From the IMG/VR virus record IMGVR_UViG_3300029305_003884, positions 1 to 64,000 of that record: 64,000 nucleotides of DNA. The stretch is one strand, 5' to 3'. The position numbers and the translations under genes are program-made. The first letter of the stretch is position 1. The number at the start of each line of letters is the position of its first letter. Source of the stretch: a virus. Its lineage: Duplodnaviria > Caudoviricetes. The notes beneath the pieces were generated by a model. The model ran no database searches. It saw nothing but the letters and a program-made list of their open reading frames with translations, and had not been told where the DNA came from. Below, piece after piece: positions 1 to 64,000 of this stretch.

Positions 1-1881
1 GACAAGTACAACACGCCGACCACAATCGGCGTGCAGGTACCGTTCGGAACAGCAACTCAGTACGGAATTGGCGACCTCGTCGCATTCGTTCCTCAGAAGA
101 CGAACAAGGCAGCTGACGACCAGACGGAAATCTTCGGCAAGGACGATATCTACGTTGTCCAGAACATCAACACGTTCAAGGACATCGTGATTTTGAGCCA
201 CCACGGAGATATCGAATTCGACGAGTATACGGGTAAGGCTAACAAGTTCGGTGCGAACAGCGAATGGAAACTGGTCGACCTCACTGCATCCAATGCAAAC
301 ATCTGGGTGGCTGGCAAGGATGGCTTGACATTCAATATGCTCGGTGCATACGACCTGACGGTTCCTGCGAACGTACAGGAAGAAAACTTCATCGTTCCTG
401 GTGAACACGAGGAAAGCGACCCGTACAAGGACCTGCTCGACTTCGCATACTCTACCTACAACGGTGGCGTGATGCAGCGTACCGACAAGCTCCTCGTGAG
501 CGACGAAATCGGTGCTTCGTTCAACGCAATGGGTCTCGCATCCGTCAAGTACGAAGATGTGAACTTCAATGGCGTTGCAAAGCAGGTGTATGTGCTTTCT
601 ACGGAAGGCGAGGCCATCGCAAGGATGTACCTCTACATCACCTACCACTTCAACGGCAAGAGCTACGAGATGGAAGGAACCATCGTGCCTTACGTGCATG
701 ATGACGGTAACCTCTACATTGGTGACGTGGCCGACTCTGTTCTCACGAACAGCGGTGCAAGGCTCCTCATCAACGACAGCGGCATCCTCGACAACTTCCT
801 CACGAACAACTCTTACGATATGTCCCAGAGTGTTGAAAACGGACGTCTCGACTCTGTTTCCACGATGCTCGCATACGATGAACGTGACCCGGCCATCATC
901 AACGACGCAATCTGGGAATACACGCCAGCCAACAACAGCGACACCGCTACCCTTGCAAACGCTTGGAACCTGTTCCTCGACAAGGATGGCACGGACGTGT
1001 CTATGCTCATCGGTGCTGGTACTGGTGTCACGAACCTGTTCAAGAAGGACCGTGAAGTTCTCGACGGTACGGTCATTTCCGCAATCCTCAATGTCTGCGA
1101 ACTCCGTAAGGACTGCTTTGCTATCCTTGACGGCGTAGGCGAAGCCAACATCGAGACTACCCTCAGGAAGATGATTGGTTCACAGGGCTTCGGAGTGAAG
1201 GGCCGTTGGGGCGCTATCTACGATGGCCGTGGCATCTTCTTCGACAGCTACTACACCCTCATGAACGTCGAAGTGGTGAAGTCCGTACAGCTGGCCTCCA
1301 TCATCACGGCAAACGCTGCCAACGGTATCTGGTGGTTGCCGCCTGCTGGCGAAATCAACGCTGTCATCCCGACGGAATGGGGCGTAACCGAAAAGTATCC
1401 GAGAACCTTCAAGTATCCAGAAGACACGGATTCCAACATCGCACGTCTGACCGAAATCAGGGTCAACCCGACTCGTTTCAACAGCCGTGGAATGTTCATC
1501 TGGGGCGACTTCACGATGCAGAAGGAAAGCTCAGCATTCGACCAGATTCATGTCGCTATGCTCTTGGCTGGTATTCACAAGATGTTCTATCACTACCTCG
1601 ATAGGAAGGTCTTCCAGTTGAACACCACCAACCTGCGTACGAACATCCAGTCGGACCTGCAGGCTCAACTCGATGCAATCATGAACTCTAACCCGGCTGG
1701 TTTGTACTCAGGTACGGCTATCTGCGACGACACGAACAACACGCCTGACGTAATCGACAGGAACGAGTTGCACGTTGACCTCCGCTTGAAGCCAACCAAG
1801 ACCTCTCGCTGGATTACATTGAGAACTATTGTTGAATCCAATGGTTCTAGCAACACTCAGACCACTTCACTTTATGTGTAA
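1..1881 (+). CDS. Contractile tail sheath protein (T4 gp18-like), 5'-truncated by window edge
   Basis: Frame is open from base 1. Sheath C-terminal motifs: WWLPPAG, RVNP..FNSRGMFIWGDFT, FDQIHV, ICDDTNNTPDVIDRNELHVDLRLKP. Confidence 0.95.
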   Translation, partial: DKYNTPTTIGVQVPFGTATQYGIGDLVAFVPQKTNKAADDQTEIFGKDDIYVVQNINTFKDIVILSHHGDIEFDEYTGKANKFGANSEWKLVDLTASNANIWVAGKDGLTFNMLGAYDLTVPANVQEENFIVPGEHEESDPYKDLLDFAYSTYNGGVMQRTDKLLVSDEIGASFNAMGLASVKYEDVNFNGVAKQVYVLSTEGEAIARMYLYITYHFNGKSYEMEGTIVPYVHDDGNLYIGDVADSVLTNSGARLLINDSGILDNFLTNNSYDMSQSVENGRLDSVSTMLAYDERDPAIINDAIWEYTPANNSDTATLANAWNLFLDKDGTDVSMLIGAGTGVTNLFKKDREVLDGTVISAILNVCELRKDCFAILDGVGEANIETTLRKMIGSQGFGVKGRWGAIYDGRGIFFDSYYTLMNVEVVKSVQLASIITANAANGIWWLPPAGEINAVIPTEWGVTEKYPRTFKYPEDTDSNIARLTEIRVNPTRFNSRGMFIWGDFTMQKESSAFDQIHVAMLLAGIHKMFYHYLDRKVFQLNTTNLRTNIQSDLQAQLDAIMNSNPAGLYSGTAICDDTNNTPDVIDRNELHVDLRLKPTKTSRWITLRTIVESNGSSNTQTTSLYV

Positions 1882-1894
1882 TTGGAGGTAAACT

Positions 1895-2620
1895 ATGGGT
1901 ATCAACCAGACAATCGACGACGAATTGAAGAAAAAGGTGTTCTTTGGCGCTGTCATTGACACCCTCGCCGACCCGTATAGGACCAGCCGTTGGAGGATGC
2001 TGATTTCCACAGAAATCTTCCACGCCTTCGGCATGGGCCTTCAAAACCACGACCAGTTCGACATCCAGGACGGCGAAGCATCCTTTGCTCTCTACGTCCA
2101 GGAACCGCCTGACATTCCAGCCGTCGAGTTGGAATCCAAGGCGTTCCAGTACATGGGCTTCAACAAGCACTATCCTGTCGGTCAGCACGGCCTCGATGGT
2201 ACATTCTCCATCGGCGGTGTGTGTACCGAAGATATGGCTCCGTATGAAGCCATGATGGAATGGCGTAACCTCATCTACAACACGGGTGAGCTAACCTTGG
2301 CAAACCGTTCAGACGCCAACTGGCAGACGAACCGTATCGCCCAGGATTCTTCTAACCACATCCACCTCGGTCTCGGCCAACAGGCCAACTGGCCTAACCC
2401 GACCGTGCGGCTCCTCCGTAACCAGACGGTTACGCTGGAATACTACGACTGGATGTACGGTGACTGCATCTTCTCCATCACGTATATCAACGCATGGCCG
2501 CGGACTGTCAAGTTGCCGACGAAGGGAACTTACAACGTGGCTGAACTCGGTACTTGGAACGCAACGTTCCAGTACGACAGGTTCACCATCTGGATTCCGC
2601 CTGGATACAAGCACGTCTAA
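1895..2620 (+). CDS. Tail tube protein (gp19-like)
   Basis: Directly after sheath with SD GGAGG. Motifs DPYRTSRW, EW..LIYN, YINAWP, TFQYD. Confidence 0.85.
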   Translation: MGINQTIDDELKKKVFFGAVIDTLADPYRTSRWRMLISTEIFHAFGMGLQNHDQFDIQDGEASFALYVQEPPDIPAVELESKAFQYMGFNKHYPVGQHGLDGTFSIGGVCTEDMAPYEAMMEWRNLIYNTGELTLANRSDANWQTNRIAQDSSNHIHLGLGQQANWPNPTVRLLRNQTVTLEYYDWMYGDCIFSITYINAWPRTVKLPTKGTYNVAELGTWNATFQYDRFTIWIPPGYKHV

Positions 2621-2636
2621 TAGGCGTGAAATTAAG

Positions 2637-2668
2637 AAAGGGCAAGCATTGCTTGCCCTTTTCTTTTT
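2637..2668. terminator. Bidirectional intrinsic terminator
   Basis: AAAGGGCAAGC-ATT-GCTTGCCCTTT plus T-run, between convergent genes. Confidence 0.85.
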
Positions 2669-2676
2669 GCCTTAAA

Positions 2677-2850
2677 CTAGGCTGGAATGAACTCGACGTG
2701 AAGGTCTTTTAGCTGACCGTCTTTCTGTCGGTTAATCGTTATGCTCTTTACGGCAACGAGGTTGATACCCCATTTGTTAACGATTAGGTGTGCGACATCC
2801 TCCGCAAGGGAGTCCTTTTTGATTGTTTCAATCAGGTTATCCTTTTTCAT
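2677..2850 (-). CDS. Small hypothetical protein
   Basis: ATG at 2850 preceded by AGGAGG (MKKDNLIE...). Confidence 0.6.
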   Translation of the reverse strand: MKKDNLIETIKKDSLAEDVAHLIVNKWGINLVAVKSITINRQKDGQLKDLHVEFIPA

Positions 2851-2870
2851 ATTTCCTCCTGTGGGTTTCA

Positions 2871-3695
2871 TCATACACCGCCGTAGGTTTCGTAGTCGCC
2901 TACAATCACTTCCAGAGAGCATGGGGAATTATTGAAGTCCAGGTCCTCGCCAATATCGTCTGGCCTGATTGTGTAGTCATGCTTGTTCGCAATGGACTCG
3001 TCAAGGGCGTCGGACAACATTTCGTCAGCCTGCTTGCCAGTAATTTCGTCGTCCAGATACTTGGCTCCCTCGAAATAACCGTTGCTCTCCTTATACTTGA
3101 ACGGGTTCGGGAACTTACGCTTGCTCTCCTTGTGCCAAAGTTCCTGGTAGTTCATGAACGCACGCTTTGCCTTTACTGGGTCACGACCGATGTAGATTTT
3201 ACGGTCTTCGACATCCATGTCGTGCTGATAGGTCACCGTGACAATGTACAGCGGGGCGTTCATCTCGGCCTTCAGGTGCTCAAACACGTCCTTCGCCAAC
3301 GCCTTCAACGCCTCGACATCACCTTCCGTACATTTTTCGCCAAGCCTGTAATTGGCATAGCGTTCGGCGGCAACGTTAACCGTTTCAAGCATCTTCTGTT
3401 CAAGCTTTTCGTCAGCCTCGTGCTTCTTCTTGAACTCCGCTTCTAGCTTTTCCTTTTCATTCTCCAAGTCAATGCGGTTATTATTCCACATCTGCTTGGT
3501 AACTTCCTTACGGGTCCTGTTGAGCGCCTCGGTATTGTTCTTGTTCAGCTTTTCCTTGAACGCATCAATCATGTCGCCGATATTGTCGGTCTGCCTACGC
3601 AAATCTTCCTTGTAAGCATCACAAATCTTGTCTTTCTGTTCTTGAGTCAAGCCCATCGAGTCAAGGGCCGCTTCTAGTTTTGAACTTGGGTTCAT
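2871..3695 (-). CDS. Hypothetical coiled-coil protein
   Basis: 274-aa charged helical ORF in a tightly packed minus-strand cluster. Confidence 0.7.
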   Translation of the reverse strand: MNPSSKLEAALDSMGLTQEQKDKICDAYKEDLRRQTDNIGDMIDAFKEKLNKNNTEALNRTRKEVTKQMWNNNRIDLENEKEKLEAEFKKKHEADEKLEQKMLETVNVAAERYANYRLGEKCTEGDVEALKALAKDVFEHLKAEMNAPLYIVTVTYQHDMDVEDRKIYIGRDPVKAKRAFMNYQELWHKESKRKFPNPFKYKESNGYFEGAKYLDDEITGKQADEMLSDALDESIANKHDYTIRPDDIGEDLDFNNSPCSLEVIVGDYETYGGV

Positions 3696-3718
3696 ATCAC
3701 CTATTCCTCATTTTATTG

Positions 3719-3937
3719 TTAACCTTCAAACGGAATCGGATTGGTAATATCCTCACCAACCCAGTTACCCCTTATTCGGGCATCCACGCACATCTGACGA
3801 GCATCGTCCCATGCCTCCTGAGATACCTGGAAATTTTCGGGAACCTTTGTAGGAGAACTGAAAATCAGGGTATCGTTGCAGTAGAAGCAAGTCCTGCCTT
3901 CCTTCTCTCTAACGCTAGTCACTTCAAGCTTTGCCAT
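3719..3937 (-). CDS. Small hypothetical protein
   Basis: Packed minus-strand ORF with AAGGA SD and a CxxC. Confidence 0.55.
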   Translation of the reverse strand: MAKLEVTSVREKEGRTCFYCNDTLIFSSPTKVPENFQVSQEAWDDARQMCVDARIRGNWVGEDITNPIPFEG

Positions 3938-3945
3938 AAAATTCC

Positions 3946-4311
3946 TTATCTAAAATAACTACGCCACTTGGTACTGAGATTGACAACCTCGATTTTACCC
4001 CACTGATAGGTTGTCGAACAGAAGTGGCCAGCATGTTCAAGTTCGTGCTGCTTGTGATGGGTACGATGATACCAGTTCAAGTATCGTTCTACTGCGGCAC
4101 TTGCAGATTCCGCCTTGATGCGACAATCTGGGTCCCACTCATAAGGTGGTCCGAACTGGTAACGGGCACAGTAAATTTCATAGATAGGCCAGTGAGGAAG
4201 CCCGTTTCTTGCCCAACGGTAAAAGTTTTTCTTTGCGGTAAGGCAAGCATACACCCATAATACGAGTATGACAAAAACACCTATACCAACTACCAATAAA
4301 AACCAGAACAT
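3946..4311 (-). CDS. Hypothetical membrane-anchored protein
   Basis: N-terminal hydrophobic segment MFWFLLVVGIGVFVILVLWVY; SD GGAGG. Confidence 0.65.
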   Translation of the reverse strand: MFWFLLVVGIGVFVILVLWVYACLTAKKNFYRWARNGLPHWPIYEIYCARYQFGPPYEWDPDCRIKAESASAAVERYLNWYHRTHHKQHELEHAGHFCSTTYQWGKIEVVNLSTKWRSYFR

Positions 4312-4313
4312 AG

Positions 4314-4496
4314 TTACTCCTCCGCAGCATCTGCGATTTCAGACTTTGCTTCCATATTCAAGCGCTGCCGTATGCTCTGGTCATAGAATGCACCACGCTT
4401 TGCATGCTCGTTCCTCTGACTGCTCTTACAATCTCGGGGAGTTGGCCTGCTCAGTTTGCGCCCGTTCAGTTTCTCGTGCTTGTTTTTCGATGTCAT
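4314..4496 (-). CDS. Small basic hypothetical protein
   Basis: Likely start MTSKNK at 4496 after GAGGA. Confidence 0.55.
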   Translation of the reverse strand: MTSKNKHEKLNGRKLSRPTPRDCKSSQRNEHAKRGAFYDQSIRQRLNMEAKSEIADAAEE

Positions 4497-4503
4497 AGCA
4501 TCC

Positions 4504-4821
4504 TCATTTATCATCGCTTGTCGTCTGCGAAGATGTATAAGTAGGGTCGTAGTCTTTTGACGGTATCGGCTGACATCCATATACAGCAATAGGCTTAGAC
4601 ATCTCGCAACCATATAGAGCGACAACAGGCGGCTTATACGGGAGGTCAGGCTGACCGTCCTTCGGCTTTTCAGGAACCAGCTTACGCATCATACCAATCC
4701 AGTCGTCGTCCTTATACTTTTCCATCAAGGCTTCTCGCCCAGGGATAAGACCACGGGTAACCAACTCCTCGAACTCATCTACGGTGCATGTAATTTCTAT
4801 GCTGTTATATACGAGTTTCAT
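4504..4821 (-). CDS. Hypothetical protein
   Basis: Likely start MKLVYN after GAGGT; twin VALYGC/IAVYGC motifs. Confidence 0.55.
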   Translation of the reverse strand: MKLVYNSIEITCTVDEFEELVTRGLIPGREALMEKYKDDDWIGMMRKLVPEKPKDGQPDLPYKPPVVALYGCEMSKPIAVYGCQPIPSKDYDPTYTSSQTTSDDK

Positions 4822-4834
4822 GTTCACCTCATTA

Positions 4835-5104
4835 TTACACGTACTCTTCGTCAGGAAGTTCTCCATGCTCCTCGTAGTATTCCAGAGCAGCGATGGCTTG
4901 TTTTACCGACTCGACAGGAAGGGCGGCAACACAGAAGTCGTTTTCATAGCGGTCAAGTTCCTGGTTGTCCTGGTCGAAAATAACCTGACCCTTGTCGCCG
5001 CAGTAGGCGCATTGGGATTCACGGTCGTAGAACTTTTCGGTCACACCCAGTTTGAGCTTGTCGTTTTTGAGCATCGCATCAGCGAGTTCTTTTCTAGTTA
5101 TCAT
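4835..5104 (-). CDS. Hypothetical protein
   Basis: Packed ORF, overlaps upstream stop. Confidence 0.55.
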   Translation of the reverse strand: MITRKELADAMLKNDKLKLGVTEKFYDRESQCAYCGDKGQVIFDQDNQELDRYENDFCVAALPVESVKQAIAALEYYEEHGELPDEEYV

Positions 5105-5327
5105 GGGTTACCACCTTTGGTTGAGCGTCACGCACTTCATTTCTTCCATGTTCTTTTCCGATTTGATATGCGGCTATTATGATATTTTCACATTGTCGCC
5201 ATGTAGCAGTCAGAGAGGACTCGGCCCAATCTTGAAGAACATCAAGAATCGTATGGTCTTCCTTAACCTCCGACTTCATCTGTTCGGCAAGCTCATCGAT
5301 TTCTTTTTTCTGGTCTTCGGAAATCAT
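5094..5327 (-). CDS. Hypothetical protein
   Basis: ATGA overlap with upstream gene. Confidence 0.55.
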   Translation of the reverse strand: MISEDQKKEIDELAEQMKSEVKEDHTILDVLQDWAESSLTATWRQCENIIIAAYQIGKEHGRNEVRDAQPKVVTHDN

Positions 5328-5776
5328 TGCGCCCCTCCCCAGTTAATAGGATACCACTTCTCGACAGCATCCTTGTCGCACATGTAATCGTCGCCGTCCT
5401 CGGTATCCCAGCAGTCGCATTCCTTATTCCATACAGCGAACTGACGACCCTGGAAGCTAGGCCAGATTGCGACGGGCTCGTCATTTTCTGGAAGTTCATC
5501 CTTGGTAAGATGCCAACCGCTGCCTAGACAACCTGGCTTGCAGTTAATCGGAAGCATATTCTTGTTCACGTATGCAAAGTGAGTGAATTTCGTGTCTTTA
5601 AGTGGTAGAATACCACCTAATTGACCCATTATGCGAAACTGACCATTGACACTCATTCCAGTGTACAGAATTTCAGGTTCTTTTTCGCTGACAAGGAAAA
5701 GAAGGATGCTGTCACGAGGAGTTTCCTTGCCAACCTCGTACCAGTTGAGTTCTGCTTGACATCTCAATTCTGACAT
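5324..5776 (-). CDS. Phage protein with two DUF551-like repeats
   Basis: WYEVGKETP... and WHLTKDELPENDEPVAIW...W motifs. Confidence 0.55.
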   Translation of the reverse strand: MSELRCQAELNWYEVGKETPRDSILLFLVSEKEPEILYTGMSVNGQFRIMGQLGGILPLKDTKFTHFAYVNKNMLPINCKPGCLGSGWHLTKDELPENDEPVAIWPSFQGRQFAVWNKECDCWDTEDGDDYMCDKDAVEKWYPINWGGAQ

Positions 5777-5794
5777 ATTGACCTCGTTCTGTTA

Positions 5795-5950
5795 TTACTT
5801 TTCCCGATAGTAAAGGAAGACATCGTACTCGCAATGAGAGATAGATACGACCTCTATTTTATTTTCATTTACAAACTCGCAGCATTTCGCCGCAGCGCTA
5901 GTCCTGGACTCATACGTTCCATAAAAATGCTGAAATTTAAGCGGTTTCAT
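5795..5950 (-). CDS. 51-aa hypothetical protein (not in ORF track)
   Basis: MKPLKFQHFYG...YYREK fills the gap between neighbours; SD GGAG upstream. Confidence 0.55.
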   Translation of the reverse strand: MKPLKFQHFYGTYESRTSAAAKCCEFVNENKIEVVSISHCEYDVFLYYREK

Positions 5951-5964
5951 TTTACCGTTCCTCC

Positions 5965-6150
5965 CTACTTCATGTAGAGTTCTTCAAGTTCGTCGGCCAC
6001 ATCACGCATCGTATGGGAGGCAATCCATTCGGGCTTCTTCTCGATTAAATCCCTGACAAGTTCGGATTCATCGTATGCCTGACGTGCAAAGTTCAATACT
6101 CCGTCACTGCATTTGAGGTGCATTATCTTTTCACGGTCATCGTTGCACAT
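5965..6150 (-). CDS. Small hypothetical protein
   Basis: SD AGGAGG upstream. Confidence 0.55.
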   Translation of the reverse strand: MCNDDREKIMHLKCSDGVLNFARQAYDESELVRDLIEKKPEWIASHTMRDVADELEELYMK

Positions 6151-6165
6151 GTTCCTGTCCTCCTG

Positions 6166-6318
6166 TTACGGGCACCACCACGGCGTTTCACATCCTTCTT
6201 TTTCTGCAGGAGGGTCCCAATACGGGTTGCCTGATTCTTCGCCAGAACCAGCAAGCAACTGGGTCTGAAGGTCGCCTTCGATGATTTCCATGGTGGGTTT
6301 TACATATTGTCTTTTCAT
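6166..6318 (-). CDS. 50-aa RiPP-precursor-like peptide (not in ORF track)
   Basis: Translates as MKRQYVKPTMEIIEGDLQTQLLAGSGEESGNPYWDPPAEKEGCETPWWCP. ATGA overlap with upstream stop; SD GGAG. Confidence 0.7.
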   Translation of the reverse strand: MKRQYVKPTMEIIEGDLQTQLLAGSGEESGNPYWDPPAEKEGCETPWWCP

Positions 6319-6719
6319 ATTTTCTCCAAAGTGTCAAAGATTTTAAGGGTTTCCGTAAGCTTTTCTTCATCGTACGGGAAAGTTTCCGTTGCGTTGCTGC
6401 ATTTCAAAGCGTACGGCCTGTCTGGATAGACATAGTACTGGTTGAACCTGTTTACGCATGAGGCACAAATTTCCAGCTTTCCATCCTTATACTCGAAATC
6501 GCAAAGCATCCGCTTGTTAGGCTTACGCCTGTTACAAAGCTCCGCCCGATAGGTCACGGATATTGTGTCCATTTTGATTACGGATTGAAGTCCATACCCT
6601 GCGGGCATGGACTTCTTTACAAGTGTACGGACAACGGATTTCAGCTTAGCTTCGGTGTACACTGACCGCTTGGCTAGGCTGCAAAAATAATCTGGGCTGT
6701 TAGGCGTAGTCATATTCAA
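6315..6719 (-). CDS. Hypothetical protein
   Basis: Packed ORF downstream of the methyltransferase. Confidence 0.55.
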   Translation of the reverse strand: MNMTTPNSPDYFCSLAKRSVYTEAKLKSVVRTLVKKSMPAGYGLQSVIKMDTISVTYRAELCNRRKPNKRMLCDFEYKDGKLEICASCVNRFNQYYVYPDRPYALKCSNATETFPYDEEKLTETLKIFDTLEKI

Positions 6720-6723
6720 TTAC

Positions 6724-8214
6724 TTATCCAATATAGATAATTCTCGGTTCCTTGATAAGGCTCAACCTGTAATTCAGGTAGCATTCCAGGTCATGCGAAC
6801 TGAATGTGTAGTATCCGCCGCTCTTGTAGTTCTTCAGCATAGCCACATAGTCGGTAAATCTCTTTTCCGTCAACAATGCGGTCAGTGTTGGCACGGGGAC
6901 TCGGCAATCGTTACCCATGACGTACAGGCCAGCGTAAACACCCTTTCCAGGGTCAACAAAGTTCACCTTTACCGTGTCTGGGTCCTTGACTACCGTATTC
7001 ACGGCAAGTTTTCCCTTGTACACGTCGTTGATTGCCTGTGTTCTACCGAAGTGGCACCAGTCAAGGCCAGCCCTGTCCTTCCTACCCTTCAGAAGTTCAG
7101 CCTTGTGATGGACAAGGAAGGCTTCGACGGAATCGTCCATCGAGTCGCCGAAACGGTGAGGCTTCATCAGGTCTTCCTTCGGAATCGGATGTCCTCCAAC
7201 GTCATACGGGTAGAAACAGGTTCCCCACTTTCCAGTAGAAGCTTTCAAGACAGGAATGCAGTACATCCTCGGGAGGTCATCGGCGTCGATGAACACCTTG
7301 TCCGCAAGGGTAGCGAAACCGTTCTTGACAATAACCTTCTTCGGATAATTGCCAGACTTTATGTCACGAAGTTCTTTCAACTCGCTATAATTGCCGATGT
7401 AGAACTTCCCTTCGATGTTCATGTCATCCAGGGACAGTTGGTTACAGTTGTCGTTCAACATCTGGTCCAGTTCGTTGAAGTTGGCGACCTTGACCCTAGA
7501 ATTATGCAAACTCTTGTCGATACAGGTAATCATCGAGTAGGTCGTGATTCCCTTGAACACCTGCTTGTGACCGAAGTCGATTAGGCACGAAAGATTGCCG
7601 TTTTCCAACAGGTAGTTACGGAACGCCGCTCCCGACGTGGAATGCATCCATGACGACGGGGTGATGTAAGAGAGTTTACCCGTGTCATTCAGCATCCTGA
7701 TACCAAGCTCGAAGAAAGCCAGGTATAGGTCGCACATTCCCTTGTCCGCAAACTTGTAGTTCTTGACTTCCTTGTACAGCTTCCCGAGATTGTGTACACG
7801 GACATAAGGCGGGTTGCCGATGACATAGTCCATCTTGCCGTCATAGTCATGTACGGCTAGGGAATCAGCCAATCTGATGTCCCATTTCACATCGACGATA
7901 CCGTAGACGGAAACGCCTTCATCGAGCCTTTTCTTCAACTGGCGGAAGTTAGCCTTGTTGAGTTCGATTGCATGGATATAGGTTTCCAATGAATCCTTCA
8001 ATCCACGCTTGTTTCCTTTGGTACGAATATACTCGACACAATATCTGGAAACAGCGGCAACAACGATGTTTCCATCGCCTGCGCTGTTGTCAATGAAATG
8101 CTTTTCCAAGATATGTTCGGCATCCGTGTACCCTGCGACATCGAGAAGGATGTTCACAATATACAACGGGGTAAAAATTTTCCCTTCTTCTTTCAATGCA
8201 TTGTTGCTAATCAT
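6724..8214 (-). CDS. N6-adenine DNA methyltransferase (gamma class, TaqI/Eco57I-like)
   Basis: Motif X GKIFTP, motif I DNSAGDGN, motif IV GNPPY, DLYLAFFE, YITPSSW. Confidence 0.92.
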   Translation of the reverse strand: MISNNALKEEGKIFTPLYIVNILLDVAGYTDAEHILEKHFIDNSAGDGNIVVAAVSRYCVEYIRTKGNKRGLKDSLETYIHAIELNKANFRQLKKRLDEGVSVYGIVDVKWDIRLADSLAVHDYDGKMDYVIGNPPYVRVHNLGKLYKEVKNYKFADKGMCDLYLAFFELGIRMLNDTGKLSYITPSSWMHSTSGAAFRNYLLENGNLSCLIDFGHKQVFKGITTYSMITCIDKSLHNSRVKVANFNELDQMLNDNCNQLSLDDMNIEGKFYIGNYSELKELRDIKSGNYPKKVIVKNGFATLADKVFIDADDLPRMYCIPVLKASTGKWGTCFYPYDVGGHPIPKEDLMKPHRFGDSMDDSVEAFLVHHKAELLKGRKDRAGLDWCHFGRTQAINDVYKGKLAVNTVVKDPDTVKVNFVDPGKGVYAGLYVMGNDCRVPVPTLTALLTEKRFTDYVAMLKNYKSGGYYTFSSHDLECYLNYRLSLIKEPRIIYIG

Positions 8215-8567
8215 AGTTTCATTCCAACTTTTTCAAGCACTATCGCCTTGGCAGAGTTGTAATCCATACCAAATTCTTTCATGTATGCAGAGATTTCCGC
8301 CTTGATTTCGGCAACACGCTTTCCTCTTGTAGGATTGTACTGCATGTTCAAACGCATTCCATGCAAGCAGTCAAATGCGTGAGCCTGTTGCTTCTTCGTA
8401 AGATGGAAGAAGCTCTGGGTATTTGTCTGGAGCAGGATGTCGTCTACCTTCGGGTCACGTTCGAGAGCAACCTGCACCAGGAACGGCTCAAATACTTCCT
8501 CTTCCTCGACAGAAACAGGAACACCAGCCATGCGGTTTCTAAGAAATTGTGAAACACTGAATTTCAT
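8211..8567 (-). CDS. Clamp loader small subunit (T4 gp62-like)
   Basis: Directly after gp44-like gene; FEPFLVQVAL...LTKKQQ resembles the gp62 N-terminus. Confidence 0.6.
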   Translation of the reverse strand: MKFSVSQFLRNRMAGVPVSVEEEEVFEPFLVQVALERDPKVDDILLQTNTQSFFHLTKKQQAHAFDCLHGMRLNMQYNPTRGKRVAEIKAEISAYMKEFGMDYNSAKAIVLEKVGMKL

Positions 8568-8568
8568 T

Positions 8569-9618
8569 CTAGCCTGCCGTAGGTTGAGCCATCTTAAGTA
8601 ATCCGTACTTGTACAACAAGAGGATAACCTTGGATATGTAAGCGTTGACGACGGTGTAAGGGTTCACCTGGAATTCGCTCATCTGTTCGTACTGGCCCGT
8701 AATGACACAGAATTCAAGCCTTGCCATCGGAGGAAGGATATTCTTCTCAATGATGATGTCGGCAAATTTGTGGAACAGGCTATCAAAGTCAACATAGTTG
8801 TCAAGGACAAACTTACGGGCACCCATGTCGTCACCAGCAAGCACAAACTCTACCAACTTGTTCGTGTACTCGGTGGTAACAACCGTGATTTGACCCTTGA
8901 TTGAACAACGGTTTTCAAGGAAGTTGTTGAACATCGTTGATGTCATCAGTCGCATGTCTGGGTAGCACTTCTCAACGATTTCAGCCACAGTGTTCTTGTC
9001 AACAGTACCATTGTAAGGAGCAGTCTCTTCCTGTGCGATTTCCATCATTTTCTTGTACATTGCATTCTTCACGTCCCTGTCGTCCTTGGGGTAGTCAAAC
9101 GATACAGCAAAACACCGTGAAGCGATTGCGTCTGGCAGGCGATGGAAAGCGTTGCACGTCAAAATGAAACGAATTGTACTCTGGGTATCTTCGATAAGAC
9201 CTTGCAGCTTTCTGTAAAATTCCTCGGGTCTGTTCGGATGGTCAGCCTCATCGAGAACAACGAACCTCGGTAGACCATTCGGGCATGCCAGAGCAGCATA
9301 GCTTTCAATGCCAGTGAAAATGTCTGACTGTTCACGTGCGGAGAAGAACTTAAAGGAAGTTCCAAGAGTAGTAGGAATCGCCTTTGATAGTGTAGTCTTA
9401 CCAGTTCCAGATGCAGTCGAGTAGAACACATAATGTCCAAACGCATTGAGCTGCAACGCAGTCTCGACCTTATTCCTGATACTTGCTGGAAGAACCATTT
9501 TGTCAACGGTAAGCGGCTGATGTTTAACCACCCACATTTCGTATCCACCCTTGGCTACTGGGATACTTCTTTTTTCCTCTTCTGGAATGTCTCCTGTAAG
9601 CAAATCGAGCTCGTCCAT
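8569..9618 (-). CDS. Clamp loader AAA+ subunit (T4 gp44/RFC-like)
   Basis: WVVKHQP, Walker A GTGKTT, Walker B LDEAD, FILTCN, SRC, YPDMR. Start set at MDELD after GGAGAG. Confidence 0.93.
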   Translation of the reverse strand: MDELDLLTGDIPEEEKRSIPVAKGGYEMWVVKHQPLTVDKMVLPASIRNKVETALQLNAFGHYVFYSTASGTGKTTLSKAIPTTLGTSFKFFSAREQSDIFTGIESYAALACPNGLPRFVVLDEADHPNRPEEFYRKLQGLIEDTQSTIRFILTCNAFHRLPDAIASRCFAVSFDYPKDDRDVKNAMYKKMMEIAQEETAPYNGTVDKNTVAEIVEKCYPDMRLMTSTMFNNFLENRCSIKGQITVVTTEYTNKLVEFVLAGDDMGARKFVLDNYVDFDSLFHKFADIIIEKNILPPMARLEFCVITGQYEQMSEFQVNPYTVVNAYISKVILLLYKYGLLKMAQPTAG

Positions 9619-9619
9619 T

Positions 9620-9880
9620 TTACTCTCTCCCTTCCTTTTCGGCGGTTGATGGTTCTTCCAACGTAATTTTCTGAATGTGGATAGTCGGTATAAGGGCCAT
9701 TTGGTTACAGCTCTCGTCACCCTTCTGGATGAGCGTAGAGAACTCTATGAAAGGGCGTCCAGACGCAAGGTCACGTTTCAGGCTCTCGTACACGTCTATG
9801 CCGACATTCCTGAACTCGTTTGGTTCGCTTCCTGCCATATGAATCTTCAGGATTAAACCCTTGTCGCACTTTTCACTCAT
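9620..9880 (-). CDS. Hypothetical protein
   Basis: Start MSEKCD overlaps upstream stop (ATGA). Confidence 0.55.
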   Translation of the reverse strand: MSEKCDKGLILKIHMAGSEPNEFRNVGIDVYESLKRDLASGRPFIEFSTLIQKGDESCNQMALIPTIHIQKITLEEPSTAEKEGRE

Positions 9881-10563
9881 AACCGTTCTTCCTTGATGAA
9901 CTGTGACAGGTCGGTTGGAACAACCTTGTCGCAATCCGTGATAAACTCGACGCCGTCCAATGCGTATAGGCATCCCTTGGCGAACATCATCCCGTGGTTC
10001 CCGTTACCAAAATGCACGAGCCTCGCAGATGAACGCAGGTATGTATCGAGCATGTGGAACGAATGGTTTGTCGGGATGACGACCGTAATGCCTTGTGCAT
10101 CAAGAGCGTCCTTTATCTTGTAAATATAGTCTTTTTCTCCTATATTGGCAAGGACTATTTTGCCACCAATCTTGCTCAAAGTGTCTATATATTGCTCGGA
10201 CTGCTCCGCCGAACGAACCTTTCCATAGGCCACGGTCTGGTCAACCTTCGGCAACAGCTTGTGGTGGTCTCCGCTCACGGGATAAGTCAGGTAGGTCTTC
10301 CCCTCGCCGAACTCGATTGTTCGGTAAGTAGACGGAATCACGTAGTCCGCCTCGGAATCGTACTTGATGTAGACCCGTCGGTACGAGCGTTCCATAGACG
10401 ATACCGAACACTGGCTCCCACCCTCGCAGAAACCATAGAGGCGGCTGACGAAGGCGTCCTCGTGGAACCTCATGTCATGCCGCACCGAAGCGATGGATAT
10501 TGCAAGCTGGTTGTGGGCGGACTGGTCTCCGCCCGCCAGGTTTTTCTGGAAGTGACTAATCAT
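9877..10563 (-). CDS. Hypothetical protein
   Basis: Likely start MISHFQ at 10563, overlapping the end of the glycosyltransferase. Confidence 0.6.
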   Translation of the reverse strand: MISHFQKNLAGGDQSAHNQLAISIASVRHDMRFHEDAFVSRLYGFCEGGSQCSVSSMERSYRRVYIKYDSEADYVIPSTYRTIEFGEGKTYLTYPVSGDHHKLLPKVDQTVAYGKVRSAEQSEQYIDTLSKIGGKIVLANIGEKDYIYKIKDALDAQGITVVIPTNHSFHMLDTYLRSSARLVHFGNGNHGMMFAKGCLYALDGVEFITDCDKVVPTDLSQFIKEERL

Positions 10564-11575
10564 TCGTGATACCGTTCTTTTCGTAGAATCTCTCGACCTC
10601 TTTAATGACTTCGGGGTACGAATGTTCTTTCTGCACAAATGCGTTTACGAAATTCTTGACATAGTCTGGTCCGTCCTCGGCCAACACCTCGGTGAGGAAT
10701 TCAGTCATCGTCGGGGTAAGAGACTGGACGTAGTAGATGGACGTATTTACATTAAGCCTGACTTTCGGGCCAACCTTCAGGACGGCATCGCCCTCGATTC
10801 CACCACGCTCGGCAAAATCCTTGTAAATCGCATCAAGGGTCAGTTCCTTGTTGAGATACTTCTTGAATTCATTGTCGGTCATGCGGCGCATCAGGGAACA
10901 GTAAGCCCTGTTCTTCTTGTACTGCAAGCCTTCAAGATAGGAACGGTCGTTTGCCTTCTTGTGCCACAGGTGAAGAACGGCACCGCCCTTGCAGCGAAGT
11001 TCCCTCTTTCCAGTAACCCTGCGGATTTTGAACACGAACGCATCGTCCTCGGCACCCCATCCGACAAACTCCTCGTCGAACCCACCGACCTGCTCATAAG
11101 TCTCCTTGCTGAAACAGTTGATGAGGCCCGTCTGGCGGGTTATTGGAATGTCGGAGTTATACCGAAGCGGGATGTCAACCGCTTCATGACGACATTTACG
11201 ACGGGTCTGTGCCTCGGTAAGGTACACGCATATCTCGTACGGGAATACAAGCGGGGCGTCATCACAGTGGGCATGGAGGTTATCGACAACCCCTGCATCA
11301 ATCCAGGAGTCGGCGTCAATCATGACGTAATGCGTATACTCTGGGTGACTCTTGACAGCGTAGTTCAGCAGTTCCGTCTTGTGGAACTTGGTATCGTCGA
11401 TATCGAGCTTGTGATGGAAAGTCGTCTCGGGAATTTCGGTCAAACCGTTCTGTTCCACAACACATATATCGGCCTCTGGGTCGACACTTTTAAGCTGCTC
11501 GATTGAAGCGTTGAAGTTACGTAGACGGCACGGGTCGGTTGAATAGAAGGTATAAATATACAGGAACTTGCTCAT
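10556..11575 (-). CDS. GT-A fold glycosyltransferase (GT2/GT7-C galactosyltransferase-like)
   Basis: VVEQ, DAD, GGFDEEFVGWGAEDD, LHLWH motifs. Confidence 0.88.
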   Translation of the reverse strand: MSKFLYIYTFYSTDPCRLRNFNASIEQLKSVDPEADICVVEQNGLTEIPETTFHHKLDIDDTKFHKTELLNYAVKSHPEYTHYVMIDADSWIDAGVVDNLHAHCDDAPLVFPYEICVYLTEAQTRRKCRHEAVDIPLRYNSDIPITRQTGLINCFSKETYEQVGGFDEEFVGWGAEDDAFVFKIRRVTGKRELRCKGGAVLHLWHKKANDRSYLEGLQYKKNRAYCSLMRRMTDNEFKKYLNKELTLDAIYKDFAERGGIEGDAVLKVGPKVRLNVNTSIYYVQSLTPTMTEFLTEVLAEDGPDYVKNFVNAFVQKEHSYPEVIKEVERFYEKNGITND

Positions 11576-11579
11576 TCCA

Positions 11580-12386
11580 TTACCTCATTAAATTCATGAT
11601 ATCGTTTTCACTGATGTTTGCGTACATGAGTTCGTTCTTGAAGGACTGAACCATGTTCATAACCCTGTCTTTGTGGCCGGGGTGGGTTCCGTACTGCTGG
11701 TTTCGGTATTTAGTATTGTCCATGAAGAAGAAGATAAGCGTCAAGAACACGGCTCCTTCGGCAAACGAGCTACCAAATCCAGTACCTTGCAGAATCGAGC
11801 AGGAGAACAGGTCGCATGAGCGTTCGTTGTTTCGGGAAACATTGTTGGAGATACCGTTGGTGCGGTCCATGTGACCTAGCATGATGTGCCCGATTTCATG
11901 GCCGAGAACAAATGTAATCATCTTGCGGCCAAGTTCCATGTACTGCGGGTAGTACTCCTTTACACGATATTCGGGGAACTTCTTGTAGAACTCATCAATC
12001 TTTTCCTCGTCCACGGCATCCCAGTCATCGTTATACGCCTTAAGCTCGTATAGCGTCTTGTCGAAAATCCATTTCAGGGCACGCTTCACTTGATGCAAGT
12101 TGTGATTCTTGGTATAGAGAGTGAATACGGCGGCACATGTGCATATCAGGAGGCTCAATCCCTCGAAGGTATACACTTTATAGGACCTGTTCCCAGCATA
12201 GTTTGCGAACGAATTGGCTATCATTTCTGGGGTGTAGACGAACTCGACCCTTTCCATCTTTTCAAGGTACTCTCGGTTCCTTGCGATATAGCTCGACGCC
12301 ATTATCACGTTGATTGCATCGTCCACCATATCATGAATGGGATATGTTGGCGGTTTGGGAAGTTTTTTGCTACCGAATAAACTCAT
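11580..12386 (-). CDS. Zinc metallopeptidase (M48/Lit-U49-like)
   Basis: FVLGHEIGH, NERSCD and THP...RV motifs. Confidence 0.8.
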   Translation of the reverse strand: MSLFGSKKLPKPPTYPIHDMVDDAINVIMASSYIARNREYLEKMERVEFVYTPEMIANSFANYAGNRSYKVYTFEGLSLLICTCAAVFTLYTKNHNLHQVKRALKWIFDKTLYELKAYNDDWDAVDEEKIDEFYKKFPEYRVKEYYPQYMELGRKMITFVLGHEIGHIMLGHMDRTNGISNNVSRNNERSCDLFSCSILQGTGFGSSFAEGAVFLTLIFFFMDNTKYRNQQYGTHPGHKDRVMNMVQSFKNELMYANISENDIMNLMR

Positions 12387-12401
12387 GGATTCCTCCTGTA
12401 A

Positions 12402-13145
12402 TTAGCGTTTAGCGCTCCATGCCAAGCGTATTTTCCTACGCATTCGGGTCAGTAAGAGCACCGCCTTTTCCTTGCTACAATTGTGGGATTCTGCATATAC
12501 ATCGGTCGCCAGCTTGGGCGACTCGGTCGTTACCAGGTATCCGTATATTTCCTGCATCTCTGGGTCGAACGTGTCCAGAAGCTTCGAGGCAAATTGCAGT
12601 TTGCCCTGTGAGTCCGCATCGTACGGGTCTATCGAACGCAGGTATTCAATTTCTTCGCCGTCCTTCCCCTGTTTAGTGGTTTCGACATAAGTCAATGTCG
12701 TCTTCTTGGACGGGTTGACGTATACCAGTGCATCTTCGGATATGAATTTCTTGATGTAACCATGAAGACAAAGCACCATATATGAATTGAAGGATGCGCC
12801 GCCTTCTGGAGTGAAATTTTTCACCAGAGTTCCGAAATGCACATACGGTAGGTGTACAAGCTCGTTGGCGTCTAGTGAATACTGTTTTGCGTAATTGTTG
12901 TACAATCTGATAAGATAAAGCGAGTAATTGCCGATTACGATGTCTCGATAGGTGTTATACTTACGCCTGCTAACCATGTCGTCGCTTGTTAGCAGTTTCT
13001 TGCACATGCCTACTATTGCATTTATCAGGGCGCCAGTATTCTCCATCTGTAGTTTTGACTTTAATGCGCTTATGTATGTTTGTGATGTTTTATATGAGTC
13101 GGATAATACTTTTTTATCTACATACACCACTTCCTTTTTTATCAT
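12402..13145 (-). CDS. Sigma70-family-like phage sigma factor
   Basis: Region-2-like NFTPEGGASFNSYMVLCLHGYI and a C-terminal HTH-like segment. Confidence 0.6.
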   Translation of the reverse strand: MIKKEVVYVDKKVLSDSYKTSQTYISALKSKLQMENTGALINAIVGMCKKLLTSDDMVSRRKYNTYRDIVIGNYSLYLIRLYNNYAKQYSLDANELVHLPYVHFGTLVKNFTPEGGASFNSYMVLCLHGYIKKFISEDALVYVNPSKKTTLTYVETTKQGKDGEEIEYLRSIDPYDADSQGKLQFASKLLDTFDPEMQEIYGYLVTTESPKLATDVYAESHNCSKEKAVLLLTRMRRKIRLAWSAKR

Positions 13146-13178
13146 AGTTCCTCATGTCAGGAACGGCAGCTAGTCTAT

Positions 13179-13433
13179 TTATCCAGAATTTTTGCATATA
13201 TGTGTACCATTCCTTTCTTGTTTGTAAGGAAATATAATAAATTTTAGATACACTTGCAAGCCTTTTATATACAAAAAATTAAAGTCGGGAATTTCCCGAC
13301 TTCTCTTGTATTTCTTTTTTGACTGAACCACTCTGCATCTCAGCTTCCGACCGTTCTCGGTCTCCGCTATCCGCAGCTTCCTGGCATAAGGAGTTTCCTT
13401 AGCGTCGCTTATTTTTAGGTATATTTGTTTCAT
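13179..13433 (-). CDS. ArfA-like basic small protein (candidate ribosome rescue factor)
   Basis: PYARKL...RKLRCRVVQSKKKYKR resembles the ArfA core; internal terminator precedes the stop codon. Confidence 0.55.
   Translation of the reverse strand: MKQIYLKISDAKETPYARKLRIAETENGRKLRCRVVQSKKKYKRSREIPDFNFLYIKGLQVYLKFIIFPYKQERNGTHICKNSG
13231..13259 (-). promoter_or_regulatory. Host sigma70-type promoter for the sigma-factor gene
   Basis: TTGCAA-17 nt-TATATT. Confidence 0.7.
13272..13302 (-). terminator. Intrinsic terminator inside ORF 13179..13433
   Basis: AAGTCGGGA-AAT-TCCCGACTT followed by TAATTTTTTG. Confidence 0.75.
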
Positions 13434-13437
13434 GATT

Positions 13438-13830
13438 CTATCCTTGTAGTATGCAGTCTTTCAGCATGGCCATCGCATTCGCCACATCGGAATCCATAGG
13501 TTCGGCAGGATTTTTCACCGTAGTTACGGAAGTTCCGCACGGACCCTTCTCGACAATCGTCGACAGGCTTCCAGTAGGGGTGCTAACGCTTGAAGAACAG
13601 ATTTCCTTACGGTCTCTTTCGGTAAGCGGCTCGAACTCGTAGCTGTGGTTCTGCTTGAACTTTTCTATCGTAGCAAGGATGTCGTTGTAGCCATAGCCAG
13701 GAGCGTTGATTGCACGACGGTTGAACTCCCCTATGACATCACGTTCCTTATAGAGGTTTTCATTGTGGTCGCTGTAACCAATTACGTTACCAGAGACTAT
13801 CATGCTCGGCAATGCACTCTCGACTCCCAT
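13438..13830 (-). CDS. Hypothetical late protein
   Basis: Downstream of TATAAACTA at 13879-13887. Confidence 0.6.
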   Translation of the reverse strand: MGVESALPSMIVSGNVIGYSDHNENLYKERDVIGEFNRRAINAPGYGYNDILATIEKFKQNHSYEFEPLTERDRKEICSSSVSTPTGSLSTIVEKGPCGTSVTTVKNPAEPMDSDVANAMAMLKDCILQG

Positions 13831-13878
13831 AATTCTACCCTAGACTTCGCTTCCCATAAAAAGTACCTCAATCAAATT

Positions 13879-13887
13879 TAGTTTATA
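13879..13887 (-). promoter_or_regulatory. Putative late promoter TATAAACTA
   Basis: One of 15 exact copies, each about 20-50 nt upstream of a start codon. Confidence 0.75.
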
Positions 13888-14368
13888 CAGTTTCCCAAGA
13901 ATCCTTGGCCTCGATAGAGTCGTCAACGAAGGTTCCCGCCTTCTTCATGTCGTAGATGTCCCGACGAACCTTGTCCTCAAACTGTTTGAAAGTCTGGTTA
14001 ACAAGCTTGCTCATACCAGCCCCATCCAATGGCTTAATAGTATACTCGGCGGAAATCGGCTTTCCATTGTATGTGGTCGCCGTAGACACCAGTATCTTAG
14101 TTTCGCTCATGAACGGGACAATGTCGAACGCACCACCCAGGTCCTCGCTACCACGGTATTCATCGCTGAGAAGCTGATTGAGGTCTCCGTTAATTGTCGT
14201 CCGTATTTCAGTGTTCCATCCCATGTATGGCATAAGAACCCTTATCATGATAGCAGTCTCGTTAAGGACTTTCATCATGATTTTCACTTGCTCGGCATCG
14301 GCCCAAAAGAGGAATGTAAAGAATTCCTTCAAACGGGAGACCAGTTTGGCTTTAATTTCATCTGTCAT
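13883..14368 (-). CDS. Hypothetical protein
   Basis: 161-aa packed ORF. Confidence 0.65.
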   Translation of the reverse strand: MTDEIKAKLVSRLKEFFTFLFWADAEQVKIMMKVLNETAIMIRVLMPYMGWNTEIRTTINGDLNQLLSDEYRGSEDLGGAFDIVPFMSETKILVSTATTYNGKPISAEYTIKPLDGAGMSKLVNQTFKQFEDKVRRDIYDMKKAGTFVDDSIEAKDSWETV

Positions 14369-14377
14369 AACACTTCC

Positions 14378-14602
14378 TTACAAGAACTGCCTCAGATACG
14401 GATTCGCACAAATGACAGACACGGAAAGCTTCTTGTTGTGAAGCTTCACTGTCTGGCGGTGCCTGATGCGTTTCTTCTTCAGGGGAGCGGCCTGAGCATC
14501 AACCGTCGTCTTAGACGGCCCTGCCATGACCGTAGCTTCCTTTACACGGAGGTCGCTTTCCTGAGCGGAAACAGATTCCGTATTTTTATGTTTCTTTGTC
14601 AT
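14378..14602 (-). CDS. Small basic hypothetical protein
   Basis: SD AGGAGG; K/R-rich. Confidence 0.55.
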   Translation of the reverse strand: MTKKHKNTESVSAQESDLRVKEATVMAGPSKTTVDAQAAPLKKKRIRHRQTVKLHNKKLSVSVICANPYLRQFL

Positions 14603-14645
14603 GTCGTCCTCCTAATTTAGATAAAAACATCACGACCGTCAAGTG

Positions 14646-15446
14646 TTAGTTCGACAAGTCAGTCATCATGAACGGTCTTGCCGCCTCGTTCTTGATTTCT
14701 TCGAGCTTCTTGTCGTTGATTTCCTTCCAAGTAGTGTAAATCGTCTGTCCGTTCACCGTTCCGCCACCTGGGAGAGTGACCGTATCCTTCATAAGGATGA
14801 TACCAAGCTGCATGCCTGCACGGGACACAACGAAGTCCCTGAACAGCGGGTTGGCGAACACTTCGGCCTGCTTGGCCTTCAAGTACACCCTTGCAATGGC
14901 GTTCCTGTCCGTCTTCGGTGTCGGGTAGACACGCATACGGTGTTCGACTGGGTGCAACTTAACGCTGTACTGGGTACCGACGAGTTTCTTAACATCTTGC
15001 AGATACCTGAGGGCGCCTGCATAGGTGATAAGGTCGAACTGTCCCAGACCACCGAGGCCAGCACCGCCCACACCCATAAGGGATTCACCTGGGCCAACGT
15101 CCCATGCCATCATCGGGCTGAACGTGTTGCCGTAGCTCGGGTTCAAGTCCACCAGCTGGTACACATTGTCTGGAACCCTGTATTCCATGATACCCTGTTT
15201 CAGACGGATAATCATGTAATCGCTGTAAGTCGCCTCGGACTGCATGTAGCGGTAGAAGTAGTCGAGAGAGTCCTGGATAGCCATGGCGATGTGGCCAAGG
15301 CCGTTCCTGTTCTCGACTTCCATCTCGATTTCCGTTGCAGGATAACCGAGCCTAGCCTTGATGTACTCCGTCATGTCGTCACGGGTCATCCACATGGTTG
15401 GCAGCGGGTCTGGCGGCAAGCTGAAAATTTCAGGATTCCTACGCAT
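14646..15446 (-). CDS. Neck protein (T4 gp13-like)
   Basis: YIKARLGYP..EIE, AIQDSLDYF, LPGGGTVNGQTIY. Confidence 0.85.
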   Translation of the reverse strand: MRRNPEIFSLPPDPLPTMWMTRDDMTEYIKARLGYPATEIEMEVENRNGLGHIAMAIQDSLDYFYRYMQSEATYSDYMIIRLKQGIMEYRVPDNVYQLVDLNPSYGNTFSPMMAWDVGPGESLMGVGGAGLGGLGQFDLITYAGALRYLQDVKKLVGTQYSVKLHPVEHRMRVYPTPKTDRNAIARVYLKAKQAEVFANPLFRDFVVSRAGMQLGIILMKDTVTLPGGGTVNGQTIYTTWKEINDKKLEEIKNEAARPFMMTDLSN

Positions 15447-15970
15447 TATGCTATATTCCTCATCGGGAGTCTGGAATACATTTCCTGGTCACCCGTTGTC
15501 AAAGTGATGTTGAACAATGGTTTTCCCGTATGTGCGGACGTAACCTCGATTCGGTCTTTGATACCGCCTTCACTCGAATGACGGATACCGATATTGAAAT
15601 CCTTTGTCGAGTTGAGTTGCTCGGCATTGATTCCGAACTCGGGAGTGTAGTACATTTCCAGGTTGGCGAGGATAAACTCCTTCAACGCCTGCTTGGAGTC
15701 GAATCGCTGTATCCTTCCGTTTACCAGCTCGTTGTGGAGCCAGTAAGTGTACCTGTTTACGAGATGCGGGGTACGGGCGTATATCTTTTCGATTCCCCTG
15801 AACGTGAAGAACTGCTGCGGGTACACCGAAGTGTAGTAGATGAAGTTCGCCTCAGGATGTTTGAAACATTCTTCGAACAAGGCGGACACGACGGCTGATT
15901 GGGCCTCGGTCAGTCCAAGCTTGTCGATGCTGTCATAGAACAATGCCGCTTTGTCAAGAATATCTGTCAT
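15446..15970 (-). CDS. Leader-family virion protein
   Basis: N-terminus LFYDSIDKLGLTEAQSAVVSALFEECF. Confidence 0.65.
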   Translation of the reverse strand: MTDILDKAALFYDSIDKLGLTEAQSAVVSALFEECFKHPEANFIYYTSVYPQQFFTFRGIEKIYARTPHLVNRYTYWLHNELVNGRIQRFDSKQALKEFILANLEMYYTPEFGINAEQLNSTKDFNIGIRHSSEGGIKDRIEVTSAHTGKPLFNITLTTGDQEMYSRLPMRNIA

Positions 15971-15975
15971 ATTGG

Positions 15976-16683
15976 TTACTCGTTCTTGTTTTCGAAGAAA
16001 CGGATGAGGTGATACTTGATTGCAGTCAACTCGTCAATGAAACTGTCGAGCGTTCCGTTAAGTCCGAATGTCTCGAAGTGTTCGAGCTGAGAACGGAACT
16101 CGGAAATCTTGTCGAGGTCTTCGTCGACGGATGCGACGAAGGCGTTCCTGTCGGTCAGGTTCGGAATCTTTCCAGACCATACCTTGAAATCGATGTCCTC
16201 GTTGAACGTAGCCTGCAACGTCTCGGCAACCTTGTCCTTGGTCGACTGGTAGAGCTCGTAGCAATCCTGTGCCTTCTCGTGGAGAGCCTTGCTTTCAGCG
16301 TTCCAGTGATATTGCTGGTAGGCGCTCTGCTTGGCATTCATGAGGGTAAGGATATTGTACATGATAGCCTTGGAACCTTCGTCAGCATTCGGCTCGTCTT
16401 CCGCCTCGGACGGGGTTTCCTCGGGTGTGAAATCCTCAGGAAGGTTATCCTCGGGGCCATCATCAAGGTTTTCCTCAGGGGGCACATCGGGCTCCGCCTC
16501 GGGGGCTTCAAGTTCCTCTTCCTTTGGTTCTTCCTTATCGTCTTCCTTGTCGTCGTCAGCGTCATCGGAGTCCTTTTCTGCTGCCTCATAAATGACGTTG
16601 TGGATGGCAGTCACCGCTTCAATCGTAGTCGGGTCAATGCCTGCTTCCTGCATTGATTCCACAAAAATCTTGTACGGATTCAT
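15976..16683 (-). CDS. Leader-family protein with acidic linker and ferritin/Dps-like domain
   Basis: QQYHWN...ALHE..D..Y....DKVAE four-helix-bundle motif; late promoter upstream. Confidence 0.7.
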   Translation of the reverse strand: MNPYKIFVESMQEAGIDPTTIEAVTAIHNVIYEAAEKDSDDADDDKEDDKEEPKEEELEAPEAEPDVPPEENLDDGPEDNLPEDFTPEETPSEAEDEPNADEGSKAIMYNILTLMNAKQSAYQQYHWNAESKALHEKAQDCYELYQSTKDKVAETLQATFNEDIDFKVWSGKIPNLTDRNAFVASVDEDLDKISEFRSQLEHFETFGLNGTLDSFIDELTAIKYHLIRFFENKNE

Positions 16684-16709
16684 ATTACTCCTCAGTAATG
16701 AACTAACAA

Positions 16710-16718
16710 TAGTTTATA
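16710..16718 (-). promoter_or_regulatory. Putative late promoter TATAAACTA
   Basis: Exact motif about 27 nt before the ATG at 16683. Confidence 0.8.
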
Positions 16719-16730
16719 CCTCGGAGCCAT

Positions 16731-16760
16731 AAAAAGAAAGCCTACGGGCTTATCCGTAGG
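16731..16760 (-). terminator. Intrinsic terminator
   Basis: CCTACGGA-TAAG-CCCGTAGG then CTTTCTTTTT. Confidence 0.6.
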
Positions 16761-16965
16761 TCACTTCGTTGCTTTTATTCACTCTTCGACGGGATTTCAT
16801 CTTGTCGATGACATAATTACTCAACTCGATGAACTCTGGGAAGAACATGCGGTCGCATTCCAGGGCTGAGGTGGAAGTTTCCGCAGTCACGTATATCTTA
16901 CGTTTCCGCAGACTTTCTAATTTGTATCGAGGAAATGAATGTAGAATACCGAAAGGGGAACGGGG
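16750..16965 (-). CDS. Overlapping +1-frame extension / gp51-like small ORF
   Basis: Open frame ...LESLRKRKIYVTAETSTSALECDRMFFPEFIELSNYVIDKM...; no ATG in the 5' part (GTG at 16890). Confidence 0.5.
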   Translation of the reverse strand, partial: PRSPFGILHSFPRYKLESLRKRKIYVTAETSTSALECDRMFFPEFIELSNYVIDKMKSRRRVNKSNEVTYG

Positions 16966-18256
16966 TCACCGTCACACCTCCGCAGTTCGGGCACGTATGG
17001 GCCACCATCGTCTTGGTCCTGAAAGAGCATTTCGAGAGTTCGGACAGGAACCTTGCCGCATCATCCTTGTTGAGGTTTCCGAGGAAATCGATGTTATCCT
17101 GCAAAGAGTTGCAGCCAGGAATATCCACCAAGAGAGCCATGTTAAGGAGGGCCATATACGGCTTGGTAGGGGTAAATCCCTTCCTTTTCCACTCGTCAAT
17201 CTGGTTCCTGTAATAGTAGTCGTGGAAACGCCTTCTGACATAAATTTCGACCGCAGGGACACCTCCGATGTGTTCGACTGGGTGGCATCCGTATTCCCTG
17301 AACTTCTCCGCCAACTCCATCGGGTCAACATTGGTTTGGAACCTCATGTTGGTGAAATCTATCTTATAGCCTGGGTCGTCAACGACGGTTCCGCAATGCT
17401 TGCAGGTAAAAGTGGTCCATGTGTAAGGGTCTTTCGGGAAAGTTGATGCACGGAGGTACTGCAGGGTGTATATCTCATCGCCAGTGACAATCTGTTGCGA
17501 GCCGCCTGGACAGCGTGTGCGTCTGTCGAGGATTTCGGTAATCGAATCCAGTTTGTTGTCGTTGTCCATGTTTTCGACCATAAGCATGTCGATAAGTCGC
17601 AACGGCTGTGCTAGCATGGGACCCTTGTAGAACACTCCTTTTGACGGGAGTTCGTCGAGCGGAAGAAAATCTTCCTCGTTTGGCTTTGTTGGCTCGTGTA
17701 CATCAACTATTGGAGTCTGGACGGGAACCGCTTCCTGCGGCTTTTGAGGAATGGCTGCCTGGGGAACGAACCCCTGCTGTGGTTCCTGTTGTGTGACTGG
17801 GGGAGGAACCCTGTTCGCAGCAGCCTGAGAATACTTGCGTGCAAGTTCTTCGCCAGAAACATGATGCACGTCATCAGGAGGAAGCTTGCCTTTCTCGTGA
17901 TAGAACATCGCATCGTACTGGTCGTCAGTTACATGAGGCTTGTTGGCATCCATCGGTTGGAAAGTCCTGTTCGGGTCGAACCATCTCGGTTCGGCATTTT
18001 GCGGATTCTCGGGTTCATCCCCAGTATCCTCAATCTTGACCGACTTTTTCACCCGTGGATTGCTTATCTTAACCGACTGCCGTTCGTTAACGATATGCCT
18101 CTTAGGCGGCTCCTGAAAAATCATGGAACTTTCTGGCATAGAACCCAGTTTCTTTCTCAGAGCGACCGCCTGTTTCAACAAGTTTTCAGATGAAGCCATA
18201 TCATCTCCCTGCATAGTAAGAGTAGACATACCGAGGACCTGTGTAATGCTGTCCAT
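16898..18256 (-). CDS. Baseplate hub / tail assembly chaperone (T4 gp26-like)
   Basis: LPSKGVFY, GDEIYTLQYLRAST, CKHCG and CPNCG zinc knuckles; long low-complexity N-terminus. Confidence 0.7.
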   Translation of the reverse strand: MDSITQVLGMSTLTMQGDDMASSENLLKQAVALRKKLGSMPESSMIFQEPPKRHIVNERQSVKISNPRVKKSVKIEDTGDEPENPQNAEPRWFDPNRTFQPMDANKPHVTDDQYDAMFYHEKGKLPPDDVHHVSGEELARKYSQAAANRVPPPVTQQEPQQGFVPQAAIPQKPQEAVPVQTPIVDVHEPTKPNEEDFLPLDELPSKGVFYKGPMLAQPLRLIDMLMVENMDNDNKLDSITEILDRRTRCPGGSQQIVTGDEIYTLQYLRASTFPKDPYTWTTFTCKHCGTVVDDPGYKIDFTNMRFQTNVDPMELAEKFREYGCHPVEHIGGVPAVEIYVRRRFHDYYYRNQIDEWKRKGFTPTKPYMALLNMALLVDIPGCNSLQDNIDFLGNLNKDDAARFLSELSKCSFRTKTMVAHTCPNCGGVTVTPFPFRYSTFISSIQIRKSAET

Positions 18257-18542
18257 TCTTCAGGTCGATGGATATATTTTCCTTACCTTTCGCTTCCTCA
18301 TTAAGTTTATCCGATACCATTTTTGCCAATTTTTCGCTCATCGGGTCGGGCAATTCCTTGCCTTCATACTTGTCAACGATAATCGGTTCAGAAATGGACA
18401 TGTCCCGCATGGCGTTGTAGTCATGCGTGTCATGTCCTTTTTCGTACCACTTCATGTCATACCTGATGACATTGTAGAGTGGCGGCTCTGCATTAGTTTT
18501 CGGCTTCGGCGTTTCCGCTGCTTGTTCCGTTGTCGGTTCCAT
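18201..18542 (-). CDS. Hypothetical protein
   Basis: Overlaps both neighbours; SD GGAG. Confidence 0.55.
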   Translation of the reverse strand: MEPTTEQAAETPKPKTNAEPPLYNVIRYDMKWYEKGHDTHDYNAMRDMSISEPIIVDKYEGKELPDPMSEKLAKMVSDKLNEEAKGKENISIDLKNGQHYTGPRYVYSYYAGR

Positions 18543-19830
18543 TTTCAGCTCCGTTGGATTCGGCAGAGAAACGCTTCTTCACCATGTCCTTACCAATAAG
18601 GACGGCAAACAGGCGGGCCATGGACACTGCCTTGTCCGAAATCTTAGCCTCGATGGAATTACGCTGTTCGGTATACAGCTTGTTCCAGTTGGCAGAAATG
18701 CATTCATGACTAATCATGTTGTCAATCTGGTTGTAAGTTGCCTGCGGAGTGAACGTCGTACCCGTCTTTTCGCAAAGATGAGTTTCTGGGGTGAACCAGT
18801 CCTTGCGAACACAGGCGTATGCGATGGAGCCGCATGCCACGGAAATCATCGGGTCGATGTCGCCGCTTGCGAGGTCGTAGTTCAGCGTGTTGGAACAGTG
18901 GATGACGAAATCGTACCTGCCATCCCTTTCATCGAGATAGGTGTTGGTGATGTTCTTGTAGTTCACGCTCGGGGAGCTGTAGTGGACGATGTGTCGCACG
19001 TCTCCATTTGCGAGGAGAAGCATCAGTTCGTTGGGGAGTTCGGAACCAGTGCAAATAGTGAAGTTGTACTTCTTGTGCTTGGCCACGATAAATTCACACA
19101 CGTTATTCGGGATGACCGCACCCTTCACGAGAATCTTCGGCTTGGAAATAACGCTGCTGTAAGTCCTTGCCTGGTTAACTGCGTAGACCTGGAACATCTG
19201 CGGGGAGATTGTGAACGGAAGGATTGTAACGTCGTTCTTCCTGTCTTCGGAAACGAATCCGATGTCGATAAGGGCATGCCTCAGTTCGGCAGTCGGAACG
19301 ATGATGGTATCGGCCACCTGGAGGAGGTCTTCAACAACACGGGCTTCGTAGATACTCTTGCCACGACCACCGACACCGTCCCAGACCAGTTCGTCGAGGA
19401 GGTAGATGATGCGGAAGTTAATCTTGCGGATTCGGTCGTTTTTCATTTCCTTTTCAAGGCTGACCTTTTCGCTGTCGTCCTTGTTGTATGCAGTGTCCAG
19501 CACAGTGTCGCCGACAGTGTTCTGGAAACTACTGAACTTCATCTTCTGGAGAACTTCAAAAACCGCAGGATTCTTGATGTTGTCGAGTATAACCACCGTT
19601 TCCTTGGTGATAGCCAATTTGGAATACAGGTTGATGAACATACCCGATGTCATCGAGATGTGGTTGAATGTGCATAGAGTGTCGTAGAACGGGCAAAGAT
19701 GGGCGAAATCTTCGTTAAAACGACCGCCAAAGAGTCGTGAATCACCATCGTTAACATGGATGATGTCAACCTCGGCCTTAACCTTGACCTTTTCTTCAAT
19801 GAGTTTGTCGTACAGCTCAGTAGCTTTCAT
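18493..19830 (-). CDS. Divergent GT-B-like glycosyltransferase
   Basis: IIYLLDELVWD...ADTIIVPTAELRHAL...ILPFTI resembles the GT4 N-domain. Confidence 0.5.
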   Translation of the reverse strand: MKATELYDKLIEEKVKVKAEVDIIHVNDGDSRLFGGRFNEDFAHLCPFYDTLCTFNHISMTSGMFINLYSKLAITKETVVILDNIKNPAVFEVLQKMKFSSFQNTVGDTVLDTAYNKDDSEKVSLEKEMKNDRIRKINFRIIYLLDELVWDGVGGRGKSIYEARVVEDLLQVADTIIVPTAELRHALIDIGFVSEDRKNDVTILPFTISPQMFQVYAVNQARTYSSVISKPKILVKGAVIPNNVCEFIVAKHKKYNFTICTGSELPNELMLLLANGDVRHIVHYSSPSVNYKNITNTYLDERDGRYDFVIHCSNTLNYDLASGDIDPMISVACGSIAYACVRKDWFTPETHLCEKTGTTFTPQATYNQIDNMISHECISANWNKLYTEQRNSIEAKISDKAVSMARLFAVLIGKDMVKKRFSAESNGAENGTDNGTSSGNAEAEN

Positions 19831-19868
19831 AGTATCCTTCTAACGTAAAAGGTTGTTATTTACGTTAG

Positions 19869-19883
19869 TAAAATACATTTTTT
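19869..19883 (-). promoter_or_regulatory. AAAAAATGTATTTTA upstream motif
   Basis: Identical 15-mer at 31532-31546; 2-mismatch copy at 48731-48745. Confidence 0.55.
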
Positions 19884-19886
19884 CAA

Positions 19887-21020
19887 CTACGTTGCATCAA
19901 AACTGGCAATCATTGAAATAATTTTATCCTTCGAACTGCTTCCGTCGCTCAAAGTCGGGGGAGGAGTCTCGGCATTTTCCATGAACAGGCGGGCGACTTC
20001 CATCTGGCTCATCGTCACAACCTTCTTGGCTTCCTCGTCGTCTTCTTCCACAATGGCAACGGCATCTTCGGGGTCCCTCTCGTCGGTACGCTTGCCGTAC
20101 GGGGACTGGAACACATGTAGAGGCTTCTTCGCCTTCAACTTGTCGAGCGGAATAATGGCTTCCTCGGAAGTCTTGGTCACGTCGTTGTTATACTTGACCA
20201 GATGTCCACTAAGCTCGGGAAGGGCATCGATATCGTCAAAGTCGTTAACCTCGATATAGCGTTCGCCGATGGTATTTTCGATGAAATTGAGTTTCATCGT
20301 GTCAGTATCGCAAGTGTAATAACCAGGGATAGTATTCAGGTGGGCAAACGACAGGTGATACGGGCTTCCGAGATAGACGAAACGGGTGTTCCCAATCTTC
20401 TTCGCCGACTTGCAGTGGTAATGGCCGCTGATGACATAGGAACAGTACTTGGCCATCTCAGTCGGTTCAAAGCCGCTGACCGAAATGTTGCCGCCTTCCA
20501 TCAGCATACCCATGATATCGAAATGACCGAAGAACACGTTTACAGCCCTCTGTTCAGGAGTGCTTCCGACCGCCTTCATATATTCAAGAGCCTTAGCCTT
20601 GTTTTCAGCAGTGCCGAGCCACGGGAACAGATGCCATGTGGCCTTGCCGAACTGCATCGCAACGGGCTCCTTGTCAATCAGGGTCACGTTCGGGAGGTAA
20701 TGCAGGAATTCCAATGACGTAAGGCAATCGGAATTTTCGTACTGCATGTCGTGATTTCCCGTAATCGTGATGATTTTGAAATCCTTCATGCGCTTGGCAA
20801 AAAGGTCGATTACATAGTGGAGGGACTCTACCGTGATGATATTGCGGTTATCAAAGATGTCGCCGCTGAACAGGATGGTGTCGATACCTTCCTTCTTGAA
20901 CTCGTCAATGATTTTATCGAACAGCTCATCACGCTTCTTGTTGTGGTAGTCCGTAATGGGCTGGTTGTGGTAGAACGTCTGGCCGACATGGATGTCGCCG
21001 ATGATTCCGATTTTACTCAT
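19887..21020 (-). CDS. Recombination endonuclease (T4 gp47/SbcD/Mre11-like)
   Basis: GDIH, GDIFD, GNHD, FGHF, SGHYH, YLGSPY. Confidence 0.92.
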   Translation of the reverse strand: MSKIGIIGDIHVGQTFYHNQPITDYHNKKRDELFDKIIDEFKKEGIDTILFSGDIFDNRNIITVESLHYVIDLFAKRMKDFKIITITGNHDMQYENSDCLTSLEFLHYLPNVTLIDKEPVAMQFGKATWHLFPWLGTAENKAKALEYMKAVGSTPEQRAVNVFFGHFDIMGMLMEGGNISVSGFEPTEMAKYCSYVISGHYHCKSAKKIGNTRFVYLGSPYHLSFAHLNTIPGYYTCDTDTMKLNFIENTIGERYIEVNDFDDIDALPELSGHLVKYNNDVTKTSEEAIIPLDKLKAKKPLHVFQSPYGKRTDERDPEDAVAIVEEDDEEAKKVVTMSQMEVARLFMENAETPPPTLSDGSSSKDKIISMIASFDAT

Positions 21021-21708
21021 TTGTTGCGTCCTTGTTTTCAATTTGTTTCTGCTTTGCGTTCTTCTCTTCTTCCTGGAAGAACAGGATAAGCTTGTTCATA
21101 TCATCTGGGGTTGCATCCATGGTTCCGTCGTCGTTAGCCAGCTTCTTGGCATCCTCGGCTTCCTTGATTTCCATGGTAAGCAGGTCTTCTTCCTTGCGGA
21201 GTTCCTGGGTCACCTTCAATAGGCGTTCAAGGCTCTGGCCAACGCTCGAAATCATCGAGCTTACTGCGGACCACATCTTGTCGGTCATGTCAAGAGAACT
21301 TTCGACTTGGTCGTTCAGCTTATCCATGAGGTTAGACGATATGTCGTAAAGGCGGTTGGCCTGTGCCCTAATCCTTGCACATTCGGCAAAATGCTGTTCA
21401 GGAGTGAGCTTCCCAAGTTTTTCTTGGGCGAGAAGGGCCGTTCCCTTGGTCTCGAATATCGCCGTCTTCGCCTGAATCTTCCTGACCATCTGCTTGGTCT
21501 CTTCGATTCCTTCCTTGGTTGAACCGATAGGAAGTTTCAACTTTTCTTCCAACGCAGTGAAGATATCCGTCTTCTGTTCTTCAGGTTGGTCTTCATGTGG
21601 CGGTTCGGCCTTGGCTTCGACAGGCTTCTCTGCGGGAGCGGGCTCCGTACTCGGGTCCACATCCCACGGCATGTTCATGTTAAACGGATTAAAAGTTTCG
21701 TCGGTCAT
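21013..21708 (-). CDS. Possible terminase small subunit (gp16-like)
   Basis: Helical core LMDKL...KMWSAVSSMISSV..SLERLLKV resembles gp16; near terL. Confidence 0.45.
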   Translation of the reverse strand: MTDETFNPFNMNMPWDVDPSTEPAPAEKPVEAKAEPPHEDQPEEQKTDIFTALEEKLKLPIGSTKEGIEETKQMVRKIQAKTAIFETKGTALLAQEKLGKLTPEQHFAECARIRAQANRLYDISSNLMDKLNDQVESSLDMTDKMWSAVSSMISSVGQSLERLLKVTQELRKEEDLLTMEIKEAEDAKKLANDDGTMDATPDDMNKLILFFQEEEKNAKQKQIENKDATNE

Positions 21709-22238
21709 TATCTTTCACCCTCCTCACTATCAAGGTCAATAAGGCCCTGCTTTCCAGACTCGACTGCAAGAGAGTTCAGGTCAAGGATGGTTTGGACATT
21801 CTTTGGATAATACCTGACAGCATCGGCAAATCCTTTCAAATTCTCGATATATGCACGCTTCTTCTTGATTCTGAGGTCCAGCTTGGCAATCGCTTCCTTT
21901 CCAGACAGGTACATCGTCACGTTATCCTTGGTCTTCTCGAAAGGCTGCCTGCTGTTCATCAACTTCTCAAATTCTTCCGCCCACAATGCGACACGTTCCT
22001 TTTCAAGGTCAGCAAGCTGAATCTGTGCCTGCATCAGGAGCCCGTTTGCGTTAATCTGACCATCGCCGATGTTCTCAACCATGTTTTCCAGCATGATGTT
22101 GACATCGAACTTACCCTTCTTGTTCTTGGTTCTAACCTTGTCCTTCATCCAGTCAGCAAGCTTCTCGATATTGGAATCGAGGTTTACCTGGCCGTTCTCA
22201 TCAGCGGGGTGCTGGATAACCTTTACATTTTCTGGCAT
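21708..22238 (-). CDS. UvsY-like recombination mediator
   Basis: Size, helical pattern (KTKDNVTMYLSG...YIENLK) and position near gp47. Confidence 0.45.
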   Translation of the reverse strand: MPENVKVIQHPADENGQVNLDSNIEKLADWMKDKVRTKNKKGKFDVNIMLENMVENIGDGQINANGLLMQAQIQLADLEKERVALWAEEFEKLMNSRQPFEKTKDNVTMYLSGKEAIAKLDLRIKKKRAYIENLKGFADAVRYYPKNVQTILDLNSLAVESGKQGLIDLDSEEGER

Positions 22239-22278
22239 AACAATCCTCAGAGGGGGAATAATACATGTATTCCTCCAA

Positions 22279-22307
22279 AATATATAATTTTATGAAATTT
22301 CTGGCAA
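22279..22307 (-). promoter_or_regulatory. Host sigma70-type promoter
   Basis: TTGCCA-17 nt-TATATT. Confidence 0.7.
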
Positions 22308-22321
22308 GTGGGGGTGTTAAA

Positions 22322-22756
22322 TTACTCGCCATTCATTGCGGATGATATACGGTCGCTGTAATCGCCGCCATGTGTTTTCTTGAACATGAGTTCCTTATTG
22401 GTCAACCCAGCGGTATATTTGTATACGTACAGGGCCACGACGACCGCAGCACCGTAGAAATCATACATTTCCGCCTCGCTATCAAATTCGCCAGCTGCCT
22501 TTTTGGCATAGGTATCGAACAGCTTGCTGAATCCGTCGGCATCCAGTTCCTTTCCGTTAACTGAAATACGTTTGCCATCGACAAGAAGGCAGGAATATAC
22601 GGCAAGCAAGGAGGCAGCGTCTGCAACAGCCCGTTTACTAACATGAGGGAAAGCACGTTGCAAAAAGATGTTAAGAAGGTTCACCTTTTCCTTGTCTATT
22701 GAAATCTCGCCCTTATGGTACAGTCTGTCCATCAATGTGTCAATGTCTTTCGTCAT
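22322..22756 (-). CDS. Hypothetical late protein
   Basis: TATAAACTA at 22777-22785 upstream. Confidence 0.65.
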   Translation of the reverse strand: MTKDIDTLMDRLYHKGEISIDKEKVNLLNIFLQRAFPHVSKRAVADAASLLAVYSCLLVDGKRISVNGKELDADGFSKLFDTYAKKAAGEFDSEAEMYDFYGAAVVVALYVYKYTAGLTNKELMFKKTHGGDYSDRISSAMNGE

Positions 22757-22780
22757 AGAGCCACCACGCTTTCCTGTAGT

Positions 22781-24445
22781 TTATACGCTAGCTTCTGCCA
22801 GAGCCCCAAGTTTATGCTGCTCCTTCATGGCATCGGGAGACTTGATGAAGTCGATTGCATCAACATAGCGGTTCCTCATGTCGGTGCTCAACCTCATGAT
22901 TTCCGTCTCGGTGAGGTTTTCGATTTCCTCGTAGTTGCCATAGTACATCGTCGTGTTGAGGTAGTAGACAATCCAGTATAGCGATGTCACATGGTCGTCA
23001 TGCGTGTTTCCGCCGCCACCCCAGGTATTCTGAGTCTTCTGCGTGAACGTCATGAGTTCCATAATCGTGTTGTAGTCATGAACAGTCAGGTACCCACGCT
23101 GGATGTACATCTTCAGGAGGATTACCACGTTGCTCTTCAATGTCGGAGTAGCCCACAGGCCACGGCACTTCGTATCAAACTGGATTATGTTAGGATACAT
23201 AGCCACGTTGAAGAAGTAGTCATAGGTAGACTTTCCAGGGCCGTTATATTCTATGACGAGGAACGGGTTGTGGTAGAACTTCAACATGATGTTCGCTATC
23301 TTACAGAAGTCGTTCACTTCCGTAGCGTTAGACGACATGGTAAACACCTGTTCGCACCTTATGTTGGAATACACCTTCACAATCTGCAAGACATGGTAGT
23401 CCTGTCTCATACCGTACGCCGTATCTATCGATGCGACATAGGAATATCCCTTCGCCTCGACCACGTTGGCTGGCTCAGGGTACTTGAACACCCTCATTGA
23501 GATATCCCGTGTGATTTCGGCCAGCTCTGGGGGCCAGATGCTGTTGTCAAACGGCAGCGGGTCTGACGCCTTCAACTTTTCTAGGCTACGGTAGTCGATA
23601 AGGGTGATACCAGAACCGACGAACTCGCATTCGTATTCCTGCCTGAAACGCTGGTCGCCAATTTTGACTTTTTCTGCGTTCGCCCACGCCTCGGTTCGGC
23701 CAGGTACTTTGTCCCATGTAACAACGGAGCGAACATAAAGGTCGTTGTGTCCCTTTTCGTACTCGGCTTCTGCCTGTTCCAGTTCCAACGATGTCTGCCA
23801 CATGTCGTAGAAATGGTTCATTCCGTTAGGCGTCGACGTGATGATGCAACGGGTAGTCTTACCCGAAGAAATAGACGGCATAACGGAAGCAATGAACTCG
23901 GCAGCGAGGTTCGGCCTAAGGAACGCAAATTCGTCAAGGTACAACAGGTTGATTGAGAAACCACGGATGTTGTCAGGCGATGAAGAAGAAACGATGATAC
24001 GGGAGTTGTTCGAAAACTGGATGGAAGTCTTGTTCCACAGTTTCACACCTGGCTGCAACCATACGGGAAGTCGGCTGTACGAATCACGGAGCTGCTGCAT
24101 CTGTTCCTTAGCCAACGACAGCTTGTTACCAATCATGGCGATAAGCTGGTCCTTATGGAAGATGCCCCACCACAGAATGAAGCCACGCACAATGGTAGAT
24201 TTGCCCACCTGGCGTGACCACTTATTGATATTGAACCTGTATTTCAGGAACCGCTGGATGGCGGCCTCCTGGAAATCATACAGGTCGAACAACTGCATAC
24301 CGTTGTCCTTTGTGTTGATATACACGTAGTTGCGGATGAAGTAAATCGGGTCAAGGGCGCACTTCTTAATTTCCTTTAACTTGTAAAGGTCGAGCTTGAC
24401 TGACTCATTTGCATCTCGCAAATTAGGAATTCCGTTAAATGGCAT
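22781..24445 (-). CDS. terL: Terminase large subunit (T4 gp17-like)
   Basis: Walker A RQVGKST, Walker B LDEFAF, TSTPNGMNHFY, FRQEYECEF, nuclease D residues (SIDTA, HDDHV). Confidence 0.97.
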   Translation of the reverse strand: MPFNGIPNLRDANESVKLDLYKLKEIKKCALDPIYFIRNYVYINTKDNGMQLFDLYDFQEAAIQRFLKYRFNINKWSRQVGKSTIVRGFILWWGIFHKDQLIAMIGNKLSLAKEQMQQLRDSYSRLPVWLQPGVKLWNKTSIQFSNNSRIIVSSSSPDNIRGFSINLLYLDEFAFLRPNLAAEFIASVMPSISSGKTTRCIITSTPNGMNHFYDMWQTSLELEQAEAEYEKGHNDLYVRSVVTWDKVPGRTEAWANAEKVKIGDQRFRQEYECEFVGSGITLIDYRSLEKLKASDPLPFDNSIWPPELAEITRDISMRVFKYPEPANVVEAKGYSYVASIDTAYGMRQDYHVLQIVKVYSNIRCEQVFTMSSNATEVNDFCKIANIMLKFYHNPFLVIEYNGPGKSTYDYFFNVAMYPNIIQFDTKCRGLWATPTLKSNVVILLKMYIQRGYLTVHDYNTIMELMTFTQKTQNTWGGGGNTHDDHVTSLYWIVYYLNTTMYYGNYEEIENLTETEIMRLSTDMRNRYVDAIDFIKSPDAMKEQHKLGALAEASV

Positions 24446-24469
24446 GTGTCTCTCCTTATTTGTATCTGG

Positions 24470-26170
24470 CTATGCGTCGGCGGGGAATCCTGCCCTCCTG
24501 TTAGACTCGGCGATTTCGTCCTCGGTCATTTGGGCACGGGTCAATCTACCCTGTTTCAAATTAACCTGCCTGCGCTCTTCGGCATGCTTGTGGGCGACGT
24601 TGTCCAAGTCTTCCATGATAATCTGATGCATGGTCTGTTTATCCGCATCGCTCATTCGATAGTACTTGCCGTTCCTGATATCGAGGATGTATCCAAGACG
24701 CATCAGGTGCTTGTGACGGTCATTTCCAGTATGGTAAAGTGATGAAAGTAACTCCTTTCCTACGGTACGCCAAGGACCTGCGTTCTTGTCAACGTCAGGA
24801 GCGTTGGTGATATCGTTTTGGGCGGCGTTCTGAGCAGGTACGTTCCGCCTGTTGGGAACCTGCTGCCTAGTCACATTAGAAACCTGTCCTTCGGCACCAG
24901 CATTGTAGGATGCGGCACCAGCACCCATCATCTCTTTTCCATAGCGGCCAACCTGAGATTCACCACGACGATGCGGGTCACGGGCCTTCTCTATGAACGG
25001 CTTCTGGTCTTCTTTAGTCATGAGGAACACAGGAGCAGGGAGATATTTCAGGTATTCATCCGACGGGTTTCTCAACATCCGTTCGAGCAGTGCTTTTCCC
25101 TCGGGTGTCAACGGATTGTAACTCAGGTCCAAGCCAGTCTTGTAAGAGAATGCCTTGGCAAATTTATTCATGTCCATGATTTCGGCATTCTTGGTAAATC
25201 CCATTGAGGCGTAGTATTTGTCCTTGTCGACCACGTCGCCGAATTCATTACGTCCTTGGGCTGCCAAATCCTCTACGCTCATGTTCTTTTCTGCGTATGC
25301 GGATGCTTCTTTCAGCTTCTTGCTGAACATCGGAAGGAACTGTTCCTTGTAATACTGTTCAGTATACTGCTTCAACATCTTGGCCTTTGCACCTTCCTCG
25401 TCGAAATACGGGAGGAAATCACTATTCTGTTCCCAGTATTCCTCAAATCCTTTCAGGTACTCTGCATAGGCTTCTTTGTCGATAACCTTGTTGCCGAACT
25501 CATTCATGCCGTTCATGTAATAGAAGAACTGCTTCGAATGGTTCAGTGCAGTTTTCGCATCGACAATCTCCAGGTTCTTTGTAAAACCGAACTTTTCGGC
25601 AAAGGCATCGTCATCCGTAGTGTGGACAGAGTCCTCTTTATTTACACTGGTCGTCTTGGCGACAGCATCTAGCTTATCCATCAGGCTACCGCCAGCTGTC
25701 ATCAGGATGTCGCTCGTACGGTCAGCAGCACTCATTGCATATTTGGCAAACGGATTCTTAGACATCTGCTCTTCCACAGCAGCTTTCGCTGTCTTGACAG
25801 CATCTTCCTCGTAAGCGATATCCTTTACTTCATTAGAGACTTTCGACGTTGATGTAGCAACATCATAAATGGCCAAGCCGACCATAACGACAGCTGCGGC
25901 CCATCCAATAAAGGGAATAGAGGCACCACCAGCAGCGGCGGCGATTTTAGCAATAAGACCGCAGACAGAAGACCGAAGGGCTGTTCCTATAAGGACGCTC
26001 GACAGAGACAAACCTACGACAGAGCCAACACTTTCGAACTGAGGCTTATACACAGTTTGATGCAACCTGATGATAGCATTGGCCGTATCCTGGTCAATAC
26101 CATCTATTGCTTTCAATGCGGCTTCCATCAAAGCGTAGTTATCATTTTTGGGGCAATACTTTGAGTACAT
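24470..26170 (-). CDS. Leader-family protein with hydrophobic hairpin (candidate ejected membrane protein)
   Basis: Leader-like LMEAALKAIDGIDQDTANAIIRLHQTVY..FES followed by two hydrophobic G/A-rich segments. Confidence 0.6.
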   Translation of the reverse strand: MYSKYCPKNDNYALMEAALKAIDGIDQDTANAIIRLHQTVYKPQFESVGSVVGLSLSSVLIGTALRSSVCGLIAKIAAAAGGASIPFIGWAAAVVMVGLAIYDVATSTSKVSNEVKDIAYEEDAVKTAKAAVEEQMSKNPFAKYAMSAADRTSDILMTAGGSLMDKLDAVAKTTSVNKEDSVHTTDDDAFAEKFGFTKNLEIVDAKTALNHSKQFFYYMNGMNEFGNKVIDKEAYAEYLKGFEEYWEQNSDFLPYFDEEGAKAKMLKQYTEQYYKEQFLPMFSKKLKEASAYAEKNMSVEDLAAQGRNEFGDVVDKDKYYASMGFTKNAEIMDMNKFAKAFSYKTGLDLSYNPLTPEGKALLERMLRNPSDEYLKYLPAPVFLMTKEDQKPFIEKARDPHRRGESQVGRYGKEMMGAGAASYNAGAEGQVSNVTRQQVPNRRNVPAQNAAQNDITNAPDVDKNAGPWRTVGKELLSSLYHTGNDRHKHLMRLGYILDIRNGKYYRMSDADKQTMHQIIMEDLDNVAHKHAEERRQVNLKQGRLTRAQMTEDEIAESNRRAGFPADA

Positions 26171-27320
26171 TTTTCAACAACTCCGGTTTCTTGACGAGCG
26201 TCTCAATAAATTCTTTTATGACCACGTTGGGTACACCAGCGTTACTCTTCTTGATGATTTCGGCAAGCACCTTGGTAACTGGCGTTCCCATCGACTGTAT
26301 GAGGGAAGCGGCATCACCAATTATACCAGCCTGGTTAGCCATGTCCGCCATAGCCGCATCCGACTCTGCCGTAGTGGCCGTTGCATCAGGAGCAAACTCA
26401 CGAGCCAAATCTGGCCAAGCCTTGTCACGGCTGTTCTTCGGAAGCAATGCATCTTCAACATCATCATACTCTGGGTCAGCAGGAGCAGGCGTTCCATGGC
26501 AGCGTTGTACAAATGACATAAATTGCTGTGTACCCTCATTATTTCGGCACCACGGGCCAGGACATGGTTTACCCGTGATATCATAATGACGTATAATCTG
26601 TGCGCCAGGGTATTTTTTCAACAACCAAGCGACAAGCTTTGCCGTATTGGCCAAAGTGGCATCACTCAGGTAATAGTTAGGGTCTAGTGCAGACGTAGTC
26701 GTTATGTCCTTTATCCCACCCTTATAGTTGCTGCACATCTCGATGGAAAGGGTGTTCTTGTAATTGGCCGTCCCGTAATACCGAGCAGCGTCATTCATTC
26801 CACGCTCTTTTGCCTCGGCTTTATACTTTTCAACCTCAGCTCTACCACCAGCGGCACCGACAGCGAACGTGTAGTAATGGTCCAAATCAGGATTGTATTG
26901 GTACACTTCACCATCGTCAACGATGAAGTCAGCAGACGCTTTTTTTCCTGGTGTAAATCGGGTTCTTGTTGCCTGTCCAGCCTTAGACGAACCACCAGCC
27001 GTGTAATGCAATGCTATGTATTCGACCTCTCGCTTGTCCGTGCGCTGCACGTTTGTCGGAATGCTGTTTCTCGTTATATTGAACGGAACCTGTTCCTTTT
27101 CACCGCCTTCAGACGAATTGTCTTGTTTTGATTCTTGCTTATCTTCCTTCTTTTCGTCCTTCGGTTCTTCTTTCTTATCTTCCTTTTTCTCAGGCGCTGC
27201 GGCTGGCTTGTATCCAGCCCCGTCCTCAAACAAGGTACGATAAAGGGAGATGACGGCATCTTTCTGCACCTCATTCAATCCCCTGTATCTGTTTACCGAC
27301 TCTATGAAGATATTTTTCAT
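26142..27320 (-). CDS. N-acetylmuramoyl-L-alanine amidase (Amidase_2) with family leader
   Basis: YIALHYTA, SADFIVD, SIEMC, IIRHYDITGKPCPG. Confidence 0.9.
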   Translation of the reverse strand: MKNIFIESVNRYRGLNEVQKDAVISLYRTLFEDGAGYKPAAAPEKKEDKKEEPKDEKKEDKQESKQDNSSEGGEKEQVPFNITRNSIPTNVQRTDKREVEYIALHYTAGGSSKAGQATRTRFTPGKKASADFIVDDGEVYQYNPDLDHYYTFAVGAAGGRAEVEKYKAEAKERGMNDAARYYGTANYKNTLSIEMCSNYKGGIKDITTTSALDPNYYLSDATLANTAKLVAWLLKKYPGAQIIRHYDITGKPCPGPWCRNNEGTQQFMSFVQRCHGTPAPADPEYDDVEDALLPKNSRDKAWPDLAREFAPDATATTAESDAAMADMANQAGIIGDAASLIQSMGTPVTKVLAEIIKKSNAGVPNVVIKEFIETLVKKPELLKNVLKVLPQK

Positions 27321-27345
27321 CGCATTGCACCATGTATTTCAGAAA

Positions 27346-27414
27346 TAGTTTATAACGTAGAGGCGATAAAAACGCCATATCGGTAGCTCATTTGTTGTCC
27401 AATCTTATAAACTA
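27346..27414. promoter_or_regulatory. Back-to-back late promoters
   Basis: TAGTTTATA at 27346-27354 and TATAAACTA at 27406-27414. Confidence 0.8.
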
Positions 27415-27455
27415 TTTGCATAACAATGTTGGCTATTGCCATATAGGATGTAATT

Positions 27456-28217
27456 ATGGATATGTATGATATTCCGACAGAGAAAGAACTTCTTGGCCAG
27501 GTGAAGGCTCACTTGGAGACTAAGAAGCCCGTTAAAACGCTCGATGCGAATGAAGTGTTCCCGTTCTGGAACGCAGCTTCCGTTTCGACCGCTGATACCA
27601 ATTCCATGCGTAAGCCGCCCAAGAAGGGTTTGGTAATGCCGAACGACAAGGTCGGCTGTGTCAAGCCTCTCAAGACCATCAAGGAATGGAAGGACGAACG
27701 CATCAAGGGTCACAAGGAAACGACGAGCGAAGCTCAGAAGGAACCCGAAGTCAAGAAGACAGCAGCACAGCTCGAAGCAACTTCTGGCACTCCGAAGTTC
27801 AAGCCAGTCAATGCAACCGTCGACACGACCTACACCGTTAAGGGTGGTCCGACCGTCAAGGGTAAGTCTCTCATTGGCACCATCAAGCCAATCAAGGCTG
27901 GTGAAGCAATCTCCATAAGCGACATGAAGACGCTCATCTCCGCAATCAGGTCAAAGAACCTCCCGAACAACGTCGGTATCGTCAAGCCGCAAAAGAACCC
28001 GACTCTCAAGGTCGGCGGACGTGACGACTTCGGTGTCGTGACAAGCGACAAGCCGATGAAGAACCCGAACCCGAAGGCATTCGCAAAGTATGCCCAGAAG
28101 GACATGGACGGAAAGAAGACGGAAAAGCTCGTTGAACTCGGAAAGCCCGAATACAAGAAGGAACCTCCGAAGACTTCGAACGCTAACCTCGTCGGTTCCG
28201 TAAAGGTGAAGAAGTAA
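27456..28217 (+). CDS. Lys/Pro-rich basic late protein
   Basis: Very K-rich with repeated VGxVKP-type motifs. Confidence 0.7.
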   Translation: MDMYDIPTEKELLGQVKAHLETKKPVKTLDANEVFPFWNAASVSTADTNSMRKPPKKGLVMPNDKVGCVKPLKTIKEWKDERIKGHKETTSEAQKEPEVKKTAAQLEATSGTPKFKPVNATVDTTYTVKGGPTVKGKSLIGTIKPIKAGEAISISDMKTLISAIRSKNLPNNVGIVKPQKNPTLKVGGRDDFGVVTSDKPMKNPNPKAFAKYAQKDMDGKKTEKLVELGKPEYKKEPPKTSNANLVGSVKVKK

Positions 28218-28220
28218 GAT

Positions 28221-28946
28221 ATGACGGAAAAAATGCCTATATACACTCCCCGAACTGTCAGGGAGTTGCATCGTAACCTTGTGCGAAATCCTGTGCCCGT
28301 GCATCAGGGTTTCATAAGGTGCCGTATAGGCGACCTTCCCGTATCTTACGACCCCGACTATGACGGGAAACACCACGTAGATGACGTCACGAAGGCGCAC
28401 ACAGCGCCTCCTCCCGAGACGGTCAACGCTAACATCGACAACTTCACGGCCCCTGGTCTTAGTCTGAACTACGCCAAGGAAAGCCATTACAAGTTCACGG
28501 TTTACGTTCCGACAACGGAGGACAACGAATACAATGACTCTATCTCGATAAGCATGTATTGTGACGACTACTACGAGAACTACTGGGCACTTCACCGCTA
28601 CATGGAAACCATCCAGAGCGGTCAGACGGACGCATTCCCAATCCTAGACCACAACCACAGGGTCTACGGGTACGACCACAGGTACAGGAACAGGCTGATG
28701 TATATCCCTCACATCGATTTCCACTTCGGTGATGACAGGGCTCAACATCACATGATTGTCCGTTACTACCGCTGTTTCCCGACGAGCATCAGTGCTTTGA
28801 CGGTTACACCAGGTAGTGCCGCTGCGTTGAAGTTCAGCATGTCGTTCAATTACCAGATAAAGAGGATTATCCGCCTCCCCGACCCCAACTCGCTTATGTC
28901 CGCAATCTGTGTGGTTACTGGTGGAGAGACCAGTAACTCATACTAG
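28221..28946 (+). CDS. Tail tube-like protein (gp3/gp19 fold)
   Basis: FTAPGLSL, YCDDYYENY, RYYRCFPTSISAL, FSMSFNY. Confidence 0.6.
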   Translation: MTEKMPIYTPRTVRELHRNLVRNPVPVHQGFIRCRIGDLPVSYDPDYDGKHHVDDVTKAHTAPPPETVNANIDNFTAPGLSLNYAKESHYKFTVYVPTTEDNEYNDSISISMYCDDYYENYWALHRYMETIQSGQTDAFPILDHNHRVYGYDHRYRNRLMYIPHIDFHFGDDRAQHHMIVRYYRCFPTSISALTVTPGSAAALKFSMSFNYQIKRIIRLPDPNSLMSAICVVTGGETSNSY

Positions 28947-28954
28947 GAGCATCT

Positions 28955-29995
28955 ATGGCCAGCAATCCGTCTACTCCATATAACAGAGTCACCGAAGTCA
29001 CTCCCGTGATGCATGATACGGAGCTGTCGTCAGACAGCTACCTTCAGAAGTATTACAGTCATGCGGAAGGATTTGTTCCTAACAAATTCCATATCGGTTT
29101 CAGTGGCGAGTATGTGGAGAAGGCGTTGACCATAATGCAGATTAACTGTGCTGGGGACAAGTACACGCACGCACCGAAACTTTTCAACGGTTCGGCGTAC
29201 TTGATGAAAAAGTTCAGCAACTTCATCGCCGACCATTGGGACAACGAAAAGCGTATCCTCAATATGTTGTGGAACTGCAAGTCAGTGACACTCCCAAAGC
29301 CCACACTTGATTTGGCAAGCATCGACTCTATGGATTCAATGAAGGACCTGACGTTCAACATGCCGAAGAAAGTAAGGTCAGGTACACTGAGCCTGACAGT
29401 CGTGGAGAGCCAGTACCTAATGTGGTTCAATTTCTTCAATGCAATGTTCAACTCGCAGATTTCCCCGCTTCTCCTGCGCCCGAAGTCTGGGTTCCATAAA
29501 ATCGACATCTCGGTGGAATTACTGAATGCCGCAACGGCTAACGACTGGGACGTCGACAAGAACAAGGCGGCATTGAATATGGTCGCCCCATGGCTTACCT
29601 ATGCCCCTGGAACAAGGACTAACCTTGATGTAATTCAGATGAGCGAATACAATTCTGTCGTGCTTACTGCTGCACCGACAATAAATCCCAACAACAGCAA
29701 CATGGACCTTGCTACGTTCGATGTCGAGTTCTATGTACCAAATACACTCAACGGCGCATTCAAGAGGAGCGACCGTGGTCTTCGTGACAACACTACGACA
29801 GATAGGGCCCTAACAGGTTCAAGCGAAACCACATTGGACTACAACCTGGCGTTCTGGGAAAGGTCGAAGAAGAATATGAATGGCACTCGCCTCAGCTACG
29901 AGGCTCTCAGTGCAAAAGACGAGCAGGAATTTAACGAGAGGTATGCCCAGCGTAAGGGCTTCGTTCCAGCTCCACCTTCATCAAATGACAGATGA
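28955..29995 (+). CDS. Tail tube-like / baseplate-tube junction protein (gp54-like)
   Basis: PNKFHI, CKSVTLP, LSLTVVE, TFDVEF. Confidence 0.5.
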   Translation: MASNPSTPYNRVTEVTPVMHDTELSSDSYLQKYYSHAEGFVPNKFHIGFSGEYVEKALTIMQINCAGDKYTHAPKLFNGSAYLMKKFSNFIADHWDNEKRILNMLWNCKSVTLPKPTLDLASIDSMDSMKDLTFNMPKKVRSGTLSLTVVESQYLMWFNFFNAMFNSQISPLLLRPKSGFHKIDISVELLNAATANDWDVDKNKAALNMVAPWLTYAPGTRTNLDVIQMSEYNSVVLTAAPTINPNNSNMDLATFDVEFYVPNTLNGAFKRSDRGLRDNTTTDRALTGSSETTLDYNLAFWERSKKNMNGTRLSYEALSAKDEQEFNERYAQRKGFVPAPPSSNDR

Positions 29996-29996
29996 G

Positions 29997-31055
29997 CTAC
30001 TTTATAAGGGTAGTTATCTTCTGCTGAAGATTCAATGTCTTAAAGTTTCCGAACAGAGGAAGAAGCTTCGAGTACGCATCGTACATTCGGAGGTTGTTCT
30101 TCGTCATCGGAATATCGGAAGTAGGAACGTCAAGGATGGACATCAACTTCTTTGAATAGAGCTTACGAACATCGTTCCCATACTTGCAAATACCCCAGTG
30201 TGCCATAGTCGGGGTACGGATAATTCCGTTATCAAAATCGTTGGCAAATATCGACGGCAACTCGCATGGCACGGCAGTCATCACACAGCGGTCGAAGATG
30301 CCGCTACGGTAGCCTAGGTAATGGTCGACACGGTTGTCCATAAAGGTCACGTACTCGATAGAACGGTCTGTCAGGAACCTCGTGCAGTCTTCCTTGGTCG
30401 CCGTGAACACGGGAATCTTGTCCTTCTTCAATATCCGCTTGCATATCTCGTTGTAGCTGATTCTCGGCTTATACCACATGTTGATGCCATCCGAATCAAT
30501 CTGGTTCAGGTTGAACTCGTAAAGATATCCGTTTAGGGTAATGTTGCTAGTCGGGATGCCCGCCCACCTAGTGGCACTGACATTCCTGATGATGCCGTCG
30601 ACGAACCATTTCGGGAGATACTGCTTGAACATGGTTATCAGTCGGGTCGGCGAGTTGGACATGTCCTTGAATATCGCCTGCACATGCTCATCGAGGTATC
30701 CGTCTCGAACAGCCTTCCATTCCTCGACATCGTCGAAGCTGAGCTTGTTGAACGGAAGCGTTATTAACCCGTTGTGGCTGTTCTTGAATTTCAGTTTCTC
30801 GTACGGGATATACAGGAAGTCACATCCAGGAAACTCGTCAAATTCAAGGTCTGGGAGAATGACACTGAGACGCTTGGCATCGTCATACGAGATGAAATCA
30901 TTGTACTTGTCCAGCGGTTCACCCAAGGTTCCCGTGCTGTAAAACACCACGTTGTTTTCTACGTTCTGGGCCTGGTTGTGAGCCTCGATAACAGAGTCGA
31001 GCGTATAACCGACCACTATCCTTTTTATGCTATGTTCGTTAATGTCCGTCATCAT
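29997..31055 (-). CDS. Degenerate UDP-galactopyranose mutase (Glf)-like protein
   Basis: TLPFN, YNEICKRIL, RVDHYLGY..G resemble Glf; the GxGxxG motif is lost (VVGYTLDS). Confidence 0.5.
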   Translation of the reverse strand: MMTDINEHSIKRIVVGYTLDSVIEAHNQAQNVENNVVFYSTGTLGEPLDKYNDFISYDDAKRLSVILPDLEFDEFPGCDFLYIPYEKLKFKNSHNGLITLPFNKLSFDDVEEWKAVRDGYLDEHVQAIFKDMSNSPTRLITMFKQYLPKWFVDGIIRNVSATRWAGIPTSNITLNGYLYEFNLNQIDSDGINMWYKPRISYNEICKRILKKDKIPVFTATKEDCTRFLTDRSIEYVTFMDNRVDHYLGYRSGIFDRCVMTAVPCELPSIFANDFDNGIIRTPTMAHWGICKYGNDVRKLYSKKLMSILDVPTSDIPMTKNNLRMYDAYSKLLPLFGNFKTLNLQQKITTLIK

Positions 31056-31504
31056 TGCTCCTTCATCGCAGACAATACCTTCTTCATGCCGATATTTTTC
31101 TGTATGTACGGGTAAATATGCTTATCCAACCACTTAGCGTCTGGAAGACCAGTGTATATGTCGAAAATCTTGCCGTCGGGTTCGCAGAATATGTGCATCG
31201 GTTTAAGGGTTAGACCCAGGTTCGTGTATATCTTGCATTTCTCGGGTTCTGGTTCGACCACTATCTTGACCATGTAGTTGGAGCTGTCCAGCAGACCCTT
31301 CTTGTAGAACCAGTCGTGAATGTCGGCGAGGGAAGACCTGCAGCGAGGGCAATCGTTATCACCATCGTAGAAGATGAACAGCCACATCAAAGTGTTTCGG
31401 TCGACAAATTTGGAAAAGCACTCATTGCCAAAATCTACCAGTTGCTGGGACAACGGCTTATAGAGCCCAACATCGAATTTTCCATCACAACAAAGCTTAC
31501 CCAT
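31052..31504 (-). CDS. Thioredoxin-fold protein
   Basis: FIFY....CPRC, cis-Pro-like LKP, DGKI...TG. Confidence 0.65.
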   Translation of the reverse strand: MGKLCCDGKFDVGLYKPLSQQLVDFGNECFSKFVDRNTLMWLFIFYDGDNDCPRCRSSLADIHDWFYKKGLLDSSNYMVKIVVEPEPEKCKIYTNLGLTLKPMHIFCEPDGKIFDIYTGLPDAKWLDKHIYPYIQKNIGMKKVLSAMKEQ

Positions 31505-31544
31505 AGGTGCATACAGCTACTTTACAATGGATAAAATACATTTT

Positions 31545-32852
31545 TTACACTTTTTTAGCCGCATCATTGTATTCAGGGAACTTGATTTTCGCCATTTCTT
31601 CCTCGATTTCCTTCGGATGCCCGTAAAGAAGGTTCGGAGAACCGAGAGTAAGCATGGTGATTATCGTGTCTTCTGAACTGCTTCTGACATTACCGCCGCC
31701 ATCGTTTTTAATTATCTGCTTGGCCAGAACGATATATTCGTCGCAGTATATCGGGTCAGGGGCGAAGAAGTCGTCCCTCAATTCCTTGGACTTGACATAC
31801 ACGTATACCGACGACCCGACATCGGGACCAATCACGTTTGTCAATGTTATGTTCATTTTCTTGCCAAGGCTAGCCATATAGCGGCGACGGATGATAGGAG
31901 ATACCTGATACATGTTGTGGGTGTTCACCGTACAGTCCCTAATCATGTACGGCTTTCCGAAACTATATCCAGCTGGGCCGAACGAGTTGTCGATTTCCGC
32001 CTGGTTAGTATAGCCAGCACCCTTCAGGAGCTTTTCGAAACACGGGTTGTCGCACAAGCCAACATCAGGCTTGTTGTCGGTAAGGGTCATGTAAGTGATA
32101 TGCGGGAACAGGTCTTGCTTATGCTTGCCTGCATCGCTCCACCTATTATCCGTTGTATAGAACCAGGTGACATACCCAGAATCGGAATCCGTAAACATCG
32201 ACGCATTGCCTCCTCGCTTTGCGTCTACGTGGTACATTAACAACTGGGGTTTATAATACTCCTTAGAACGGGTGATGCTGGATACGATGTAGTTGCATTT
32301 CTCCGTCGAGAACGTGTAATAGACATAGTCTCCTTCAAGGAACGAATGCTCAACGATATCGTTCAGTGTTGCCTCCATATCAGACTTTACGACAATCCAG
32401 TTCATCATGTCGCCCGTAGTCTTCGGCGGGATGACAATGACAGGTTCATCAATCTGACGGTGCTTGAACACCTGCTGCATGGTCTCGGTCGATGTTCCGT
32501 ATTTCTGGAACGTCCTCGTGTCCATGGTCTCGAAAGCGCCTAGACGGAAGGAAATATGCTGGAAACTGTTGTTCGTACCAGGAACTATCTCGATGGATGT
32601 GTCGGTGACGACGAAGGTCAAAGCGGTACCGTCCATCGCCTCACTGCCAGTATTGTCAAATTTCATGACACCGTATTCACCCGTATGGATGATGGCGTCC
32701 GAGTCTTCGACGTTTTGTACAGTAGCTATTCCATAAGGGACGGCGTTCAACGGTATGTTAAGGACAAACTTAGTCACTAGGGAATTTGGATATACCCTTC
32801 CCATGAGGTAGATTTCAACCGAAGCGTTGTCAATGTTTTCTATGCCAAGCAT
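31545..32852 (-). CDS. Baseplate hub-like structural protein (gp27-like)
   Basis: Position in baseplate operon; beta-rich, GPDVGSSVYV...YIV. Confidence 0.45.
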   Translation of the reverse strand: MLGIENIDNASVEIYLMGRVYPNSLVTKFVLNIPLNAVPYGIATVQNVEDSDAIIHTGEYGVMKFDNTGSEAMDGTALTFVVTDTSIEIVPGTNNSFQHISFRLGAFETMDTRTFQKYGTSTETMQQVFKHRQIDEPVIVIPPKTTGDMMNWIVVKSDMEATLNDIVEHSFLEGDYVYYTFSTEKCNYIVSSITRSKEYYKPQLLMYHVDAKRGGNASMFTDSDSGYVTWFYTTDNRWSDAGKHKQDLFPHITYMTLTDNKPDVGLCDNPCFEKLLKGAGYTNQAEIDNSFGPAGYSFGKPYMIRDCTVNTHNMYQVSPIIRRRYMASLGKKMNITLTNVIGPDVGSSVYVYVKSKELRDDFFAPDPIYCDEYIVLAKQIIKNDGGGNVRSSSEDTIITMLTLGSPNLLYGHPKEIEEEMAKIKFPEYNDAAKKV

Positions 32853-32862
32853 AAATGCCTAC

Positions 32863-33306
32863 CTATCTGATATTTGTATCGTATTTCTTCAGCCATTCCA
32901 ATGAAGCGTTTAGCTGCGGGATAACGAGCGTTCCGCCTACGGTAACCTCGCTGACCACCCCGTTAAACAGGTTGTTGTAATGTAGCCAGTACTCTGGGGT
33001 TATTTCAAGTTCATCGAGCATCTTCTTGTACTCGGTTTCCAGTTGCTCACCACGATACCCCTTCATGTACAACTCGTTGTACACACTTTCCTCGAATATG
33101 CGGACTGAGTCACGGCAAGGAAGCGGGTTTCGGATATGGTTCGCTGCACACAGCACCTTGCACATTCTGCTGCTTCCCATAGAACGACGGGCGATGATAT
33201 CAGGGCGTCCCTGTTCATAACCTTGAACCGTGTCCAAGGTCAGCATGGAAAGCTCGTCATCTCTGAATCTAGGGTAATTTGATTCATCAGCCATATCGAC
33301 CTCCAT
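32863..33306 (-). CDS. Baseplate wedge protein (gp53/LysM-like)
   Basis: GRPDIIA...G...KVLCAANHIRNP and GGTLVIP. Confidence 0.7.
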   Translation of the reverse strand: MEVDMADESNYPRFRDDELSMLTLDTVQGYEQGRPDIIARRSMGSSRMCKVLCAANHIRNPLPCRDSVRIFEESVYNELYMKGYRGEQLETEYKKMLDELEITPEYWLHYNNLFNGVVSEVTVGGTLVIPQLNASLEWLKKYDTNIR

Positions 33307-34760
33307 TATTTCTTCTCAGAATTCTTCTCGGGAATAGGATAGAACAAATTGTCGCCAATCAAGTGTATGAAGTCATGGTTCGGGCCAGGCGTCATCCACG
33401 GTTTCAGCGTGACATTCACCTGCATTGTCACGGGAATGCTTGCACCAATGCTGTTGATAAACAGTTCTTCCGACGGAGTGATGGTGACGTTTTCGATAAC
33501 CATGGGTTCGACATCAAGGATATTTCCTATCGTAAGGCGGACAGGGTTTGGAACAAGCACGAAGTTTCCTCCGATGAACTTGCTTCCCTCGATATACGCC
33601 TGCAACACCTTGGTGATAATTGTATTCATGTCATCGACAAGTTTTTGCTTGTTGCCATCGGAAAACTTTCCGTCGTCGCTAATGTCTTTGGCATTTTCGT
33701 CAATCGTGTTACCGATTGCATCCATGCCCTGAGTGATAATGTTTCCAATAGAGTTTCCTACGGCCACACCACTTCCTGCGGCATCAACGACGGCATCGTT
33801 TGCTCGTCCATTTTTGTTCTCGGTAAGCGCTCTGATTCCAGGAACATCTCCAAGAAGTTCCTCGCCTGAACTAACAACGGCACTTCCAGCATCTATCCAC
33901 GCCTGACCAACACCTTTAAGCGAATCCTTTATGTTCTTCGCATTGATGAACGACTGCTGCATACCTGCATTCGTCGCCGCTTTCAGGTTATCATAAAAAT
34001 CCGTCTTGTCCGTGTAAGCGTTCCTTACATACGCAAGTTGCAAAAGCCTGTGGATAGAAAGACGGAACAAGTCCTCCTGCTCTGGCATATACCAAGTGAA
34101 GGTAAGCGTGGCAGGAATTTCCATCGAAGAACCAGAAAACGTCTTCAATGTAGATGCACCCGTAGTGGAAGAAACCATTCCATACAGTTCAGTGCTGGAG
34201 TCAAGCCTATTGCTCATGCCGCCAAGGAAGGATGTGATTTTGTCCGTAAGACCGTTGCCTGCGTTCTTGTTATCCTCAGGGCCACTCATAATCAACGATG
34301 CAAGAGCACCACCAGCAGCACCCAAGCCGAAGCCCGTAGCGTCATATCCACCGAGGGCATTACCGAGAGCTTCTCCTGCGCTGGCTCCAAGAGGCATGGC
34401 TACCGCAGGGGATTTCAATATCTGAACGGCACGGTCAAATGAACTTTTTCCAGTTTCTTGATTCCAATGGCTTGAAAATTGGAGACGCAATCCCCTCAAA
34501 TCACCTGGAGTCAATATGCCATAAAACGGCTTAAAGGCATCGGGGTTCATCGCATACGCAATCCTAAGCTTCAATGCATCGGCTGCGGCATGAACAGGGC
34601 CAAGGAACGCCTGACGGGCGGACGGACCGAGAGGCTCAATTCTCACCACGTTAGGATTCAGTTCATTGACTGAATTTCGGATTGCACCTTTCGCATCCTT
34701 AGAGTAAGATTCCTTTACGGTGTAACGGGTTCTCTTTCCAAATATTCCCTTCTCTGACAT
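33306..34760 (-). CDS. Baseplate tail-tube cap-like protein (gp48-like)
   Basis: TFTW.., PNPVRLTIG...PMVIENVTIT..., PVTMQVNVTL. Confidence 0.55.
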   Translation of the reverse strand: MSEKGIFGKRTRYTVKESYSKDAKGAIRNSVNELNPNVVRIEPLGPSARQAFLGPVHAAADALKLRIAYAMNPDAFKPFYGILTPGDLRGLRLQFSSHWNQETGKSSFDRAVQILKSPAVAMPLGASAGEALGNALGGYDATGFGLGAAGGALASLIMSGPEDNKNAGNGLTDKITSFLGGMSNRLDSSTELYGMVSSTTGASTLKTFSGSSMEIPATLTFTWYMPEQEDLFRLSIHRLLQLAYVRNAYTDKTDFYDNLKAATNAGMQQSFINAKNIKDSLKGVGQAWIDAGSAVVSSGEELLGDVPGIRALTENKNGRANDAVVDAAGSGVAVGNSIGNIITQGMDAIGNTIDENAKDISDDGKFSDGNKQKLVDDMNTIITKVLQAYIEGSKFIGGNFVLVPNPVRLTIGNILDVEPMVIENVTITPSEELFINSIGASIPVTMQVNVTLKPWMTPGPNHDFIHLIGDNLFYPIPEKNSEKK

Positions 34761-34763
34761 AAA

Positions 34764-36464
34764 CTAACCCCTAACAATTCTTTCAACTTCGTCCAGGTAA
34801 GCCGCATCACGTTTCTTATCGGCATCAGTGTCACGCATGTTCTCTGCAACGGACTTGCCTATTTCCGCAGCAAGTACCTGAATTTCTTCTTTTGTCAACG
34901 ACATCCTATTGAACATCTGTATTTCATTCAATGCAGGAGTGATATCCCGTTCAGCCCTGGCCTCCATATCCATTCGAGCGTCCAATACCTGAGGCTCTTC
35001 TTCAAGGGAAGTCGCTCGATTCGTTTCCTCGTCGAACTGAACATTCTTATCGGCAGCTGCCTGGTCGAGACGTTTACTGTCCTCAGGAGCGACCTGTTCT
35101 TCGTGAGATTCCAACGGGGTTTCATCCTGGTTGTTCATGGCATCGGTCGCACCCGAAATATCGTTTGCCAGCTCTGTTATGGAATCTGACAGTGAAGGCT
35201 CGGTGTCTTCATTATTGACGGCATCCTGCTTCTTCATTGATTCAATCAATTCCATTTCGTTTTGCTTGGCCGTATCGACAAGCTCACGGATACTGTTCAA
35301 GCTATCCTCGGCAAGTTCGACAGATTGGTTTTCAGGCATCGCCACGTCAACGTGTACATTGGTTGGCTGCGGTTCGTTGACATCCGTATTTGCTAACGAC
35401 TCACCCAGCTCGTCCAGCATGTTGTCGATGCTGTCGTTGATTTTACCCAAGTTCTCGTTTACTTCGGCGACCGCAGTTTCGGTTACGGACGGAACATCGT
35501 TGGGTTCAACATCGGGTTGAGGTACATCGACCTCATCTGGCTCGGTCAATTTCTGGCCAATATCGTTAAGCAATGAGTTCTGTTCTGCCTGGGCCGCCGC
35601 AATATCCCCAAGCAAGGTTTCCTCCTTGCTAGGTTCATCGGGAGCGGTATCCACATTGGCCTCATTTTCCTCGGTATCGGTCAGCTTCTGACCAATGTCG
35701 TTCAACAGCACATTCTGTTCCGTCTGGGCAGAAACAATGTCTTTAAGCAGGGTTTCCTCTGGACTCGGCTCATCGGGCTTGTCTTCAGAGGACGGCTCGT
35801 CAAGGTTGACATCGCCAAGTTTCTGACCAATGTCGGAAAGCAAAGAGTTCTGTTCCGTCTGTGCGGACACGATGTCGTTAAGCAAGGTTTCCTCCTTGCT
35901 CGGGGCATCGGCTTCACGCTCGACCTTGTCAGGTTCCGTATCCGTCTCAGGAAGTTGGACATCTACCTTGACTTCGACGGGCTTTACATCTTCCTTGACG
36001 ACGTCGGTGTTTTCGTCCACTTTTTCGTCGTCCTTCTCTTCGACCTCTTTCAGGGCCATATCGTTGAACATGGCCTCATCCCGTTTCACGTCAGCTTTAA
36101 GGGCTTCACCCTGGATTTCCAGAATACGGTCCAAGTCATTCTGAATTTTTGCGAAATGCTCCGCCTGTTTCTCAGATTCGGCCTTTTGCTCTTGATTCTC
36201 TTCTTTCTTTCGGAAGGCATCCCTGACCTCGTTAAGGGACTCTGCAATATCGCTATTGTCGATAGCGCTACCGAACTGTTCAACCAGCTTGTCATTCATG
36301 TTCTTTGCATTTGCCGACTGCTGTTCAAGAAAGTCCTTCATCGTCTGTTCTTTAGGCAATGCGGCGAGGGCGTCAGCGATAGACTTGACGCTTTCGTTGG
36401 TCTGAGCCGTATTTCCAGCCTGATTAGACGTTGCAGTCGTTGTATTTTGCGTTGTAGAGGCCAT
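34764..36464 (-). CDS. Acidic helical late protein with internal repeats (possible tape-measure/hub component)
   Basis: First gene of the baseplate operon after a late promoter; D/E-rich. Confidence 0.6.
   Translation of the reverse strand: MASTTQNTTTATSNQAGNTAQTNESVKSIADALAALPKEQTMKDFLEQQSANAKNMNDKLVEQFGSAIDNSDIAESLNEVRDAFRKKEENQEQKAESEKQAEHFAKIQNDLDRILEIQGEALKADVKRDEAMFNDMALKEVEEKDDEKVDENTDVVKEDVKPVEVKVDVQLPETDTEPDKVEREADAPSKEETLLNDIVSAQTEQNSLLSDIGQKLGDVNLDEPSSEDKPDEPSPEETLLKDIVSAQTEQNVLLNDIGQKLTDTEENEANVDTAPDEPSKEETLLGDIAAAQAEQNSLLNDIGQKLTEPDEVDVPQPDVEPNDVPSVTETAVAEVNENLGKINDSIDNMLDELGESLANTDVNEPQPTNVHVDVAMPENQSVELAEDSLNSIRELVDTAKQNEMELIESMKKQDAVNNEDTEPSLSDSITELANDISGATDAMNNQDETPLESHEEQVAPEDSKRLDQAAADKNVQFDEETNRATSLEEEPQVLDARMDMEARAERDITPALNEIQMFNRMSLTKEEIQVLAAEIGKSVAENMRDTDADKKRDAAYLDEVERIVRG
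35548..35910 (-). repeat. Three 135-nt-period coding repeats
   Basis: PSxEETLLxDIxxAQxEQNxLLxDIGQKL three times. Confidence 0.9.
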
Positions 36465-36486
36465 AATGCACCTGTCGATTCAATGA

Positions 36487-36528
36487 TAGTTTATAATGCC
36501 GCCACGATTTTCGACCAATTATAAACTA
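36487..36528. promoter_or_regulatory. Back-to-back late promoters
   Basis: TAGTTTATA at 36487-36495 and TATAAACTA at 36520-36528. Confidence 0.8.
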
Positions 36529-36555
36529 TTATCGAAACATGCGGCATACCAACAA

Positions 36556-38262
36556 ATGGCAAAGTGTATTACAGAAGTAATTTCGCCCAGACAGGAAACC
36601 TCGGCGACACAATCGGATTCGACAATCCTGAGCAGCTTTACCGAAGCTGTCGAAAAGACCGCCAATTCGATTAACGATGTCACGAGCAAGCTGGAAGCCA
36701 CCAACTGTACGAAGGTGGTCTTTGACTGGTGCAGGGATACCATGGGCATAAATGCCTATGCCGCAGTGGGCATGTTGTCCAACCTGAACAAGAGTTTCAC
36801 CGCATACAACAGTTTCAACTTCCCTGTCAGTATTGACGGGGCGCTCACGTTGAGCAAGAGCCTCTGTCAGACGATAGGTACGTGGATTGCATGGATTCAG
36901 GCGACAATCGACATCGCAACGAAGGCGGCGTTCGTCCTGTTCGCAAAGATTGATGCCGCCCGTCTCCGTCTGGAAGAAGCATTGCTTAGATTCAATGCCG
37001 CCGTATTCAAGTGCATTACGGACGTGCTGTCAGCAAGTCTGGAAGTCGGTGATGGTGTAAGCGTCACCCTCGACTTCAAGTGGGAAGAGTTGTACCAAAT
37101 CATGGTTGACTGCCCGTGCTTCTGCCGTGCAATCGCATGCGTGACGGGCTGCAACAGGGATGCGGACGGAAACGACATGTCCAGAGACCCCGACTTCGTT
37201 ATCGAGTGTCTCAAAGAAAAGTTCCCGCTGAGTCTCGGCATCGGTGCTGGCCGCGGTGGAGCCCTCTCGGGTTCTCTTAACGACCTGCTTTACGATTTCC
37301 TGCTGAAACTCTACAACAGCATCAAGGCAGCCATCGAGATGACGTTCGAGATGCTCATGAAGCCTCTCAGGGCCCTCATCAAGGCTTATGCCGACCTGTT
37401 GACCCAGAAGTTCGATGTAAGCGGGTTCATCAAGATGGTGGGCAACTTCGAGTGCTTCTTCATCTACACCCTTGAATGGAAGAACAACAGAGAGTTCTAC
37501 GGAATGTCGATTATCGACATGATTAACACGTTCAAGAGCTGGACTGTCTGTTTCAGCCATCTTTGCCCAGGCCTCATGAAGGACATCGAGGCGAAGATTA
37601 AGGAGATTAACGAGAACCTCCGCCTAAACGACGTGTTCTGGCAGGGAGCTTTCGAGGCAGACCTGTACGACCAGTGCATCGCCGCAAAGCTCGGCTACAA
37701 GTCCTTTTCCGAATATGAGTTCCGTAAGATTTACCGTGACAACCCCAAGACCCAGTTCGATTCCCTACTTTCGCAACTTGAAGCGACTGGAATAAAGAAG
37801 ATATGCCGAGACCATAAGAGGTCTAGTTCAGCGAACACGCCGACAAGCAAGGTAGAGGAAGCCATCCAGTTCAGGACGGCCCCAGACAGGGAGAACGAGG
37901 TAAACGTAGGCGAAAAGCCGATATCCAAATCCGAACAGAAGAAGTGCGTATCCATCGCCCACAACTTGGTCGATAAGACAGTGAGCCCGTACTTCACGGA
38001 GAAGTTCTATCAGCTACTCAGGCTGCTCGGAGACTACGAGTTGAGTTCAGATACCGTCGACGACCTGACGGAGATACTTGACAACTGCAGCAAGAAGGTA
38101 TATCCTGTAAACATGAACAGACCGTTTACGCCGTTCCCGTCAAACCAGTCGGCAAGGCCAGAAATTGAGGTCTATCCTGCCGATATCGAGGTGACTTACG
38201 AACTCGTGGACGACTACAACGAAGATACAATTAAATCAATTCTAGGCAAGTATGCCGAATAG
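36556..38262 (+). CDS. Cys-rich helical late protein of unknown function
   Basis: Start reassigned to MAKCIT downstream of the promoter. Confidence 0.7.
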   Translation: MAKCITEVISPRQETSATQSDSTILSSFTEAVEKTANSINDVTSKLEATNCTKVVFDWCRDTMGINAYAAVGMLSNLNKSFTAYNSFNFPVSIDGALTLSKSLCQTIGTWIAWIQATIDIATKAAFVLFAKIDAARLRLEEALLRFNAAVFKCITDVLSASLEVGDGVSVTLDFKWEELYQIMVDCPCFCRAIACVTGCNRDADGNDMSRDPDFVIECLKEKFPLSLGIGAGRGGALSGSLNDLLYDFLLKLYNSIKAAIEMTFEMLMKPLRALIKAYADLLTQKFDVSGFIKMVGNFECFFIYTLEWKNNREFYGMSIIDMINTFKSWTVCFSHLCPGLMKDIEAKIKEINENLRLNDVFWQGAFEADLYDQCIAAKLGYKSFSEYEFRKIYRDNPKTQFDSLLSQLEATGIKKICRDHKRSSSANTPTSKVEEAIQFRTAPDRENEVNVGEKPISKSEQKKCVSIAHNLVDKTVSPYFTEKFYQLLRLLGDYELSSDTVDDLTEILDNCSKKVYPVNMNRPFTPFPSNQSARPEIEVYPADIEVTYELVDDYNEDTIKSILGKYAE

Positions 38263-38270
38263 GGGGAGAA

Positions 38271-38795
38271 ATGATTTACGGAACAAAGACGAAGCATGCT
38301 CGTTACAAGTTGCTGCATCCAGAAAAGTACATGGAAAACCTTGCCGCACCCATCTGCAAGTCATCTTGGGAGGAACGTATTTTCCAGGCGATGGACCAGA
38401 ACAACTACGTTCTGAAATGGGGTTATGAACCCGATTTCGAAATCTACTATATGTCGCCGAAGCTGCACAAGATGAGCAAGTACTTCCCCGACATCTACTG
38501 CGAATGCAAGTCAGATAAGGATAGCAAGGTAAACAAGTTCCTCATCGAAATCAAGCCAGAGAAGTTCTCCATCATGCCGAAACCGCCGAAGGCATTGACC
38601 GAGGGTGCTAACCCGAAGAAGGTACGTGCCCATCAGAAGAAGATGGCCCGCTATTACATGCAGTGCGAGGAAGTGATGGTAAACCAGGCAAAATGGGCGG
38701 CAGCACGAAACTGGTGCGCCAACCGAGGCGTAAACTGGATTGTCCTGACAGAGGAAAACGTGTGCGGCCTGTTTGATAGAGGCGCACATACATAG
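38271..38795 (+). CDS. Head completion nuclease (T4 gp4-like)
   Basis: SSWE, KWGYE, YFPD, LIEIKP, NQAKWAAA...LTE. Confidence 0.92.
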   Translation: MIYGTKTKHARYKLLHPEKYMENLAAPICKSSWEERIFQAMDQNNYVLKWGYEPDFEIYYMSPKLHKMSKYFPDIYCECKSDKDSKVNKFLIEIKPEKFSIMPKPPKALTEGANPKKVRAHQKKMARYYMQCEEVMVNQAKWAAARNWCANRGVNWIVLTEENVCGLFDRGAHT

Positions 38796-38801
38796 ATAGC
38801 A

Positions 38802-38829
38802 AAAGGGCTGCCCCGAAGGACAGCCCTTT
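38802..38829. terminator. Bidirectional intrinsic terminator
   Basis: AAAGGGCTG...CAGCCCTTT between convergent genes. Confidence 0.75.
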
Positions 38830-38932
38830 CACTCACTCCAACAACCTTAGAAAAAATACACCAAAAGCACGGCAAGAGATACCAGGATTACGACCCAGGC
38901 TAAAATCTTGTCGGTTTCTGGCGTATACTTCA

Positions 38933-39532
38933 TCATGCTTCTTCCTTAGACAAATCGTCAGTTTCGTCATTATCGGAAAGCGTTTCAATGGAAACGGAAT
39001 ACATGACAAAGCCAGATGCTTTCTTTTTCTTCTTCTTTTCAGAACCGTCGATACCGAGGAGGGCATCGGTCTGTTCCATGATGGCGGTGTCAACTGGGGA
39101 GGGTTCGTCATCTTCGCCTTCTTCCTCTTCAGCAGGTTCAGTTTCCTTGACTTTGAGGTAGGAAGACCAGAACTTCGTATCATCCTCGCACGGGTCCTTT
39201 TCGAAGTTGAAAGTGTATTCGGCGATATCACCCAATTCCTTGTCGACTTTCTTCTTTACAGCGAGAGAGACAAGGTAAGCATCGTAAGTGAATGCGCCGA
39301 AGACGAGTTTCACACGGAGAGGGTCATCGAGGTCATACTTAGTGTTTCCGTAACCCTTGCTTGATGTGAACCGCTTTGCATTCGCAAATGCGGAATCAAG
39401 TTCATCAGTGCCATAGAAAAGATGCTTGTCAGCACCAGATTCGATAGCCTTGACAGAAAGCTTGACATAAGGCACATTGTCCTTTGTCGCAGGACTGTAT
39501 GCACTAAGATAACCGCTAAATTCCTTCTTCAT
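38933..39532 (-). CDS. Hypothetical protein with acidic C-terminus
   Basis: SD AAGGAGG. Confidence 0.65.
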   Translation of the reverse strand: MKKEFSGYLSAYSPATKDNVPYVKLSVKAIESGADKHLFYGTDELDSAFANAKRFTSSKGYGNTKYDLDDPLRVKLVFGAFTYDAYLVSLAVKKKVDKELGDIAEYTFNFEKDPCEDDTKFWSSYLKVKETEPAEEEEGEDDEPSPVDTAIMEQTDALLGIDGSEKKKKKKASGFVMYSVSIETLSDNDETDDLSKEEA

Positions 39533-39544
39533 GCGATATCCTCC

Positions 39545-40102
39545 TTAAACAGGCTGCTTGCGGGGACGACCACGCTTACGGGCAGGGGCAGCAACAGACT
39601 TCACTTCAGCCTTTTCAGCAGCAGCCTTGCGACCACGCTTCTTGGCAGGGATGGCCTTGACAACCTTAGCTTCAACAACAGGCTTCTGTGCGGACTTGAT
39701 GCCGAAATTGTCAATCGTGACATATTCCTTGCCCTTGTTCGCCACGATGACGTTCATGGCCTGTTCAGCAAGCTTGGTAGCAACGTCAAGGGTCTTGCCG
39801 TTGGTGACGAAGAACTTGGTGAGCGCACGGGCACCAGCAAGACGGAAGCCGAAGTCTTCGTCGAACTTGTCCATGTACTGCTGGAAGGAACGACCGACAT
39901 AAATCAAGCCGTCAACATCCTTGCTGTTCTTGTTGGAATGGTAGCGTTCGAGAGTCACCGTTGTAGTACCCGTAATCCAGGAAGTAGTGACACGGCGGTC
40001 ATACTTATCCTTCTTTCGGGAAACGTGGAGTTGCTGTGTGAGTTCACTGGAAAGTTCCAGACGAATCGGCGTCATGCCTGTAATGTTGAGTTTGATAATC
40101 AT
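39545..40102 (-). CDS. Phage protein with histone-like/AT-hook tail
   Basis: DKFD...GFRLA..RAL domain plus KKRGRK...RKRGRPRK. Confidence 0.65.
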   Translation of the reverse strand: MIIKLNITGMTPIRLELSSELTQQLHVSRKKDKYDRRVTTSWITGTTTVTLERYHSNKNSKDVDGLIYVGRSFQQYMDKFDEDFGFRLAGARALTKFFVTNGKTLDVATKLAEQAMNVIVANKGKEYVTIDNFGIKSAQKPVVEAKVVKAIPAKKRGRKAAAEKAEVKSVAAPARKRGRPRKQPV

Positions 40103-40147
40103 ATTTTTACCTTTTTGTTGAGTGAATTTTTTGGTCCACTGAAAATG

Positions 40148-40183
40148 AATATAGTATATTAAAACCCCTTTGGCAAGGGGTTT
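40148..40183 (-). promoter_or_regulatory. Sigma70-type promoter overlapped by terminator hairpin
   Basis: TTGCCA-17-TATATT; the -35 lies in the hairpin AAACCCCTT-GCCA-AAGGGGTTT. Confidence 0.7.
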
Positions 40184-40194
40184 CGATAAAAAAG

Positions 40195-41349
40195 TTATTT
40201 TTTCTTGATTTGTTTCGGTTTCTTTACATTGACTACGGGTTTTCCCGTTCCCTGGATGATTGTCTTTATCTTGCTCCAGGTCTCCTCATTTGTATGGGCT
40301 AGCTTGGTGAACCAGTCAGGCTTGTCATTCTGCAAGACGGCAGGCTTGATGAAGTTCTCGTATGCGTCAGCCACATGTTCAACCGACAGACGGTCATACA
40401 GGTAGTACAGGTTGTTTATTACCGTACTCTTGTGCGCTTCCATCGTCGGGTCGGACAGGAGATTTATCATCGTCTTGGTCACGTTCCTGCAAAGCTCGGT
40501 CTGATACACGTCAAGCATCTTGGCGACACGACTAGCTGCGGCGATTGCCTTGGTCTGGTTCGTCTCCAAGAGGAAGTTCTGCGGGTTGAACATACGCTTT
40601 GTGCAGAGCCATGAGAAGAACGCCAATCCTTCGACAGGTCCCAGATGGTCAGACGCATCACTCTGTATCAAGGTTGGGTTGACCTTGTAGTCGCCCAATT
40701 TAATTCCGTTAGTGTACATCTTCGAGAAGTTTTCCCATGCTCTCGGGTTGACCGTGTTCTCGTCCTCGTAGACTTCCACGTCGTCCATCTTGTACAGGTG
40801 TTCGTCGCTAGCCTGGTCGATGTAGTTGATAATATCGGGGTGGATTCCGTGCGTAGTAGCCCAAGCCAACCATTCGGTCTTATTGACCTCGATATGGATT
40901 CTGGCCATACGGGAGAACAAAGCACGGTTCAACTCGTCCACGTCGTTACTAGCGATAGAGGACGGGTTCATAGCACATATCACTCTCGAACCAGGTGCGA
41001 GCTTATGACCGTTGAACTCCTGTTCCTTGGTACACAGCTGCATGATGGCATTGATGCAATCCTTCTTGGCACGGTTGATTTCGTCTAGGAACAGCAACAC
41101 GGGCTCATTGTAGGAAAGCCATTCAGGAATGGTATGTGAATGAATTCCGTTAATTACCTGCAAAAGGCCAGTAAGGTCACCCGTCTCGCCTGCTTCCGAA
41201 CAGCGGAGCTTAACCAGTTTAAGTTTAAGCGTTCCCGCAAGGTCACAGATGAACTCGGTCTTTCCTATACCTGGCTGACCAATGAGAACGCACGCCGTTT
41301 CGGGCGCCAGTCTCATTATCTTCGCCTTTGCCATTGAAAAGGTAGCCAT
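40195..41349 (-). CDS. MoxR-like AAA+ ATPase
   Basis: GQPGIGKT, LFLDEINR, CAMNP, ALFSR, NPRAWE. Confidence 0.9.
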   Translation of the reverse strand: MATFSMAKAKIMRLAPETACVLIGQPGIGKTEFICDLAGTLKLKLVKLRCSEAGETGDLTGLLQVINGIHSHTIPEWLSYNEPVLLFLDEINRAKKDCINAIMQLCTKEQEFNGHKLAPGSRVICAMNPSSIASNDVDELNRALFSRMARIHIEVNKTEWLAWATTHGIHPDIINYIDQASDEHLYKMDDVEVYEDENTVNPRAWENFSKMYTNGIKLGDYKVNPTLIQSDASDHLGPVEGLAFFSWLCTKRMFNPQNFLLETNQTKAIAAASRVAKMLDVYQTELCRNVTKTMINLLSDPTMEAHKSTVINNLYYLYDRLSVEHVADAYENFIKPAVLQNDKPDWFTKLAHTNEETWSKIKTIIQGTGKPVVNVKKPKQIKKK

Positions 41350-41352
41350 AAT

Positions 41353-42639
41353 CTATTGCAACATAAAGAGGGTTTGGGACGTGATTTCCTTACCGTTGGT
41401 CACAAAGATGTAACTGGAAGCAGGGAACGTCTCATGTAGTTTTTCAATACTGTATTCGTTAGGACCGACGATTGACGGGTTGAGGAACACAGGGATGCAC
41501 TTTCCGCTGAGGAACCATTCGCCACCACGATGCCAGTGACCCATGATGGCTACGTCGAAATCAATGCCCATCTTCATGAACATGCCGTAGTCCTTGAAGT
41601 TGTCTCTGGTGACCGTGCTAATCGGGGAGCAGAACGCACCGCCGCCACGATATGCGTCACCGTGTTCAATCTTCCACTTCTGTTCACCAATTACGGCAAT
41701 GTCAGACGGGGCTTCGGAAACATGGACGGAAACGGTCATATCGTCGGCAAACGCTTCCTCGATGAACTTGTACAGGATGTACTCGTAGTTATCGTAAGCC
41801 TTGTTCTTGGCCTGCCATTTCTGGTTTGTACGGGAATGGTTACCAACGACGCAGTAAACATTCATCTTCTTGAACTGGTTTCTCAGGCTCTTGAAGGCGC
41901 CTACAATGAACTTGAAGTAGTCTACAAGGAGCTTGGTAAGCGGACCAGCGTTAGTCTCTTTGAGTTCGTCATGGATGTTACCAGAGAAGAGGTCGCCAAG
42001 CATGAGAATGTCAAGGGTTCCGCACTTGTTGTCACGGGCCATTTCAAGAGCCTTTTCAAAGAGCTTGAGATGACGGGCCTTGGAAATGTCTGGGTTGTAC
42101 TCGTTAATTCCATGGGTGCTGGCACTTGGAACGACTTCGCCATAGTGGGCATCCGAAATGGGAAGGACAAGATGGTTGTCGCCATCGTTAGCCTTCTTGA
42201 CATTGATGTAGAACTTGTCGTATTCAACTTCGGTAAGTTCAGTCTTCAATGCATCTGCCAACTCTGCTGCAACGTATGAACGGACCCTGAGCTTGTTGTT
42301 TTCGGCACGGAGGCTGTTCAGCTGCTTCTTTAAGTAGGTGTTTTCGCTTTCCTTGCGGTCTTCTACTGGGTCTTCCTTGTCCTGCGGGTACTGCGGGACT
42401 GCGGTTTCATCAGCGTTTGCGAGAGCAGCGGTGTATGAGTTGTATCTTTCGGAAAGTCTGTCAAAGCGCTTGCGTAGGGTATCCTTGGAGATTCCAAGAC
42501 CAGCTTTGTCAATTTCTTTCTGTGCGTTATCAAGTAGTTTCTGACGGTTCCAGCCATACTTCTCTGCTATATTGAAGAGTTGCTTCTGTTCAGCAGTGAG
42601 GCCGACTATGAACCCGCTTTCGGGGGTACTTGTCTTCAT
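41353..42639 (-). CDS. Calcineurin-like metallophosphoesterase with N-terminal coiled region
   Basis: SDAHYGE, GDLFSG, GNHSR, HGD, GHWH. Confidence 0.88.
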   Translation of the reverse strand: MKTSTPESGFIVGLTAEQKQLFNIAEKYGWNRQKLLDNAQKEIDKAGLGISKDTLRKRFDRLSERYNSYTAALANADETAVPQYPQDKEDPVEDRKESENTYLKKQLNSLRAENNKLRVRSYVAAELADALKTELTEVEYDKFYINVKKANDGDNHLVLPISDAHYGEVVPSASTHGINEYNPDISKARHLKLFEKALEMARDNKCGTLDILMLGDLFSGNIHDELKETNAGPLTKLLVDYFKFIVGAFKSLRNQFKKMNVYCVVGNHSRTNQKWQAKNKAYDNYEYILYKFIEEAFADDMTVSVHVSEAPSDIAVIGEQKWKIEHGDAYRGGGAFCSPISTVTRDNFKDYGMFMKMGIDFDVAIMGHWHRGGEWFLSGKCIPVFLNPSIVGPNEYSIEKLHETFPASSYIFVTNGKEITSQTLFMLQ

Positions 42640-42719
42640 ATTTAAAATCCCAACATAGAGGGTTTAACTTCTATGTGGAAATATATGTTTTTCGAAAGCT
42701 ATTCTGACAAAAGATTTCA

Positions 42720-45700
42720 TTAAATTGTAATCGGGTCATTAAACATGCCCAAAGTAGGCTCGCCAAGGGTTCCGCCAGTCCTTGCACTGTTGCTAGGAAT
42801 ATCGGCACCTGGGTATGCGCTACGGGCTGGCCTGATATGAAGCTTGATGTTCCAGAAGTTCACCTCTGGGACTGAACCTTCCTTCGGGTCTCCGTTAGCA
42901 TCCATCGGGGTTGAAACGCTTTCGTACAAGTTCCTGAACTTGACTGAATTATTCACCTTTCCGTCGTCATCATACGGGAAGCTCTCTAACAAGAACGGCA
43001 CGCAACCTGGGTTCATCTCCATAGGAGGAACATCCACATAGCGTTTATTCATGGCATCCGTATAGTCGCTGCCGACACCACAAGGCATCTGCCATAGAGG
43101 TTGTTCAGGGCATGCGGCAATGTATTTGCTGACACTGAACTTCTTGTTTTCTACGCCTTCACTCATAGGAACACGGTTGGCGTACTTCTTCGGGTTTCCG
43201 TATGCGTAAGACTTTTCCGTGTAGTCAAGCGTCTTCGCACCGTATAGAGGTGTCAGGTAGCAGCTAGGATATTGTCTGTAATCCTTCACTACCCATCTTC
43301 CCAACGATGACGAGAACATAGCCTTGACATGCACCCTAGTGTACATTCCCTTGAATACATTGCTGATGTATTGTGGTGACACATTTTCCAATGGTGTTGT
43401 CAACGACAGTGGTGCGTCCGGTGGGTCAGTACCCTCTGAAGAAATCAAGTTGTACGTCATGTTGATATCTTCGCTATACTCGCCATCCGCATCATTATAT
43501 GCAAGGTCACAATATCTGTGCTGCATCTCCATGTTATCGGCAATCCTATTGTACAACGTGATTTCATGAGCATTAAGCAATGCTCCATACGGGTCGCTGG
43601 CATTAGGTGAATCGACATTGATTGCCCTGTGAGCATCATACATATGCAGCGGCATTCCATTGGAATACATTGTAAGTAAAGACTTCATGTAGTCAATTAC
43701 CTTTCTCATGGTCTCATTTTCATCGTCTTCCTCTGGATTCGGTATATTGGCTGATATTAGTTCAGCTGATGATAATGTACGTGTAGTTTCGTCATTATAT
43801 ACAGCAACCTTGTCGGGAATGGCAAGAAGGGCTCGCTTAACATCTTCGTCTGTACTTTGTGCAACAACACGCAATGTATTCCTACTAACAACAGGAAACG
43901 CTACTCCGTCAGTTGACATTACATGTGACATTGGGTAGAATGGCTCCATGTCACGGTTTGTAAATTCGCAGTCACGCTTCAAGAAATCGACTGTACCCTC
44001 TTCTGGGTCAAGCCAAGATATTGACCTAAGGCCTCTCTTGATAATAGGAAGGTCAAGGAACCCATTGACAAATGCACCATATTGATTTAGTGTTTTTTCG
44101 TCAGCATTCTTAATGAACAGTTTAAATACACTGTTTTCCGCTGTGTAGTTGAACGGGATATCCTCATCAGATGAGTAGTTGAAGTTGTCAACCGTCCGTT
44201 GGGTTGTGCCTGATGCATCTTTTATATAACGGTAGTTCACATTGCCATACGTTAGTGAAGCACCAGCACCACTGGGGTCGTAACCATTTGAATCTACGAA
44301 CTTGTCAATTGCCTTGTCGTAGAATATTCTGAAGTTGTCTTTATGGGTATACTCATTCCAACCAGCATAGGCTAGATTTCTATTCAATTCAGCATCAACA
44401 CCAAGGCAGTAGTTAGGCAAGTGAATTATCTTCGTTTCCCAGTCATTGAGACGCTGCAGGTTATCGGGTTCAGTAGGTGAAACTTCTGTTTCAGGTAATG
44501 GGCATATATAAGTTTCTGGGTTGTGAGGGTCTATGGTTCTATCCTCTTCAAATCCCCAGCTAGTATTCTTCTTGTTTTCATAATCCCTAGTAGAGACATA
44601 TCCAACACGTGCTACCTTAAAGTCGCCGATAAGGTCATGGAACGCCTTTGTTGCACGGCTGACCACATACATCTCGTCCTTGTGCTCATCATCTACGTCA
44701 GCATCAAGTGTTTGCGGGAGATACACCCTAAGGAGTGAACCGAGAACGGAGTTTCCTTCTGCCGTGTCGTTGTTAGATTCCCCATAACGCAATTCTGATA
44801 TCGGATGCGCTCCACGGAACATACTGTCGAAACCAGAATAAACCCGTTCATTCATCTCGAAAACAAGTCTTGTCAGCGGTTTATCTCCACCGTCAACATA
44901 ATCTACGTTTGCATTGGTTGTCAAACCCAAGTGACGAACACGGGTTCTTCCGTTAAGTCTCCAAGGGAACGTATTTGTTGATGTAGGATAAATGGTGGCA
45001 ATTATAGAATCATTGTCAATCAGTTCTGGTTCCAAAGACGGTTGGTTAGGGTCAGATGCAGTAAAAGCACCACTATCTTCGGTATGCTCAGTCAACCCAT
45101 CTTGGTCATTAACCGTCTTTATATCTACTATGCAGGTAGGACGCTTGGGCTCCTTGGTATATATTTTCCATCGTCTACTTGACGTGTCATAGGGAAATTT
45201 GCTATTTACAGATATGTCGCTTATAAACCCATGAACATCATTGCTAGGCGTAAACACAACAGGTGTTGAGAAAGTGACCAGCAATCCATCATCTGATTCT
45301 TTTGATGATACAACGAGTTTTTCTTCCTCATGCGTAACTTTACCGAAAAGAGGAGTATCAACATCATATTTCAATAGGATGTAGTCACCTTTATTTAGTG
45401 TAGGTCTTTCCCTTCCGTTGAACAACACACTTAAATGGTCATCATTTAAACGCCCATCAGTTAATGTAGCGACATCTACGGTTCCAGTAAATCGGAAAGT
45501 TTTAGGACATTCATAACGATTGAGTAACCCAAACGCAATAGTGCTTCCATCATCAACATCCATAGGATGCCGTGTTCTAAGGGTGAACGAATTGCCTGAA
45601 GTGGATATGCCACTGTCCATCACACCGTTGTTTGGTAGCACATTCTGTTTTCCAGACAAAATGTATACACGTGGCTGGGACACGTAGTCTGTAAAGCTTT

Positions 45701-46997
45701 TTAGTGCATTCGTGACAGACTGAGGCTCTTGGCTAACAGTGTTAGGCTGGCTTACAACAGGCAAAGCAACATTTAGTTCAACCTCTGTTCCGTCAGCTAG
45801 GTCTAATGCAGCAGGTAGATGAATAAACGTCTTTCTTGGAGGATTATTCACCATGTCTTCCAAGTCTTGCTGAATAACAAACGTATGACGCTCACCAGAA
45901 TTTTCAACATTGAGTCTTATATTATTGTTGATTCCCTGAAGCGTACCGCTCGGATAATCCATGTAGTCATTAGTACCAGAGGTTGACATGAGCCAGTCGT
46001 TCAGTTTGCCTATATTAGACCATACGTATTCTTCGTTTTCTTCTTCTGGTCTCGGTGTACCAGAACAATTACCTATACCACTGGTGTCAATCACGTGTCC
46101 AAAGCCATCTATGACAACAGTCTTTCCAGCAACAGAGTGAACGATTGCTCCACGGCTAAGGAACCATTTCACGAGCAATCCATGAGCATCAGCTGGATAT
46201 TCGGCCCCACGGAACTTTCCGCACTCTACGGCGGCCCCAAGCACATGCGTGATGTAATCGGCGACTTCCTGGTCGCTAAACCTGTTTCTGTAATGGTCAT
46301 GTACGTTGTCGTTCATGGTTTCGTCGAATTCGACTGGAAGCTCTTGGCTTTCGCAAGAGTCCTGCACGGATGTCTTGTACATCCATGTATAATGAAGAAT
46401 TCCATTATCGTCTTCATCCACAATGAGTTTGTACACGCCGTTGTTATCTTCGCTCCCAGTAAACTTGATGAAGAGAGGGTCTACGCCAGCGTCCCGAGTC
46501 AATTCAGGACGGAAGGTCACTGAACATGATATACCTTCTTCTGGAATGCCCGACTGGGGTTCCGTTTCGATATAGTTCTCTCCCGTAACCGTGTAATCTC
46601 CGTTAACCGCTTCGTACGTAAGGTCGTCGACAGAGATTGTCACGATGGAGTTTTCGAAAAACGTGGCGGAATCCGTCTGTATGGTGTATCCTTCACTACC
46701 AGCGACAAGCGTTGCCTTCACTATGAAAGTGTCATGGTCACTGTCCGTACGGGGAAACTTGAACGCATCCTTGTATTCAAGTATGGCTGAAATTGCAGAT
46801 TCATTCTCCGTCAAATCAGGTTTGACCAACATGTTCAAATTGAACGTGGTCGGGGGAACCCCACCAGGGACATATCCGCTTCGGTTCACGAACGGAAAGC
46901 CTAAAGGACTCAGCGTGAAATTTCCATGGGAATCGCCCCTCACAGGAACACGTTCATGAGTTACATAATCCTTTATTTTGATACTTCTGCTTTCCAT
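42720..46997 (-). CDS. Large structural (tail/baseplate) protein
   Basis: About 1425 aa; start MESRSIK about 23 nt after a late promoter. Confidence 0.7.
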   Translation of the reverse strand: MESRSIKIKDYVTHERVPVRGDSHGNFTLSPLGFPFVNRSGYVPGGVPPTTFNLNMLVKPDLTENESAISAILEYKDAFKFPRTDSDHDTFIVKATLVAGSEGYTIQTDSATFFENSIVTISVDDLTYEAVNGDYTVTGENYIETEPQSGIPEEGISCSVTFRPELTRDAGVDPLFIKFTGSEDNNGVYKLIVDEDDNGILHYTWMYKTSVQDSCESQELPVEFDETMNDNVHDHYRNRFSDQEVADYITHVLGAAVECGKFRGAEYPADAHGLLVKWFLSRGAIVHSVAGKTVVIDGFGHVIDTSGIGNCSGTPRPEEENEEYVWSNIGKLNDWLMSTSGTNDYMDYPSGTLQGINNNIRLNVENSGERHTFVIQQDLEDMVNNPPRKTFIHLPAALDLADGTEVELNVALPVVSQPNTVSQEPQSVTNALKSFTDYVSQPRVYILSGKQNVLPNNGVMDSGISTSGNSFTLRTRHPMDVDDGSTIAFGLLNRYECPKTFRFTGTVDVATLTDGRLNDDHLSVLFNGRERPTLNKGDYILLKYDVDTPLFGKVTHEEEKLVVSSKESDDGLLVTFSTPVVFTPSNDVHGFISDISVNSKFPYDTSSRRWKIYTKEPKRPTCIVDIKTVNDQDGLTEHTEDSGAFTASDPNQPSLEPELIDNDSIIATIYPTSTNTFPWRLNGRTRVRHLGLTTNANVDYVDGGDKPLTRLVFEMNERVYSGFDSMFRGAHPISELRYGESNNDTAEGNSVLGSLLRVYLPQTLDADVDDEHKDEMYVVSRATKAFHDLIGDFKVARVGYVSTRDYENKKNTSWGFEEDRTIDPHNPETYICPLPETEVSPTEPDNLQRLNDWETKIIHLPNYCLGVDAELNRNLAYAGWNEYTHKDNFRIFYDKAIDKFVDSNGYDPSGAGASLTYGNVNYRYIKDASGTTQRTVDNFNYSSDEDIPFNYTAENSVFKLFIKNADEKTLNQYGAFVNGFLDLPIIKRGLRSISWLDPEEGTVDFLKRDCEFTNRDMEPFYPMSHVMSTDGVAFPVVSRNTLRVVAQSTDEDVKRALLAIPDKVAVYNDETTRTLSSAELISANIPNPEEDDENETMRKVIDYMKSLLTMYSNGMPLHMYDAHRAINVDSPNASDPYGALLNAHEITLYNRIADNMEMQHRYCDLAYNDADGEYSEDINMTYNLISSEGTDPPDAPLSLTTPLENVSPQYISNVFKGMYTRVHVKAMFSSSLGRWVVKDYRQYPSCYLTPLYGAKTLDYTEKSYAYGNPKKYANRVPMSEGVENKKFSVSKYIAACPEQPLWQMPCGVGSDYTDAMNKRYVDVPPMEMNPGCVPFLLESFPYDDDGKVNNSVKFRNLYESVSTPMDANGDPKEGSVPEVNFWNIKLHIRPARSAYPGADIPSNSARTGGTLGEPTLGMFNDPITI

Positions 46998-47019
46998 CGG
47001 GTCTCCATTTTTGCAATTA

Positions 47020-47062
47020 TAGTTTATAATCTGGTACGAAAACCGCATCAAGGTATAAACTA
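47020..47062. promoter_or_regulatory. Back-to-back late promoters
   Basis: TAGTTTATA at 47020-47028 and TATAAACTA at 47054-47062. Confidence 0.8.
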
Positions 47063-47093
47063 TACACAGAGGCAATTCCATGAGGAAAGAACA

Positions 47094-47501
47094 ATGCAAT
47101 TTATCGATTTCATCAACACCTACGTCGAAGACGAAGATTTCAAGAAAACCGTAAACCGTCTGTACGAGGTGTGGAAGCAGAACGAACCTTCTCGTCTTGA
47201 ATCAGCTGTCACAATCCAACCGCAGCAGACGGTCTCGACGGCAAATACGCCCGAGCAGAACGCCGCAGCCCAGCAGCAACAGAAGAAAGTAGAGCCGAGA
47301 ACCATTCAGGGAGACCTGAACAACATGGATTCACAGAAGGCCATGTCTCTTGCCGCACGCTTCCAGGAAATCGAGAAGCAGAAGGAAGAGAACCAGAAGG
47401 CCGCAGAACAGGCCCAGGAAAAGATTGACAACGAACTTGACGAGCTCCAGAACAACTTCAACGCAGTTGTCAACGGAAAGACTGACAACATCGTAGGATA
47501 A
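47094..47501 (+). CDS. Leader-like, Q-rich coiled-coil late protein
   Basis: Start MQFIDF after the promoter; ...RLES then low-complexity sequence. Confidence 0.65.
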   Translation: MQFIDFINTYVEDEDFKKTVNRLYEVWKQNEPSRLESAVTIQPQQTVSTANTPEQNAAAQQQQKKVEPRTIQGDLNNMDSQKAMSLAARFQEIEKQKEENQKAAEQAQEKIDNELDELQNNFNAVVNGKTDNIVG

Positions 47502-47505
47502 TACA

Positions 47506-48093
47506 ATGCTAGCAACGTTCAGCCAACAACTCAGATATCTCAGGAGAAACGAACCGTCCCTGTACGAATCCATCTCGAAGGCATACCGCAAATGCCTAAT
47601 GGAATCCAATTTGGCTCCCCAGATGAGTCAGACAGACGACGAGGCTGCAGAAACTCCCGTCGAAAAGACTGAAATCAAGCAGAACAGCACTAAGGGCGTT
47701 GATGACCTCATGTCCAAGGTTCATGCCATGGTTGGCGTAAACGAGACTAAGAAGGAAGGCGATGAGATATTCGACCTGAAAAAGGACGATGTCGAAACTG
47801 TCAAACCTGACCCACAGCAGCAGGCAGACCTGTTCGGTGAAGTTCCTGATGAAACACCCAACGATGAATTTGTTCCAGAGGTTCCTATGGAACCTGCAAA
47901 CACCGAGATGCCATCGGAGAATCCTCCTGCCGAAACCGCCAGCGACAATCTGGTTTCAGAGGAACCTCCTGCCGAAGGCGTAACCAATGAGCCAGTAGAA
48001 GATAATACTACCGAGGACTCATCTGTTGACGACATTGATGAATTCGACCTTGACCACCTATTCGGTCCAGATGACGAATCGTCTTCTACCTAA
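47506..48093 (+). CDS. Leader-like acidic late protein
   Basis: ...YESISKAYRKCLMES then a D/E/P-rich tail. Confidence 0.65.
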   Translation: MLATFSQQLRYLRRNEPSLYESISKAYRKCLMESNLAPQMSQTDDEAAETPVEKTEIKQNSTKGVDDLMSKVHAMVGVNETKKEGDEIFDLKKDDVETVKPDPQQQADLFGEVPDETPNDEFVPEVPMEPANTEMPSENPPAETASDNLVSEEPPAEGVTNEPVEDNTTEDSSVDDIDEFDLDHLFGPDDESSST

Positions 48094-48097
48094 TTAA

Positions 48098-48121
48098 AAA
48101 GGCGGCTTCACAGCCGCCTTT
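48098..48121. terminator. Bidirectional intrinsic terminator
   Basis: AAAGGCGGCT-TCAC-AGCCGCCTTT. Confidence 0.8.
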
Positions 48122-48149
48122 AAGTTACCCCCAAATCTTTCACCGAACA

Positions 48150-48665
48150 TCATTCCTGTTCTGGTTCATTGTCCCATTCGTGCAGTCGATTGGTGAGACG
48201 TTCGATTTCACGGTTGTACTTGCAAGTCTTCCAGTATTCCCTGTCAGTCGGGTATTCCTTCCTAGTGATAGTCATGTTGTCGGTCAAGTCGCCAATCTTG
48301 ACGATTGTAGCAATCTTGTTCTCCATGATTTTGCTAAGATATTCCTCTCGACAAGAAGTCTTGTTGTGGGAAAGATGACTTACAGCATCCCATACGGTCT
48401 CAGGGAAGAACATGCTCAAATCGGTCTGGCAGAATCCCCCGTTATCAAGGATATCATGGAGATACCCAACGGTAATAACTTCGTCGCTATAACCGTTATC
48501 TTCAAGGAATTCTACAACTCTCTCGATGTGAGACATAAGTGTCCCACCAGCCTTGTCCTTCTGGTCCACATGTGCAAATTCGGCAAAATCGTGAGCGGTC
48601 TGCTTCTGGCTGCCCGTGCATTTATAACTGCGTAAAAACTTGTTTATTTCTGAACGTGTATACAT
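48150..48665 (-). CDS. HD-domain protein, RelA/SpoT hydrolase (small alarmone hydrolase)-like
   Basis: AH..Q.DKAG....H..RV, LHD, VKIGDL.DN. Confidence 0.8.
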   Translation of the reverse strand: MYTRSEINKFLRSYKCTGSQKQTAHDFAEFAHVDQKDKAGGTLMSHIERVVEFLEDNGYSDEVITVGYLHDILDNGGFCQTDLSMFFPETVWDAVSHLSHNKTSCREEYLSKIMENKIATIVKIGDLTDNMTITRKEYPTDREYWKTCKYNREIERLTNRLHEWDNEPEQE

Positions 48666-48750
48666 TCGTCTCCATCCACCTTAATAGGAAAAATAATGTA
48701 ACATGAAGCTCTCTATACCTGCTTCTCCACTAAATTATATTTTTTGAAAG

Positions 48751-50784
48751 CTATTCCGTCATAGGTTCCAAGGAAGTTTTCTCGAACGGGTCGGCAAACA
48801 TCGGGAACCCAGCGGTTTCATAGCCCTTGTACTCGTTTCCAGGACGGGAATCATCCAAAATACCCTTGTTTGTCGGGTCGACAAAGCCTACTGGGCCAAT
48901 GAACACATGGTCAGGGAGCTGGTAGTAGTCATACAGCTTCCACTGAGTGTCTTTAGCTGAATAGACGAAGGTTGCACGGTACATCACCGGCCTGTTAGGT
49001 ACGCCGATATTCTCGTCATACACATAGAAGTTCGTGAGTCTGGCCATGCTGAACTTTGCTAGCGGGTTGAGCGTGCATGTGCCGCTCTTCGCTTCGTCGG
49101 CATCGTCCACCGAGTAGACGTAAATCTGAGCCTTGTTTATGATAAGGTCACTCGTCGACTGTCCGTTGTAGGCTGGGTTCGGCCATATCCTAAAGAAGAA
49201 GTCGAACGTGTATCCATCCTCGGGAGTATTCTCGCCAGTGCCGTCATCTGACTTTCCATGTACAGGAAGGTAGATGCACAGACCCTGGTCGAGGTCAGGT
49301 CCGTCGTAATTGATGTAGTTCACAGTAGTGACATCCTCTGCGGAATGGTCAAACACCATGCTTGCACTGTAAGCCTGTCTCTTCGTAATCGGAACATTCG
49401 GGTCATAAGTACAGACCCTTCCTTCCATCCACACGTCGGCGGTAGAATAAGGGAACATCGTGTAGTTGGCCGTGTCGAATACACCAACCCTACGCATGTA
49501 AGTGCTGTCCTTCATCTTGTACTTGGTGTTTCCCTCGATTCCGATATTGACACTCGGTTCCGCATAGGAATCATCGGCATTCTGCAGTACGATACCCATG
49601 AAGTCATTGTCGGGTTTCATCCTGATGATAGACGATGAGCTAAATACGTTGCTTATTGGGAGAAGGACGATTTCCTTCCACAACTGCTCCTCGCCAGCAT
49701 AATCGGAATATTCATATTCAGTTGAATGAACAGTGTAATCCACATTACTAAATGTAATATCTCCTGAAGGTTCATCCGACGGGTCCTCAGAATAGGTCAA
49801 GGTCCACTTACCTTCTTCTGTGGAAGGAGCCAACTCCAGACCTGTACCAACTGGATAGGAATCTTTGGTGAAATCATCAGGAGCAACGATAGTTCCTGTT
49901 GCCGTGAATGTTTCAGAGTTATAACTCTCAACAGTGAATGTTACGGTCTCGGCAGTTTTCTCTGTCGGAACATCCTTAGCGATAAGGGTTCCCAAGTAAT
50001 CGGCAGGGTCGCTCAGGTTTGTGTTGTCTTCGGCAAGGTTCACAAACATGTGGTATATTCCAGTGTCCTCGTCACCCCTCACGACAAGTTCACCCTTGTT
50101 GTAAGACTGTCCTGCCTCCCATACCTTTCCGACATACAACGCCTTCGACGTACCCAGGTCGCTGAGATAGATTGCCTCGTCGGTCGTGACTGCATATACA
50201 GAACCTTCATTCACGATGAAATGATGCTTCTTCTTGGATGCAGAAGAATTCGAAGAACTGAATTCAATAATCAACGGAGAAACACCTGCGGCCTCAGGGT
50301 CTTCATTCGGAGAATCAACCATGTAAAGGCTGTATCCATCTTCCGATTCTGCATTGCGGTATATGGCATATTTCAGCGGAGCCGCCTCGTCCTTGCTATT
50401 GAGAACAAATGCGTCGATGAACGCTCTCCAACTGGTACCGCCGTTGTTGGCTACGTTAATCCGAATCACGACATCGTCCTTTCCTTCCTCGGTCGCATCC
50501 GTGGATGCAACCATCCCGTACTCGCCATCGAGGTCGAATGCCTTAGGTGCGACTGGGGTAACCAAAGATATGCTAGCCGTCTTGGCCTGAGCCTTCTTCG
50601 TCGGGAACGTCCATGTATGGAAGTACGGAGCGCTGTTCTTCATCAAGCGGACCGTAACATAATCCTTTTCAGAATTATTCCATTCCATCAATGCGTTGAA
50701 AATTGATTCGTAATTGTAGTTATTTCTAGCGATGTCACGACCGATAGATTCAAGTGGAAATGCATTAGAAAAAGTCTGTCCCAT
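48751..50784 (-). CDS. Structural tail/baseplate-associated protein
   Basis: Co-transcribed with tail-fibre-like gene; CBM5/12-like WEAGQSYNKGELV motif. Confidence 0.65.
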   Translation of the reverse strand: MGQTFSNAFPLESIGRDIARNNYNYESIFNALMEWNNSEKDYVTVRLMKNSAPYFHTWTFPTKKAQAKTASISLVTPVAPKAFDLDGEYGMVASTDATEEGKDDVVIRINVANNGGTSWRAFIDAFVLNSKDEAAPLKYAIYRNAESEDGYSLYMVDSPNEDPEAAGVSPLIIEFSSSNSSASKKKHHFIVNEGSVYAVTTDEAIYLSDLGTSKALYVGKVWEAGQSYNKGELVVRGDEDTGIYHMFVNLAEDNTNLSDPADYLGTLIAKDVPTEKTAETVTFTVESYNSETFTATGTIVAPDDFTKDSYPVGTGLELAPSTEEGKWTLTYSEDPSDEPSGDITFSNVDYTVHSTEYEYSDYAGEEQLWKEIVLLPISNVFSSSSIIRMKPDNDFMGIVLQNADDSYAEPSVNIGIEGNTKYKMKDSTYMRRVGVFDTANYTMFPYSTADVWMEGRVCTYDPNVPITKRQAYSASMVFDHSAEDVTTVNYINYDGPDLDQGLCIYLPVHGKSDDGTGENTPEDGYTFDFFFRIWPNPAYNGQSTSDLIINKAQIYVYSVDDADEAKSGTCTLNPLAKFSMARLTNFYVYDENIGVPNRPVMYRATFVYSAKDTQWKLYDYYQLPDHVFIGPVGFVDPTNKGILDDSRPGNEYKGYETAGFPMFADPFEKTSLEPMTE

Positions 50785-50802
50785 AAAAACTCCACAATAT
50801 CA

Positions 50803-53800
50803 TCAATTCGCCCAGAACTGAAGGGTACTATTAGTGAAACTTATACCAGAAACTGGTGTGGCATGAAGAACCACAGATGTTGCATCGGTCATAGTAGCCA
50901 GGTTGAAGTATCCAGGCGTCCACTTAATATCGCCTTGCCCTTCGGTAGCACTAGACGGATACACCGTAAAGAAATCAAGATTATAAATTTGAATCCAGAT
51001 ATCATAATAGGCATCAGTTGTATCGCTAGGCAAGTTGGAAGCTGAGTTACAGAGCACCGCCTTAACTTCTCCGCATGCGGCAAGTGTACGTGTACTAGAA
51101 CCTGTACCAATACCTGTACCAGCAGTATCCGTTTTGTCAGCTGTGCATCTTACATAACGTACAGACTGGTCTAGTCCAACGAAATTGAAGTGAATTTCAC
51201 GCTTTGCACATCCATTCGCACCAGAGGACATAACAATAAATGAACCAGCGGTAAAGCATGATATATTGTTTTCAGGATGTGGCACTCGCACTTGCGCTAC
51301 CTTTACCCATCTAGCTCCACCAGCGTTGTTATTTCCTCGCAACGTACGTTTAACGACGATATCATCCATGAGGGCGAGCTTATCGACCTTCATGATTTCG
51401 TCCCTGGTCTTCTGGCCGTTCGCATACTCGGCTTCCTTGTAACGCATCAATACTGGGTGAATGTGGTCAGTATAGCTAGGACCAGGCAAGAGAAGTTTCA
51501 CCGATTCCGTACTGCACGAAGTATCATATCCAGGAATCTTCGAGTTGTTGCCACCGACAGAAGAGAAAATGTGGGCGGAAGCGGAACCAGCAGAAAATTC
51601 GTCGAGGCCCCAGCAGTGACCCTCACGGGCAGGCAAGATGTACTCGGTACATCCGTAATGAACGTCTGCCAGAGTAGCAATGAGGAAACCACCGTACATC
51701 ACACGGGCGAAGTCGGGCTTCTGTTCGCCGTCTACTCTCGCACATCCACAAATCCAGTCATGGCAATGGCTCTTAGCATTACCAGTCAAAGCAAGCGTTC
51801 CAATGGTCGAGGTCACGGAACTGATATTCAGTCTAGGACCGTCAATGTAAACCTGGCTCTTGGAATCAAGCTTGACCATGTTTACTGAATACAGCGACAA
51901 GGTGTTTGCACTGCTTATAGCAATGTATTCGTTCTCATAATACAGGGCGCCCGCAACATCATTATCCTGCCATACGCCGTAGCTTCCTGCTGGTGCATAC
52001 CTGCTCTGGCAGATATATCCGTCCTCGGTAACTAAACCGTTGGTGATGTTGATGTTCGTCTTCAATTCTCGGATTGCATTTTCACCAATGAGTTCGAGTG
52101 CCGTGTTTCTCGGCATCTTATTGGTATTCACATCTCCGTGTTCGGCAAACCAGCGCTTGTCGTAGAAGTTGATTGCGGCAAGGCAGCTCTTGTCGGCGTC
52201 CTTGGAACGGTTGGTAAACCTACCGAGAACCATCCTTGTATTGGACAGACCGATATGGCTGGTATGATACTGCTGATAATCGCTGGTATCGAGCGTCTTG
52301 TCATGCGGGTCATTGCACGCAACTTCCAGAGAGCCGTCAGTGACTTCGAGATACAGTTCTCTGTGCTTCTTGTCATCAGTAGTGGCAACCCAGTGGGATA
52401 TATCCGTCTGGTTCTGGTCATCCACCATACCCATCATGATATACGCACTCGTTGCTGCATGAATGTAATCACGGGCGACCATGAACGCATTTTGACGATA
52501 TACCTTACTGTGAATATATCCATCGGAATCACTGCCAAAAACACCGACACCGACATACTGGGTCTGAATCTCGTCGCCTTCTGGAATATAACCCGTTCCA
52601 ACGATAAAGTTTGGTTTGACCCTCGGATAGTTAGCGGCACCGACAACCGTCTGGTTAAATCCAGCCGCAATCGTGAGGTAGTTCAATGCAGTAGAGTTTG
52701 CACCGAAGAACCTACGAGTCCTCGTCAGGTTATTGCCAGAATACTCGTAAGTATAGCTGGTATACTGGTTGGAACTGTACTTTGCTACACGTCCACCGTT
52801 TACACCGACTTCACTGAACCTGATATTGTCTTTAAGGATAAGCCTTGTGAATGCACCATGACTCTTGTCAATTCCAGTGATGGAAGTAATCTGGTGACGG
52901 AACTCGATACCGAACCAATTCAGGTAGTTCTTTCCGTTGATGGTCTGGTCATAGATAATGACCTGGTCGCCGACCTTGAAGTCAGACCATGTGACAGGAG
53001 TCAATTCATTCTGGTTATCATAGATATCAAGAATGTTTGTCGGGTTGTACTTGGTAAGAGACTTGGCCGTTTCACCTTCACAGACATTCACGACGACTTC
53101 ACAGTTTTCGTCAATCTTCGTGAGGTCAGGAACCTTGAAAATTAGGCCAGGGAAGCCAACACAGTTGAAACGGTTAGCTGCAAATCCGTGGCTGCCGAGG
53201 ACGACAAGGTCTTCACCACCTGCCGTCATGCCGTTGTTTTCGTGTACCTGGTTATTTAGACCAGCGTAGATACCAGCATACCTCGCCTGTATCATGCCAG
53301 CGTCGGATATTCCATGGGAGAAGTTTCCAAAGACGTATGTAGAAGCACCACCTGCCGTACCGTAAGTACCACGTAGTTTCGTGTTGTATCCGTACACGAG
53401 GCTGTAACTGCGGGATAGTCCAAGGTCTGCAGAATCATCCGTTGCACACCTGTAAGTGTACCTGTCCGTGCCGTTATCTCCGCCGAATACGACGGACGGG
53501 GCGTCCACCTTGAATTCCTGGTCAACATCGAACCACCAGTTGCGTCCACCCGCTACGTGGTCAGTCTCGTCACCAGCAGAACCGAGGATGATGGACATGT
53601 AGTAGCCCATCGGGAGCAAGTATGTCTCGTACTGGGCATACTTGTCAACTTCCATGTTCTCGTCGAATACTGGCGTCCTCAGGTTGATTGGAATCGGGCA
53701 CGAGTTCAGTATGACCGTCTTGTCCACTGCATTGATAATCTGGTCTATCCAATACTGGTTATCCTCTTTCTTGTTATTGGAGTTCAGATACATGATTTTC

Positions 53801-54132
53801 GAGTGGGTCACGACGGCATGAAGCAATTCGTCAGCATCGGCGTCGGCGACAAGGAGCGGATTAGAGTTGGCCGCAGGCATGAACTTCTCACGAACATTGT
53901 CGCAAGCGGTTTCGAAGGTGTCCTTGCCGAATCCGAGGGCGGACCATTCGTTGTAAAGCCTGTACAGGAGATAGATGTCATTCCTGGTCAATTTGAGCTC
54001 GACGGAACTCTTCGTGACGGTATATCCGTTTGATGTGCCATATCTGAGTACGGACCTAATCATAGCGTTCAAAACGCTCCTTGCATTATAGGTCAATACA
54101 TCGATTTCTTTCGTTATTCGTTCAAATGACAT
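50803..54132 (-). CDS. Tail fibre / receptor-binding-like protein
   Basis: 1109 aa, Gly/Asn-rich beta-helix-like stretch, C-terminal WVKVAQ...YYDIWI module; late promoter upstream. Confidence 0.6.
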   Translation of the reverse strand: MSFERITKEIDVLTYNARSVLNAMIRSVLRYGTSNGYTVTKSSVELKLTRNDIYLLYRLYNEWSALGFGKDTFETACDNVREKFMPAANSNPLLVADADADELLHAVVTHSKIMYLNSNNKKEDNQYWIDQIINAVDKTVILNSCPIPINLRTPVFDENMEVDKYAQYETYLLPMGYYMSIILGSAGDETDHVAGGRNWWFDVDQEFKVDAPSVVFGGDNGTDRYTYRCATDDSADLGLSRSYSLVYGYNTKLRGTYGTAGGASTYVFGNFSHGISDAGMIQARYAGIYAGLNNQVHENNGMTAGGEDLVVLGSHGFAANRFNCVGFPGLIFKVPDLTKIDENCEVVVNVCEGETAKSLTKYNPTNILDIYDNQNELTPVTWSDFKVGDQVIIYDQTINGKNYLNWFGIEFRHQITSITGIDKSHGAFTRLILKDNIRFSEVGVNGGRVAKYSSNQYTSYTYEYSGNNLTRTRRFFGANSTALNYLTIAAGFNQTVVGAANYPRVKPNFIVGTGYIPEGDEIQTQYVGVGVFGSDSDGYIHSKVYRQNAFMVARDYIHAATSAYIMMGMVDDQNQTDISHWVATTDDKKHRELYLEVTDGSLEVACNDPHDKTLDTSDYQQYHTSHIGLSNTRMVLGRFTNRSKDADKSCLAAINFYDKRWFAEHGDVNTNKMPRNTALELIGENAIRELKTNINITNGLVTEDGYICQSRYAPAGSYGVWQDNDVAGALYYENEYIAISSANTLSLYSVNMVKLDSKSQVYIDGPRLNISSVTSTIGTLALTGNAKSHCHDWICGCARVDGEQKPDFARVMYGGFLIATLADVHYGCTEYILPAREGHCWGLDEFSAGSASAHIFSSVGGNNSKIPGYDTSCSTESVKLLLPGPSYTDHIHPVLMRYKEAEYANGQKTRDEIMKVDKLALMDDIVVKRTLRGNNNAGGARWVKVAQVRVPHPENNISCFTAGSFIVMSSGANGCAKREIHFNFVGLDQSVRYVRCTADKTDTAGTGIGTGSSTRTLAACGEVKAVLCNSASNLPSDTTDAYYDIWIQIYNLDFFTVYPSSATEGQGDIKWTPGYFNLATMTDATSVVLHATPVSGISFTNSTLQFWAN

Positions 54133-54160
54133 AGTCTAGCCGATGAAATTCAATCAAAAA

Positions 54161-54169
54161 TAGTTTATA
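54161..54169 (-). promoter_or_regulatory. Putative late promoter TATAAACTA
   Basis: About 29 nt before the ATG at 54132; abuts the IS left end. Confidence 0.8.
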
Positions 54170-55626
54170 ATGTTGCGGCGAGAAAACTCGCACATCTTTA
54201 GTGGGTGAGACGAAAAAAACGACTTGACAAAAATTAAAACATTTTGTAACTTATATAAACATATAGGTAGAACAATGGATTACTGGCATTCTCTATTGTC
54301 CTATCGGTTCAAGATTTTGTGGCCTGTTGGGAAATTGAATGCCAGTTTAGTTCCCAACGGGCCATTCTTGTATATGATAAGCAGGGCATACAAAATACGG
54401 TTGTATCCAACGGTAAAGCAGCAGAAGTTCTTTGCAAGAACTTTTGGTACATGCCGTTTCATCTACAACCGTGTGATTGCACTTAAATCCGCCTTGTACG
54501 AAGAAACCCGCATGTCGTTCACGCCAAAGCTTGCGTCATTCAAGGAAGAATGGCCTTGGATGCGGGAAGCCGACAGCCAAGGCATGGCTAACGTCTACAT
54601 GGATGCATTAAATGCATATCAGAAGTTCTTCGATGGTAAGTCTAAGTACCCGAAGTACAAGAAGAAATGCGATAAGCAATCATACCGAAATGCGATGATG
54701 CCTAAGACAATATCTAAGCTCATCCGTGGCACTAGAAATGACCGAATATTCATTCCGAAGGCGGGATTGGTGAAATTCCGTCAGGACTACGACTTCAAGT
54801 CGTTGCCAATCAAGAAGATATGCAGTTTAACCATATCCAAGTCGGCAACGGGGAAGTATTTCTGTTCGATAACCTGCGAAGTGGACGATACTTCGATGAA
54901 ACTGCCGCCGAATAAAAATGAAATCGGGTTTGACTTGGGAATCAAGGATTTCCTCATCGACTCCGATGGTTGCGTAATCGACAACCCGAAATATATGAAA
55001 CGGAGCGAAGTCAAGCTTGACAAGGCACAGCGCAGGCTGTCCCTGTGCAAGAAAGGTTCGAACAACTATCTGAAACAGAAGCATCGTGTCGCTCTGGTAC
55101 ACGAAAAAATAAGAAACCAGAGAATGGATTTCCTGCACAAGGTCAGCAAGATGCTAGTTGTAGAAAACCAATACATCTACTCCGAAGACCTGAAGCCGTC
55201 CAACATGTTGAAGAACCACCGCCTTGCAAAGGCTATCGCAGATGCGTCCTTCGGACGGTTCTGCAATATGGTTGCATACAAGGCCATGTGGTACGGTAGA
55301 TACTACTTCAAGGTAGGGTCATTCTACCCGTCAAGTAAGCTGTGCAATGTCTGTGGTTACAAGAACACCACACTGACGCTCGAAGACAGGGAATGGACCT
55401 GTCCTCACTGTGGTACATACCTTGACCGTGACCATAATGCCGCTATCAACATACTGAATGAAGGAAATCGTATACGTTTAAGTGGAGATACCGTACGGAC
55501 TGCGGAAGCCGATAAATCGACTATGCTCGTTGATACTGGTAAGATTACTTACCTTGAGCGAGAATCCTGTAACGCCACGGATGGACTCGGGGAAACCCAC
55601 CCATCTTTAGTGGGTGGGTAGTTCAT
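54169..55626 (+). mobile_element. IS200/IS605-family (IS1341-type, tnpB-only) element
   Basis: Related subterminal hairpins sharing CATCTTTAGTGGGTG at about 54188-54209 and 55595-55619; left flank TTTAT, right end TTCAT; no tnpA. Confidence 0.88.
54374..55621 (+). CDS. tnpB: TnpB RNA-guided endonuclease
   Basis: RAYKIRLYPT HTH, RuvC D (GFDLG), E (SEDL), D (DRDHNAAIN), CxxC zinc finger. Confidence 0.95.
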   Translation: MISRAYKIRLYPTVKQQKFFARTFGTCRFIYNRVIALKSALYEETRMSFTPKLASFKEEWPWMREADSQGMANVYMDALNAYQKFFDGKSKYPKYKKKCDKQSYRNAMMPKTISKLIRGTRNDRIFIPKAGLVKFRQDYDFKSLPIKKICSLTISKSATGKYFCSITCEVDDTSMKLPPNKNEIGFDLGIKDFLIDSDGCVIDNPKYMKRSEVKLDKAQRRLSLCKKGSNNYLKQKHRVALVHEKIRNQRMDFLHKVSKMLVVENQYIYSEDLKPSNMLKNHRLAKAIADASFGRFCNMVAYKAMWYGRYYFKVGSFYPSSKLCNVCGYKNTTLTLEDREWTCPHCGTYLDRDHNAAINILNEGNRIRLSGDTVRTAEADKSTMLVDTGKITYLERESCNATDGLGETHPSLVGG

Positions 55627-55646
55627 AATCATGCCAAAAAAGCATA
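55470..55646 (+). ncRNA. Predicted omegaRNA (reRNA) overlapping tnpB 3' end, with guide AATCATGCCAAAAAAGCATA
   Basis: Established TnpB architecture; right-end hairpin plus flank. The 5' boundary is approximate. Confidence 0.6.
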
Positions 55647-55654
55647 TTCGATAG

Positions 55655-56914
55655 TTAATGTTCCAACTCATTCAAGTCAACGACTTTCTTGGCATACTTT
55701 TCGGGAGGGTCCTTGTCGGGATTAGTCTTCACCCACAGTATCTTCCTAACCCTGTATCTTTTAGCCAGTTTGAGCTCGGGATAGAAATCCATGTCGCTAA
55801 CGATGATTATGCCGTTGTACCTAGTTTTGCAGGTGTCCAGCATACGGAAAACACAGTTGCAGTCCGTGCCGCCGCCCGTCGCAATGGAGAATTGCTTCTT
55901 CTTTCTCATCATCGGAGTCAGATGGACTGGTTTCGTACACTGGGTATTCCACCAGCAATAGTCGATATCCACGTCCTTTCCGACGGCCAAAATCAGGGAA
56001 ATTATTCTGGAAACGGCACTTGTCGGCATAGAACGGCTAACATCGCCAGCAACCAGTAGCCTAGACCTGTACTCTGCGACATGGCCTGGGTACGCAAGGT
56101 CGAACCTGCGGTTCCTCTTGAAACGGCATTCCCTCCACCCGCACTCGATTGATTGGGTGACGAACTTCCTGATTATGGTACGTCCATCGACAGCCTTTTC
56201 AGCCTTCGACAGCATGCTCATGACACCGTTTGCCGTCGCCGTGCCCCAGCTTCCACCGCCATTAACAGCGGCCTGTTCAACCGCCTCGGTAACGCTACCG
56301 TCAGCATTCCACTCATCGGCCCTAGTCTCGTCGTTCAAGTATGTTGACATGCCGCCAGACGGGTTCTTTTCGCTGGAATCATCCTGCTGTTCCCCATCGT
56401 TGTTCTTACCACCGTTCTTGCCCTCGGTGAGCAGCTTATAGAGGATTTCGATACTTGCGTTACGGTAGTCGTACTCCTTGTAGAACTTGCTGTAATACAG
56501 AGAGTTGATGTTGGTTTCCAGGCGGGAAACCTTCGCCAGAACCTTACCGTAGGCGGCATTATTTACACCGATGTCGGAAGAAAGGCCCATCCTGAGGGCA
56601 ATAAGGTCGGATGCCATGAGGGACATCTTCTTGTCGCTGTAAAGACGGGTAGATACATGGCCTAATCCGATTCGGACAGCCTCGATGTAGAAAATCAGTG
56701 CAAGTTCTTGCGGTTCAAGAGTGGCCACGAAGTCACTGTTCATCTTGACATAGAGCTTTCCATTCTCGATGCCGCTGGCCACGCTGGTTACATCGTCAAA
56801 TACAAACTCAGCAAACCCGAGAACGGTATGCGTAATCGGGGCGTACTTAAACAAGAGATACTTGGCGAGCCTTGTAACGTCTTCGGGTTTTCTGTTTGTG
56901 TTTGTGTCGCTCAT
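55655..56914 (-). CDS. VWA-like / DUF2201-type protein (MoxR partner)
   Basis: MIDAS-like DVSRSM, GGGTD, IIVSD; N-terminal metallopeptidase-like domain. Confidence 0.8.
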   Translation of the reverse strand: MSDTNTNRKPEDVTRLAKYLLFKYAPITHTVLGFAEFVFDDVTSVASGIENGKLYVKMNSDFVATLEPQELALIFYIEAVRIGLGHVSTRLYSDKKMSLMASDLIALRMGLSSDIGVNNAAYGKVLAKVSRLETNINSLYYSKFYKEYDYRNASIEILYKLLTEGKNGGKNNDGEQQDDSSEKNPSGGMSTYLNDETRADEWNADGSVTEAVEQAAVNGGGSWGTATANGVMSMLSKAEKAVDGRTIIRKFVTQSIECGWRECRFKRNRRFDLAYPGHVAEYRSRLLVAGDVSRSMPTSAVSRIISLILAVGKDVDIDYCWWNTQCTKPVHLTPMMRKKKQFSIATGGGTDCNCVFRMLDTCKTRYNGIIIVSDMDFYPELKLAKRYRVRKILWVKTNPDKDPPEKYAKKVVDLNELEH

Positions 56915-57179
56915 ACTTTTCTTTTTCCTGGGTCTTCATAAAAATATATTGTTTTGAGCTTAGTCTGGAAAAATAATAAGTAGTGCAGATTCCCATGCGT
57001 AGCATGAGAAGGTGACAAATGTGATGTTCTTTGAGTTTGAGCTCCACTTGGTTGCTCTTTTTGTTGCTACCGCCACAGGATAGGGGCATTATGTGGTGAT
57101 TTTCGCATAGTTCCCCTATTACATATTCTCTTTTTTGTGCCTTCCTTATTATACTGAAATAGATGGCAGAATAATTCAA
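56847..57179 (-). CDS. HNH endonuclease (short)
   Basis: MNY..IY..II, ENHHIMPLSCGGSN..SN.V.L...EH..CH. Confidence 0.85.
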   Translation of the reverse strand: MNYSAIYFSIIRKAQKREYVIGELCENHHIMPLSCGGSNKKSNQVELKLKEHHICHLLMLRMGICTTYYFSRLSSKQYIFMKTQEKEKYERHKHKQKTRRRYKARQVSLV

Positions 57180-57182
57180 GCA

Positions 57183-58331
57183 TTACCTCTTGAGATAAGT
57201 AATATCGTTCGAATCGAAATGAGTCGGCATACCGATGCTTTTCAGATAATCAAGTACCTTGAATATCTTGGTAGGATAACTCAGAGCTTCCTTCATCGAA
57301 GCCCTTATATTAACCGCATCGTTGGCGGTAATTTCACCACGGTCCACCATTCGATATAACATCGGCACACTAAGCTCCTTATCATTCTGGAACGGGCTCG
57401 GAGTAGTGCCTATGCCTCCATTATAGCAAGCAAACACGAACGTCATATCTCCAAGATGGTCGTCATCCTTTTCATTGGCGTTAACCTTGTTGCTGCGTTC
57501 GGTATCATACATGAGATACAGAAGATAGCCAGCGGCAAGGTTTATCGCATCTTCGACAACCTCTGGATTCCTCATCTTGCTGGCACTCAGGCCAAACTCG
57601 CCTGCATGCAACCTCGCATCCCGTATCGCATCTGAACCAAGCTGGGCAAGACCACGATATCTAGTCGTCTGCGGTTTATCGTTGAACATACTCTCAATAC
57701 AGATGAGGGCAAGCAGTTCAGCCTCTCCGATTCCACGAGAAGATGTAATCTGGGCCGTATTATGAACAGCACGCAATATGCGTTCTATGTGGGCCGCCTG
57801 CTGTTCTGGTGTATGTTTCACCTTGTATGCCTCGGCTAGGTTAGTTGAAATAAACTTCCTTACTGCATTGTCACTTGGTTCAGAAGCAGATGACTCAGGG
57901 AAAGACACGGACATCGCATCCCTGACTAGACTTCTGTCGTTCGTATCCTTTTTCACTGTAGGAACGGTGTCAAACTTTGCTGGACTGTCCTTATACTCGA
58001 AAGTGGTGTCCTTTTCGTCGAAAGTCCTCTCGGGGAGCTCGGCATACTGTTCGAGCTGTTTGTCATCAAGACCCAACTTTTGAGCCATATCGTGCCAGTC
58101 AGTATTGTAAATACTGGCGCCTGGGCTGCCTCCAATCAGGGCGGCACCACCTACCTTGATGGCCTTGCTAATCTTAGGGTAATACGTTTCCAGGTTGGAC
58201 AACCTGTTATAGAGCCCTTTCCAGTCCACCCCTTCATAGATGGCTGAATGCAGGTCGAAAATCGCTTCCATCTGCACTTTCGGTAAGTCAAGTTGCCTTA
58301 TTGCCTGTCGGAACTGCTCTTCGTTGGTCAT
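57183..58331 (-). CDS. Lytic transglycosylase (SLT) with family leader
   Basis: ALICIES, GLAQL, AAGYL, ACYNGG; start MTNEEQF after a late promoter. Confidence 0.85.
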   Translation of the reverse strand: MTNEEQFRQAIRQLDLPKVQMEAIFDLHSAIYEGVDWKGLYNRLSNLETYYPKISKAIKVGGAALIGGSPGASIYNTDWHDMAQKLGLDDKQLEQYAELPERTFDEKDTTFEYKDSPAKFDTVPTVKKDTNDRSLVRDAMSVSFPESSASEPSDNAVRKFISTNLAEAYKVKHTPEQQAAHIERILRAVHNTAQITSSRGIGEAELLALICIESMFNDKPQTTRYRGLAQLGSDAIRDARLHAGEFGLSASKMRNPEVVEDAINLAAGYLLYLMYDTERSNKVNANEKDDDHLGDMTFVFACYNGGIGTTPSPFQNDKELSVPMLYRMVDRGEITANDAVNIRASMKEALSYPTKIFKVLDYLKSIGMPTHFDSNDITYLKR

Positions 58332-58355
58332 GAAAAATCCATTAGTATCCACCAA

Positions 58356-58404
58356 TAGTTTATAAAGTCCAGCTTCACCGTCCACCCCCCAACATTATAA
58401 ACTA
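58356..58404. promoter_or_regulatory. Back-to-back late promoters
   Basis: TAGTTTATA at 58356-58364 and TATAAACTA at 58396-58404. Confidence 0.8.
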
Positions 58405-58426
58405 TTCGATGATTAGGTGATGCTGT

Positions 58427-60028
58427 ATGAGACCATTTTATTACGTTCGCACAATTGAGAAAATCCTTATTGGACTTATCGACATGTTCAATAACATGTA
58501 TGTCAACAAGTACGATGACATGAATCGTGTTGACTACTCAAGGAGCGCTAAAATACCCATCATCACCCACAACAATGCCAACTTTACGAACTTCTGGTCA
58601 TCGACCCAGTACAAGCAGCTGACGGTTCCGTACCCGATAGGTGCTATCAGGTTCGTAAGCAACGCCCCAGACGCAAGCAATAGGCCGCAACCGACCTATG
58701 CGAGAGAGATTTTCAGCAGGTCGGCAGACCGATGGATTCGTGACATACAACCGACTCCATATACATTCAACTTTGAATTGCAGTTCCAGGCGGACAACAT
58801 ATCCGACATCTTCCAGATAAAGGAGAACATCGAGCCGTACTTCAACGAGTACAGGACTATCGTAATCAAGGAATGGGACTTCGCCCCAGAAATTCCTAGG
58901 CCAGTCGTTGTGGTTATCAACAGCAATACAACCGAGTTGAATGAAGAGGTTAGCGACTCCGATGCACAACAGCAGGTATACAAGGTGACTTACCCGATTA
59001 CCTGCTACGGTGTATATCACAGGCCGTACGAAACACCAGAGATGATTAAGTACGCCGAGATGAACTTCCATATCGACGAAGACCTCATCCACAGGGAACA
59101 GCTCCTCGTCTACCCGAGCGAAATCATACAGCAGAAGAAAAAGCTCTGGGAAACGGTGTGCCCGACAATCAGGGAAGGCTACTCAATTCTGCACACCCTA
59201 TCGACTACTCTTATGCAGAAGCAGGATGCGGACGGCAGCAAGTATTACGAGGATGTCTCGCTAAAACAGTTGCTACTGTTCGACCGTTTCACGACAACGA
59301 CTTACCACGAAGGTTTGAAACTCTGCGGTGTGGACGCATACAACGACCCTGATACAGACTACAAGATTCTTCCAGAAGATTTTGATGCCAATGGTATTCC
59401 CATTTACACATACTGCGAATCGGTAACGGACGACATAACGAGACCTGCAGAAGTCCCGTCGTTCGACCTGCTCCGCTTCAACTTCGACTACGACACTCCT
59501 CACGAAAGCGACCTTAGCGGTTTCGGTCGTGACTTCGTCGCAGTCAACGACGATACGAGAAAGTTCATTCCGAACATCGCCCCTGGAAACGGCCAGGAGG
59601 TGGAAGGCGGCTACGCCGTGGAGGACTACGTCGATTGGAGCAAGATTCTCAACTGGTTCGGCGACAATGCCAATGGCGACATCGAGTCGTCATACACATT
59701 CAAGGCAACCATCCAGTTTGTCGAAGACGCCCCAGGCGATACAATCTTCCAGTACCTCAGCAATGACGAAACCACTCTGTCTGACGGAACGGTCATACCA
59801 GAGGGCGAAGTCTGGTTCGACTGGGGCATGATGAACGGTCGTCTATACTTCACTTACCATACGTCCAGCAAGTACAAGACATTCGTATCTGACGTTATCC
59901 ACCCGAACAAGGAAACCATCTATTCCTTCTATTTCGCCCTGTATGACAAGGGAGACAAGGGTATGTTCGGAGTCAAGACCAATTTTAGTGAAACAATGAT
60001 AGCCCTCAATACGGTTGAGGCTAATTAG
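58427..60028 (+). CDS. Tail sheath stabiliser/terminator (T4 gp15-like) with C-terminal extension
   Basis: FYY.RTIEK...F.N, PTPYTFNFEL, QI.ENI.PYF. Confidence 0.8.
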   Translation: MRPFYYVRTIEKILIGLIDMFNNMYVNKYDDMNRVDYSRSAKIPIITHNNANFTNFWSSTQYKQLTVPYPIGAIRFVSNAPDASNRPQPTYAREIFSRSADRWIRDIQPTPYTFNFELQFQADNISDIFQIKENIEPYFNEYRTIVIKEWDFAPEIPRPVVVVINSNTTELNEEVSDSDAQQQVYKVTYPITCYGVYHRPYETPEMIKYAEMNFHIDEDLIHREQLLVYPSEIIQQKKKLWETVCPTIREGYSILHTLSTTLMQKQDADGSKYYEDVSLKQLLLFDRFTTTTYHEGLKLCGVDAYNDPDTDYKILPEDFDANGIPIYTYCESVTDDITRPAEVPSFDLLRFNFDYDTPHESDLSGFGRDFVAVNDDTRKFIPNIAPGNGQEVEGGYAVEDYVDWSKILNWFGDNANGDIESSYTFKATIQFVEDAPGDTIFQYLSNDETTLSDGTVIPEGEVWFDWGMMNGRLYFTYHTSSKYKTFVSDVIHPNKETIYSFYFALYDKGDKGMFGVKTNFSETMIALNTVEAN

Positions 60029-60039
60029 GAGAACTTATC

Positions 60040-60414
60040 ATGAATCTCTTTGAATCGCAAATCAACAACCTGAACCTCGACCCGTCGATGAAGAAAAGCA
60101 TCATCGAATTGCGAAAGGTGTGCCTGGAAAGCGATGTCGGTGGAATGCCGAATCTCGACTTCGAAAAGCAACAAGCAGAAGCTGCAAAAAATCGGGCCGC
60201 TTTCAATGCCATCAAGGACACGATAAATTTGGCAATGAAAGAAGTTGGGGAAAATCTTCCGAGTAACGTAGAAGGAGAAGCCCTCGGTCAGGCCGTATTG
60301 AAGAGGATACAGGATAAGTACTGTCCGCAGTTTGACAAAACGTATGGTGAGGGGTGGGGTAAAAAGCTTGACATGGAAGCCAAGAAACGGCTCCATAAAT
60401 TAGCCCTACTGTAA
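60040..60414 (+). CDS. Leader-family small protein
   Basis: MNLFESQINNLNLDPSMKKSIIELRKVCLES. Confidence 0.75.
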   Translation: MNLFESQINNLNLDPSMKKSIIELRKVCLESDVGGMPNLDFEKQQAEAAKNRAAFNAIKDTINLAMKEVGENLPSNVEGEALGQAVLKRIQDKYCPQFDKTYGEGWGKKLDMEAKKRLHKLALL

Positions 60415-60421
60415 AGAACGG

Positions 60422-60430
60422 TATAAACTA
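60422..60430 (+). promoter_or_regulatory. Putative late promoter TATAAACTA
   Basis: About 28 nt before the ATG at 60458. Confidence 0.8.
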
Positions 60431-60457
60431 GGTTTAGAATACAATTAGGGTATCTAT

Positions 60458-62086
60458 ATGCTGAAATCTCTTTTTGAAGCGTCAATCGACAGGCTTAATA
60501 TCCCCGTGGATATGAAGACTGCAATCAAGAAAATTAACAACGTCTGTCTTGAAGCGGAAGGCGACAATAAGCCAGACCCGAACGAGCAATGGAAATTCAA
60601 CGCATTCCCCGAAAATAAGGGTAACGCAGCTCCGAATGCCGCTCCGGCCAATAACGCACCGAAGAAAACTCAGGCAGATTTGAACAAGCAATGGAATTTT
60701 ATCGGATTGCCCGAACAACCGTCTAACCAGAAAGACTTTGTTCCAGAAGGAAAACAGGGATGTGTAGACCCAGCAAAACCGTTCAAGAACCTGACTGCGG
60801 AAGAAGCAAAGAACTTGTACACGGTCAACCAAGACAATTCGGCTCAGGCAGCTCCTGCACAGACGGCACAGGCTCAGCCAGCACAGGCTCAGCAACAGGC
60901 CCAGGCCAATGCAAAACCTGCCGCTCCTAAGTACAGGAGGGGTGCCGATGTAGCAACCGTGCAGTTCTTCATCAGGTCAAAACACCCTGAGACGGAACTT
61001 GTCGGAGACGGTATCCTCGGTCCCAAGACAATCCAGGCAATCCAGAAAGTCGAAGACCTGGAGGAAACTGGAAAGATGGACCAGGCGACTCAACAGGCGT
61101 TCAACGATATGCTTAAAGAAGCAAAGGTTAAGGTCAAGGAATTGCAGGAAAAACTTGGTGTGACGGCAGATGGTCTCATCGGTAAGCAGACTCTTGCCGC
61201 AATGAACAAGGCCAACATGAACGTAGCAAACCTGTTTAGCACGCAACCTTCCAATGAGGCTTATGCATCCAAGCAAACCACCCCAGCAACCACTGCGGAA
61301 AACCCAACCGACAAGAAGCTGACATCACACCCTTTTAACAAAGAAAGAGCTGATTCCTTGCTTCAACAAAAATCAATCACACAGCAAGCATACAATATCT
61401 GGAAAAACTTCGGCATAGCCCCTATCATGCAGAAAAAGATGCCGAACGAAACCAAGGCATTTATTGCAAGAGCCCAACAGGAAAAGAAAAACGAAGCCAA
61501 CGCCGCTACCACGACAAAGGGTGAAAAAACTCCTGGTAACCAGGCGTCGAACGGAAATGTTACTCCCCAAAACGACGAAGAAAAGAAGTTCTATGAGGGG
61601 ATGAAAAAGAACTATCTGAAGGTATACCAGGCCTCAGCAAAGCAGAAGGGCAAGAGCGAACTATGGGCCAGCAACATGGCCGATAATGCGGCTAAAGAAG
61701 CCCTTGCCAAGAAGAGGAATGGCACCTGGGGAAAGGCAGCCGAGCAGGGAAATCAGCAGGCCGCTACACCACAAAAAAAAAATAACCAGAACGACGAAGT
61801 CTATCACACGATGAAAGATTCAAAAGGAACAACTGAATACTACTCTGGGAACATTTCCTGGAACAATCTGAGTCCTGAAGAAAAGAAAATCAAAGAGGAC
61901 GCCGAAGCCAAGGAGCAAGCCAAATACTATGATGGAAAACAAGTTAAAAAGAACCCAAAGACAGGCAAACCATACGATGAACAAATAGTGTATAACAGGA
62001 TTCAATCAGCAGGCCAAAACGCTGTTATAAAGAACAGAATGGCGAAAGCTCGTGAAAGACAAGCAGCTGGTGGAAAACAAGGATAA
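60458..62086 (+). CDS. Leader-family protein with peptidoglycan-binding (PG_binding_1) repeats
   Basis: GADVATVQ...DGILGPKT..AI and VKELQEKLGVTADGLIGKQT. Confidence 0.8.
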   Translation: MLKSLFEASIDRLNIPVDMKTAIKKINNVCLEAEGDNKPDPNEQWKFNAFPENKGNAAPNAAPANNAPKKTQADLNKQWNFIGLPEQPSNQKDFVPEGKQGCVDPAKPFKNLTAEEAKNLYTVNQDNSAQAAPAQTAQAQPAQAQQQAQANAKPAAPKYRRGADVATVQFFIRSKHPETELVGDGILGPKTIQAIQKVEDLEETGKMDQATQQAFNDMLKEAKVKVKELQEKLGVTADGLIGKQTLAAMNKANMNVANLFSTQPSNEAYASKQTTPATTAENPTDKKLTSHPFNKERADSLLQQKSITQQAYNIWKNFGIAPIMQKKMPNETKAFIARAQQEKKNEANAATTTKGEKTPGNQASNGNVTPQNDEEKKFYEGMKKNYLKVYQASAKQKGKSELWASNMADNAAKEALAKKRNGTWGKAAEQGNQQAATPQKKNNQNDEVYHTMKDSKGTTEYYSGNISWNNLSPEEKKIKEDAEAKEQAKYYDGKQVKKNPKTGKPYDEQIVYNRIQSAGQNAVIKNRMAKARERQAAGGKQG

Positions 62087-62109
62087 ATAACCGAACATAT
62101 CTTAGTATT

Positions 62110-62141
62110 CACCCACGGTTCCGACCGTGGGTGTTTCGTTT
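62110..62141 (+). terminator. Intrinsic terminator
   Basis: CACCCACGGT-TCCG-ACCGTGGGTG then TTTCGTTT. Confidence 0.8.
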
Positions 62142-62157
62142 AAGGTGTCATCTAGGC

Positions 62158-62166
62158 TATAAACTA
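62158..62166 (+). promoter_or_regulatory. Putative late promoter TATAAACTA
   Basis: About 32 nt before the ATG at 62198. Confidence 0.8.
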
Positions 62167-62197
62167 TAGTCAGATTCAGGATTAAGCTGACCTACAT

Positions 62198-62935
62198 ATG
62201 ACATTGTTCGAGTCTGAAATACGCAAGTTGAATATCCCTAGATGTATCATGGACAGCATCGTGTCCCTGCGGAATATCTGCATGGAAGCTGAACAGCCGC
62301 AGCCACAACAGGCAACCCAACCTGCTCAAAAGCAACCACAGCCACAGCAACAGCAGCCGAAACCGCAACAGAATGCGGCACCCCAGCAACAGCCAGCTCC
62401 TCAGGCACAGCCTCAACAGAATGCACCGCAGACCGCTCAGCAGCCAGCCGCTGGAAATCAGCAAGGCCAGACTCAGCCGCCAGCTCAGGAGAATGGTCAG
62501 CCACAGCAGACAGCCCAGCCTCAACAGGCAAACAACGCACAGGGCAAGCAGCAGATTCCAGAAAACATAGACGAGAACCAAGTTGACAGCAACAAGTTGC
62601 TGAAGCAGTTCAATAATTTTTTGGAGGGTTGCCGAAAGAGAGTTGAAGAGCGCTTGATAGCTGACTTCGGTGATAAAGGAAAGACTATCATAGAAACAGT
62701 AAAGGAGTACACGAAGACGGGTTCCCCGATAGACTTCGATATGGAGATACTTCCGTTGCTCACTAAAAACGGGGAAGCTCCGACGAAGAAAGTTATTAAC
62801 GAGGTGCGTGATAGGCTCCAAAAGTATTTCGGCTTGAAAATCAGCGAGCCCAAGCAAAAGCAGCAGCAAAAAAACGAAAATAAGCAAGAACAGCCCGCAA
62901 AGACGGACGAAAAGCAAGAAGCTCCTCAGAAATAA
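62198..62935 (+). CDS. Leader-family protein with Q/P-rich linker
   Basis: MTLFESEIRKLNIPRCIMDSIVSLRNICMEAE then a QP-rich tract. Confidence 0.75.
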   Translation: MTLFESEIRKLNIPRCIMDSIVSLRNICMEAEQPQPQQATQPAQKQPQPQQQQPKPQQNAAPQQQPAPQAQPQQNAPQTAQQPAAGNQQGQTQPPAQENGQPQQTAQPQQANNAQGKQQIPENIDENQVDSNKLLKQFNNFLEGCRKRVEERLIADFGDKGKTIIETVKEYTKTGSPIDFDMEILPLLTKNGEAPTKKVINEVRDRLQKYFGLKISEPKQKQQQKNENKQEQPAKTDEKQEAPQK

Positions 62936-62936
62936 A

Positions 62937-63443
62937 TCAGTGTGTCAATTGACTAACTAACGCATCTACGTCAACGCAAGATGCGTTATATTTATTTATG
63001 TACACGCTGTTGAACAATTTCATCGTAACAGCATTCAACAGAATCGCCAATGCTTTCTTTTCATCGTCGCTCAGTTTGTACGACGACATCAACATGCAAT
63101 GCTGGTCCCGTCCACCTTTGTTGTTGAAGAGGGTGATATCAATGGGTTCGTCATCGCTTAACCCTACCTTTTCATACATGTGTTTGGCAATGGCGTTGCC
63201 TTTCTCGACAGTAAGGCAGTTCACATCAAACTGGTCCATCAACATTTCGAGCAGACGGCTTCCGACCCCCTGCCCACGTTCCGTTTCCTTGACGGAGAAG
63301 TCGCATAGGAAGTTGACATCGCCCGACTTGACAATCATGGCCTTGGCTACGCCAGATGCTCCCTCTTGCGAATAAGCTGGGTAGGCGACGACTCGATAGA
63401 CGTTTTCCATAGGCTGTTTGATAGATAATTTTAGGTCAAGCAT
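62937..63443 (-). CDS. GNAT acetyltransferase
   Basis: V...RGQGVGSRLL, N..A..MYEKVG; late promoter at 63467-63475. Confidence 0.85.
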   Translation of the reverse strand: MLDLKLSIKQPMENVYRVVAYPAYSQEGASGVAKAMIVKSGDVNFLCDFSVKETERGQGVGSRLLEMLMDQFDVNCLTVEKGNAIAKHMYEKVGLSDDEPIDITLFNNKGGRDQHCMLMSSYKLSDDEKKALAILLNAVTMKLFNSVYINKYNASCVDVDALVSQLTH

Positions 63444-63497
63444 GTCAGTTTCATTGTTTCAAAATATAGTTTATATCCAGACTTAAACGAATTCCCT

Positions 63498-63962
63498 ATG
63501 GTATCTAAATACATCTACTTTGCAGCGAACAACATGGTTGAGCACCCGTTGTACATGAAGAGTTTCATCCTCGGTGAAACAGAAGACATAAACGCACGCC
63601 AGCACCAGTACAATGTCATGCAGAAGGGAATCCAGCAGATACCAACAGGGACACTGACCTCAATCGACGGTCAGGACGGTCTCATCTTCCCGTTTGTAGA
63701 CTACTTCAAGCTTACGCTGAACACCGTGTCAAATGCAAAGAACCGTCATGACACGTTTATCCACGACATCATGCTCCATGAGCGCCCGTTCAAGGACTTG
63801 GTATACCACGTAAAGGATAAACTACTCATGAATACCAAAGAAGCATTTGCGTTCTATAACACGATAGATTTCATCAGGGACATCGAACGGATTAAGGACT
63901 ACCTGATAGAGAACCTGACCAGCTACGGTCACTACACGGTTATGGAATACAAGTTCACGTAG
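63498..63962 (+). CDS. Hypothetical protein, possible GIY-YIG/T5orf172-like
   Basis: YIYF...LGETEDINARQHQYN. Confidence 0.4.
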   Translation: MVSKYIYFAANNMVEHPLYMKSFILGETEDINARQHQYNVMQKGIQQIPTGTLTSIDGQDGLIFPFVDYFKLTLNTVSNAKNRHDTFIHDIMLHERPFKDLVYHVKDKLLMNTKEAFAFYNTIDFIRDIERIKDYLIENLTSYGHYTVMEYKFT

Positions 63963-64000
63963 GATTGTCATGGAAGTAGAACTGTATACCCCAGCAGAAG

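Follow-up and report, generated by a model that had tools for sequence, protein, structure and literature searches.

A conserved terminator inside the reading frame of a small basic gene of phages and Fibrobacterota points to a candidate ribosome rescue factor made from a stop-less message

Two gene families, arfA and brfA, are the only ones known to sense trans-translation capacity through a message that lacks a stop codon by design, and no such message is known for ArfT of Francisella tularensis. The arfA gene, found in E. coli and other beta- and gamma-proteobacteria and encoding the protein also called YhdL, carries an internal hairpin; its message is subject to RNase III cleavage and premature termination, and the full-length form of the product is unstable (PMC3989581). 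In brfA of Bacillus subtilis, which encodes YqkK, an internal rho-independent terminator gives rise to a stop-less message and a 62-aa product, the level of which is kept low by trans-translation (PMC6881298). The authors of that work predicted that many bacteria hold undiscovered systems of this kind. ArfT, as far as the description in its preprint extends, has been proposed to recruit a release factor (bioRxiv 10.1101/465609). In this work we have examined a small ORF in a window of 64,000 nucleotides, the whole stretch of viral DNA that was analysed. A sequence-only reading had taken this ORF for an ArfA-like gene, encoded by a phage and expressed late, whose message should end before its stop codon. 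We asked how far the locus resembles the described systems and what its small product might be.

The window comprises the first 64 kb of an IMG/VR record (IMGVR_UViG_3300029305_003884) of 178 kb, with an estimated completeness of 42%. Complete relatives with terminal repeats measure 419 and 422 kb, and the source is a rumen T4-like phage with a genome of roughly 420 kb. The ORF (13433..13179 on the minus strand, 84 aa, ATG start) is present as it had been quoted, including the basic stretch, and its first 54 codons specify 16 Lys and Arg and 6 Asp and Glu residues, with a computed pI of 10.3. Its AAGGA site (Table 1) abuts or overlaps the stop codon of the preceding 130-aa gene. The hairpin, described earlier as having a perfect 9-bp stem, is borne out by both sequence and folding. 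It can be drawn with 9 perfect pairs (13302..13282) or with 10 pairs of which one is G-U (13303..13281); the 61-nt region 13320..13260 folds at -19.8 kcal/mol with z = -7.1, and none of 200 shuffled sequences was equally stable. The T-run 3' of the hairpin is interrupted by A-A and extends to about 13272. There is indeed no in-frame stop from the ATG to the end of this run, and the stop codon (13181..13179) follows only 30 codons later, past the sigma-70-like promoter of the next gene (13259..13231), which falls inside the tail of the small ORF. An RNA that ends at about 13277..13272 is predicted to give a product of 52-54 residues (about 53, with a net charge of about +10), and the tail encoded by 13179..13271 most likely lies outside the functional protein. 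The coordinates and features given in the earlier reading are all borne out. An Rfam search of the window gave no match.

Table 1. Features of the small-ORF locus in the window
Feature	Coordinates	Strand	Basis or remark
T4-type late promoter box TATAAACTA	13879..13887	-	about 46 nt 5' of the 130-aa gene
130-aa gene, first of the putative two-gene late unit	13438..13830	-	ORF list
Shine-Dalgarno-like AAGGA	13441..13445	-	8-12 nt 5' of the small-ORF ATG; kept in DNA alignments
Coding part, codons 1-54, predicted non-stop product	13272..13433	-	conservation and codon pattern
Terminator hairpin (predicted), codons 44-51	13281..13303	-	9-10 bp, 3-nt loop
U-rich tract, codons 52-54, expected RNA 3' end	13272..13280	-	sequence; indels and frame changes start right 3' of the tract
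30-codon tail and stop	13179..13271	-	unconserved; homologue tails differ in length and frame
Sigma-70-like promoter of the next gene (TTGCAA, 17 nt, TATATT)	13231..13259	-	sequence; kept in relatives
Next gene, 247 aa, weak sigma-factor region-2 similarity; downstream border of the element	12402..13145	-	profile searches

The proposal that the ORF is phage-encoded and expressed late agrees with its surroundings. The box TATAAACTA at 13887..13879 is one of 15 exact copies in the window, where 0.32 would be expected, and because this copy precedes the 130-aa gene, the small ORF would be the last cistron of a short late unit, with the hairpin as the terminator of that unit. All phage relatives have the 130-aa gene in the syntenic position, with 32-89% identity. 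The gene that follows the small ORF is likewise syntenic in all relatives (40-83% identity), and its profile matches (Pfam Sigma70_r2, E 0.063; PHROG 351, E 0.0037; NCBIfam SigB/F/G, E 0.019) suggest that its product may be a phage sigma factor; its promoter is of the host type (TTGCAA/TATATT) and not a late box. The gene order common to the phage relatives is a gp13-like neck protein, small genes, the 130-aa gene, the small ORF, the sigma-like gene, a U49/M48-type peptidase and a glycosyltransferase. The peptidase gene (11580-12386, minus strand, 268 aa), which adjoins the sigma-like gene in all relatives, matches Peptidase_M48 with E 5e-8 and shows a weaker similarity to Peptidase_U49, the family to which Lit belongs, a protease that attacks EF-Tu in T4 exclusion. 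A protease directed at translation next to a candidate rescue factor is possibly worth attention. A blastn search of the locus against phage GenBank records found no match. Aragorn detected neither tRNA nor tmRNA in the 178-kb record, a tmRNA model matched only tRNA-sized pieces in the two complete relatives, and neither an RF-1 domain nor SmpB was found in three phage genomes.

Is the ORF a real gene, and is the hairpin more than an accident of its sequence? A search covering 5.8 billion proteins returned 31 homologues, in which residues 1-53 are near-invariant while the annotated lengths range from 55 to 113 aa. At 14 loci, third positions vary in 31 of the codons 1-42 and second positions in only 8 of these 42, a pattern which indicates purifying selection on the protein and confirms that the ORF is a real gene. 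In codons 43-54 of the same loci third positions vary in just 3 of 12, at the loop and at the end of the U-tract. The hairpin stem is invariant at the nucleotide level, with variation inside the hairpin confined to loop positions, and the U-tract has two changes among these otherwise frozen codons. Such freezing at the nucleotide level argues for an added constraint on the RNA itself. The picture alters abruptly behind the U-tract, which encodes Phe-x-Phe: the tails that follow comprise 2-58 residues in 32 sequences, and the DNA alignments show single-base and 6-9-base indels, which change the frame, immediately 3' of the tract. What conservation remains in the tail coincides with the two promoter hexamers. 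Even the 55-aa homologues (L011 and L013) have their stop two codons past the U-tract and not before it. The earlier proposal would have been contradicted by homologues with a stop ahead of the hairpin; in the hairpin-bearing homologues examined, which comprise 31 proteins, 20 chromosomal loci and about 20 phage loci, the U-tract is never preceded by a stop. The 178-kb record contains 27 strict terminator-like sites, 9 of which have at least 50 open codons in some frame, mostly in alternative-frame ORFs; it is the conservation of hairpin and open frame in the relatives examined that places their combination far beyond chance. Elsewhere in the same phage, outside the window (G000, 167965-167993, minus strand), another terminator-like site accompanies a 50-codon ORF with its stop at the end of the U-tract.

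More distant phages carry the layout in a different sequence. Three syntenic orthologues (L027/28, L030 and L042/43), the flanking genes of which are 32-48% identical to those in the window, have hairpins that differ in sequence yet share the register after a conserved Tyr codon. Stem pairs were counted in a gapless alignment anchored on this codon, since MAFFT misregistered the hairpins. Among the three hairpin types, double changes that preserve pairing occur at 6 of the 10 stem pairs. The frame is open through the U-tract in each lineage, with a stop directly after it in L027, four codons on in L030 and a dozen or more codons on in L042. The peptide segments encoded by the stem vary from one phage lineage to another, and for this reason we conclude that the structure itself is what is conserved. 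Taken together with the chromosomal genes discussed below, these comparisons indicate that compensatory mutations have preserved the terminator-in-frame layout in four phage lineages as well as in bacterial chromosomal genes. The earlier claim of a terminator placed before the stop codon thus describes a real layout, which conserved and compensated hairpins show to be maintained by selection. Two records filed as bacterial contain the phage form of the gene in a phage neighbourhood, namely L044 (JAFXNA010000004.1, 317 kb, labelled as a Bacteroidaceae MAG from sheep reticulum) and GCA_016852305.1; they are probably megaphage contigs that were binned into bacterial genomes.

The family numbers at least 804 proteins. 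In an exhaustive profile search we found more distant small proteins of 50-70 aa. Their common core consists of Lys-Glu-Ser/Thr, two spaced Arg residues, Asn-Gly, a strand-like segment Arg-x-Arg-Val-Val, a Lys run and Tyr-x-Arg. Bacterial members show the spacing Tyr-x-Arg-x-x-Lys-His; the clade of the window is without the Lys-His pair and has a shorter basic tail. Several phage members (L023/24, L025/26, L031 and L041) have no hairpin, end in an ordinary stop and are followed by the next gene within a few bases. Ordinary stops are used by at least four phage lineages, as well as by many other family proteins (our P-numbers), so non-stop gating is not universal in the family. The stop-bearing relatives end 8-13 residues past Tyr-x-Arg, often right after Asp-Phe, which is where the U-tract-terminated message of the window would end. 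It follows that 52-54 residues are the natural full length of the family, in keeping with the truncated product of about 54 aa proposed earlier, and that the annotated tail is an artefact of the position of the next stop. A caution for annotation arises from this: in most cases the deposited ORFs of 55-119 aa would be artefacts that lengthen a product of about 50-70 aa. The motif is also embedded in larger proteins, P0055 (303 aa) and P0047 (1217 aa), one of which is acidic. These could be fusions, assembly artefacts or another use of the module, and they fit poorly with a tail that has to thread into the mRNA channel.

The regulatory reading draws its strongest argument from the chromosomes of Fibrobacterota, where the same layout is found, a feature that did not enter the earlier reading. 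When one genome per prokaryotic species was scanned, copies of the family were found in Fibrobacter and Hallerella assemblies. Exactly one copy each is present in 33 of the 121 Fibrobacterota genomes sampled; among the carriers are cultured F. succinogenes and several isolates of Fibrobacter sp., and all copies are annotated as 'hypothetical protein'. One bacterial locus has the gene for ribosomal protein L21 on one side and a sigma-54 activator, in convergent orientation, on the other, and these flanking genes identify the copy as chromosomal. At all 20 chromosomal loci read, the frame runs through a 12-bp hairpin and a U-tract, with compensated hairpin variants at L059 and L060. The tails past the U-tract comprise 4-35 aa and are mutually unrelated; the predicted terminated Fibrobacter form ends at Asp-Phe-Pro-Phe. 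Neighbouring genes vary from genome to genome, and where they were examined the next gene is either convergent or unrelated, so at these loci the hairpin is not an attenuator for the gene downstream. In three genomes (loci L045/L054, L055 and L056 in G004, G064 and G058) the only copy is nearer to the phage type and contains Glu-Thr-Glu-Asn-Gly-Arg-Lys-Phe-Arg; the identity of L045, the one member of this group that was aligned with the window, is 53-57% to the protein of the window and 31-41% to the main Fibrobacter type. The sequences suggest gene exchange between these phages and Fibrobacterota. Phage-type copies in Fibrobacterota, together with the 47.5% G+C of the phage, support Fibrobacter as host, and we regard Fibrobacter as the probable host of this uncultured megaphage clade. 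As to rescue systems already present, tmRNA was found in all three Fibrobacterota genomes checked; Pfam ArfA (PF03889) was absent from all three, with no match over the threshold and weak matches elsewhere in the genome. In G004, the sole genome searched in this respect, RF1, RF2 and an ArfB-like ORF are all present. A published survey reported no ArfA in 1,956 genomes of the FCB group (PMC11633108).

How closely does the candidate resemble the known rescue factors? The resemblance to arfA begins with the in-ORF hairpin, with the predicted absence of a stop from the message and with an active form about 55 residues long (PMC3989581). Truncated ArfA has 55 aa and a pI of 10.3, the corresponding values for the window being 54 aa and 10.3. 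Annotated lengths scatter in both cases, from 55 to 113 aa here and from 69 to 110 aa for ArfA of close Enterobacteriaceae, in which the tail past the hairpin drifts; length scatter among near-identical small proteins is a possible cheap search signature for stop-less genes. Homology is another matter. PF03889 gave no match at E<=1 with the protein of the window and 30 relatives and none at E<=10 in a six-frame search of the phage genome. The NCBIfam search of the small-ORF protein returned no match, and profile searches of PDB chains found nothing relevant at E<=10, in a copy which may not contain the BrfA chain from the published structure of BrfA on the ribosome (PMC6881298). In two hhalign runs against an ArfA alignment restricted to Enterobacteriaceae the P values were 0.015 and 0.0043 and the probabilities 3% and 8%, over 21-22 columns. 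The same columns were aligned in each run: the Arg-x-Arg-Val segment, the Lys run, a 3-residue gap opposite Gly-Lys-Gly of ArfA, and Tyr-x-Arg. This match is not significant, and it lies on the segment of ArfA that contacts RF2 and enters the mRNA channel. The ArfA core Lys-Gly-Lys-Gly-Ser-Tyr was not found, only the flanking Lys run and the Tyr being in common; the Lys-Gly-Lys-Gly-Ser insert is absent here, although the ArfA spacing Tyr-x-Arg-x-x-Lys-His does recur in bacterial members of the family. The truncating element differs as well, being mainly an RNase III site in arfA and a terminator here. Of the term 'ArfA-like', then, the non-stop layout is supported and the homology is not.

The locus also resembles brfA, the RF2-dependent product of which is likewise encoded with a rho-independent terminator inside the coding region, has about 55-62 residues and in its active form lacks the annotated C-terminal residues. 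Rescue factors of this sort are species-specific (PMC6881298). In BrfA a helix at the N terminus leads into a positively charged C-terminal stretch, and the prediction made here would allow a comparable shape. With 30 sequences AlphaFold2 placed a moderately confident helix at residues 15-32 and then an extended basic tail or coil (mean pLDDT 69), whereas 10 close sequences gave a mean pLDDT of 48; the modelled shape is compatible with a BrfA-like form and proves nothing. The two differ in that BrfA belongs to Bacillaceae and the present family to Fibrobacterota and their presumed phages, and in that the copy in the window is viral and stands at the end of a putative late two-gene unit. ArfT, by its description, is like the candidate in being very small, basic and stand-alone, with no GGQ motif. 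A catalogued domain that comes near is DUF7230 (PF23876). Four distant members of the family matched it below threshold in the basic Tyr-x-Arg-Lys segment, the best of them scoring 24.2 bits where the cut-off is 27; one family protein (P0250) has DUF7230 in its precomputed annotation, and in the ESM Atlas a stored relative led to unnamed clusters and one DUF7230 cluster only. There was no DUF7230 match in the protein of the window or in the phage genomes. DUF7230 is a domain without known function, and we found no mention of it in the literature. A resemblance to ribosomal protein L34, noticed by eye, was dropped, as Pfam gave no support for it. The family is uncatalogued and common to Fibrobacterota chromosomes and several phage groups.

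Could the layout serve something other than rescue? The serious rival, though we think it the less likely reading, accepts the layout as real and sees in the peptide some other small basic protein that binds nucleic acid or the ribosome, such as a stress regulator, a hibernation-type factor or a virion- or DNA-associated protein, with a level tied to trans-translation by chance or with a C-terminal tail that is simply tolerated. It draws on the lack of demonstrable homology to any rescue factor, on the many relatives with ordinary stops inside phage operons, on the presence of the motif in the 303-aa and 1217-aa proteins and on the late structural neighbourhood of the gene beside the gp13-like neck gene. 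However, the proteins known from designed non-stop messages are all rescue factors, compensatory change has maintained the layout in five lineages, among them free-standing chromosomal genes, and the local ArfA match, non-significant as it is, coincides with the functional segment of ArfA. It is improbable, in our view, that the small ORF is a cis-acting attenuator, in which a ribosome close behind RNA polymerase would keep the hairpin from terminating, so that translation sets how much late-unit transcription continues into the sigma-like gene. Ribosomes do strongly repress terminators that lie in a translated ORF or a few bases past it (PMC4824070), and the next gene is co-directional and begins 34 nt beyond the small-ORF stop. 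Against this, the peptide is under strong purifying selection and has relatives with ordinary stops that would act in trans, the sigma-like gene has its own conserved promoter, and the chromosomal loci L045 and L063 face a convergent gene, where there is nothing to attenuate.

Two further readings concern the frame itself. The window does contain the heptamer A-AAA-AAG (13320..13314, minus strand, codons Ser38-Lys39-Lys40) and an out-of-frame TAA at the 3' foot of the stem, so that a -1 frameshift stimulated by the hairpin could provide the terminated RNA with a stop after all. Synonymous changes of lysine and serine codons destroy the heptamer in most relatives (L002-L013), the spacer of 10-11 nt is long, and the shifted frame would drop the conserved Tyr-x-Arg segment. 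The heptamer is probably a coincidence of lysine codons; we rejected the frameshift, which we consider very improbable, as the slippery site is not conserved. Least credible of all is a spurious ORF, in which case conservation would concern nothing but the late-unit terminator as an RNA or DNA element. The nucleotide-level conservation of the hairpin region would agree with it, but the variation of 31 third against 8 second positions in 42 codons does not, and neither does a family of at least 804 proteins in which hairpin-less relatives keep the protein. The substitution pattern excludes a purely non-coding reading.

We are left, with a confidence somewhat better than even, with a trans-translation-gated, stop-less gene that encodes a release-factor-dependent rescue factor and is carried by a phage. 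The parts of this explanation differ in strength. A non-stop layout in the style of arfA and brfA is well supported by the sequences, and the match rests on the in-frame terminator, the absence of a prior stop, the drifting and dispensable tail and the conservation in free-standing chromosomal genes. That the message would be stop-less and the level of the peptide gated by trans-translation is likely; that the peptide itself acts as a release-factor-dependent rescue factor is moderately likely. Our hypothesis is that transcription of the late two-gene unit mostly stops within the U-tract, at about 13277..13272, which would leave the message with no stop codon. Ribosomes would stall at the stop-less 3' end, where tmRNA-SmpB would normally tag the peptide for degradation, and untagged peptide would accumulate only when trans-translation is saturated, as for E. 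coli arfA and B. subtilis brfA. The N-terminal helix and the short strand-like segment might then recruit a release factor while the lysine- and arginine-rich tail occupies the empty mRNA channel. Perhaps the phage copy sustains ribosome recycling in the late phase of infection, in which the tmRNA system of the host may be overloaded by heavy translation and mRNA decay. Ribosomes that translate through a terminator can suppress it (PMC4824070), which may lower the share of non-stop transcripts.

The stop-less layout as such is known from arfA and brfA; what would be new here is a family that uses this design and a virus that carries it. Our literature search found no description of a phage-borne or Fibrobacter rescue factor of this kind. 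It is possible, although we would put it somewhat below an even chance, that this is the first virus-encoded, tmRNA-gated, release-factor-dependent rescue factor, that its bacterial cousins are the missing ArfA/BrfA analogue of Fibrobacterota, either a third independent invention or a very old and diverged branch of the design, and that giant phages captured it for late translation. The same design is kept by compensatory evolution in an unrelated small basic protein. The family represents a core 'hypothetical' gene of F. succinogenes, a cultivable cellulolytic bacterium of the rumen, and of phages of roughly 420 kb. For the FCB group it provides a candidate new rescue factor that can be tested directly and, if this reading is true, the phage would be the first virus to carry such a factor with its regulatory logic intact.

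Follow-up and report, generated by a model that had tools for sequence, protein, structure and literature searches.

Why a series of otherwise unrelated late phage proteins should begin with the same stretch of some 30 amino acids is the question raised by the window analysed here, a stretch of 64,000 nt of DNA within a 178-kb record. The source is an uncultured giant T4-like phage, with relatives of about 420 kb and more than 20 unrelated late proteins that carry this N-terminal tag. No near match for the window DNA was found among cultured phages, nor any protein-level match for a tagged protein of 1377 amino acids; for another of 243 amino acids, cultured phages gave only one marginal match. 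A first-pass annotation had described a shared leader on about 10 proteins, naming eight strong N-termini (at positions 15970, 16683, 26170, 27320, 58331, 60040, 60458 and 62198) and two weaker ones, and had read it as a packaging signal. All eight strong N-termini are present in the sequence; the observation was confirmed in part and proved larger than first described, and the interpretation is partly supported.

As the first-pass annotation had suggested, a profile was built from the eight strong N-termini and scanned against the 2955 six-frame open reading frames of the record. It recovered its seeds at E values of 1e-11 to 1e-14 together with non-seed members, every one of them at the N-terminus, the matches of all members found beginning between residues 2 and 15 when counted from the best start codon; in the reversed-sequence control the best match was no better than E 0.45. 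Unbiased all-against-all comparison of the N-termini of the open reading frames returned the tag family as the sole cluster with more than two members. Using leave-one-out profiles, five of the N-termini (60040, 60458, 62198, 16683 and 58331) were matched at E ≤ 0.003 and 27320 at E 0.054, and 15970 was matched at E 2.5e-5 by a profile omitting 15970, 26170 and the orthologues of both. The protein at 26170 is a weak member, because a profile independent of both proteins' orthologues matched it at only E 17 (0.023 for its orthologue in relative G003). Independent significance of the shared leader was thus established for seven of the eight strong N-termini.

With the same profile, 12-15 members were identified in the record, five or six of them outside the window. 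Two complete relatives, of 419 and 422 kb, have about 21 members apiece, and a third relative with a protease 72% identical has 14; the earlier figure of about 10 was too low. Against a library of 1.84 billion proteins, approximately 41 of 47 matches were N-terminal and full-length, a few being displaced by mis-called starts. The window-type profile gave no match on relatives G004 and G005. That the tag was absent from G004 was a reading overturned by a G004-specific profile, which revealed a divergent dialect; hhalign aligned the two profiles with a probability of 94.6% and a score of 28, compared with 6.8 ± 1.4 for shuffles. Some of the G004 seeds were chosen by eye, although three were taken from the unbiased clustering and the profile also recovered members that were not seeds.

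Three of the tagged genes in the window lie together on the plus strand, encoding a helical protein of 124 amino acids (60040..60414; tag codons 60043-60132; leave-one-out E 1e-7), a protein of 542 amino acids with a peptidoglycan-binding domain (60458..62086; tag codons 60467-60556; E 4e-6) and a protein of 245 amino acids with a Q/P-rich linker (62198..62935; tag codons 62201-62290; E 6e-5). On the minus strand are genes for an SLT-domain lytic transglycosylase of 382 amino acids (57183..58331; tag codons 58230-58319; E 0.003) and for an N-acetylmuramoyl-L-alanine amidase of 392 amino acids (26142..27320; tag codons 27222-27314), in which the tag is followed by a K/E-rich linker and an Amidase_2 domain at residues 96-256. 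Also on this strand, a protein of 235 amino acids (15976..16683; tag codons 16582-16671; E 7e-4) has, after the tag, a polyacidic tail with a net charge of -39, and the second gene of its operon encodes a tagged orphan-cargo protein of 174 amino acids (15446..15970; tag codons 15857-15946) for which a Pfam family was not found. In the weakly tagged protein of 566 amino acids (24470..26170, minus strand) the tag is divergent and closes with F-E↓S, where the arrow marks the tag end; two hydrophobic segments come after it, at residues 47-65 and 79-97. The two weaker matches, both on the plus strand, fared differently: the acidic protein of 195 amino acids at 47506..48093, with an end L-M-E↓S, was missed by the window-type profile and matched at E 0.004 by that of the G004 dialect, making it a divergent member, whereas the late protein of 135 amino acids at 47094..47501, with R-L-E↓S and a Q-rich linker, was matched by neither profile and was rejected from the family.

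The first-pass annotation also placed the tagged genes in units driven by a promoter box, and the distribution of the box agrees with this. The window contains 15 copies of TATAAACTA against 0.32 expected, and this late-promoter-like box was found 33-40 nt upstream of the ATG in nine of 13 tagged genes, with the variant TATAAACCA at one of the nine; the four tagged genes without a box of their own are second genes of operons. In the window, the box of the 16683 operon is at 16710..16718 (minus strand), and equivalent boxes are located at 27346-27354 and 58356-58364 on the minus strand and at 47054-47062, which precedes the rejected late protein gene, 60422-60430 and 62158-62166 on the plus strand.

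Comparison by blastp at E 1e-4 divided 54 tagged proteins into 28 cargo families without mutual similarity, and the Pfam domains of the tagged cargoes differ or are absent. Besides the amidase, the SLT protein and peptidoglycan-binding proteins, the cargoes include a NUDIX enzyme, a membrane-hairpin protein, the 1377-aa protein, a zinc-finger-like protein adjoining the protease and polyacidic proteins. Of the cargo types proposed from the sequence, Amidase_2, SLT and PG_binding were recovered by Pfam and the hydrophobic hairpin was located in the 26170 protein (residues 47-97), but the ferritin-like cargo matched no Pfam family. Mature cargoes are mostly acidic, a property that was counted against a reading as T4-like internal proteins; the internal proteins of T4 are basic. 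The portability ascribed to the tag is further upheld by the NUDIX orthologue in relative G004, from which the tag extension is absent, and by an exchangeable site in the interval from portal to capsid gene, where the near relatives G000 and G001 carry unrelated tagged genes within flanks that are 77-93% identical. Paralogous tags share 28% of their residues, and identical residues use the same codon only 41% of the time; selection on the tags acts at the protein level and their divergence is old. Orthologues of the 124-aa protein have an almost unchanging tag but a cargo that is 38-54% identical, and their alignment collapses directly after the Glu.

A helix-turn-helix had been anticipated for the leader, and the same arrangement is predicted by AlphaFold in two models, with a helix at residues 3-9/12, a turn, and a second helix at residues 15/18-31/33; in the model of the 124-aa protein, a disordered stretch follows the two tag helices. 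Charged and amphipathic, the tag has a hydrophobic face that is conserved. When the 124-aa model was searched against BFVD and a model of the 243-aa protein against the PDB, no fold matched at E ≤ 0.001. A Sec/Tat signal peptide or signal-anchor was rejected, no 19-residue stretch with a mean hydropathy ≥ 1.6 occurring within any tag; the sole segments that reach this hydropathy lie at residues 47-97 of one cargo. The leader end given previously, with a conserved Glu before a small residue, was recovered in a logo of 86 distinct tags, with A/V/I at P4, C at P3 in 70% (otherwise mostly I/V/L), L/F/Y/M at P2, Glu at P1 in 84% and A/S/G at P1' in 72%. The resulting end motif, [A/V/I]-[C/I/L]-[L/F/Y/M]-Glu followed by a small residue, agrees with the hydrophobic-x-Glu protease motif; the roughly 16% of tags without Glu at P1 were counted against a cleaved propeptide. 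In G003, L-T-E↓A is retained behind a 5-residue insertion. In the tagged 243-aa protein, whose gene lies just upstream of the protease gene, Glu33 is among 14 invariant columns in 45 homologues, and distant homologues have a 15-residue peptide in place of the tag with L-L-E at the same column. One distant homologue is encoded by a gene that is not beside a protease gene, so that its context is uninformative. By computation, the tag is real, restricted to the N-terminus, modular and more strongly constrained than its cargo, and two helices are predicted for it.

Head proteins of T4 type are also encoded in the record. A prohead protease of the S77 (gp21-type) family is located at 148768-149502 of the record (PF03420, 51 bits, above the cut-off), and a gp23-type capsid protein was identified with 217 bits to PF07068. 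When the capsid protein was aligned, its L-P-E↓S fell on L-T-E↓A of T4 gp23, the cut site after residue 65 (Glu65). Tagged genes were found immediately ahead of the protease gene and in the portal-capsid interval, the positions of core genes 67 and 68 in T4; in G001 a tagged polyacidic gene directly follows the portal gene, as does gene 67 in T4. A gp22-type scaffold (PF25623) was not found in the record, and a helical protein of 316 amino acids encoded after the protease is a positional scaffold candidate only.

Encapsulin cargo-loading peptides are short, conserved and terminal, and load diverse cargo into a shell of the HK97 fold. They are usually C-terminal and uncleaved and bind the shell protein directly, unlike what is proposed for the tag, and the likeness is one of principle only, with no evolutionary link. 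A closer comparison is offered by T4, namely the CTS of IPI, IPII and IPIII and the propeptides of Alt, gp67 and gp68 (PMC9026906 and PMC3012670); the former describes entry of the internal proteins into the core via propeptides of 10-19 residues that are released by gp21. CTS and tag are both N-terminal, portable, present on unrelated proteins and terminated by hydrophobic-x-Glu, and the two systems have in common a gp21-type S77 protease, a gp23-type capsid protein with the same cut site and cargo sets that vary between related phages. The tag differs in being about 30 residues long with two predicted helices, in its occurrence on about 21 proteins per genome compared with a handful in T4, in its mostly acidic cargo (with cell-wall enzymes, NUDIX enzyme, membrane hairpin and 1377-aa protein, unlike T4) and in its clade-specific dialects.

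The scaffold protein gp22 and the other core proteins of T4 were searched for homology to the tag and nothing was found: there was no significant similarity to gp67, gp68, gp22, gp21, Alt, gp24 or Inh. A peptide of 10 residues such as the T4 CTS is too short for a meaningful statistical test. The 235-aa protein scored 19.8 bits against the Pfam family GP67 (PF17634), below the cut-off of 27, and shares the layout of T4 gp67, that is, N-terminal helices, hydrophobic-x-Glu, a small residue and a polyacidic tail. A gapless alignment of tag and gp67 made by eye had looked promising before hhalign was used. With nine gp67 N-termini and the acidic tail excluded, hhalign gave a probability of 0.5% for homology and 28% of column shuffles attained the same score; homology was rejected, and the likeness to gp67 is one of architecture only.

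Head-loading signals have also been described or proposed outside the T4-like phages. In P1 the first 30 residues of DarB suffice to load a reporter (PMC9024508). Like the tag, this signal is N-terminal and about 30 residues long, and through it a large protein enters the head of a myovirus to be delivered to the host. It concerns one protein of a phage that is not T4-like and not homologous tags on many proteins, and a conserved Glu cut site at its end is not mentioned in the part of PMC9024508 available. In phiKZ, 201phi2-1 and SPN3US, propeptides of head and ejection proteins are cut after Glu by gp175/gp245, a protease presented as a diverged relative of gp21, and a targeting role has been proposed for them (PMC10052503, PMC9026906, as far as available). 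These jumbo phages resemble the tag system in that many head proteins lose N-terminal propeptides after Glu. Their motif is A/S/G-x-E as opposed to the T4-like hydrophobic P3 of the tag, and the propeptides are mostly 111-254 residues with few short ones; a tag shared by unrelated cargoes is not described in the same portions of these sources. Of the two protease precedents invoked initially, that of T4 is therefore matched by both motif and encoded protease, but that of phiKZ is an analogy only.

Judged from these sequence comparisons, the tag is probably a capsid-targeting propeptide that shares no homology with the T4 CTS, has three times its length and is divided into clade-specific dialects, and is most likely an enlarged version of the T4 signal for loading into the head followed by clipping. 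Late proteins, once synthesised, would be docked by the two-helix module onto the scaffolding core while the prohead assembles; the gp21-type S77 protease would then sever the module directly behind the conserved Glu that closes helix 2, the mature cargo would stay inside the head after removal of the tag, and at least part of it may exit with the DNA at infection. It is unlikely that the tag instead brings proteins to some other late assembly (the tail, the baseplate, or a complex at the membrane for lysis or attack on the envelope), with the Glu being structural or cut by another protease. Such a role would agree with four or five cargoes being peptidoglycan enzymes or binders, with one cargo having a membrane hairpin, and with all tagged genes being late and behind TATAAACTA, and envelope-acting cargoes would equally suit lysis. 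However, NUDIX, zinc-finger-like, 1377-aa and polyacidic proteins are also tagged, the complete relative G001 encodes a second Amidase_2 without a tag, which may be the true endolysin, and both the agreement of the tag end with the predicted capsid cut site and the T4 core-gene positions argue for the head.

A removable pro-segment that silences harmful enzymes or aids folding, cut by the prohead protease or another one and carrying no address information, would account for the conserved Glu junction with a disordered linker behind it and for the several lytic enzymes among the cargoes, yet it is unlikely that one two-helix module could inhibit, or help to fold, cargoes of 28 unrelated kinds, among which small helical or disordered proteins are many, and the stronger conservation of the tag than of the cargo indicates a common external partner; we consider this explanation improbable. 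Little credence is likewise given to a permanent oligomerisation or chaperone-recruiting domain, never cleaved and unrelated to packaging: the predicted folded unit with its hydrophobic face and the tags lacking Glu speak for it, but the junction Glu is invariant even where an unrelated 15-residue peptide replaces the N-terminus, L-T-E↓A persists in G003 despite the insertion, and P1' is small in most tags. As the segments are short and the same promoter box precedes them all, an origin of the similarity in chance, in low complexity or in a DNA cassette or RNA element copied recently into the 5' ends of late genes was also weighed, and its probability is negligible in view of the empty reversed-sequence controls, the recovery of the family by unbiased N-terminal clustering and the non-seed matches in record, relatives and protein library; the DNA cassette or RNA element was ruled out by the codon analysis.

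A more far-reaching form of the capsid-targeting reading is put forward tentatively, as a possibility well short of an even chance. The tag might be a self-folding docking domain with a dedicated receptor in the prohead core, the dialects having co-diversified with it, and might serve an exchangeable arsenal, twenty proteins strong or more, of which part is ejected to breach the envelope. The 30-residue type, the G004 type and the 15-residue peptides further out would be such dialects, and the ejected part would be the amidase, SLT and peptidoglycan-binding proteins and the membrane hairpin. The podovirus T7 uses internal core proteins to breach the envelope; in a phage with a contractile tail, such a use of head cargo would be new. 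Because the dialects differ between sister clades, co-evolution of tag and receptor is testable.

As a module predicted to fold by itself and ending in a known cut site, the tag might serve as a handle with which foreign proteins are loaded into large capsids, a use to which the T4 CTS and P1 DarB have reportedly already been put. If the tag is a capsid-targeting propeptide, a single profile would list the whole head-packed protein set of an uncultured giant rumen/gut phage clade, likely the first wave of effectors to meet the host, and many orphan proteins would gain a known place of action. It would also mean that the T4 principle of tagging, loading and clipping is open to enlargement: what is a 10-residue peptide carried by three to five proteins in T4 would here be a folded module of 30 residues found on more than twenty.

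Judged by its gene content, the phage is placed in the T4 superfamily. The window covers the initial 64 kb of an IMG/VR virus record (G000) of 178,042 bp with an estimated completeness of 42% (CheckV), and no near match to its DNA was present among 50,697 cultured-phage records. The large terminase was 36% identical to cyanophage gp17, and T4-type genes for a tail sheath, a gp15-like protein and a clamp loader were identified, together with head genes encoding a gp20-type portal, a gp23-type capsid protein and a gp21-type prohead protease of the Peptidase_S77 family (record positions 148768-149502). A search with PF25623 detected no gp22-type scaffold family in the record. The close relatives traced via the protease included two complete genomes with terminal repeats (419,423 and 422,150 bp).

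The first-pass annotation had proposed that a number of late proteins share an N-terminal segment of about 30 residues (hereafter the tag) ending at a conserved Glu. All eight N-termini that it rated as strong were found where it had placed them. A 30-position profile built from these eight was searched against 2955 six-frame ORFs of the record; the seeds scored E values of 1e-11 to 1e-14, and further members were recovered, those at 71842 and 147737 with E values of about 1e-6 and those at 161078 and 132227 with E values of 2e-3 and 0.12, in every case at the N-terminus, as had been predicted. The best match in a reversed-sequence control had an E value of 0.45. In a model-free all-versus-all comparison of the first 60 residues of ORFs, the tag family was the only cluster with more than two members. 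Leave-one-out and orthologue-excluding profiles upheld seven of the eight, the gene at 26170 not being independently significant; of two weaker candidates, 47506 was matched solely by a profile built on the dialect of a distant relative (E 0.004) and 47094 was not a member. The N-terminus of a 274-aa ORF at 2871-3695 (-) was weakly tag-like (E 0.05-0.7) and lacked the terminal Glu motif; on its sequence it may be a degenerate member.

A profile of the tag alignment matched 21 proteins per complete relative; a third relative (277 kb, protease 72% identical) had 14. Against 1.84 billion representative proteins it gave 47 matches at E <= 0.001, about 41 of them single, full-length and beginning at residues 2-7, or at a start that had been mis-called; the remainder comprised several partial stretches each and look like repeats. 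Tagged proteins ranged from 59 to 1377 residues. The sole clean full-length match away from an N-terminus (residues 78-104 of the 250-aa metagenome protein P0021) may reflect an incorrectly assigned start or fusion to an ORF upstream. The window-type profile had no matches in the relatives G004 and G005 (proteases 57-59% identical). A separate set of about 14 N-terminal segments, comparable in length, was present in G004; these ended in F/L/M-E with G, A or S as the next residue, and the reversed control gave no matches. Compared by hhalign, the two profiles aligned over their full length with the Glu positions coinciding (probability 94.6%; score 28 versus 6.8 +/- 1.4 for column shuffles), a result weaker than the rest because the G004 seeds were partly picked by eye.

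The sequence TATAAACTA was strongly over-represented in the window (15 copies versus 0.32 expected). Most tagged genes had a copy 33-40 nt upstream, the remainder being downstream genes of operons, which agrees with the earlier suggestion that tagged genes lie in units driven by this box. One copy (54161-54169) adjoined a TnpB/IS605-type transposase gene at 54224-55621 (+) (phrog_506, E 1e-120) and an HNH endonuclease gene at 55655-56914 (-), both among the late genes.

With tags removed, 54 tagged proteins from four genomes fell into 28 families without mutual similarity. Identifiable cargoes were Amidase_2, SLT, two PG-binding proteins and a NUDIX hydrolase; one cargo contained a hydrophobic hairpin, and a 243-aa protein encoded just upstream of the protease had a conserved SWIM-like motif (C-x-C...C-x-H). 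The rest were orphans, frequently with the polyacidic or Q/P-rich linkers noted in the first-pass annotation, whose amidase, SLT, PG-binding and hairpin cargoes were all recovered; its 'ferritin-like' cargo was unconfirmed. The wall-active cargoes could mean that the tag serves a lysis-related assembly, but many cargoes are unrelated to the envelope, and the complete relative G001 carries a second Amidase_2 gene without a detected tag (295461-295913, +), directly after a tagged 176-aa gene. This untagged amidase is a candidate for the true endolysin; G001 yielded no member of the Phage_lysozyme family.

The tag is modular. The NUDIX orthologue in G004 lacked the entire N-terminal extension of about 44 residues. 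Between portal and capsid genes, G000 (85.8-86.7 kb) and G001 (198.3-199.3 kb) carried differing, unrelated tagged genes, polyacidic in G001, within flanks 77-93% identical; on this comparison the locus is a hypervariable cargo slot, resembling the internal-protein loci of T-even phages, which are polymorphic. In the G000 gene (85970-86572, +, outside the window), tag position 11, which is Gly in the G001 gene and most tags, is an in-frame TGA. A nonsense mutation, an error of assembly and read-through are all conceivable, and a TTG just after the TGA might serve to reinitiate translation, giving a truncated tag. Paralogous tags shared 28% of residues, and identical residues used the same codon in only 41% of cases, indicating that tag conservation is old and acts on the protein, and ruling out a DNA cassette or RNA as the conserved unit. 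In orthologues of a 124-aa protein (60040-60414, +) the tag was near-invariant and the cargo 38-54% identical, the alignment collapsing directly after the Glu.

AlphaFold models of two proteins with different cargo both predicted a short helix joined by a turn to a longer one that ends at about residue 31-33, in line with the helix-turn-helix originally envisaged, and a low-confidence linker followed in the 124-aa protein. No tag had a signal-peptide-like hydrophobic core. Across 86 distinct tags, the putative cleavage site was A/V/I at P4, C (70%) or mostly I/V/L at P3, L/F/Y/M at P2, Glu (84%) at P1 and A/S/G (72%) at P1', followed by acidic or Gly-rich residues. The capsid protein sequence L-P-E|S aligned to L-T-E|A, the maturation site of T4 gp23, and the two proteins had a second, upstream hydrophobic-x-E site in common. 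The 243-aa protein (147737-148468 of the record, +) had 73 metagenome homologues, no Pfam family and no match in a fold search of the PDB. Among 45 homologues at 30-97% identity, Glu33 was one of 14 invariant columns, as were the zinc-finger Cys and His residues. Near relatives began with the 30-residue tag, distant homologues with an unrelated 15-residue peptide that likewise placed its final Glu in that column (L-L-E, M-L-E or L-T-E), and the G003 orthologue had a 5-residue insertion, yet retained the L-T-E|A end. A junction preserved despite exchange of the preceding segment would be the pattern expected of a processing site, and in our view this is the strongest comparative evidence linking the tag to the head protease. 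The 15-residue L-L-E peptide was itself conserved on the G004 orthologue (76111-77097, -) and the distant homologues P0211-P0237.

Our literature search found no published account of such shared tags in uncultured T4-like or huge phages. Phage P1 DarB, as presented in PMC9024508, has a 30-residue signal that is a functional parallel, but on a single protein. The parallel with phiKZ cleavage drawn initially is an analogy only: in the account of PMC10052503, phiKZ and SPN3US propeptides end in a different motif and are not presented as a single common tag. A likeness to T4 gp67 was examined and rejected, and no homology to the T4 core proteins tested was found. T4 internal proteins are described as entering the core by propeptides of 10-19 residues that gp21 releases (PMC9026906). 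The tag differs in being three times as long, predicted to fold and present on about 21 proteins per genome; homology apart, it resembles the T4 combination of CTS and gp21 in the sequence-level features examined. We regard the tag, with moderate confidence, as a capsid-targeting sequence, and the propeptide route is, according to the reviews PMC9026906 and PMC3012670, perhaps general among T4-like phages for loading varied proteins.

Follow-up and report, generated by a model that had tools for sequence, protein, structure and literature searches.

A conserved two-hairpin leader with kissing loops precedes a phage tnpB gene and may limit its expression

The window, that is the whole 64-kb stretch of DNA analyzed in this study, belongs to a T4-like phage and carries a mobile element of the IS200/IS605 type with tnpB as its only gene (Table 1). 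The insertion was confirmed by the empty site in a sister-phage contig, L350, in which both flanks abut with nothing between them. On the right, identity with the relative L004 ceases at about position 55627. The last block before this limit (~55575-55627) differs from L004 by one mismatch, whereas the coding sequence directly upstream is more diverged, and the block is the omegaRNA-type region. The hairpin at the left end has homologues in L004, L246, L265 and L357. An HNH-like gene on the minus strand (55655-56914) adjoins the element and has no leader comparable to that of tnpB (fold z = -0.35). The 419-aa neighbors of the element in the window and in L004, which are of the same size, were considered as one inverted gene, and this was rejected, the two proteins being unrelated.

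Table 1. Features of the element and of the tnpB leader, with positions in the window
Feature	Position	Strand	Remarks
Mobile element, tnpB-only IS200/IS605-type	54169..55626	+	Inserted 3' of TTAT; end ambiguity within shared ATAAT
Left-end imperfect hairpin, TnpA-type end structure	54187..54209	+	CTCGCAC-ATCTTTA-GTGGGTGAG; outside the leader; CATCTTTAGTGGGTG common with right-end hairpin
Sigma-70-like promoter candidate	54224..54252	+	TTGACA-N17-TAACTT, TTGACA at 54224-54229; from sequence reading; predicted start ~54259-54260
Phage late-type promoter box	54254..54260	+	TATAAAC; predicted start ~54267
Hairpin 1 (H1)	54263..54305	+	Inner stem ACAATGGA (54272-54279) / TCTATTGT (54292-54299), one G-U; 12-nt loop 54280-54291
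Kissing partner 1, H1 loop	54282..54291	+	ACTGGCATTC; covaries with partner 2 across 12 codes
Linker	54310..54319	+	CAAGA (54310-54314) pairs with TCTTG (54366-54370); counterpart of the conserved (A)GAGUUUAA linker of relatives
Hairpin 2 (H2)	54320..54364	+	14-bp stem TGGCCTGTTGGGAA (54320-54333) / TTCCCAACGGGCCA (54351-54364), one U-G; 17-nt loop 54334-54350; -29.7 kcal/mol
Kissing partner 2, H2 loop	54337..54346	+	GAATGCCAGT; exact reverse complement of partner 1
U-rich tail after H2, up to AUG	54365..54373	+	TTCTTGTAT
tnpB CDS, 415 aa	54374..55621	+	Start codon ATG at 54374; Pfam HTH_OrfB_IS605, OrfB_IS605, Cas12f1-like_TNB
Right-end hairpin	55596..55618	+	CCCACCC-ATCTTTAGT-GGGTGGG; overlaps tnpB end; inside highly conserved 3' omegaRNA-type region

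The tnpB leader comprises about 110 bases from promoter to start codon and forms two hairpins with mutually pairing tips. The original prediction had described H1, H2, an extension of H2 by CAAGA/TCTTG and an exact 10-nt complementarity of the loops, and all of these elements are present. The outer stem of H1 can be drawn in two ways, either as ATAGG/CCTAT with a bulge or as GGTAG/CTATC (54266-54270 / 54301-54305), which is preferred in the MFE structure. The MFE of positions 54255-54385 is -47.4 kcal/mol, compared with -28.8 +/- 3.7 kcal/mol for shuffled sequences (n = 200; z = -5.1), and none of the shuffles was as good. A weak 6-bp pairing is predicted between CAUAUA (54260-54265) and UAUAUG, which includes the AUG, and the MFE structure resembles a three-way junction once this pairing closes the fold. 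The loop-loop duplex of 10 nt has an energy of -15 kcal/mol. Each of its strands occurs once across the window, and this is the sole 10-nt loop complement in the entire 178-kb record. A geometric consideration suggests that the 15-nt linker is short for a fully stacked rod of H1, kiss and H2, so all 10 kissing pairs may not form in cis.

Two candidate promoters lie upstream of the leader. That the leader begins where a TTGACA promoter would initiate, as had been proposed, is plausible. The arrangement TTGAC-N17-TAnnnT also occurs in L246, the L265-L272 group and L351; a promoter of this type is missing in L004 and L247, and the candidate in the window was not called by a simple consensus promoter scan. 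The late-type box had been overlooked in the original prediction. It is kept in most relatives, and L004, L247, L249 and L250 have a perfect TATAAACTAT at the same place. TATAAAC has 18 occurrences in the window (5.5 expected), and most of them precede an ATG by no more than about 50 nt. Because the leader stands directly behind such a box, it appears to be shaped for the life of T4-like phages. The promoter scan gave no antisense promoter at the leader of the window.

Exact peptide patterns, searched in viral, genome and metagenome collections, recovered one close relative, L004, and the other relatives found in this way were at most 44% identical and carried no such leader. Intermediate relatives were obtained from a protein database and a profile-based viral scan. 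When 233 distinct TnpB leaders were scanned for pairs of hairpins whose loops are complementary over 7 bases or more, 21 matched, compared with 1/233 shuffled sequences and 3/233 ORF-internal controls, and all 21 precede a TnpB at least 45% identical to that of the window. The related leaders comprise 20 distinct sequences with 12 different loop codes, and every kiss is perfectly Watson-Crick paired over 7-10 bp. Between the window and L004 (TnpB 81% identical), pairs compensated on both sides number 3 in H1, 5 in H2 and 2 in the kiss. In an alignment of 11 sequences (A10), the loop-loop pairs, for which a covariation check had been proposed, show changes on both sides at 7 of 7 pairs with 100% of cells paired. 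The covariation score of the kiss was 0.72, against 0.27 +/- 0.03 after shuffling (0/500 reached 0.72), and at most 0.13 when the partners were slid. In H1 of the same alignment, all five of five pairs covary, again with 100% of cells paired. In the close L265 subgroup, more than one covarying pair is seen in the kiss alone (3/7 pairs), and no both-side change occurs in the stems of H1 or H2. These comparisons indicate that compensating mutations have preserved the two-hairpin kissing design in no fewer than 12 sequence versions among related phages. With complementary loops and compensatory change, the leader is, on comparative grounds, a kissing-loop pseudoknot.

Model R1 gave the window leader a weak score (10.2 bits, E = 0.004 in a 221-nt search), and model R2, of the three-hairpin type, detected no further copy in the phage record of the window. 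Both hairpins are gone in L248, although its TnpB (82% identical) is intact, and a functional gene can therefore do without the leader; the extension CAAGA/TCTTG reads CAAGG/CCTTG there. The same design also precedes genes other than this TnpB, in L351 and L363. The leader of L351 stands before a non-IS gene, and the end hairpin is absent nearby.

Non-Watson-Crick positions in the stems comprise 34 G-U and 3 A-C combinations. Because the stems tolerate G-U and not A-C, it is the sense strand that folds, consistent with the earlier view of the stem G-U pairs as a sign of structure at the RNA level. From this we infer that the folding molecule is RNA rather than top-strand DNA. The strand bias alone is insufficient against a role of the hairpins as single-stranded DNA in peel-and-paste transposition, for instance as extra TnpA or replication-fork structures, since the top strand is also the mRNA sense and G-T wobbles are tolerated in IS200/IS605 end hairpins. 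Such a role is nevertheless very improbable. The structure follows the start codon of tnpB and not the end of the element. In L252-254, L347 and L348, the leader adjoins tnpB and is separated from the upstream flank by a complete tnpA gene, which presumably stands between leader and left end. The leader of L351 does without a nearby end hairpin, and the promoter, the U-tail and the placement of AGGA (see below) are features of RNA.

The leader had also been described as separate from the TnpA-binding end hairpin and from the 3' omegaRNA, and this was borne out, as both the left-end hairpin and the right end are distinct from it. H1 and H2 begin at a distance of 94-150 nt from the element end, have nothing in common with the end hairpins and are not TnpA-binding subterminal structures. 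The leader lies 5' of the ORF and is not a TnpB omegaRNA, which has a 3' scaffold and a flanking guide. The Rfam search that had been suggested, using the Rfam 15 covariance models at E <= 1, returned no match in positions 53000-57000 of the window and no relevant match for the leaders of 10 relatives' loci. The leader thus matches no RNA family of Rfam 15, riboswitches, ribozymes, group I introns and IS605-orfB motifs included. Two tRNAs in L265 were the only Rfam matches among those 10 loci. A group I intron (IStron) was rejected as an explanation, with no Rfam match and a leader too short for it. In the literature on TnpB, we found no description of a kissing-loop or pseudoknot leader.

The position of H2 relative to the start codon is nearly constant. 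In 18 of the 20 leaders, the distance from the end of H2 to the AUG is 5-11 nt. The 8 nt after H2 contain 4-7 U in all 20, and AGGA lies within the 3' arm of H2, at -11 to -18, in 12. In the window copy, H2 ends at -9. The original claim that the element covers the ribosome-binding region holds as far as H2 occupies the sequence upstream of -9, but no recognizable ribosome-binding motif is present there, nor was a Shine-Dalgarno-like motif found in leaders of the window class. L351 and L315 carry a strong free Shine-Dalgarno sequence 26-27 nt after H2, and occlusion of the start site is therefore not a universal mechanism. H2 of L265, with a 12-bp stem, a 7-nt loop and a TTTT tail, was called terminator-like by the scan. 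That of the window has a 17-nt loop, atypical for a terminator, and an interrupted, moderately U-rich tail (TTCTTGTAT), and the scan gave no call.

We consider it somewhat probable, at roughly 55%, that the leader acts in cis as a throttle, in which a terminator-like and start-site-occluding hairpin, locked by the kiss, would limit the expression of a selfish nuclease. This reading is based on the very stable H2, followed by a U-rich tail and ending 5-11 nt before the AUG. Transcription would start at the foot of H1, from the stacked sigma-70-like promoter and/or the late-type box. The transcript would fold into H1 and H2, and their apical loops would pair as an intramolecular kissing loop (pseudoknot). 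H2 and its tail could then work like an intrinsic terminator, stopping part of the transcripts before tnpB. H2 would also block the ribosome landing site, with AGGA buried in most relatives and the window copy having no Shine-Dalgarno sequence. The kiss with H1 would keep H2 shut, and its contribution beyond that of H2 alone is putative. The regulation would be negative in sign, and the nuclease would be produced in small, tightly limited amounts. In the wider terms of the original prediction, a structured cis-regulatory RNA or small RNA controlling TnpB is the best reading, with a function deduced from the sequence.

It is also conceivable, though rather unlikely, that the leader forms a separate small RNA (~105 nt) that is transcribed from its own promoter, is terminated by H2 and the U-tail, and acts in trans or dimerizes loop to loop between molecules. 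Its variable 7-10-nt code would then be a copy-specific address that avoids cross-talk between the leaders of different selfish genes in one phage or senses a matching copy. The promoter together with the terminator-like end would suit such an RNA, as would the presence of the design before genes other than this TnpB, and the 5' UTR of IS200 is processed into a trans-acting sRNA (PMC5435999). The loops are moreover the most variable part among near-identical leaders: those of L267 and L268 differ at 3 of 7 pairs, compared with 12% of the four-fold sites of the ORF. This discordance is at least partly due to recombination, as the L268 leader as a whole resembles that of L265 while its ORF resembles that of L267. 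Diversifying selection on the loops, which the same figures might suggest, is not claimed because leader/ORF recombination confounds it. Co-resident leaders carry different codes, namely CTGGTCC, CTGGTAC and GGTCTGG in G001 and CTCGCAC and GAGCGAG in G005, but two of the G001 codes are one base apart and would be poorly orthogonal. The partner loop was the only target found in any locus. Because the loop 7-mers occur once per locus (GCGGAAC, which recurs in L252, is the exception), no recurrent third partner was seen. A bolder version, which we regard as a long shot, is that the loop code is an addressing system that T4-like phages use for selfish nuclease genes of several kinds. Small terminated leader RNAs would recognize leaders of matching code in trans, whether these lie in their own genome or in that of a co-infecting phage, and each mobile nuclease would be switched on or off by the presence of a copy with the same code, as an RNA-level copy-number or homing sensor.

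The leader could instead have a positive role. In all leader types, only a few nt separate the start of H1 from either predicted transcript start, and a 5'-terminal fold at this place might shield the tnpB/omegaRNA precursor from 5'-end-dependent RNases. In known TnpB systems, the omegaRNA derives from the tnpB transcript itself. Alternatively, the stacked helices, which would make a quasi-continuous duplex of ~27-37 bp, might serve as an RNase III processing site. We judge a positive role unlikely. One 5' hairpin would be enough for protection, which leaves the conserved kiss unexplained, and neither the constant spacing of H2 to the AUG nor the burial of AGGA in H2 is accounted for. An operator for a protein, either TnpB or a phage translational repressor, is improbable as well. 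It would place the leader under autogenous control, as in the leader pseudoknot of T4 gp32 or the I-TevI operator, and autoregulation is common among T4 homing endonucleases (PMC2988022). The single-stranded linker that joins the hairpins carries a conserved motif, (A)GAGUUUAA, which has no pairing partner and would be a suitable binding site. On the other hand, the leader precedes proteins unrelated to this TnpB in L351 and L363, which argues against TnpB-specific binding. No similarity was seen between the leader and the omegaRNA region, and a search for duplexes between the leader and the 3' end gave nothing above shuffles.

Cas12 descends from TnpB, and no other RNA-guided nuclease is as abundant in prokaryotes. 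Published work centers on the 3' omegaRNA and, to our knowledge, says little about how TnpB is restrained by its own element. A conserved 5' leader backed by covariation is a concrete regulatory module that is open to mutational tests. It is also portable, as the same design stands before other genes. The at least 12 natural, presumably orthogonal kissing pairs of 7-10 nt on a common scaffold are of interest for RNA engineering. If the leader lowers expression, its removal could matter when phage TnpBs are mined as compact genome editors.

The leader shares features with several known RNA systems. The TnpB omegaRNA, too, is a structured, pseudoknotted RNA encoded by the element, but it lies at the 3' and right end, whereas the leader is 5', lacks a guide position and is missing from the intact relative L248. 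Purine and guanidine-II riboswitches have folds with loop-loop contacts. The leader likewise places two hairpins with touching loops before a start codon, and its MFE structure is three-way-junction-like, but it has no Rfam match, and its kiss is a plain Watson-Crick helix of 7-10 bp whose sequence varies freely, with no conserved ligand pocket. In ColE1 RNA I/RNA II, R1 CopA/CopT and pT181/pIP501, antisense kissing complexes form between molecules from opposite strands, and the formation of a terminator immediately ahead of the rep start codon depends on the kiss in pT181/pIP501. These complexes and the tnpB leader have in common hairpin loops of 7 nt that are fully complementary and a variable loop sequence as specificity code, putative in the case of tnpB. 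In the tnpB leader, however, a single strand of a single leader carries both loops.

The expression of IS200 tnpA, of the same superfamily, is suppressed by mRNA secondary structure (PMC4513863). Its 5' UTR combines a left-end terminator hairpin with a stem-loop that hides the Shine-Dalgarno sequence, and it is processed into a 5'tnpA RNA (PMC4513863, PMC5435999). In both cases the element carries, between its left end and the start of the nuclease or transposase, a structured leader that would keep a selfish gene low and may exist as a small RNA too. The IS200 leader differs in that it regulates tnpA, uses a single hairpin and involves an antisense RNA (art200) and Hfq; a loop-loop kiss is undescribed in IS200, and the two leaders have no sequence similarity. 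In T-even phages, the homing endonuclease genes I-TevI, I-TevII, I-TevIII, segB and mobE have RBS-sequestering hairpins with late or middle promoters, while seg43(25) has a non-sequestering hairpin (PMC2988022). The T4 hairpins come without a second hairpin and without a kiss, and the late promoter is placed there so that late transcripts lose the inhibitory arm. This is not the arrangement of the tnpB leader: the TATAAAC box is upstream of both hairpins, and every transcript would therefore carry the full fold. A fold in keeping with the T4 logic could come only from the weak CAUAUA/UAUAUG pairing. The L351 and L315 variants, with a hairpin just upstream of a free RBS, are similar to seg43(25). 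The tnpB leader shares with the T-even genes the setting of a T4-like phage, a selfish nuclease, and a late-type box with a very stable hairpin immediately before the start codon.

The two hairpins of the original prediction, H1 and H2, are both present in the tnpB leader of the window, as are the exact 10-nt complementarity of their loops and the extension of the H2 stem. The leader region folds at -47.4 kcal/mol, against -28.8 +/- 3.7 kcal/mol for shuffled sequences (z = -5.1). In this copy the 15-nt linker would be short for a fully stacked rod of H1, kiss and H2, so that cis formation of the 10 kissing pairs may be incomplete.

Coordinates of the leader, its putative promoters and the surrounding element in the window
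Feature	Position	Remark
H1 inner stem	54272-54279 / 54292-54299	
H2 stem	54320-54333 / 54351-54364	
H2 extension		CAAGA/TCTTG
Kissing loops	54282-54291 and 54337-54346	exact 10-nt complement
Putative promoter	54224 (TTGACA)	TTGACA-N17-TAACTT; predicted transcript start ~54259-54260
TATAAAC box	54254-54260	overlaps the promoter
tnpB ORF	54374-55621	complete
Mobile insertion	~54169-55626	3' of TTAT
Left-end hairpin	54187-54209	shares CATCTTTAGTGGGTG with right-end hairpin
Right-end hairpin	55596-55618	shares CATCTTTAGTGGGTG with left-end hairpin

The encoded TnpB (domains HTH_OrfB_IS605, OrfB_IS605 and TNB) is the single copy in the 178-kb virus record, whose first 64 kb form the window. The phage and its relatives are T4-like, as marked by a gp15-type tail sheath stabiliser and by UvsX, UvsY and gp15 beside the relatives. 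The element is a mobile insertion because its flanks (54160-54172 and 55623-55635) are directly joined in the sister-phage contig L350 (3380-3540, minus strand), an empty site; the position 3' of TTAT is that expected of IS200/IS605 elements. The insertion site lies within the reverse complement of a late-type promoter box, TAGTTTATAAT, of a divergent 1109-aa gene, and the element's own first bases restore this box. Over the ~50 nt that lead up to the right end there is a single mismatch to the relative L004, the adjacent upstream coding sequence being more diverged, and this block is the omegaRNA-type region; as predicted, H1 and H2 are neither this region nor a transposon end hairpin. A lone perfect copy of the right-end hairpin (CCCACCCATCTTTAGTGGGTGGG) stands between two genes of another phage (L164:5670-5710, in G001) with no adjoining tnpB. 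The gene abutting the right end (55655-56914, minus strand) matches phrog_1314 (HNH endonuclease, E = 1e-20), and no special fold showed in the 176 nt ahead of its ATG (z = -0.35).

The first searches gave L004 as the sole close relative, with a TnpB 81% identical to that of the window in a different genomic context. Its leader is much diverged, yet all parts are kept: three pairs of H1, five of H2 and two of the kiss are compensated on both sides, and the broken pairs are one in H1 and a terminal one in the kiss. The 81%-identical elements L004 and L247 also hold, between left-end hairpin and leader, a 52-aa ORF that has promoter-like and SD-like signals of its own (L004:1226-1384; L247:725-883), which is missing in the window's copy; TnpB has an internal stop near 1911 in L004 and is intact in L247. 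Closer mining gave 20 distinct leaders with 12 loop codes, each perfectly Watson-Crick over 7-10 bp. L315, with a TnpB 43% identical and the loops GGACGAG / CTCGTCC, is a possible distant case beyond these. In the majority of relatives the loops are exactly 7 nt, and a third, variable hairpin lies between H1 and H2. A different pseudoknot is seen in L258 (760-903; TnpB 52% identical), where GTGGAAGGTTG within a large hairpin has its complement, CAACCTTCCAC, immediately before the ATG.

Loop codes of the mined leaders
Loop 1	Loop 2
ACTGGCATTC	GAATGCCAGT
TTGGCGTTC	GAACGCCAA
TTGCCGTTC	GAACGGCAA
CTGGCAC	GTGCCAG
CTGGTAC	GTACCAG
CTGGTCC	GGACCAG
CTCGCAC	GTGCGAG
GGATCGG	CCGATCC
GTAGCAG	CTGCTAC
GCGGAACCTT	AAGGTTCCGC
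GGTCTGG	CCAGACC
GAGCGAG	CTCGCTC

The covariation analysis proposed with the original prediction was run on 11 aligned sequences, and the loop-loop pairs covary: both-side changes occur in 7/7 kiss pairs, with 100% of cells paired, and in 5/5 pairs of H1. The covariation score was 0.72, against 0.27 +/- 0.03 for shuffles (0/500) and at most 0.13 with partners slid, with the caveat that the loops were located by complementarity before trimming; they are the same as those that the stems define independently. In the closely related L265 subgroup only the kiss has two or more covarying pairs, and neither the H1 stem nor the H2 stem changes on both sides. Non-Watson-Crick stem positions comprise 34 G-U and 3 A-C, in a scoring with a slight bias towards G-U at stem ends. 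This marks the sense strand as the folding one, in agreement with the RNA-level structure predicted from G-U pairs. Action of the hairpins as single-stranded DNA is highly improbable. The motif is specific: of 233 distinct TnpB leaders 21 have it, each before a TnpB at least 45% identical to the window's, against one shuffled and three ORF-internal controls. The suggested Infernal/Rfam search was made and matched no family to the window leader or to the relatives' leaders searched, and a literature search found no paper describing such a leader. The leader is a real, conserved and uncatalogued RNA fold.

The loop codes also bear on another reading, in which the leader yields a terminated sRNA that acts in trans or dimerises, the code giving specificity. 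Leaders co-resident in one phage do carry different codes, and between some pairs the loops differ more than neutral sites; however, this latter comparison is confounded by leader/ORF recombination, and we consider the sRNA unlikely. Such recombination is indicated by L265, L267 and L268, whose leader (~799-900) and ORF histories disagree: the L268 ORF is nearest L267 (12% four-fold divergence), but in leader and loop code L268 agrees with L265 (30%).

The layout of the predicted TTGACA promoter (TTGACA-N17 type) is found again in L246, in the group of L265 and in L351. For the overlapping TATAAAC box the window has 18 occurrences where 5.5 are expected; nearly all have the form TATAAACTA, and most stand no more than ~50 nt ahead of an ATG. 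Sites of TATAAACTA(t) include 27348, 27406, 36489, 36520, 47022, 47054, 58358 and 58396, often as divergent intergenic pairs. The box behaves like a late promoter of this phage and is a candidate for one; a perfect TATAAACTAT lies at the equivalent position in L004, L247, L249 and L250. From either promoter, the predicted RNA 5' end would fall at the foot of H1. That the leader is a stabiliser or a processing site appears quite unlikely. Outside the window (G000:C1:167350-167530), a leader of ~130 nt with a strong fold and a 7-nt complement (TTTGCCA/TGGCAAA) stands behind a further TATAAACTA box and ahead of a free AGGAG and an ATG; by chance, ~0.7 hits of this kind are expected in the record.

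The folding energy of H2 is -11 to -30 kcal/mol across leaders, and in 18 of the 20 its end lies 5-11 nt ahead of the AUG. The 8 nt after H2 include 4-7 U, and the H2 of L265 was called terminator-like. In 12 leaders, AGGA at -11 to -18 lies in the 3' arm of H2, paired with UCCU, and leaders of the window's class have no Shine-Dalgarno-like motif. Since L351 and L315 have a strong free Shine-Dalgarno motif 26-27 nt after H2, what the leaders have in common is the kissing design with a terminator-like hairpin at its end. In loci with a tnpA gene, this gene stands upstream of the leader, and the leader remains directly next to tnpB.

The design also precedes other genes. In L351 (565-730; G001:208.3 kb) a complete kissing leader (CTGGTAC/GTACCAG) lies behind TTGACA-N17-TATATT and ahead of a free AAGGAG and a 160-aa ORF with no assigned function; neither TnpB nor a transposon end hairpin is nearby. 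In L363 (1490-1600; G005:16.7 kb) the leader (GAGCGAG/CTCGCTC) precedes a 431-aa protein that matches phrog_12300 'transposase' (E = 6e-7) and is placed near SSO2105_N-type clusters in the Atlas; it has no Pfam-A match and is unrelated to the window's TnpB by hhalign profile comparison. A role of the leader as a protein operator seems very doubtful. The leader is dispensable, because L248 (intact TnpB, 82% identical) has retained just CAAGG-GCAT-CCTTG after losing both H1 and H2; its CAAGG/CCTTG covaries with the window's CAAGA/TCTTG. The L248 TnpB lies between uvsY-like and uvsX-like genes, in an element (L248:900-1003 and 2240-2265) with two late-type boxes, a degenerate right-end hairpin and ATGAGAATTC on both flanks.

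The best reading of the leader, with a probability of about 55%, is a cis-acting throttle on tnpB. H2 would partly terminate transcription and would block initiation at the AUG next to it; its kiss with H1, the 5'-terminal hairpin, would lock the fold. Judged from sequence, this function is plausible, while the fold itself is real and conserved. Only a weak CAUAUA/UAUAUG pairing around the AUG could discriminate between early or read-through and late transcripts. Throttle logic of this kind is known from the leader of IS200 tnpA (PMC4513863), and homing endonuclease genes of T-even phages follow it too (PMC2988022). The logic is alike, but the architecture of the window leader is different, and unlike in T4 its late box precedes the entire fold.
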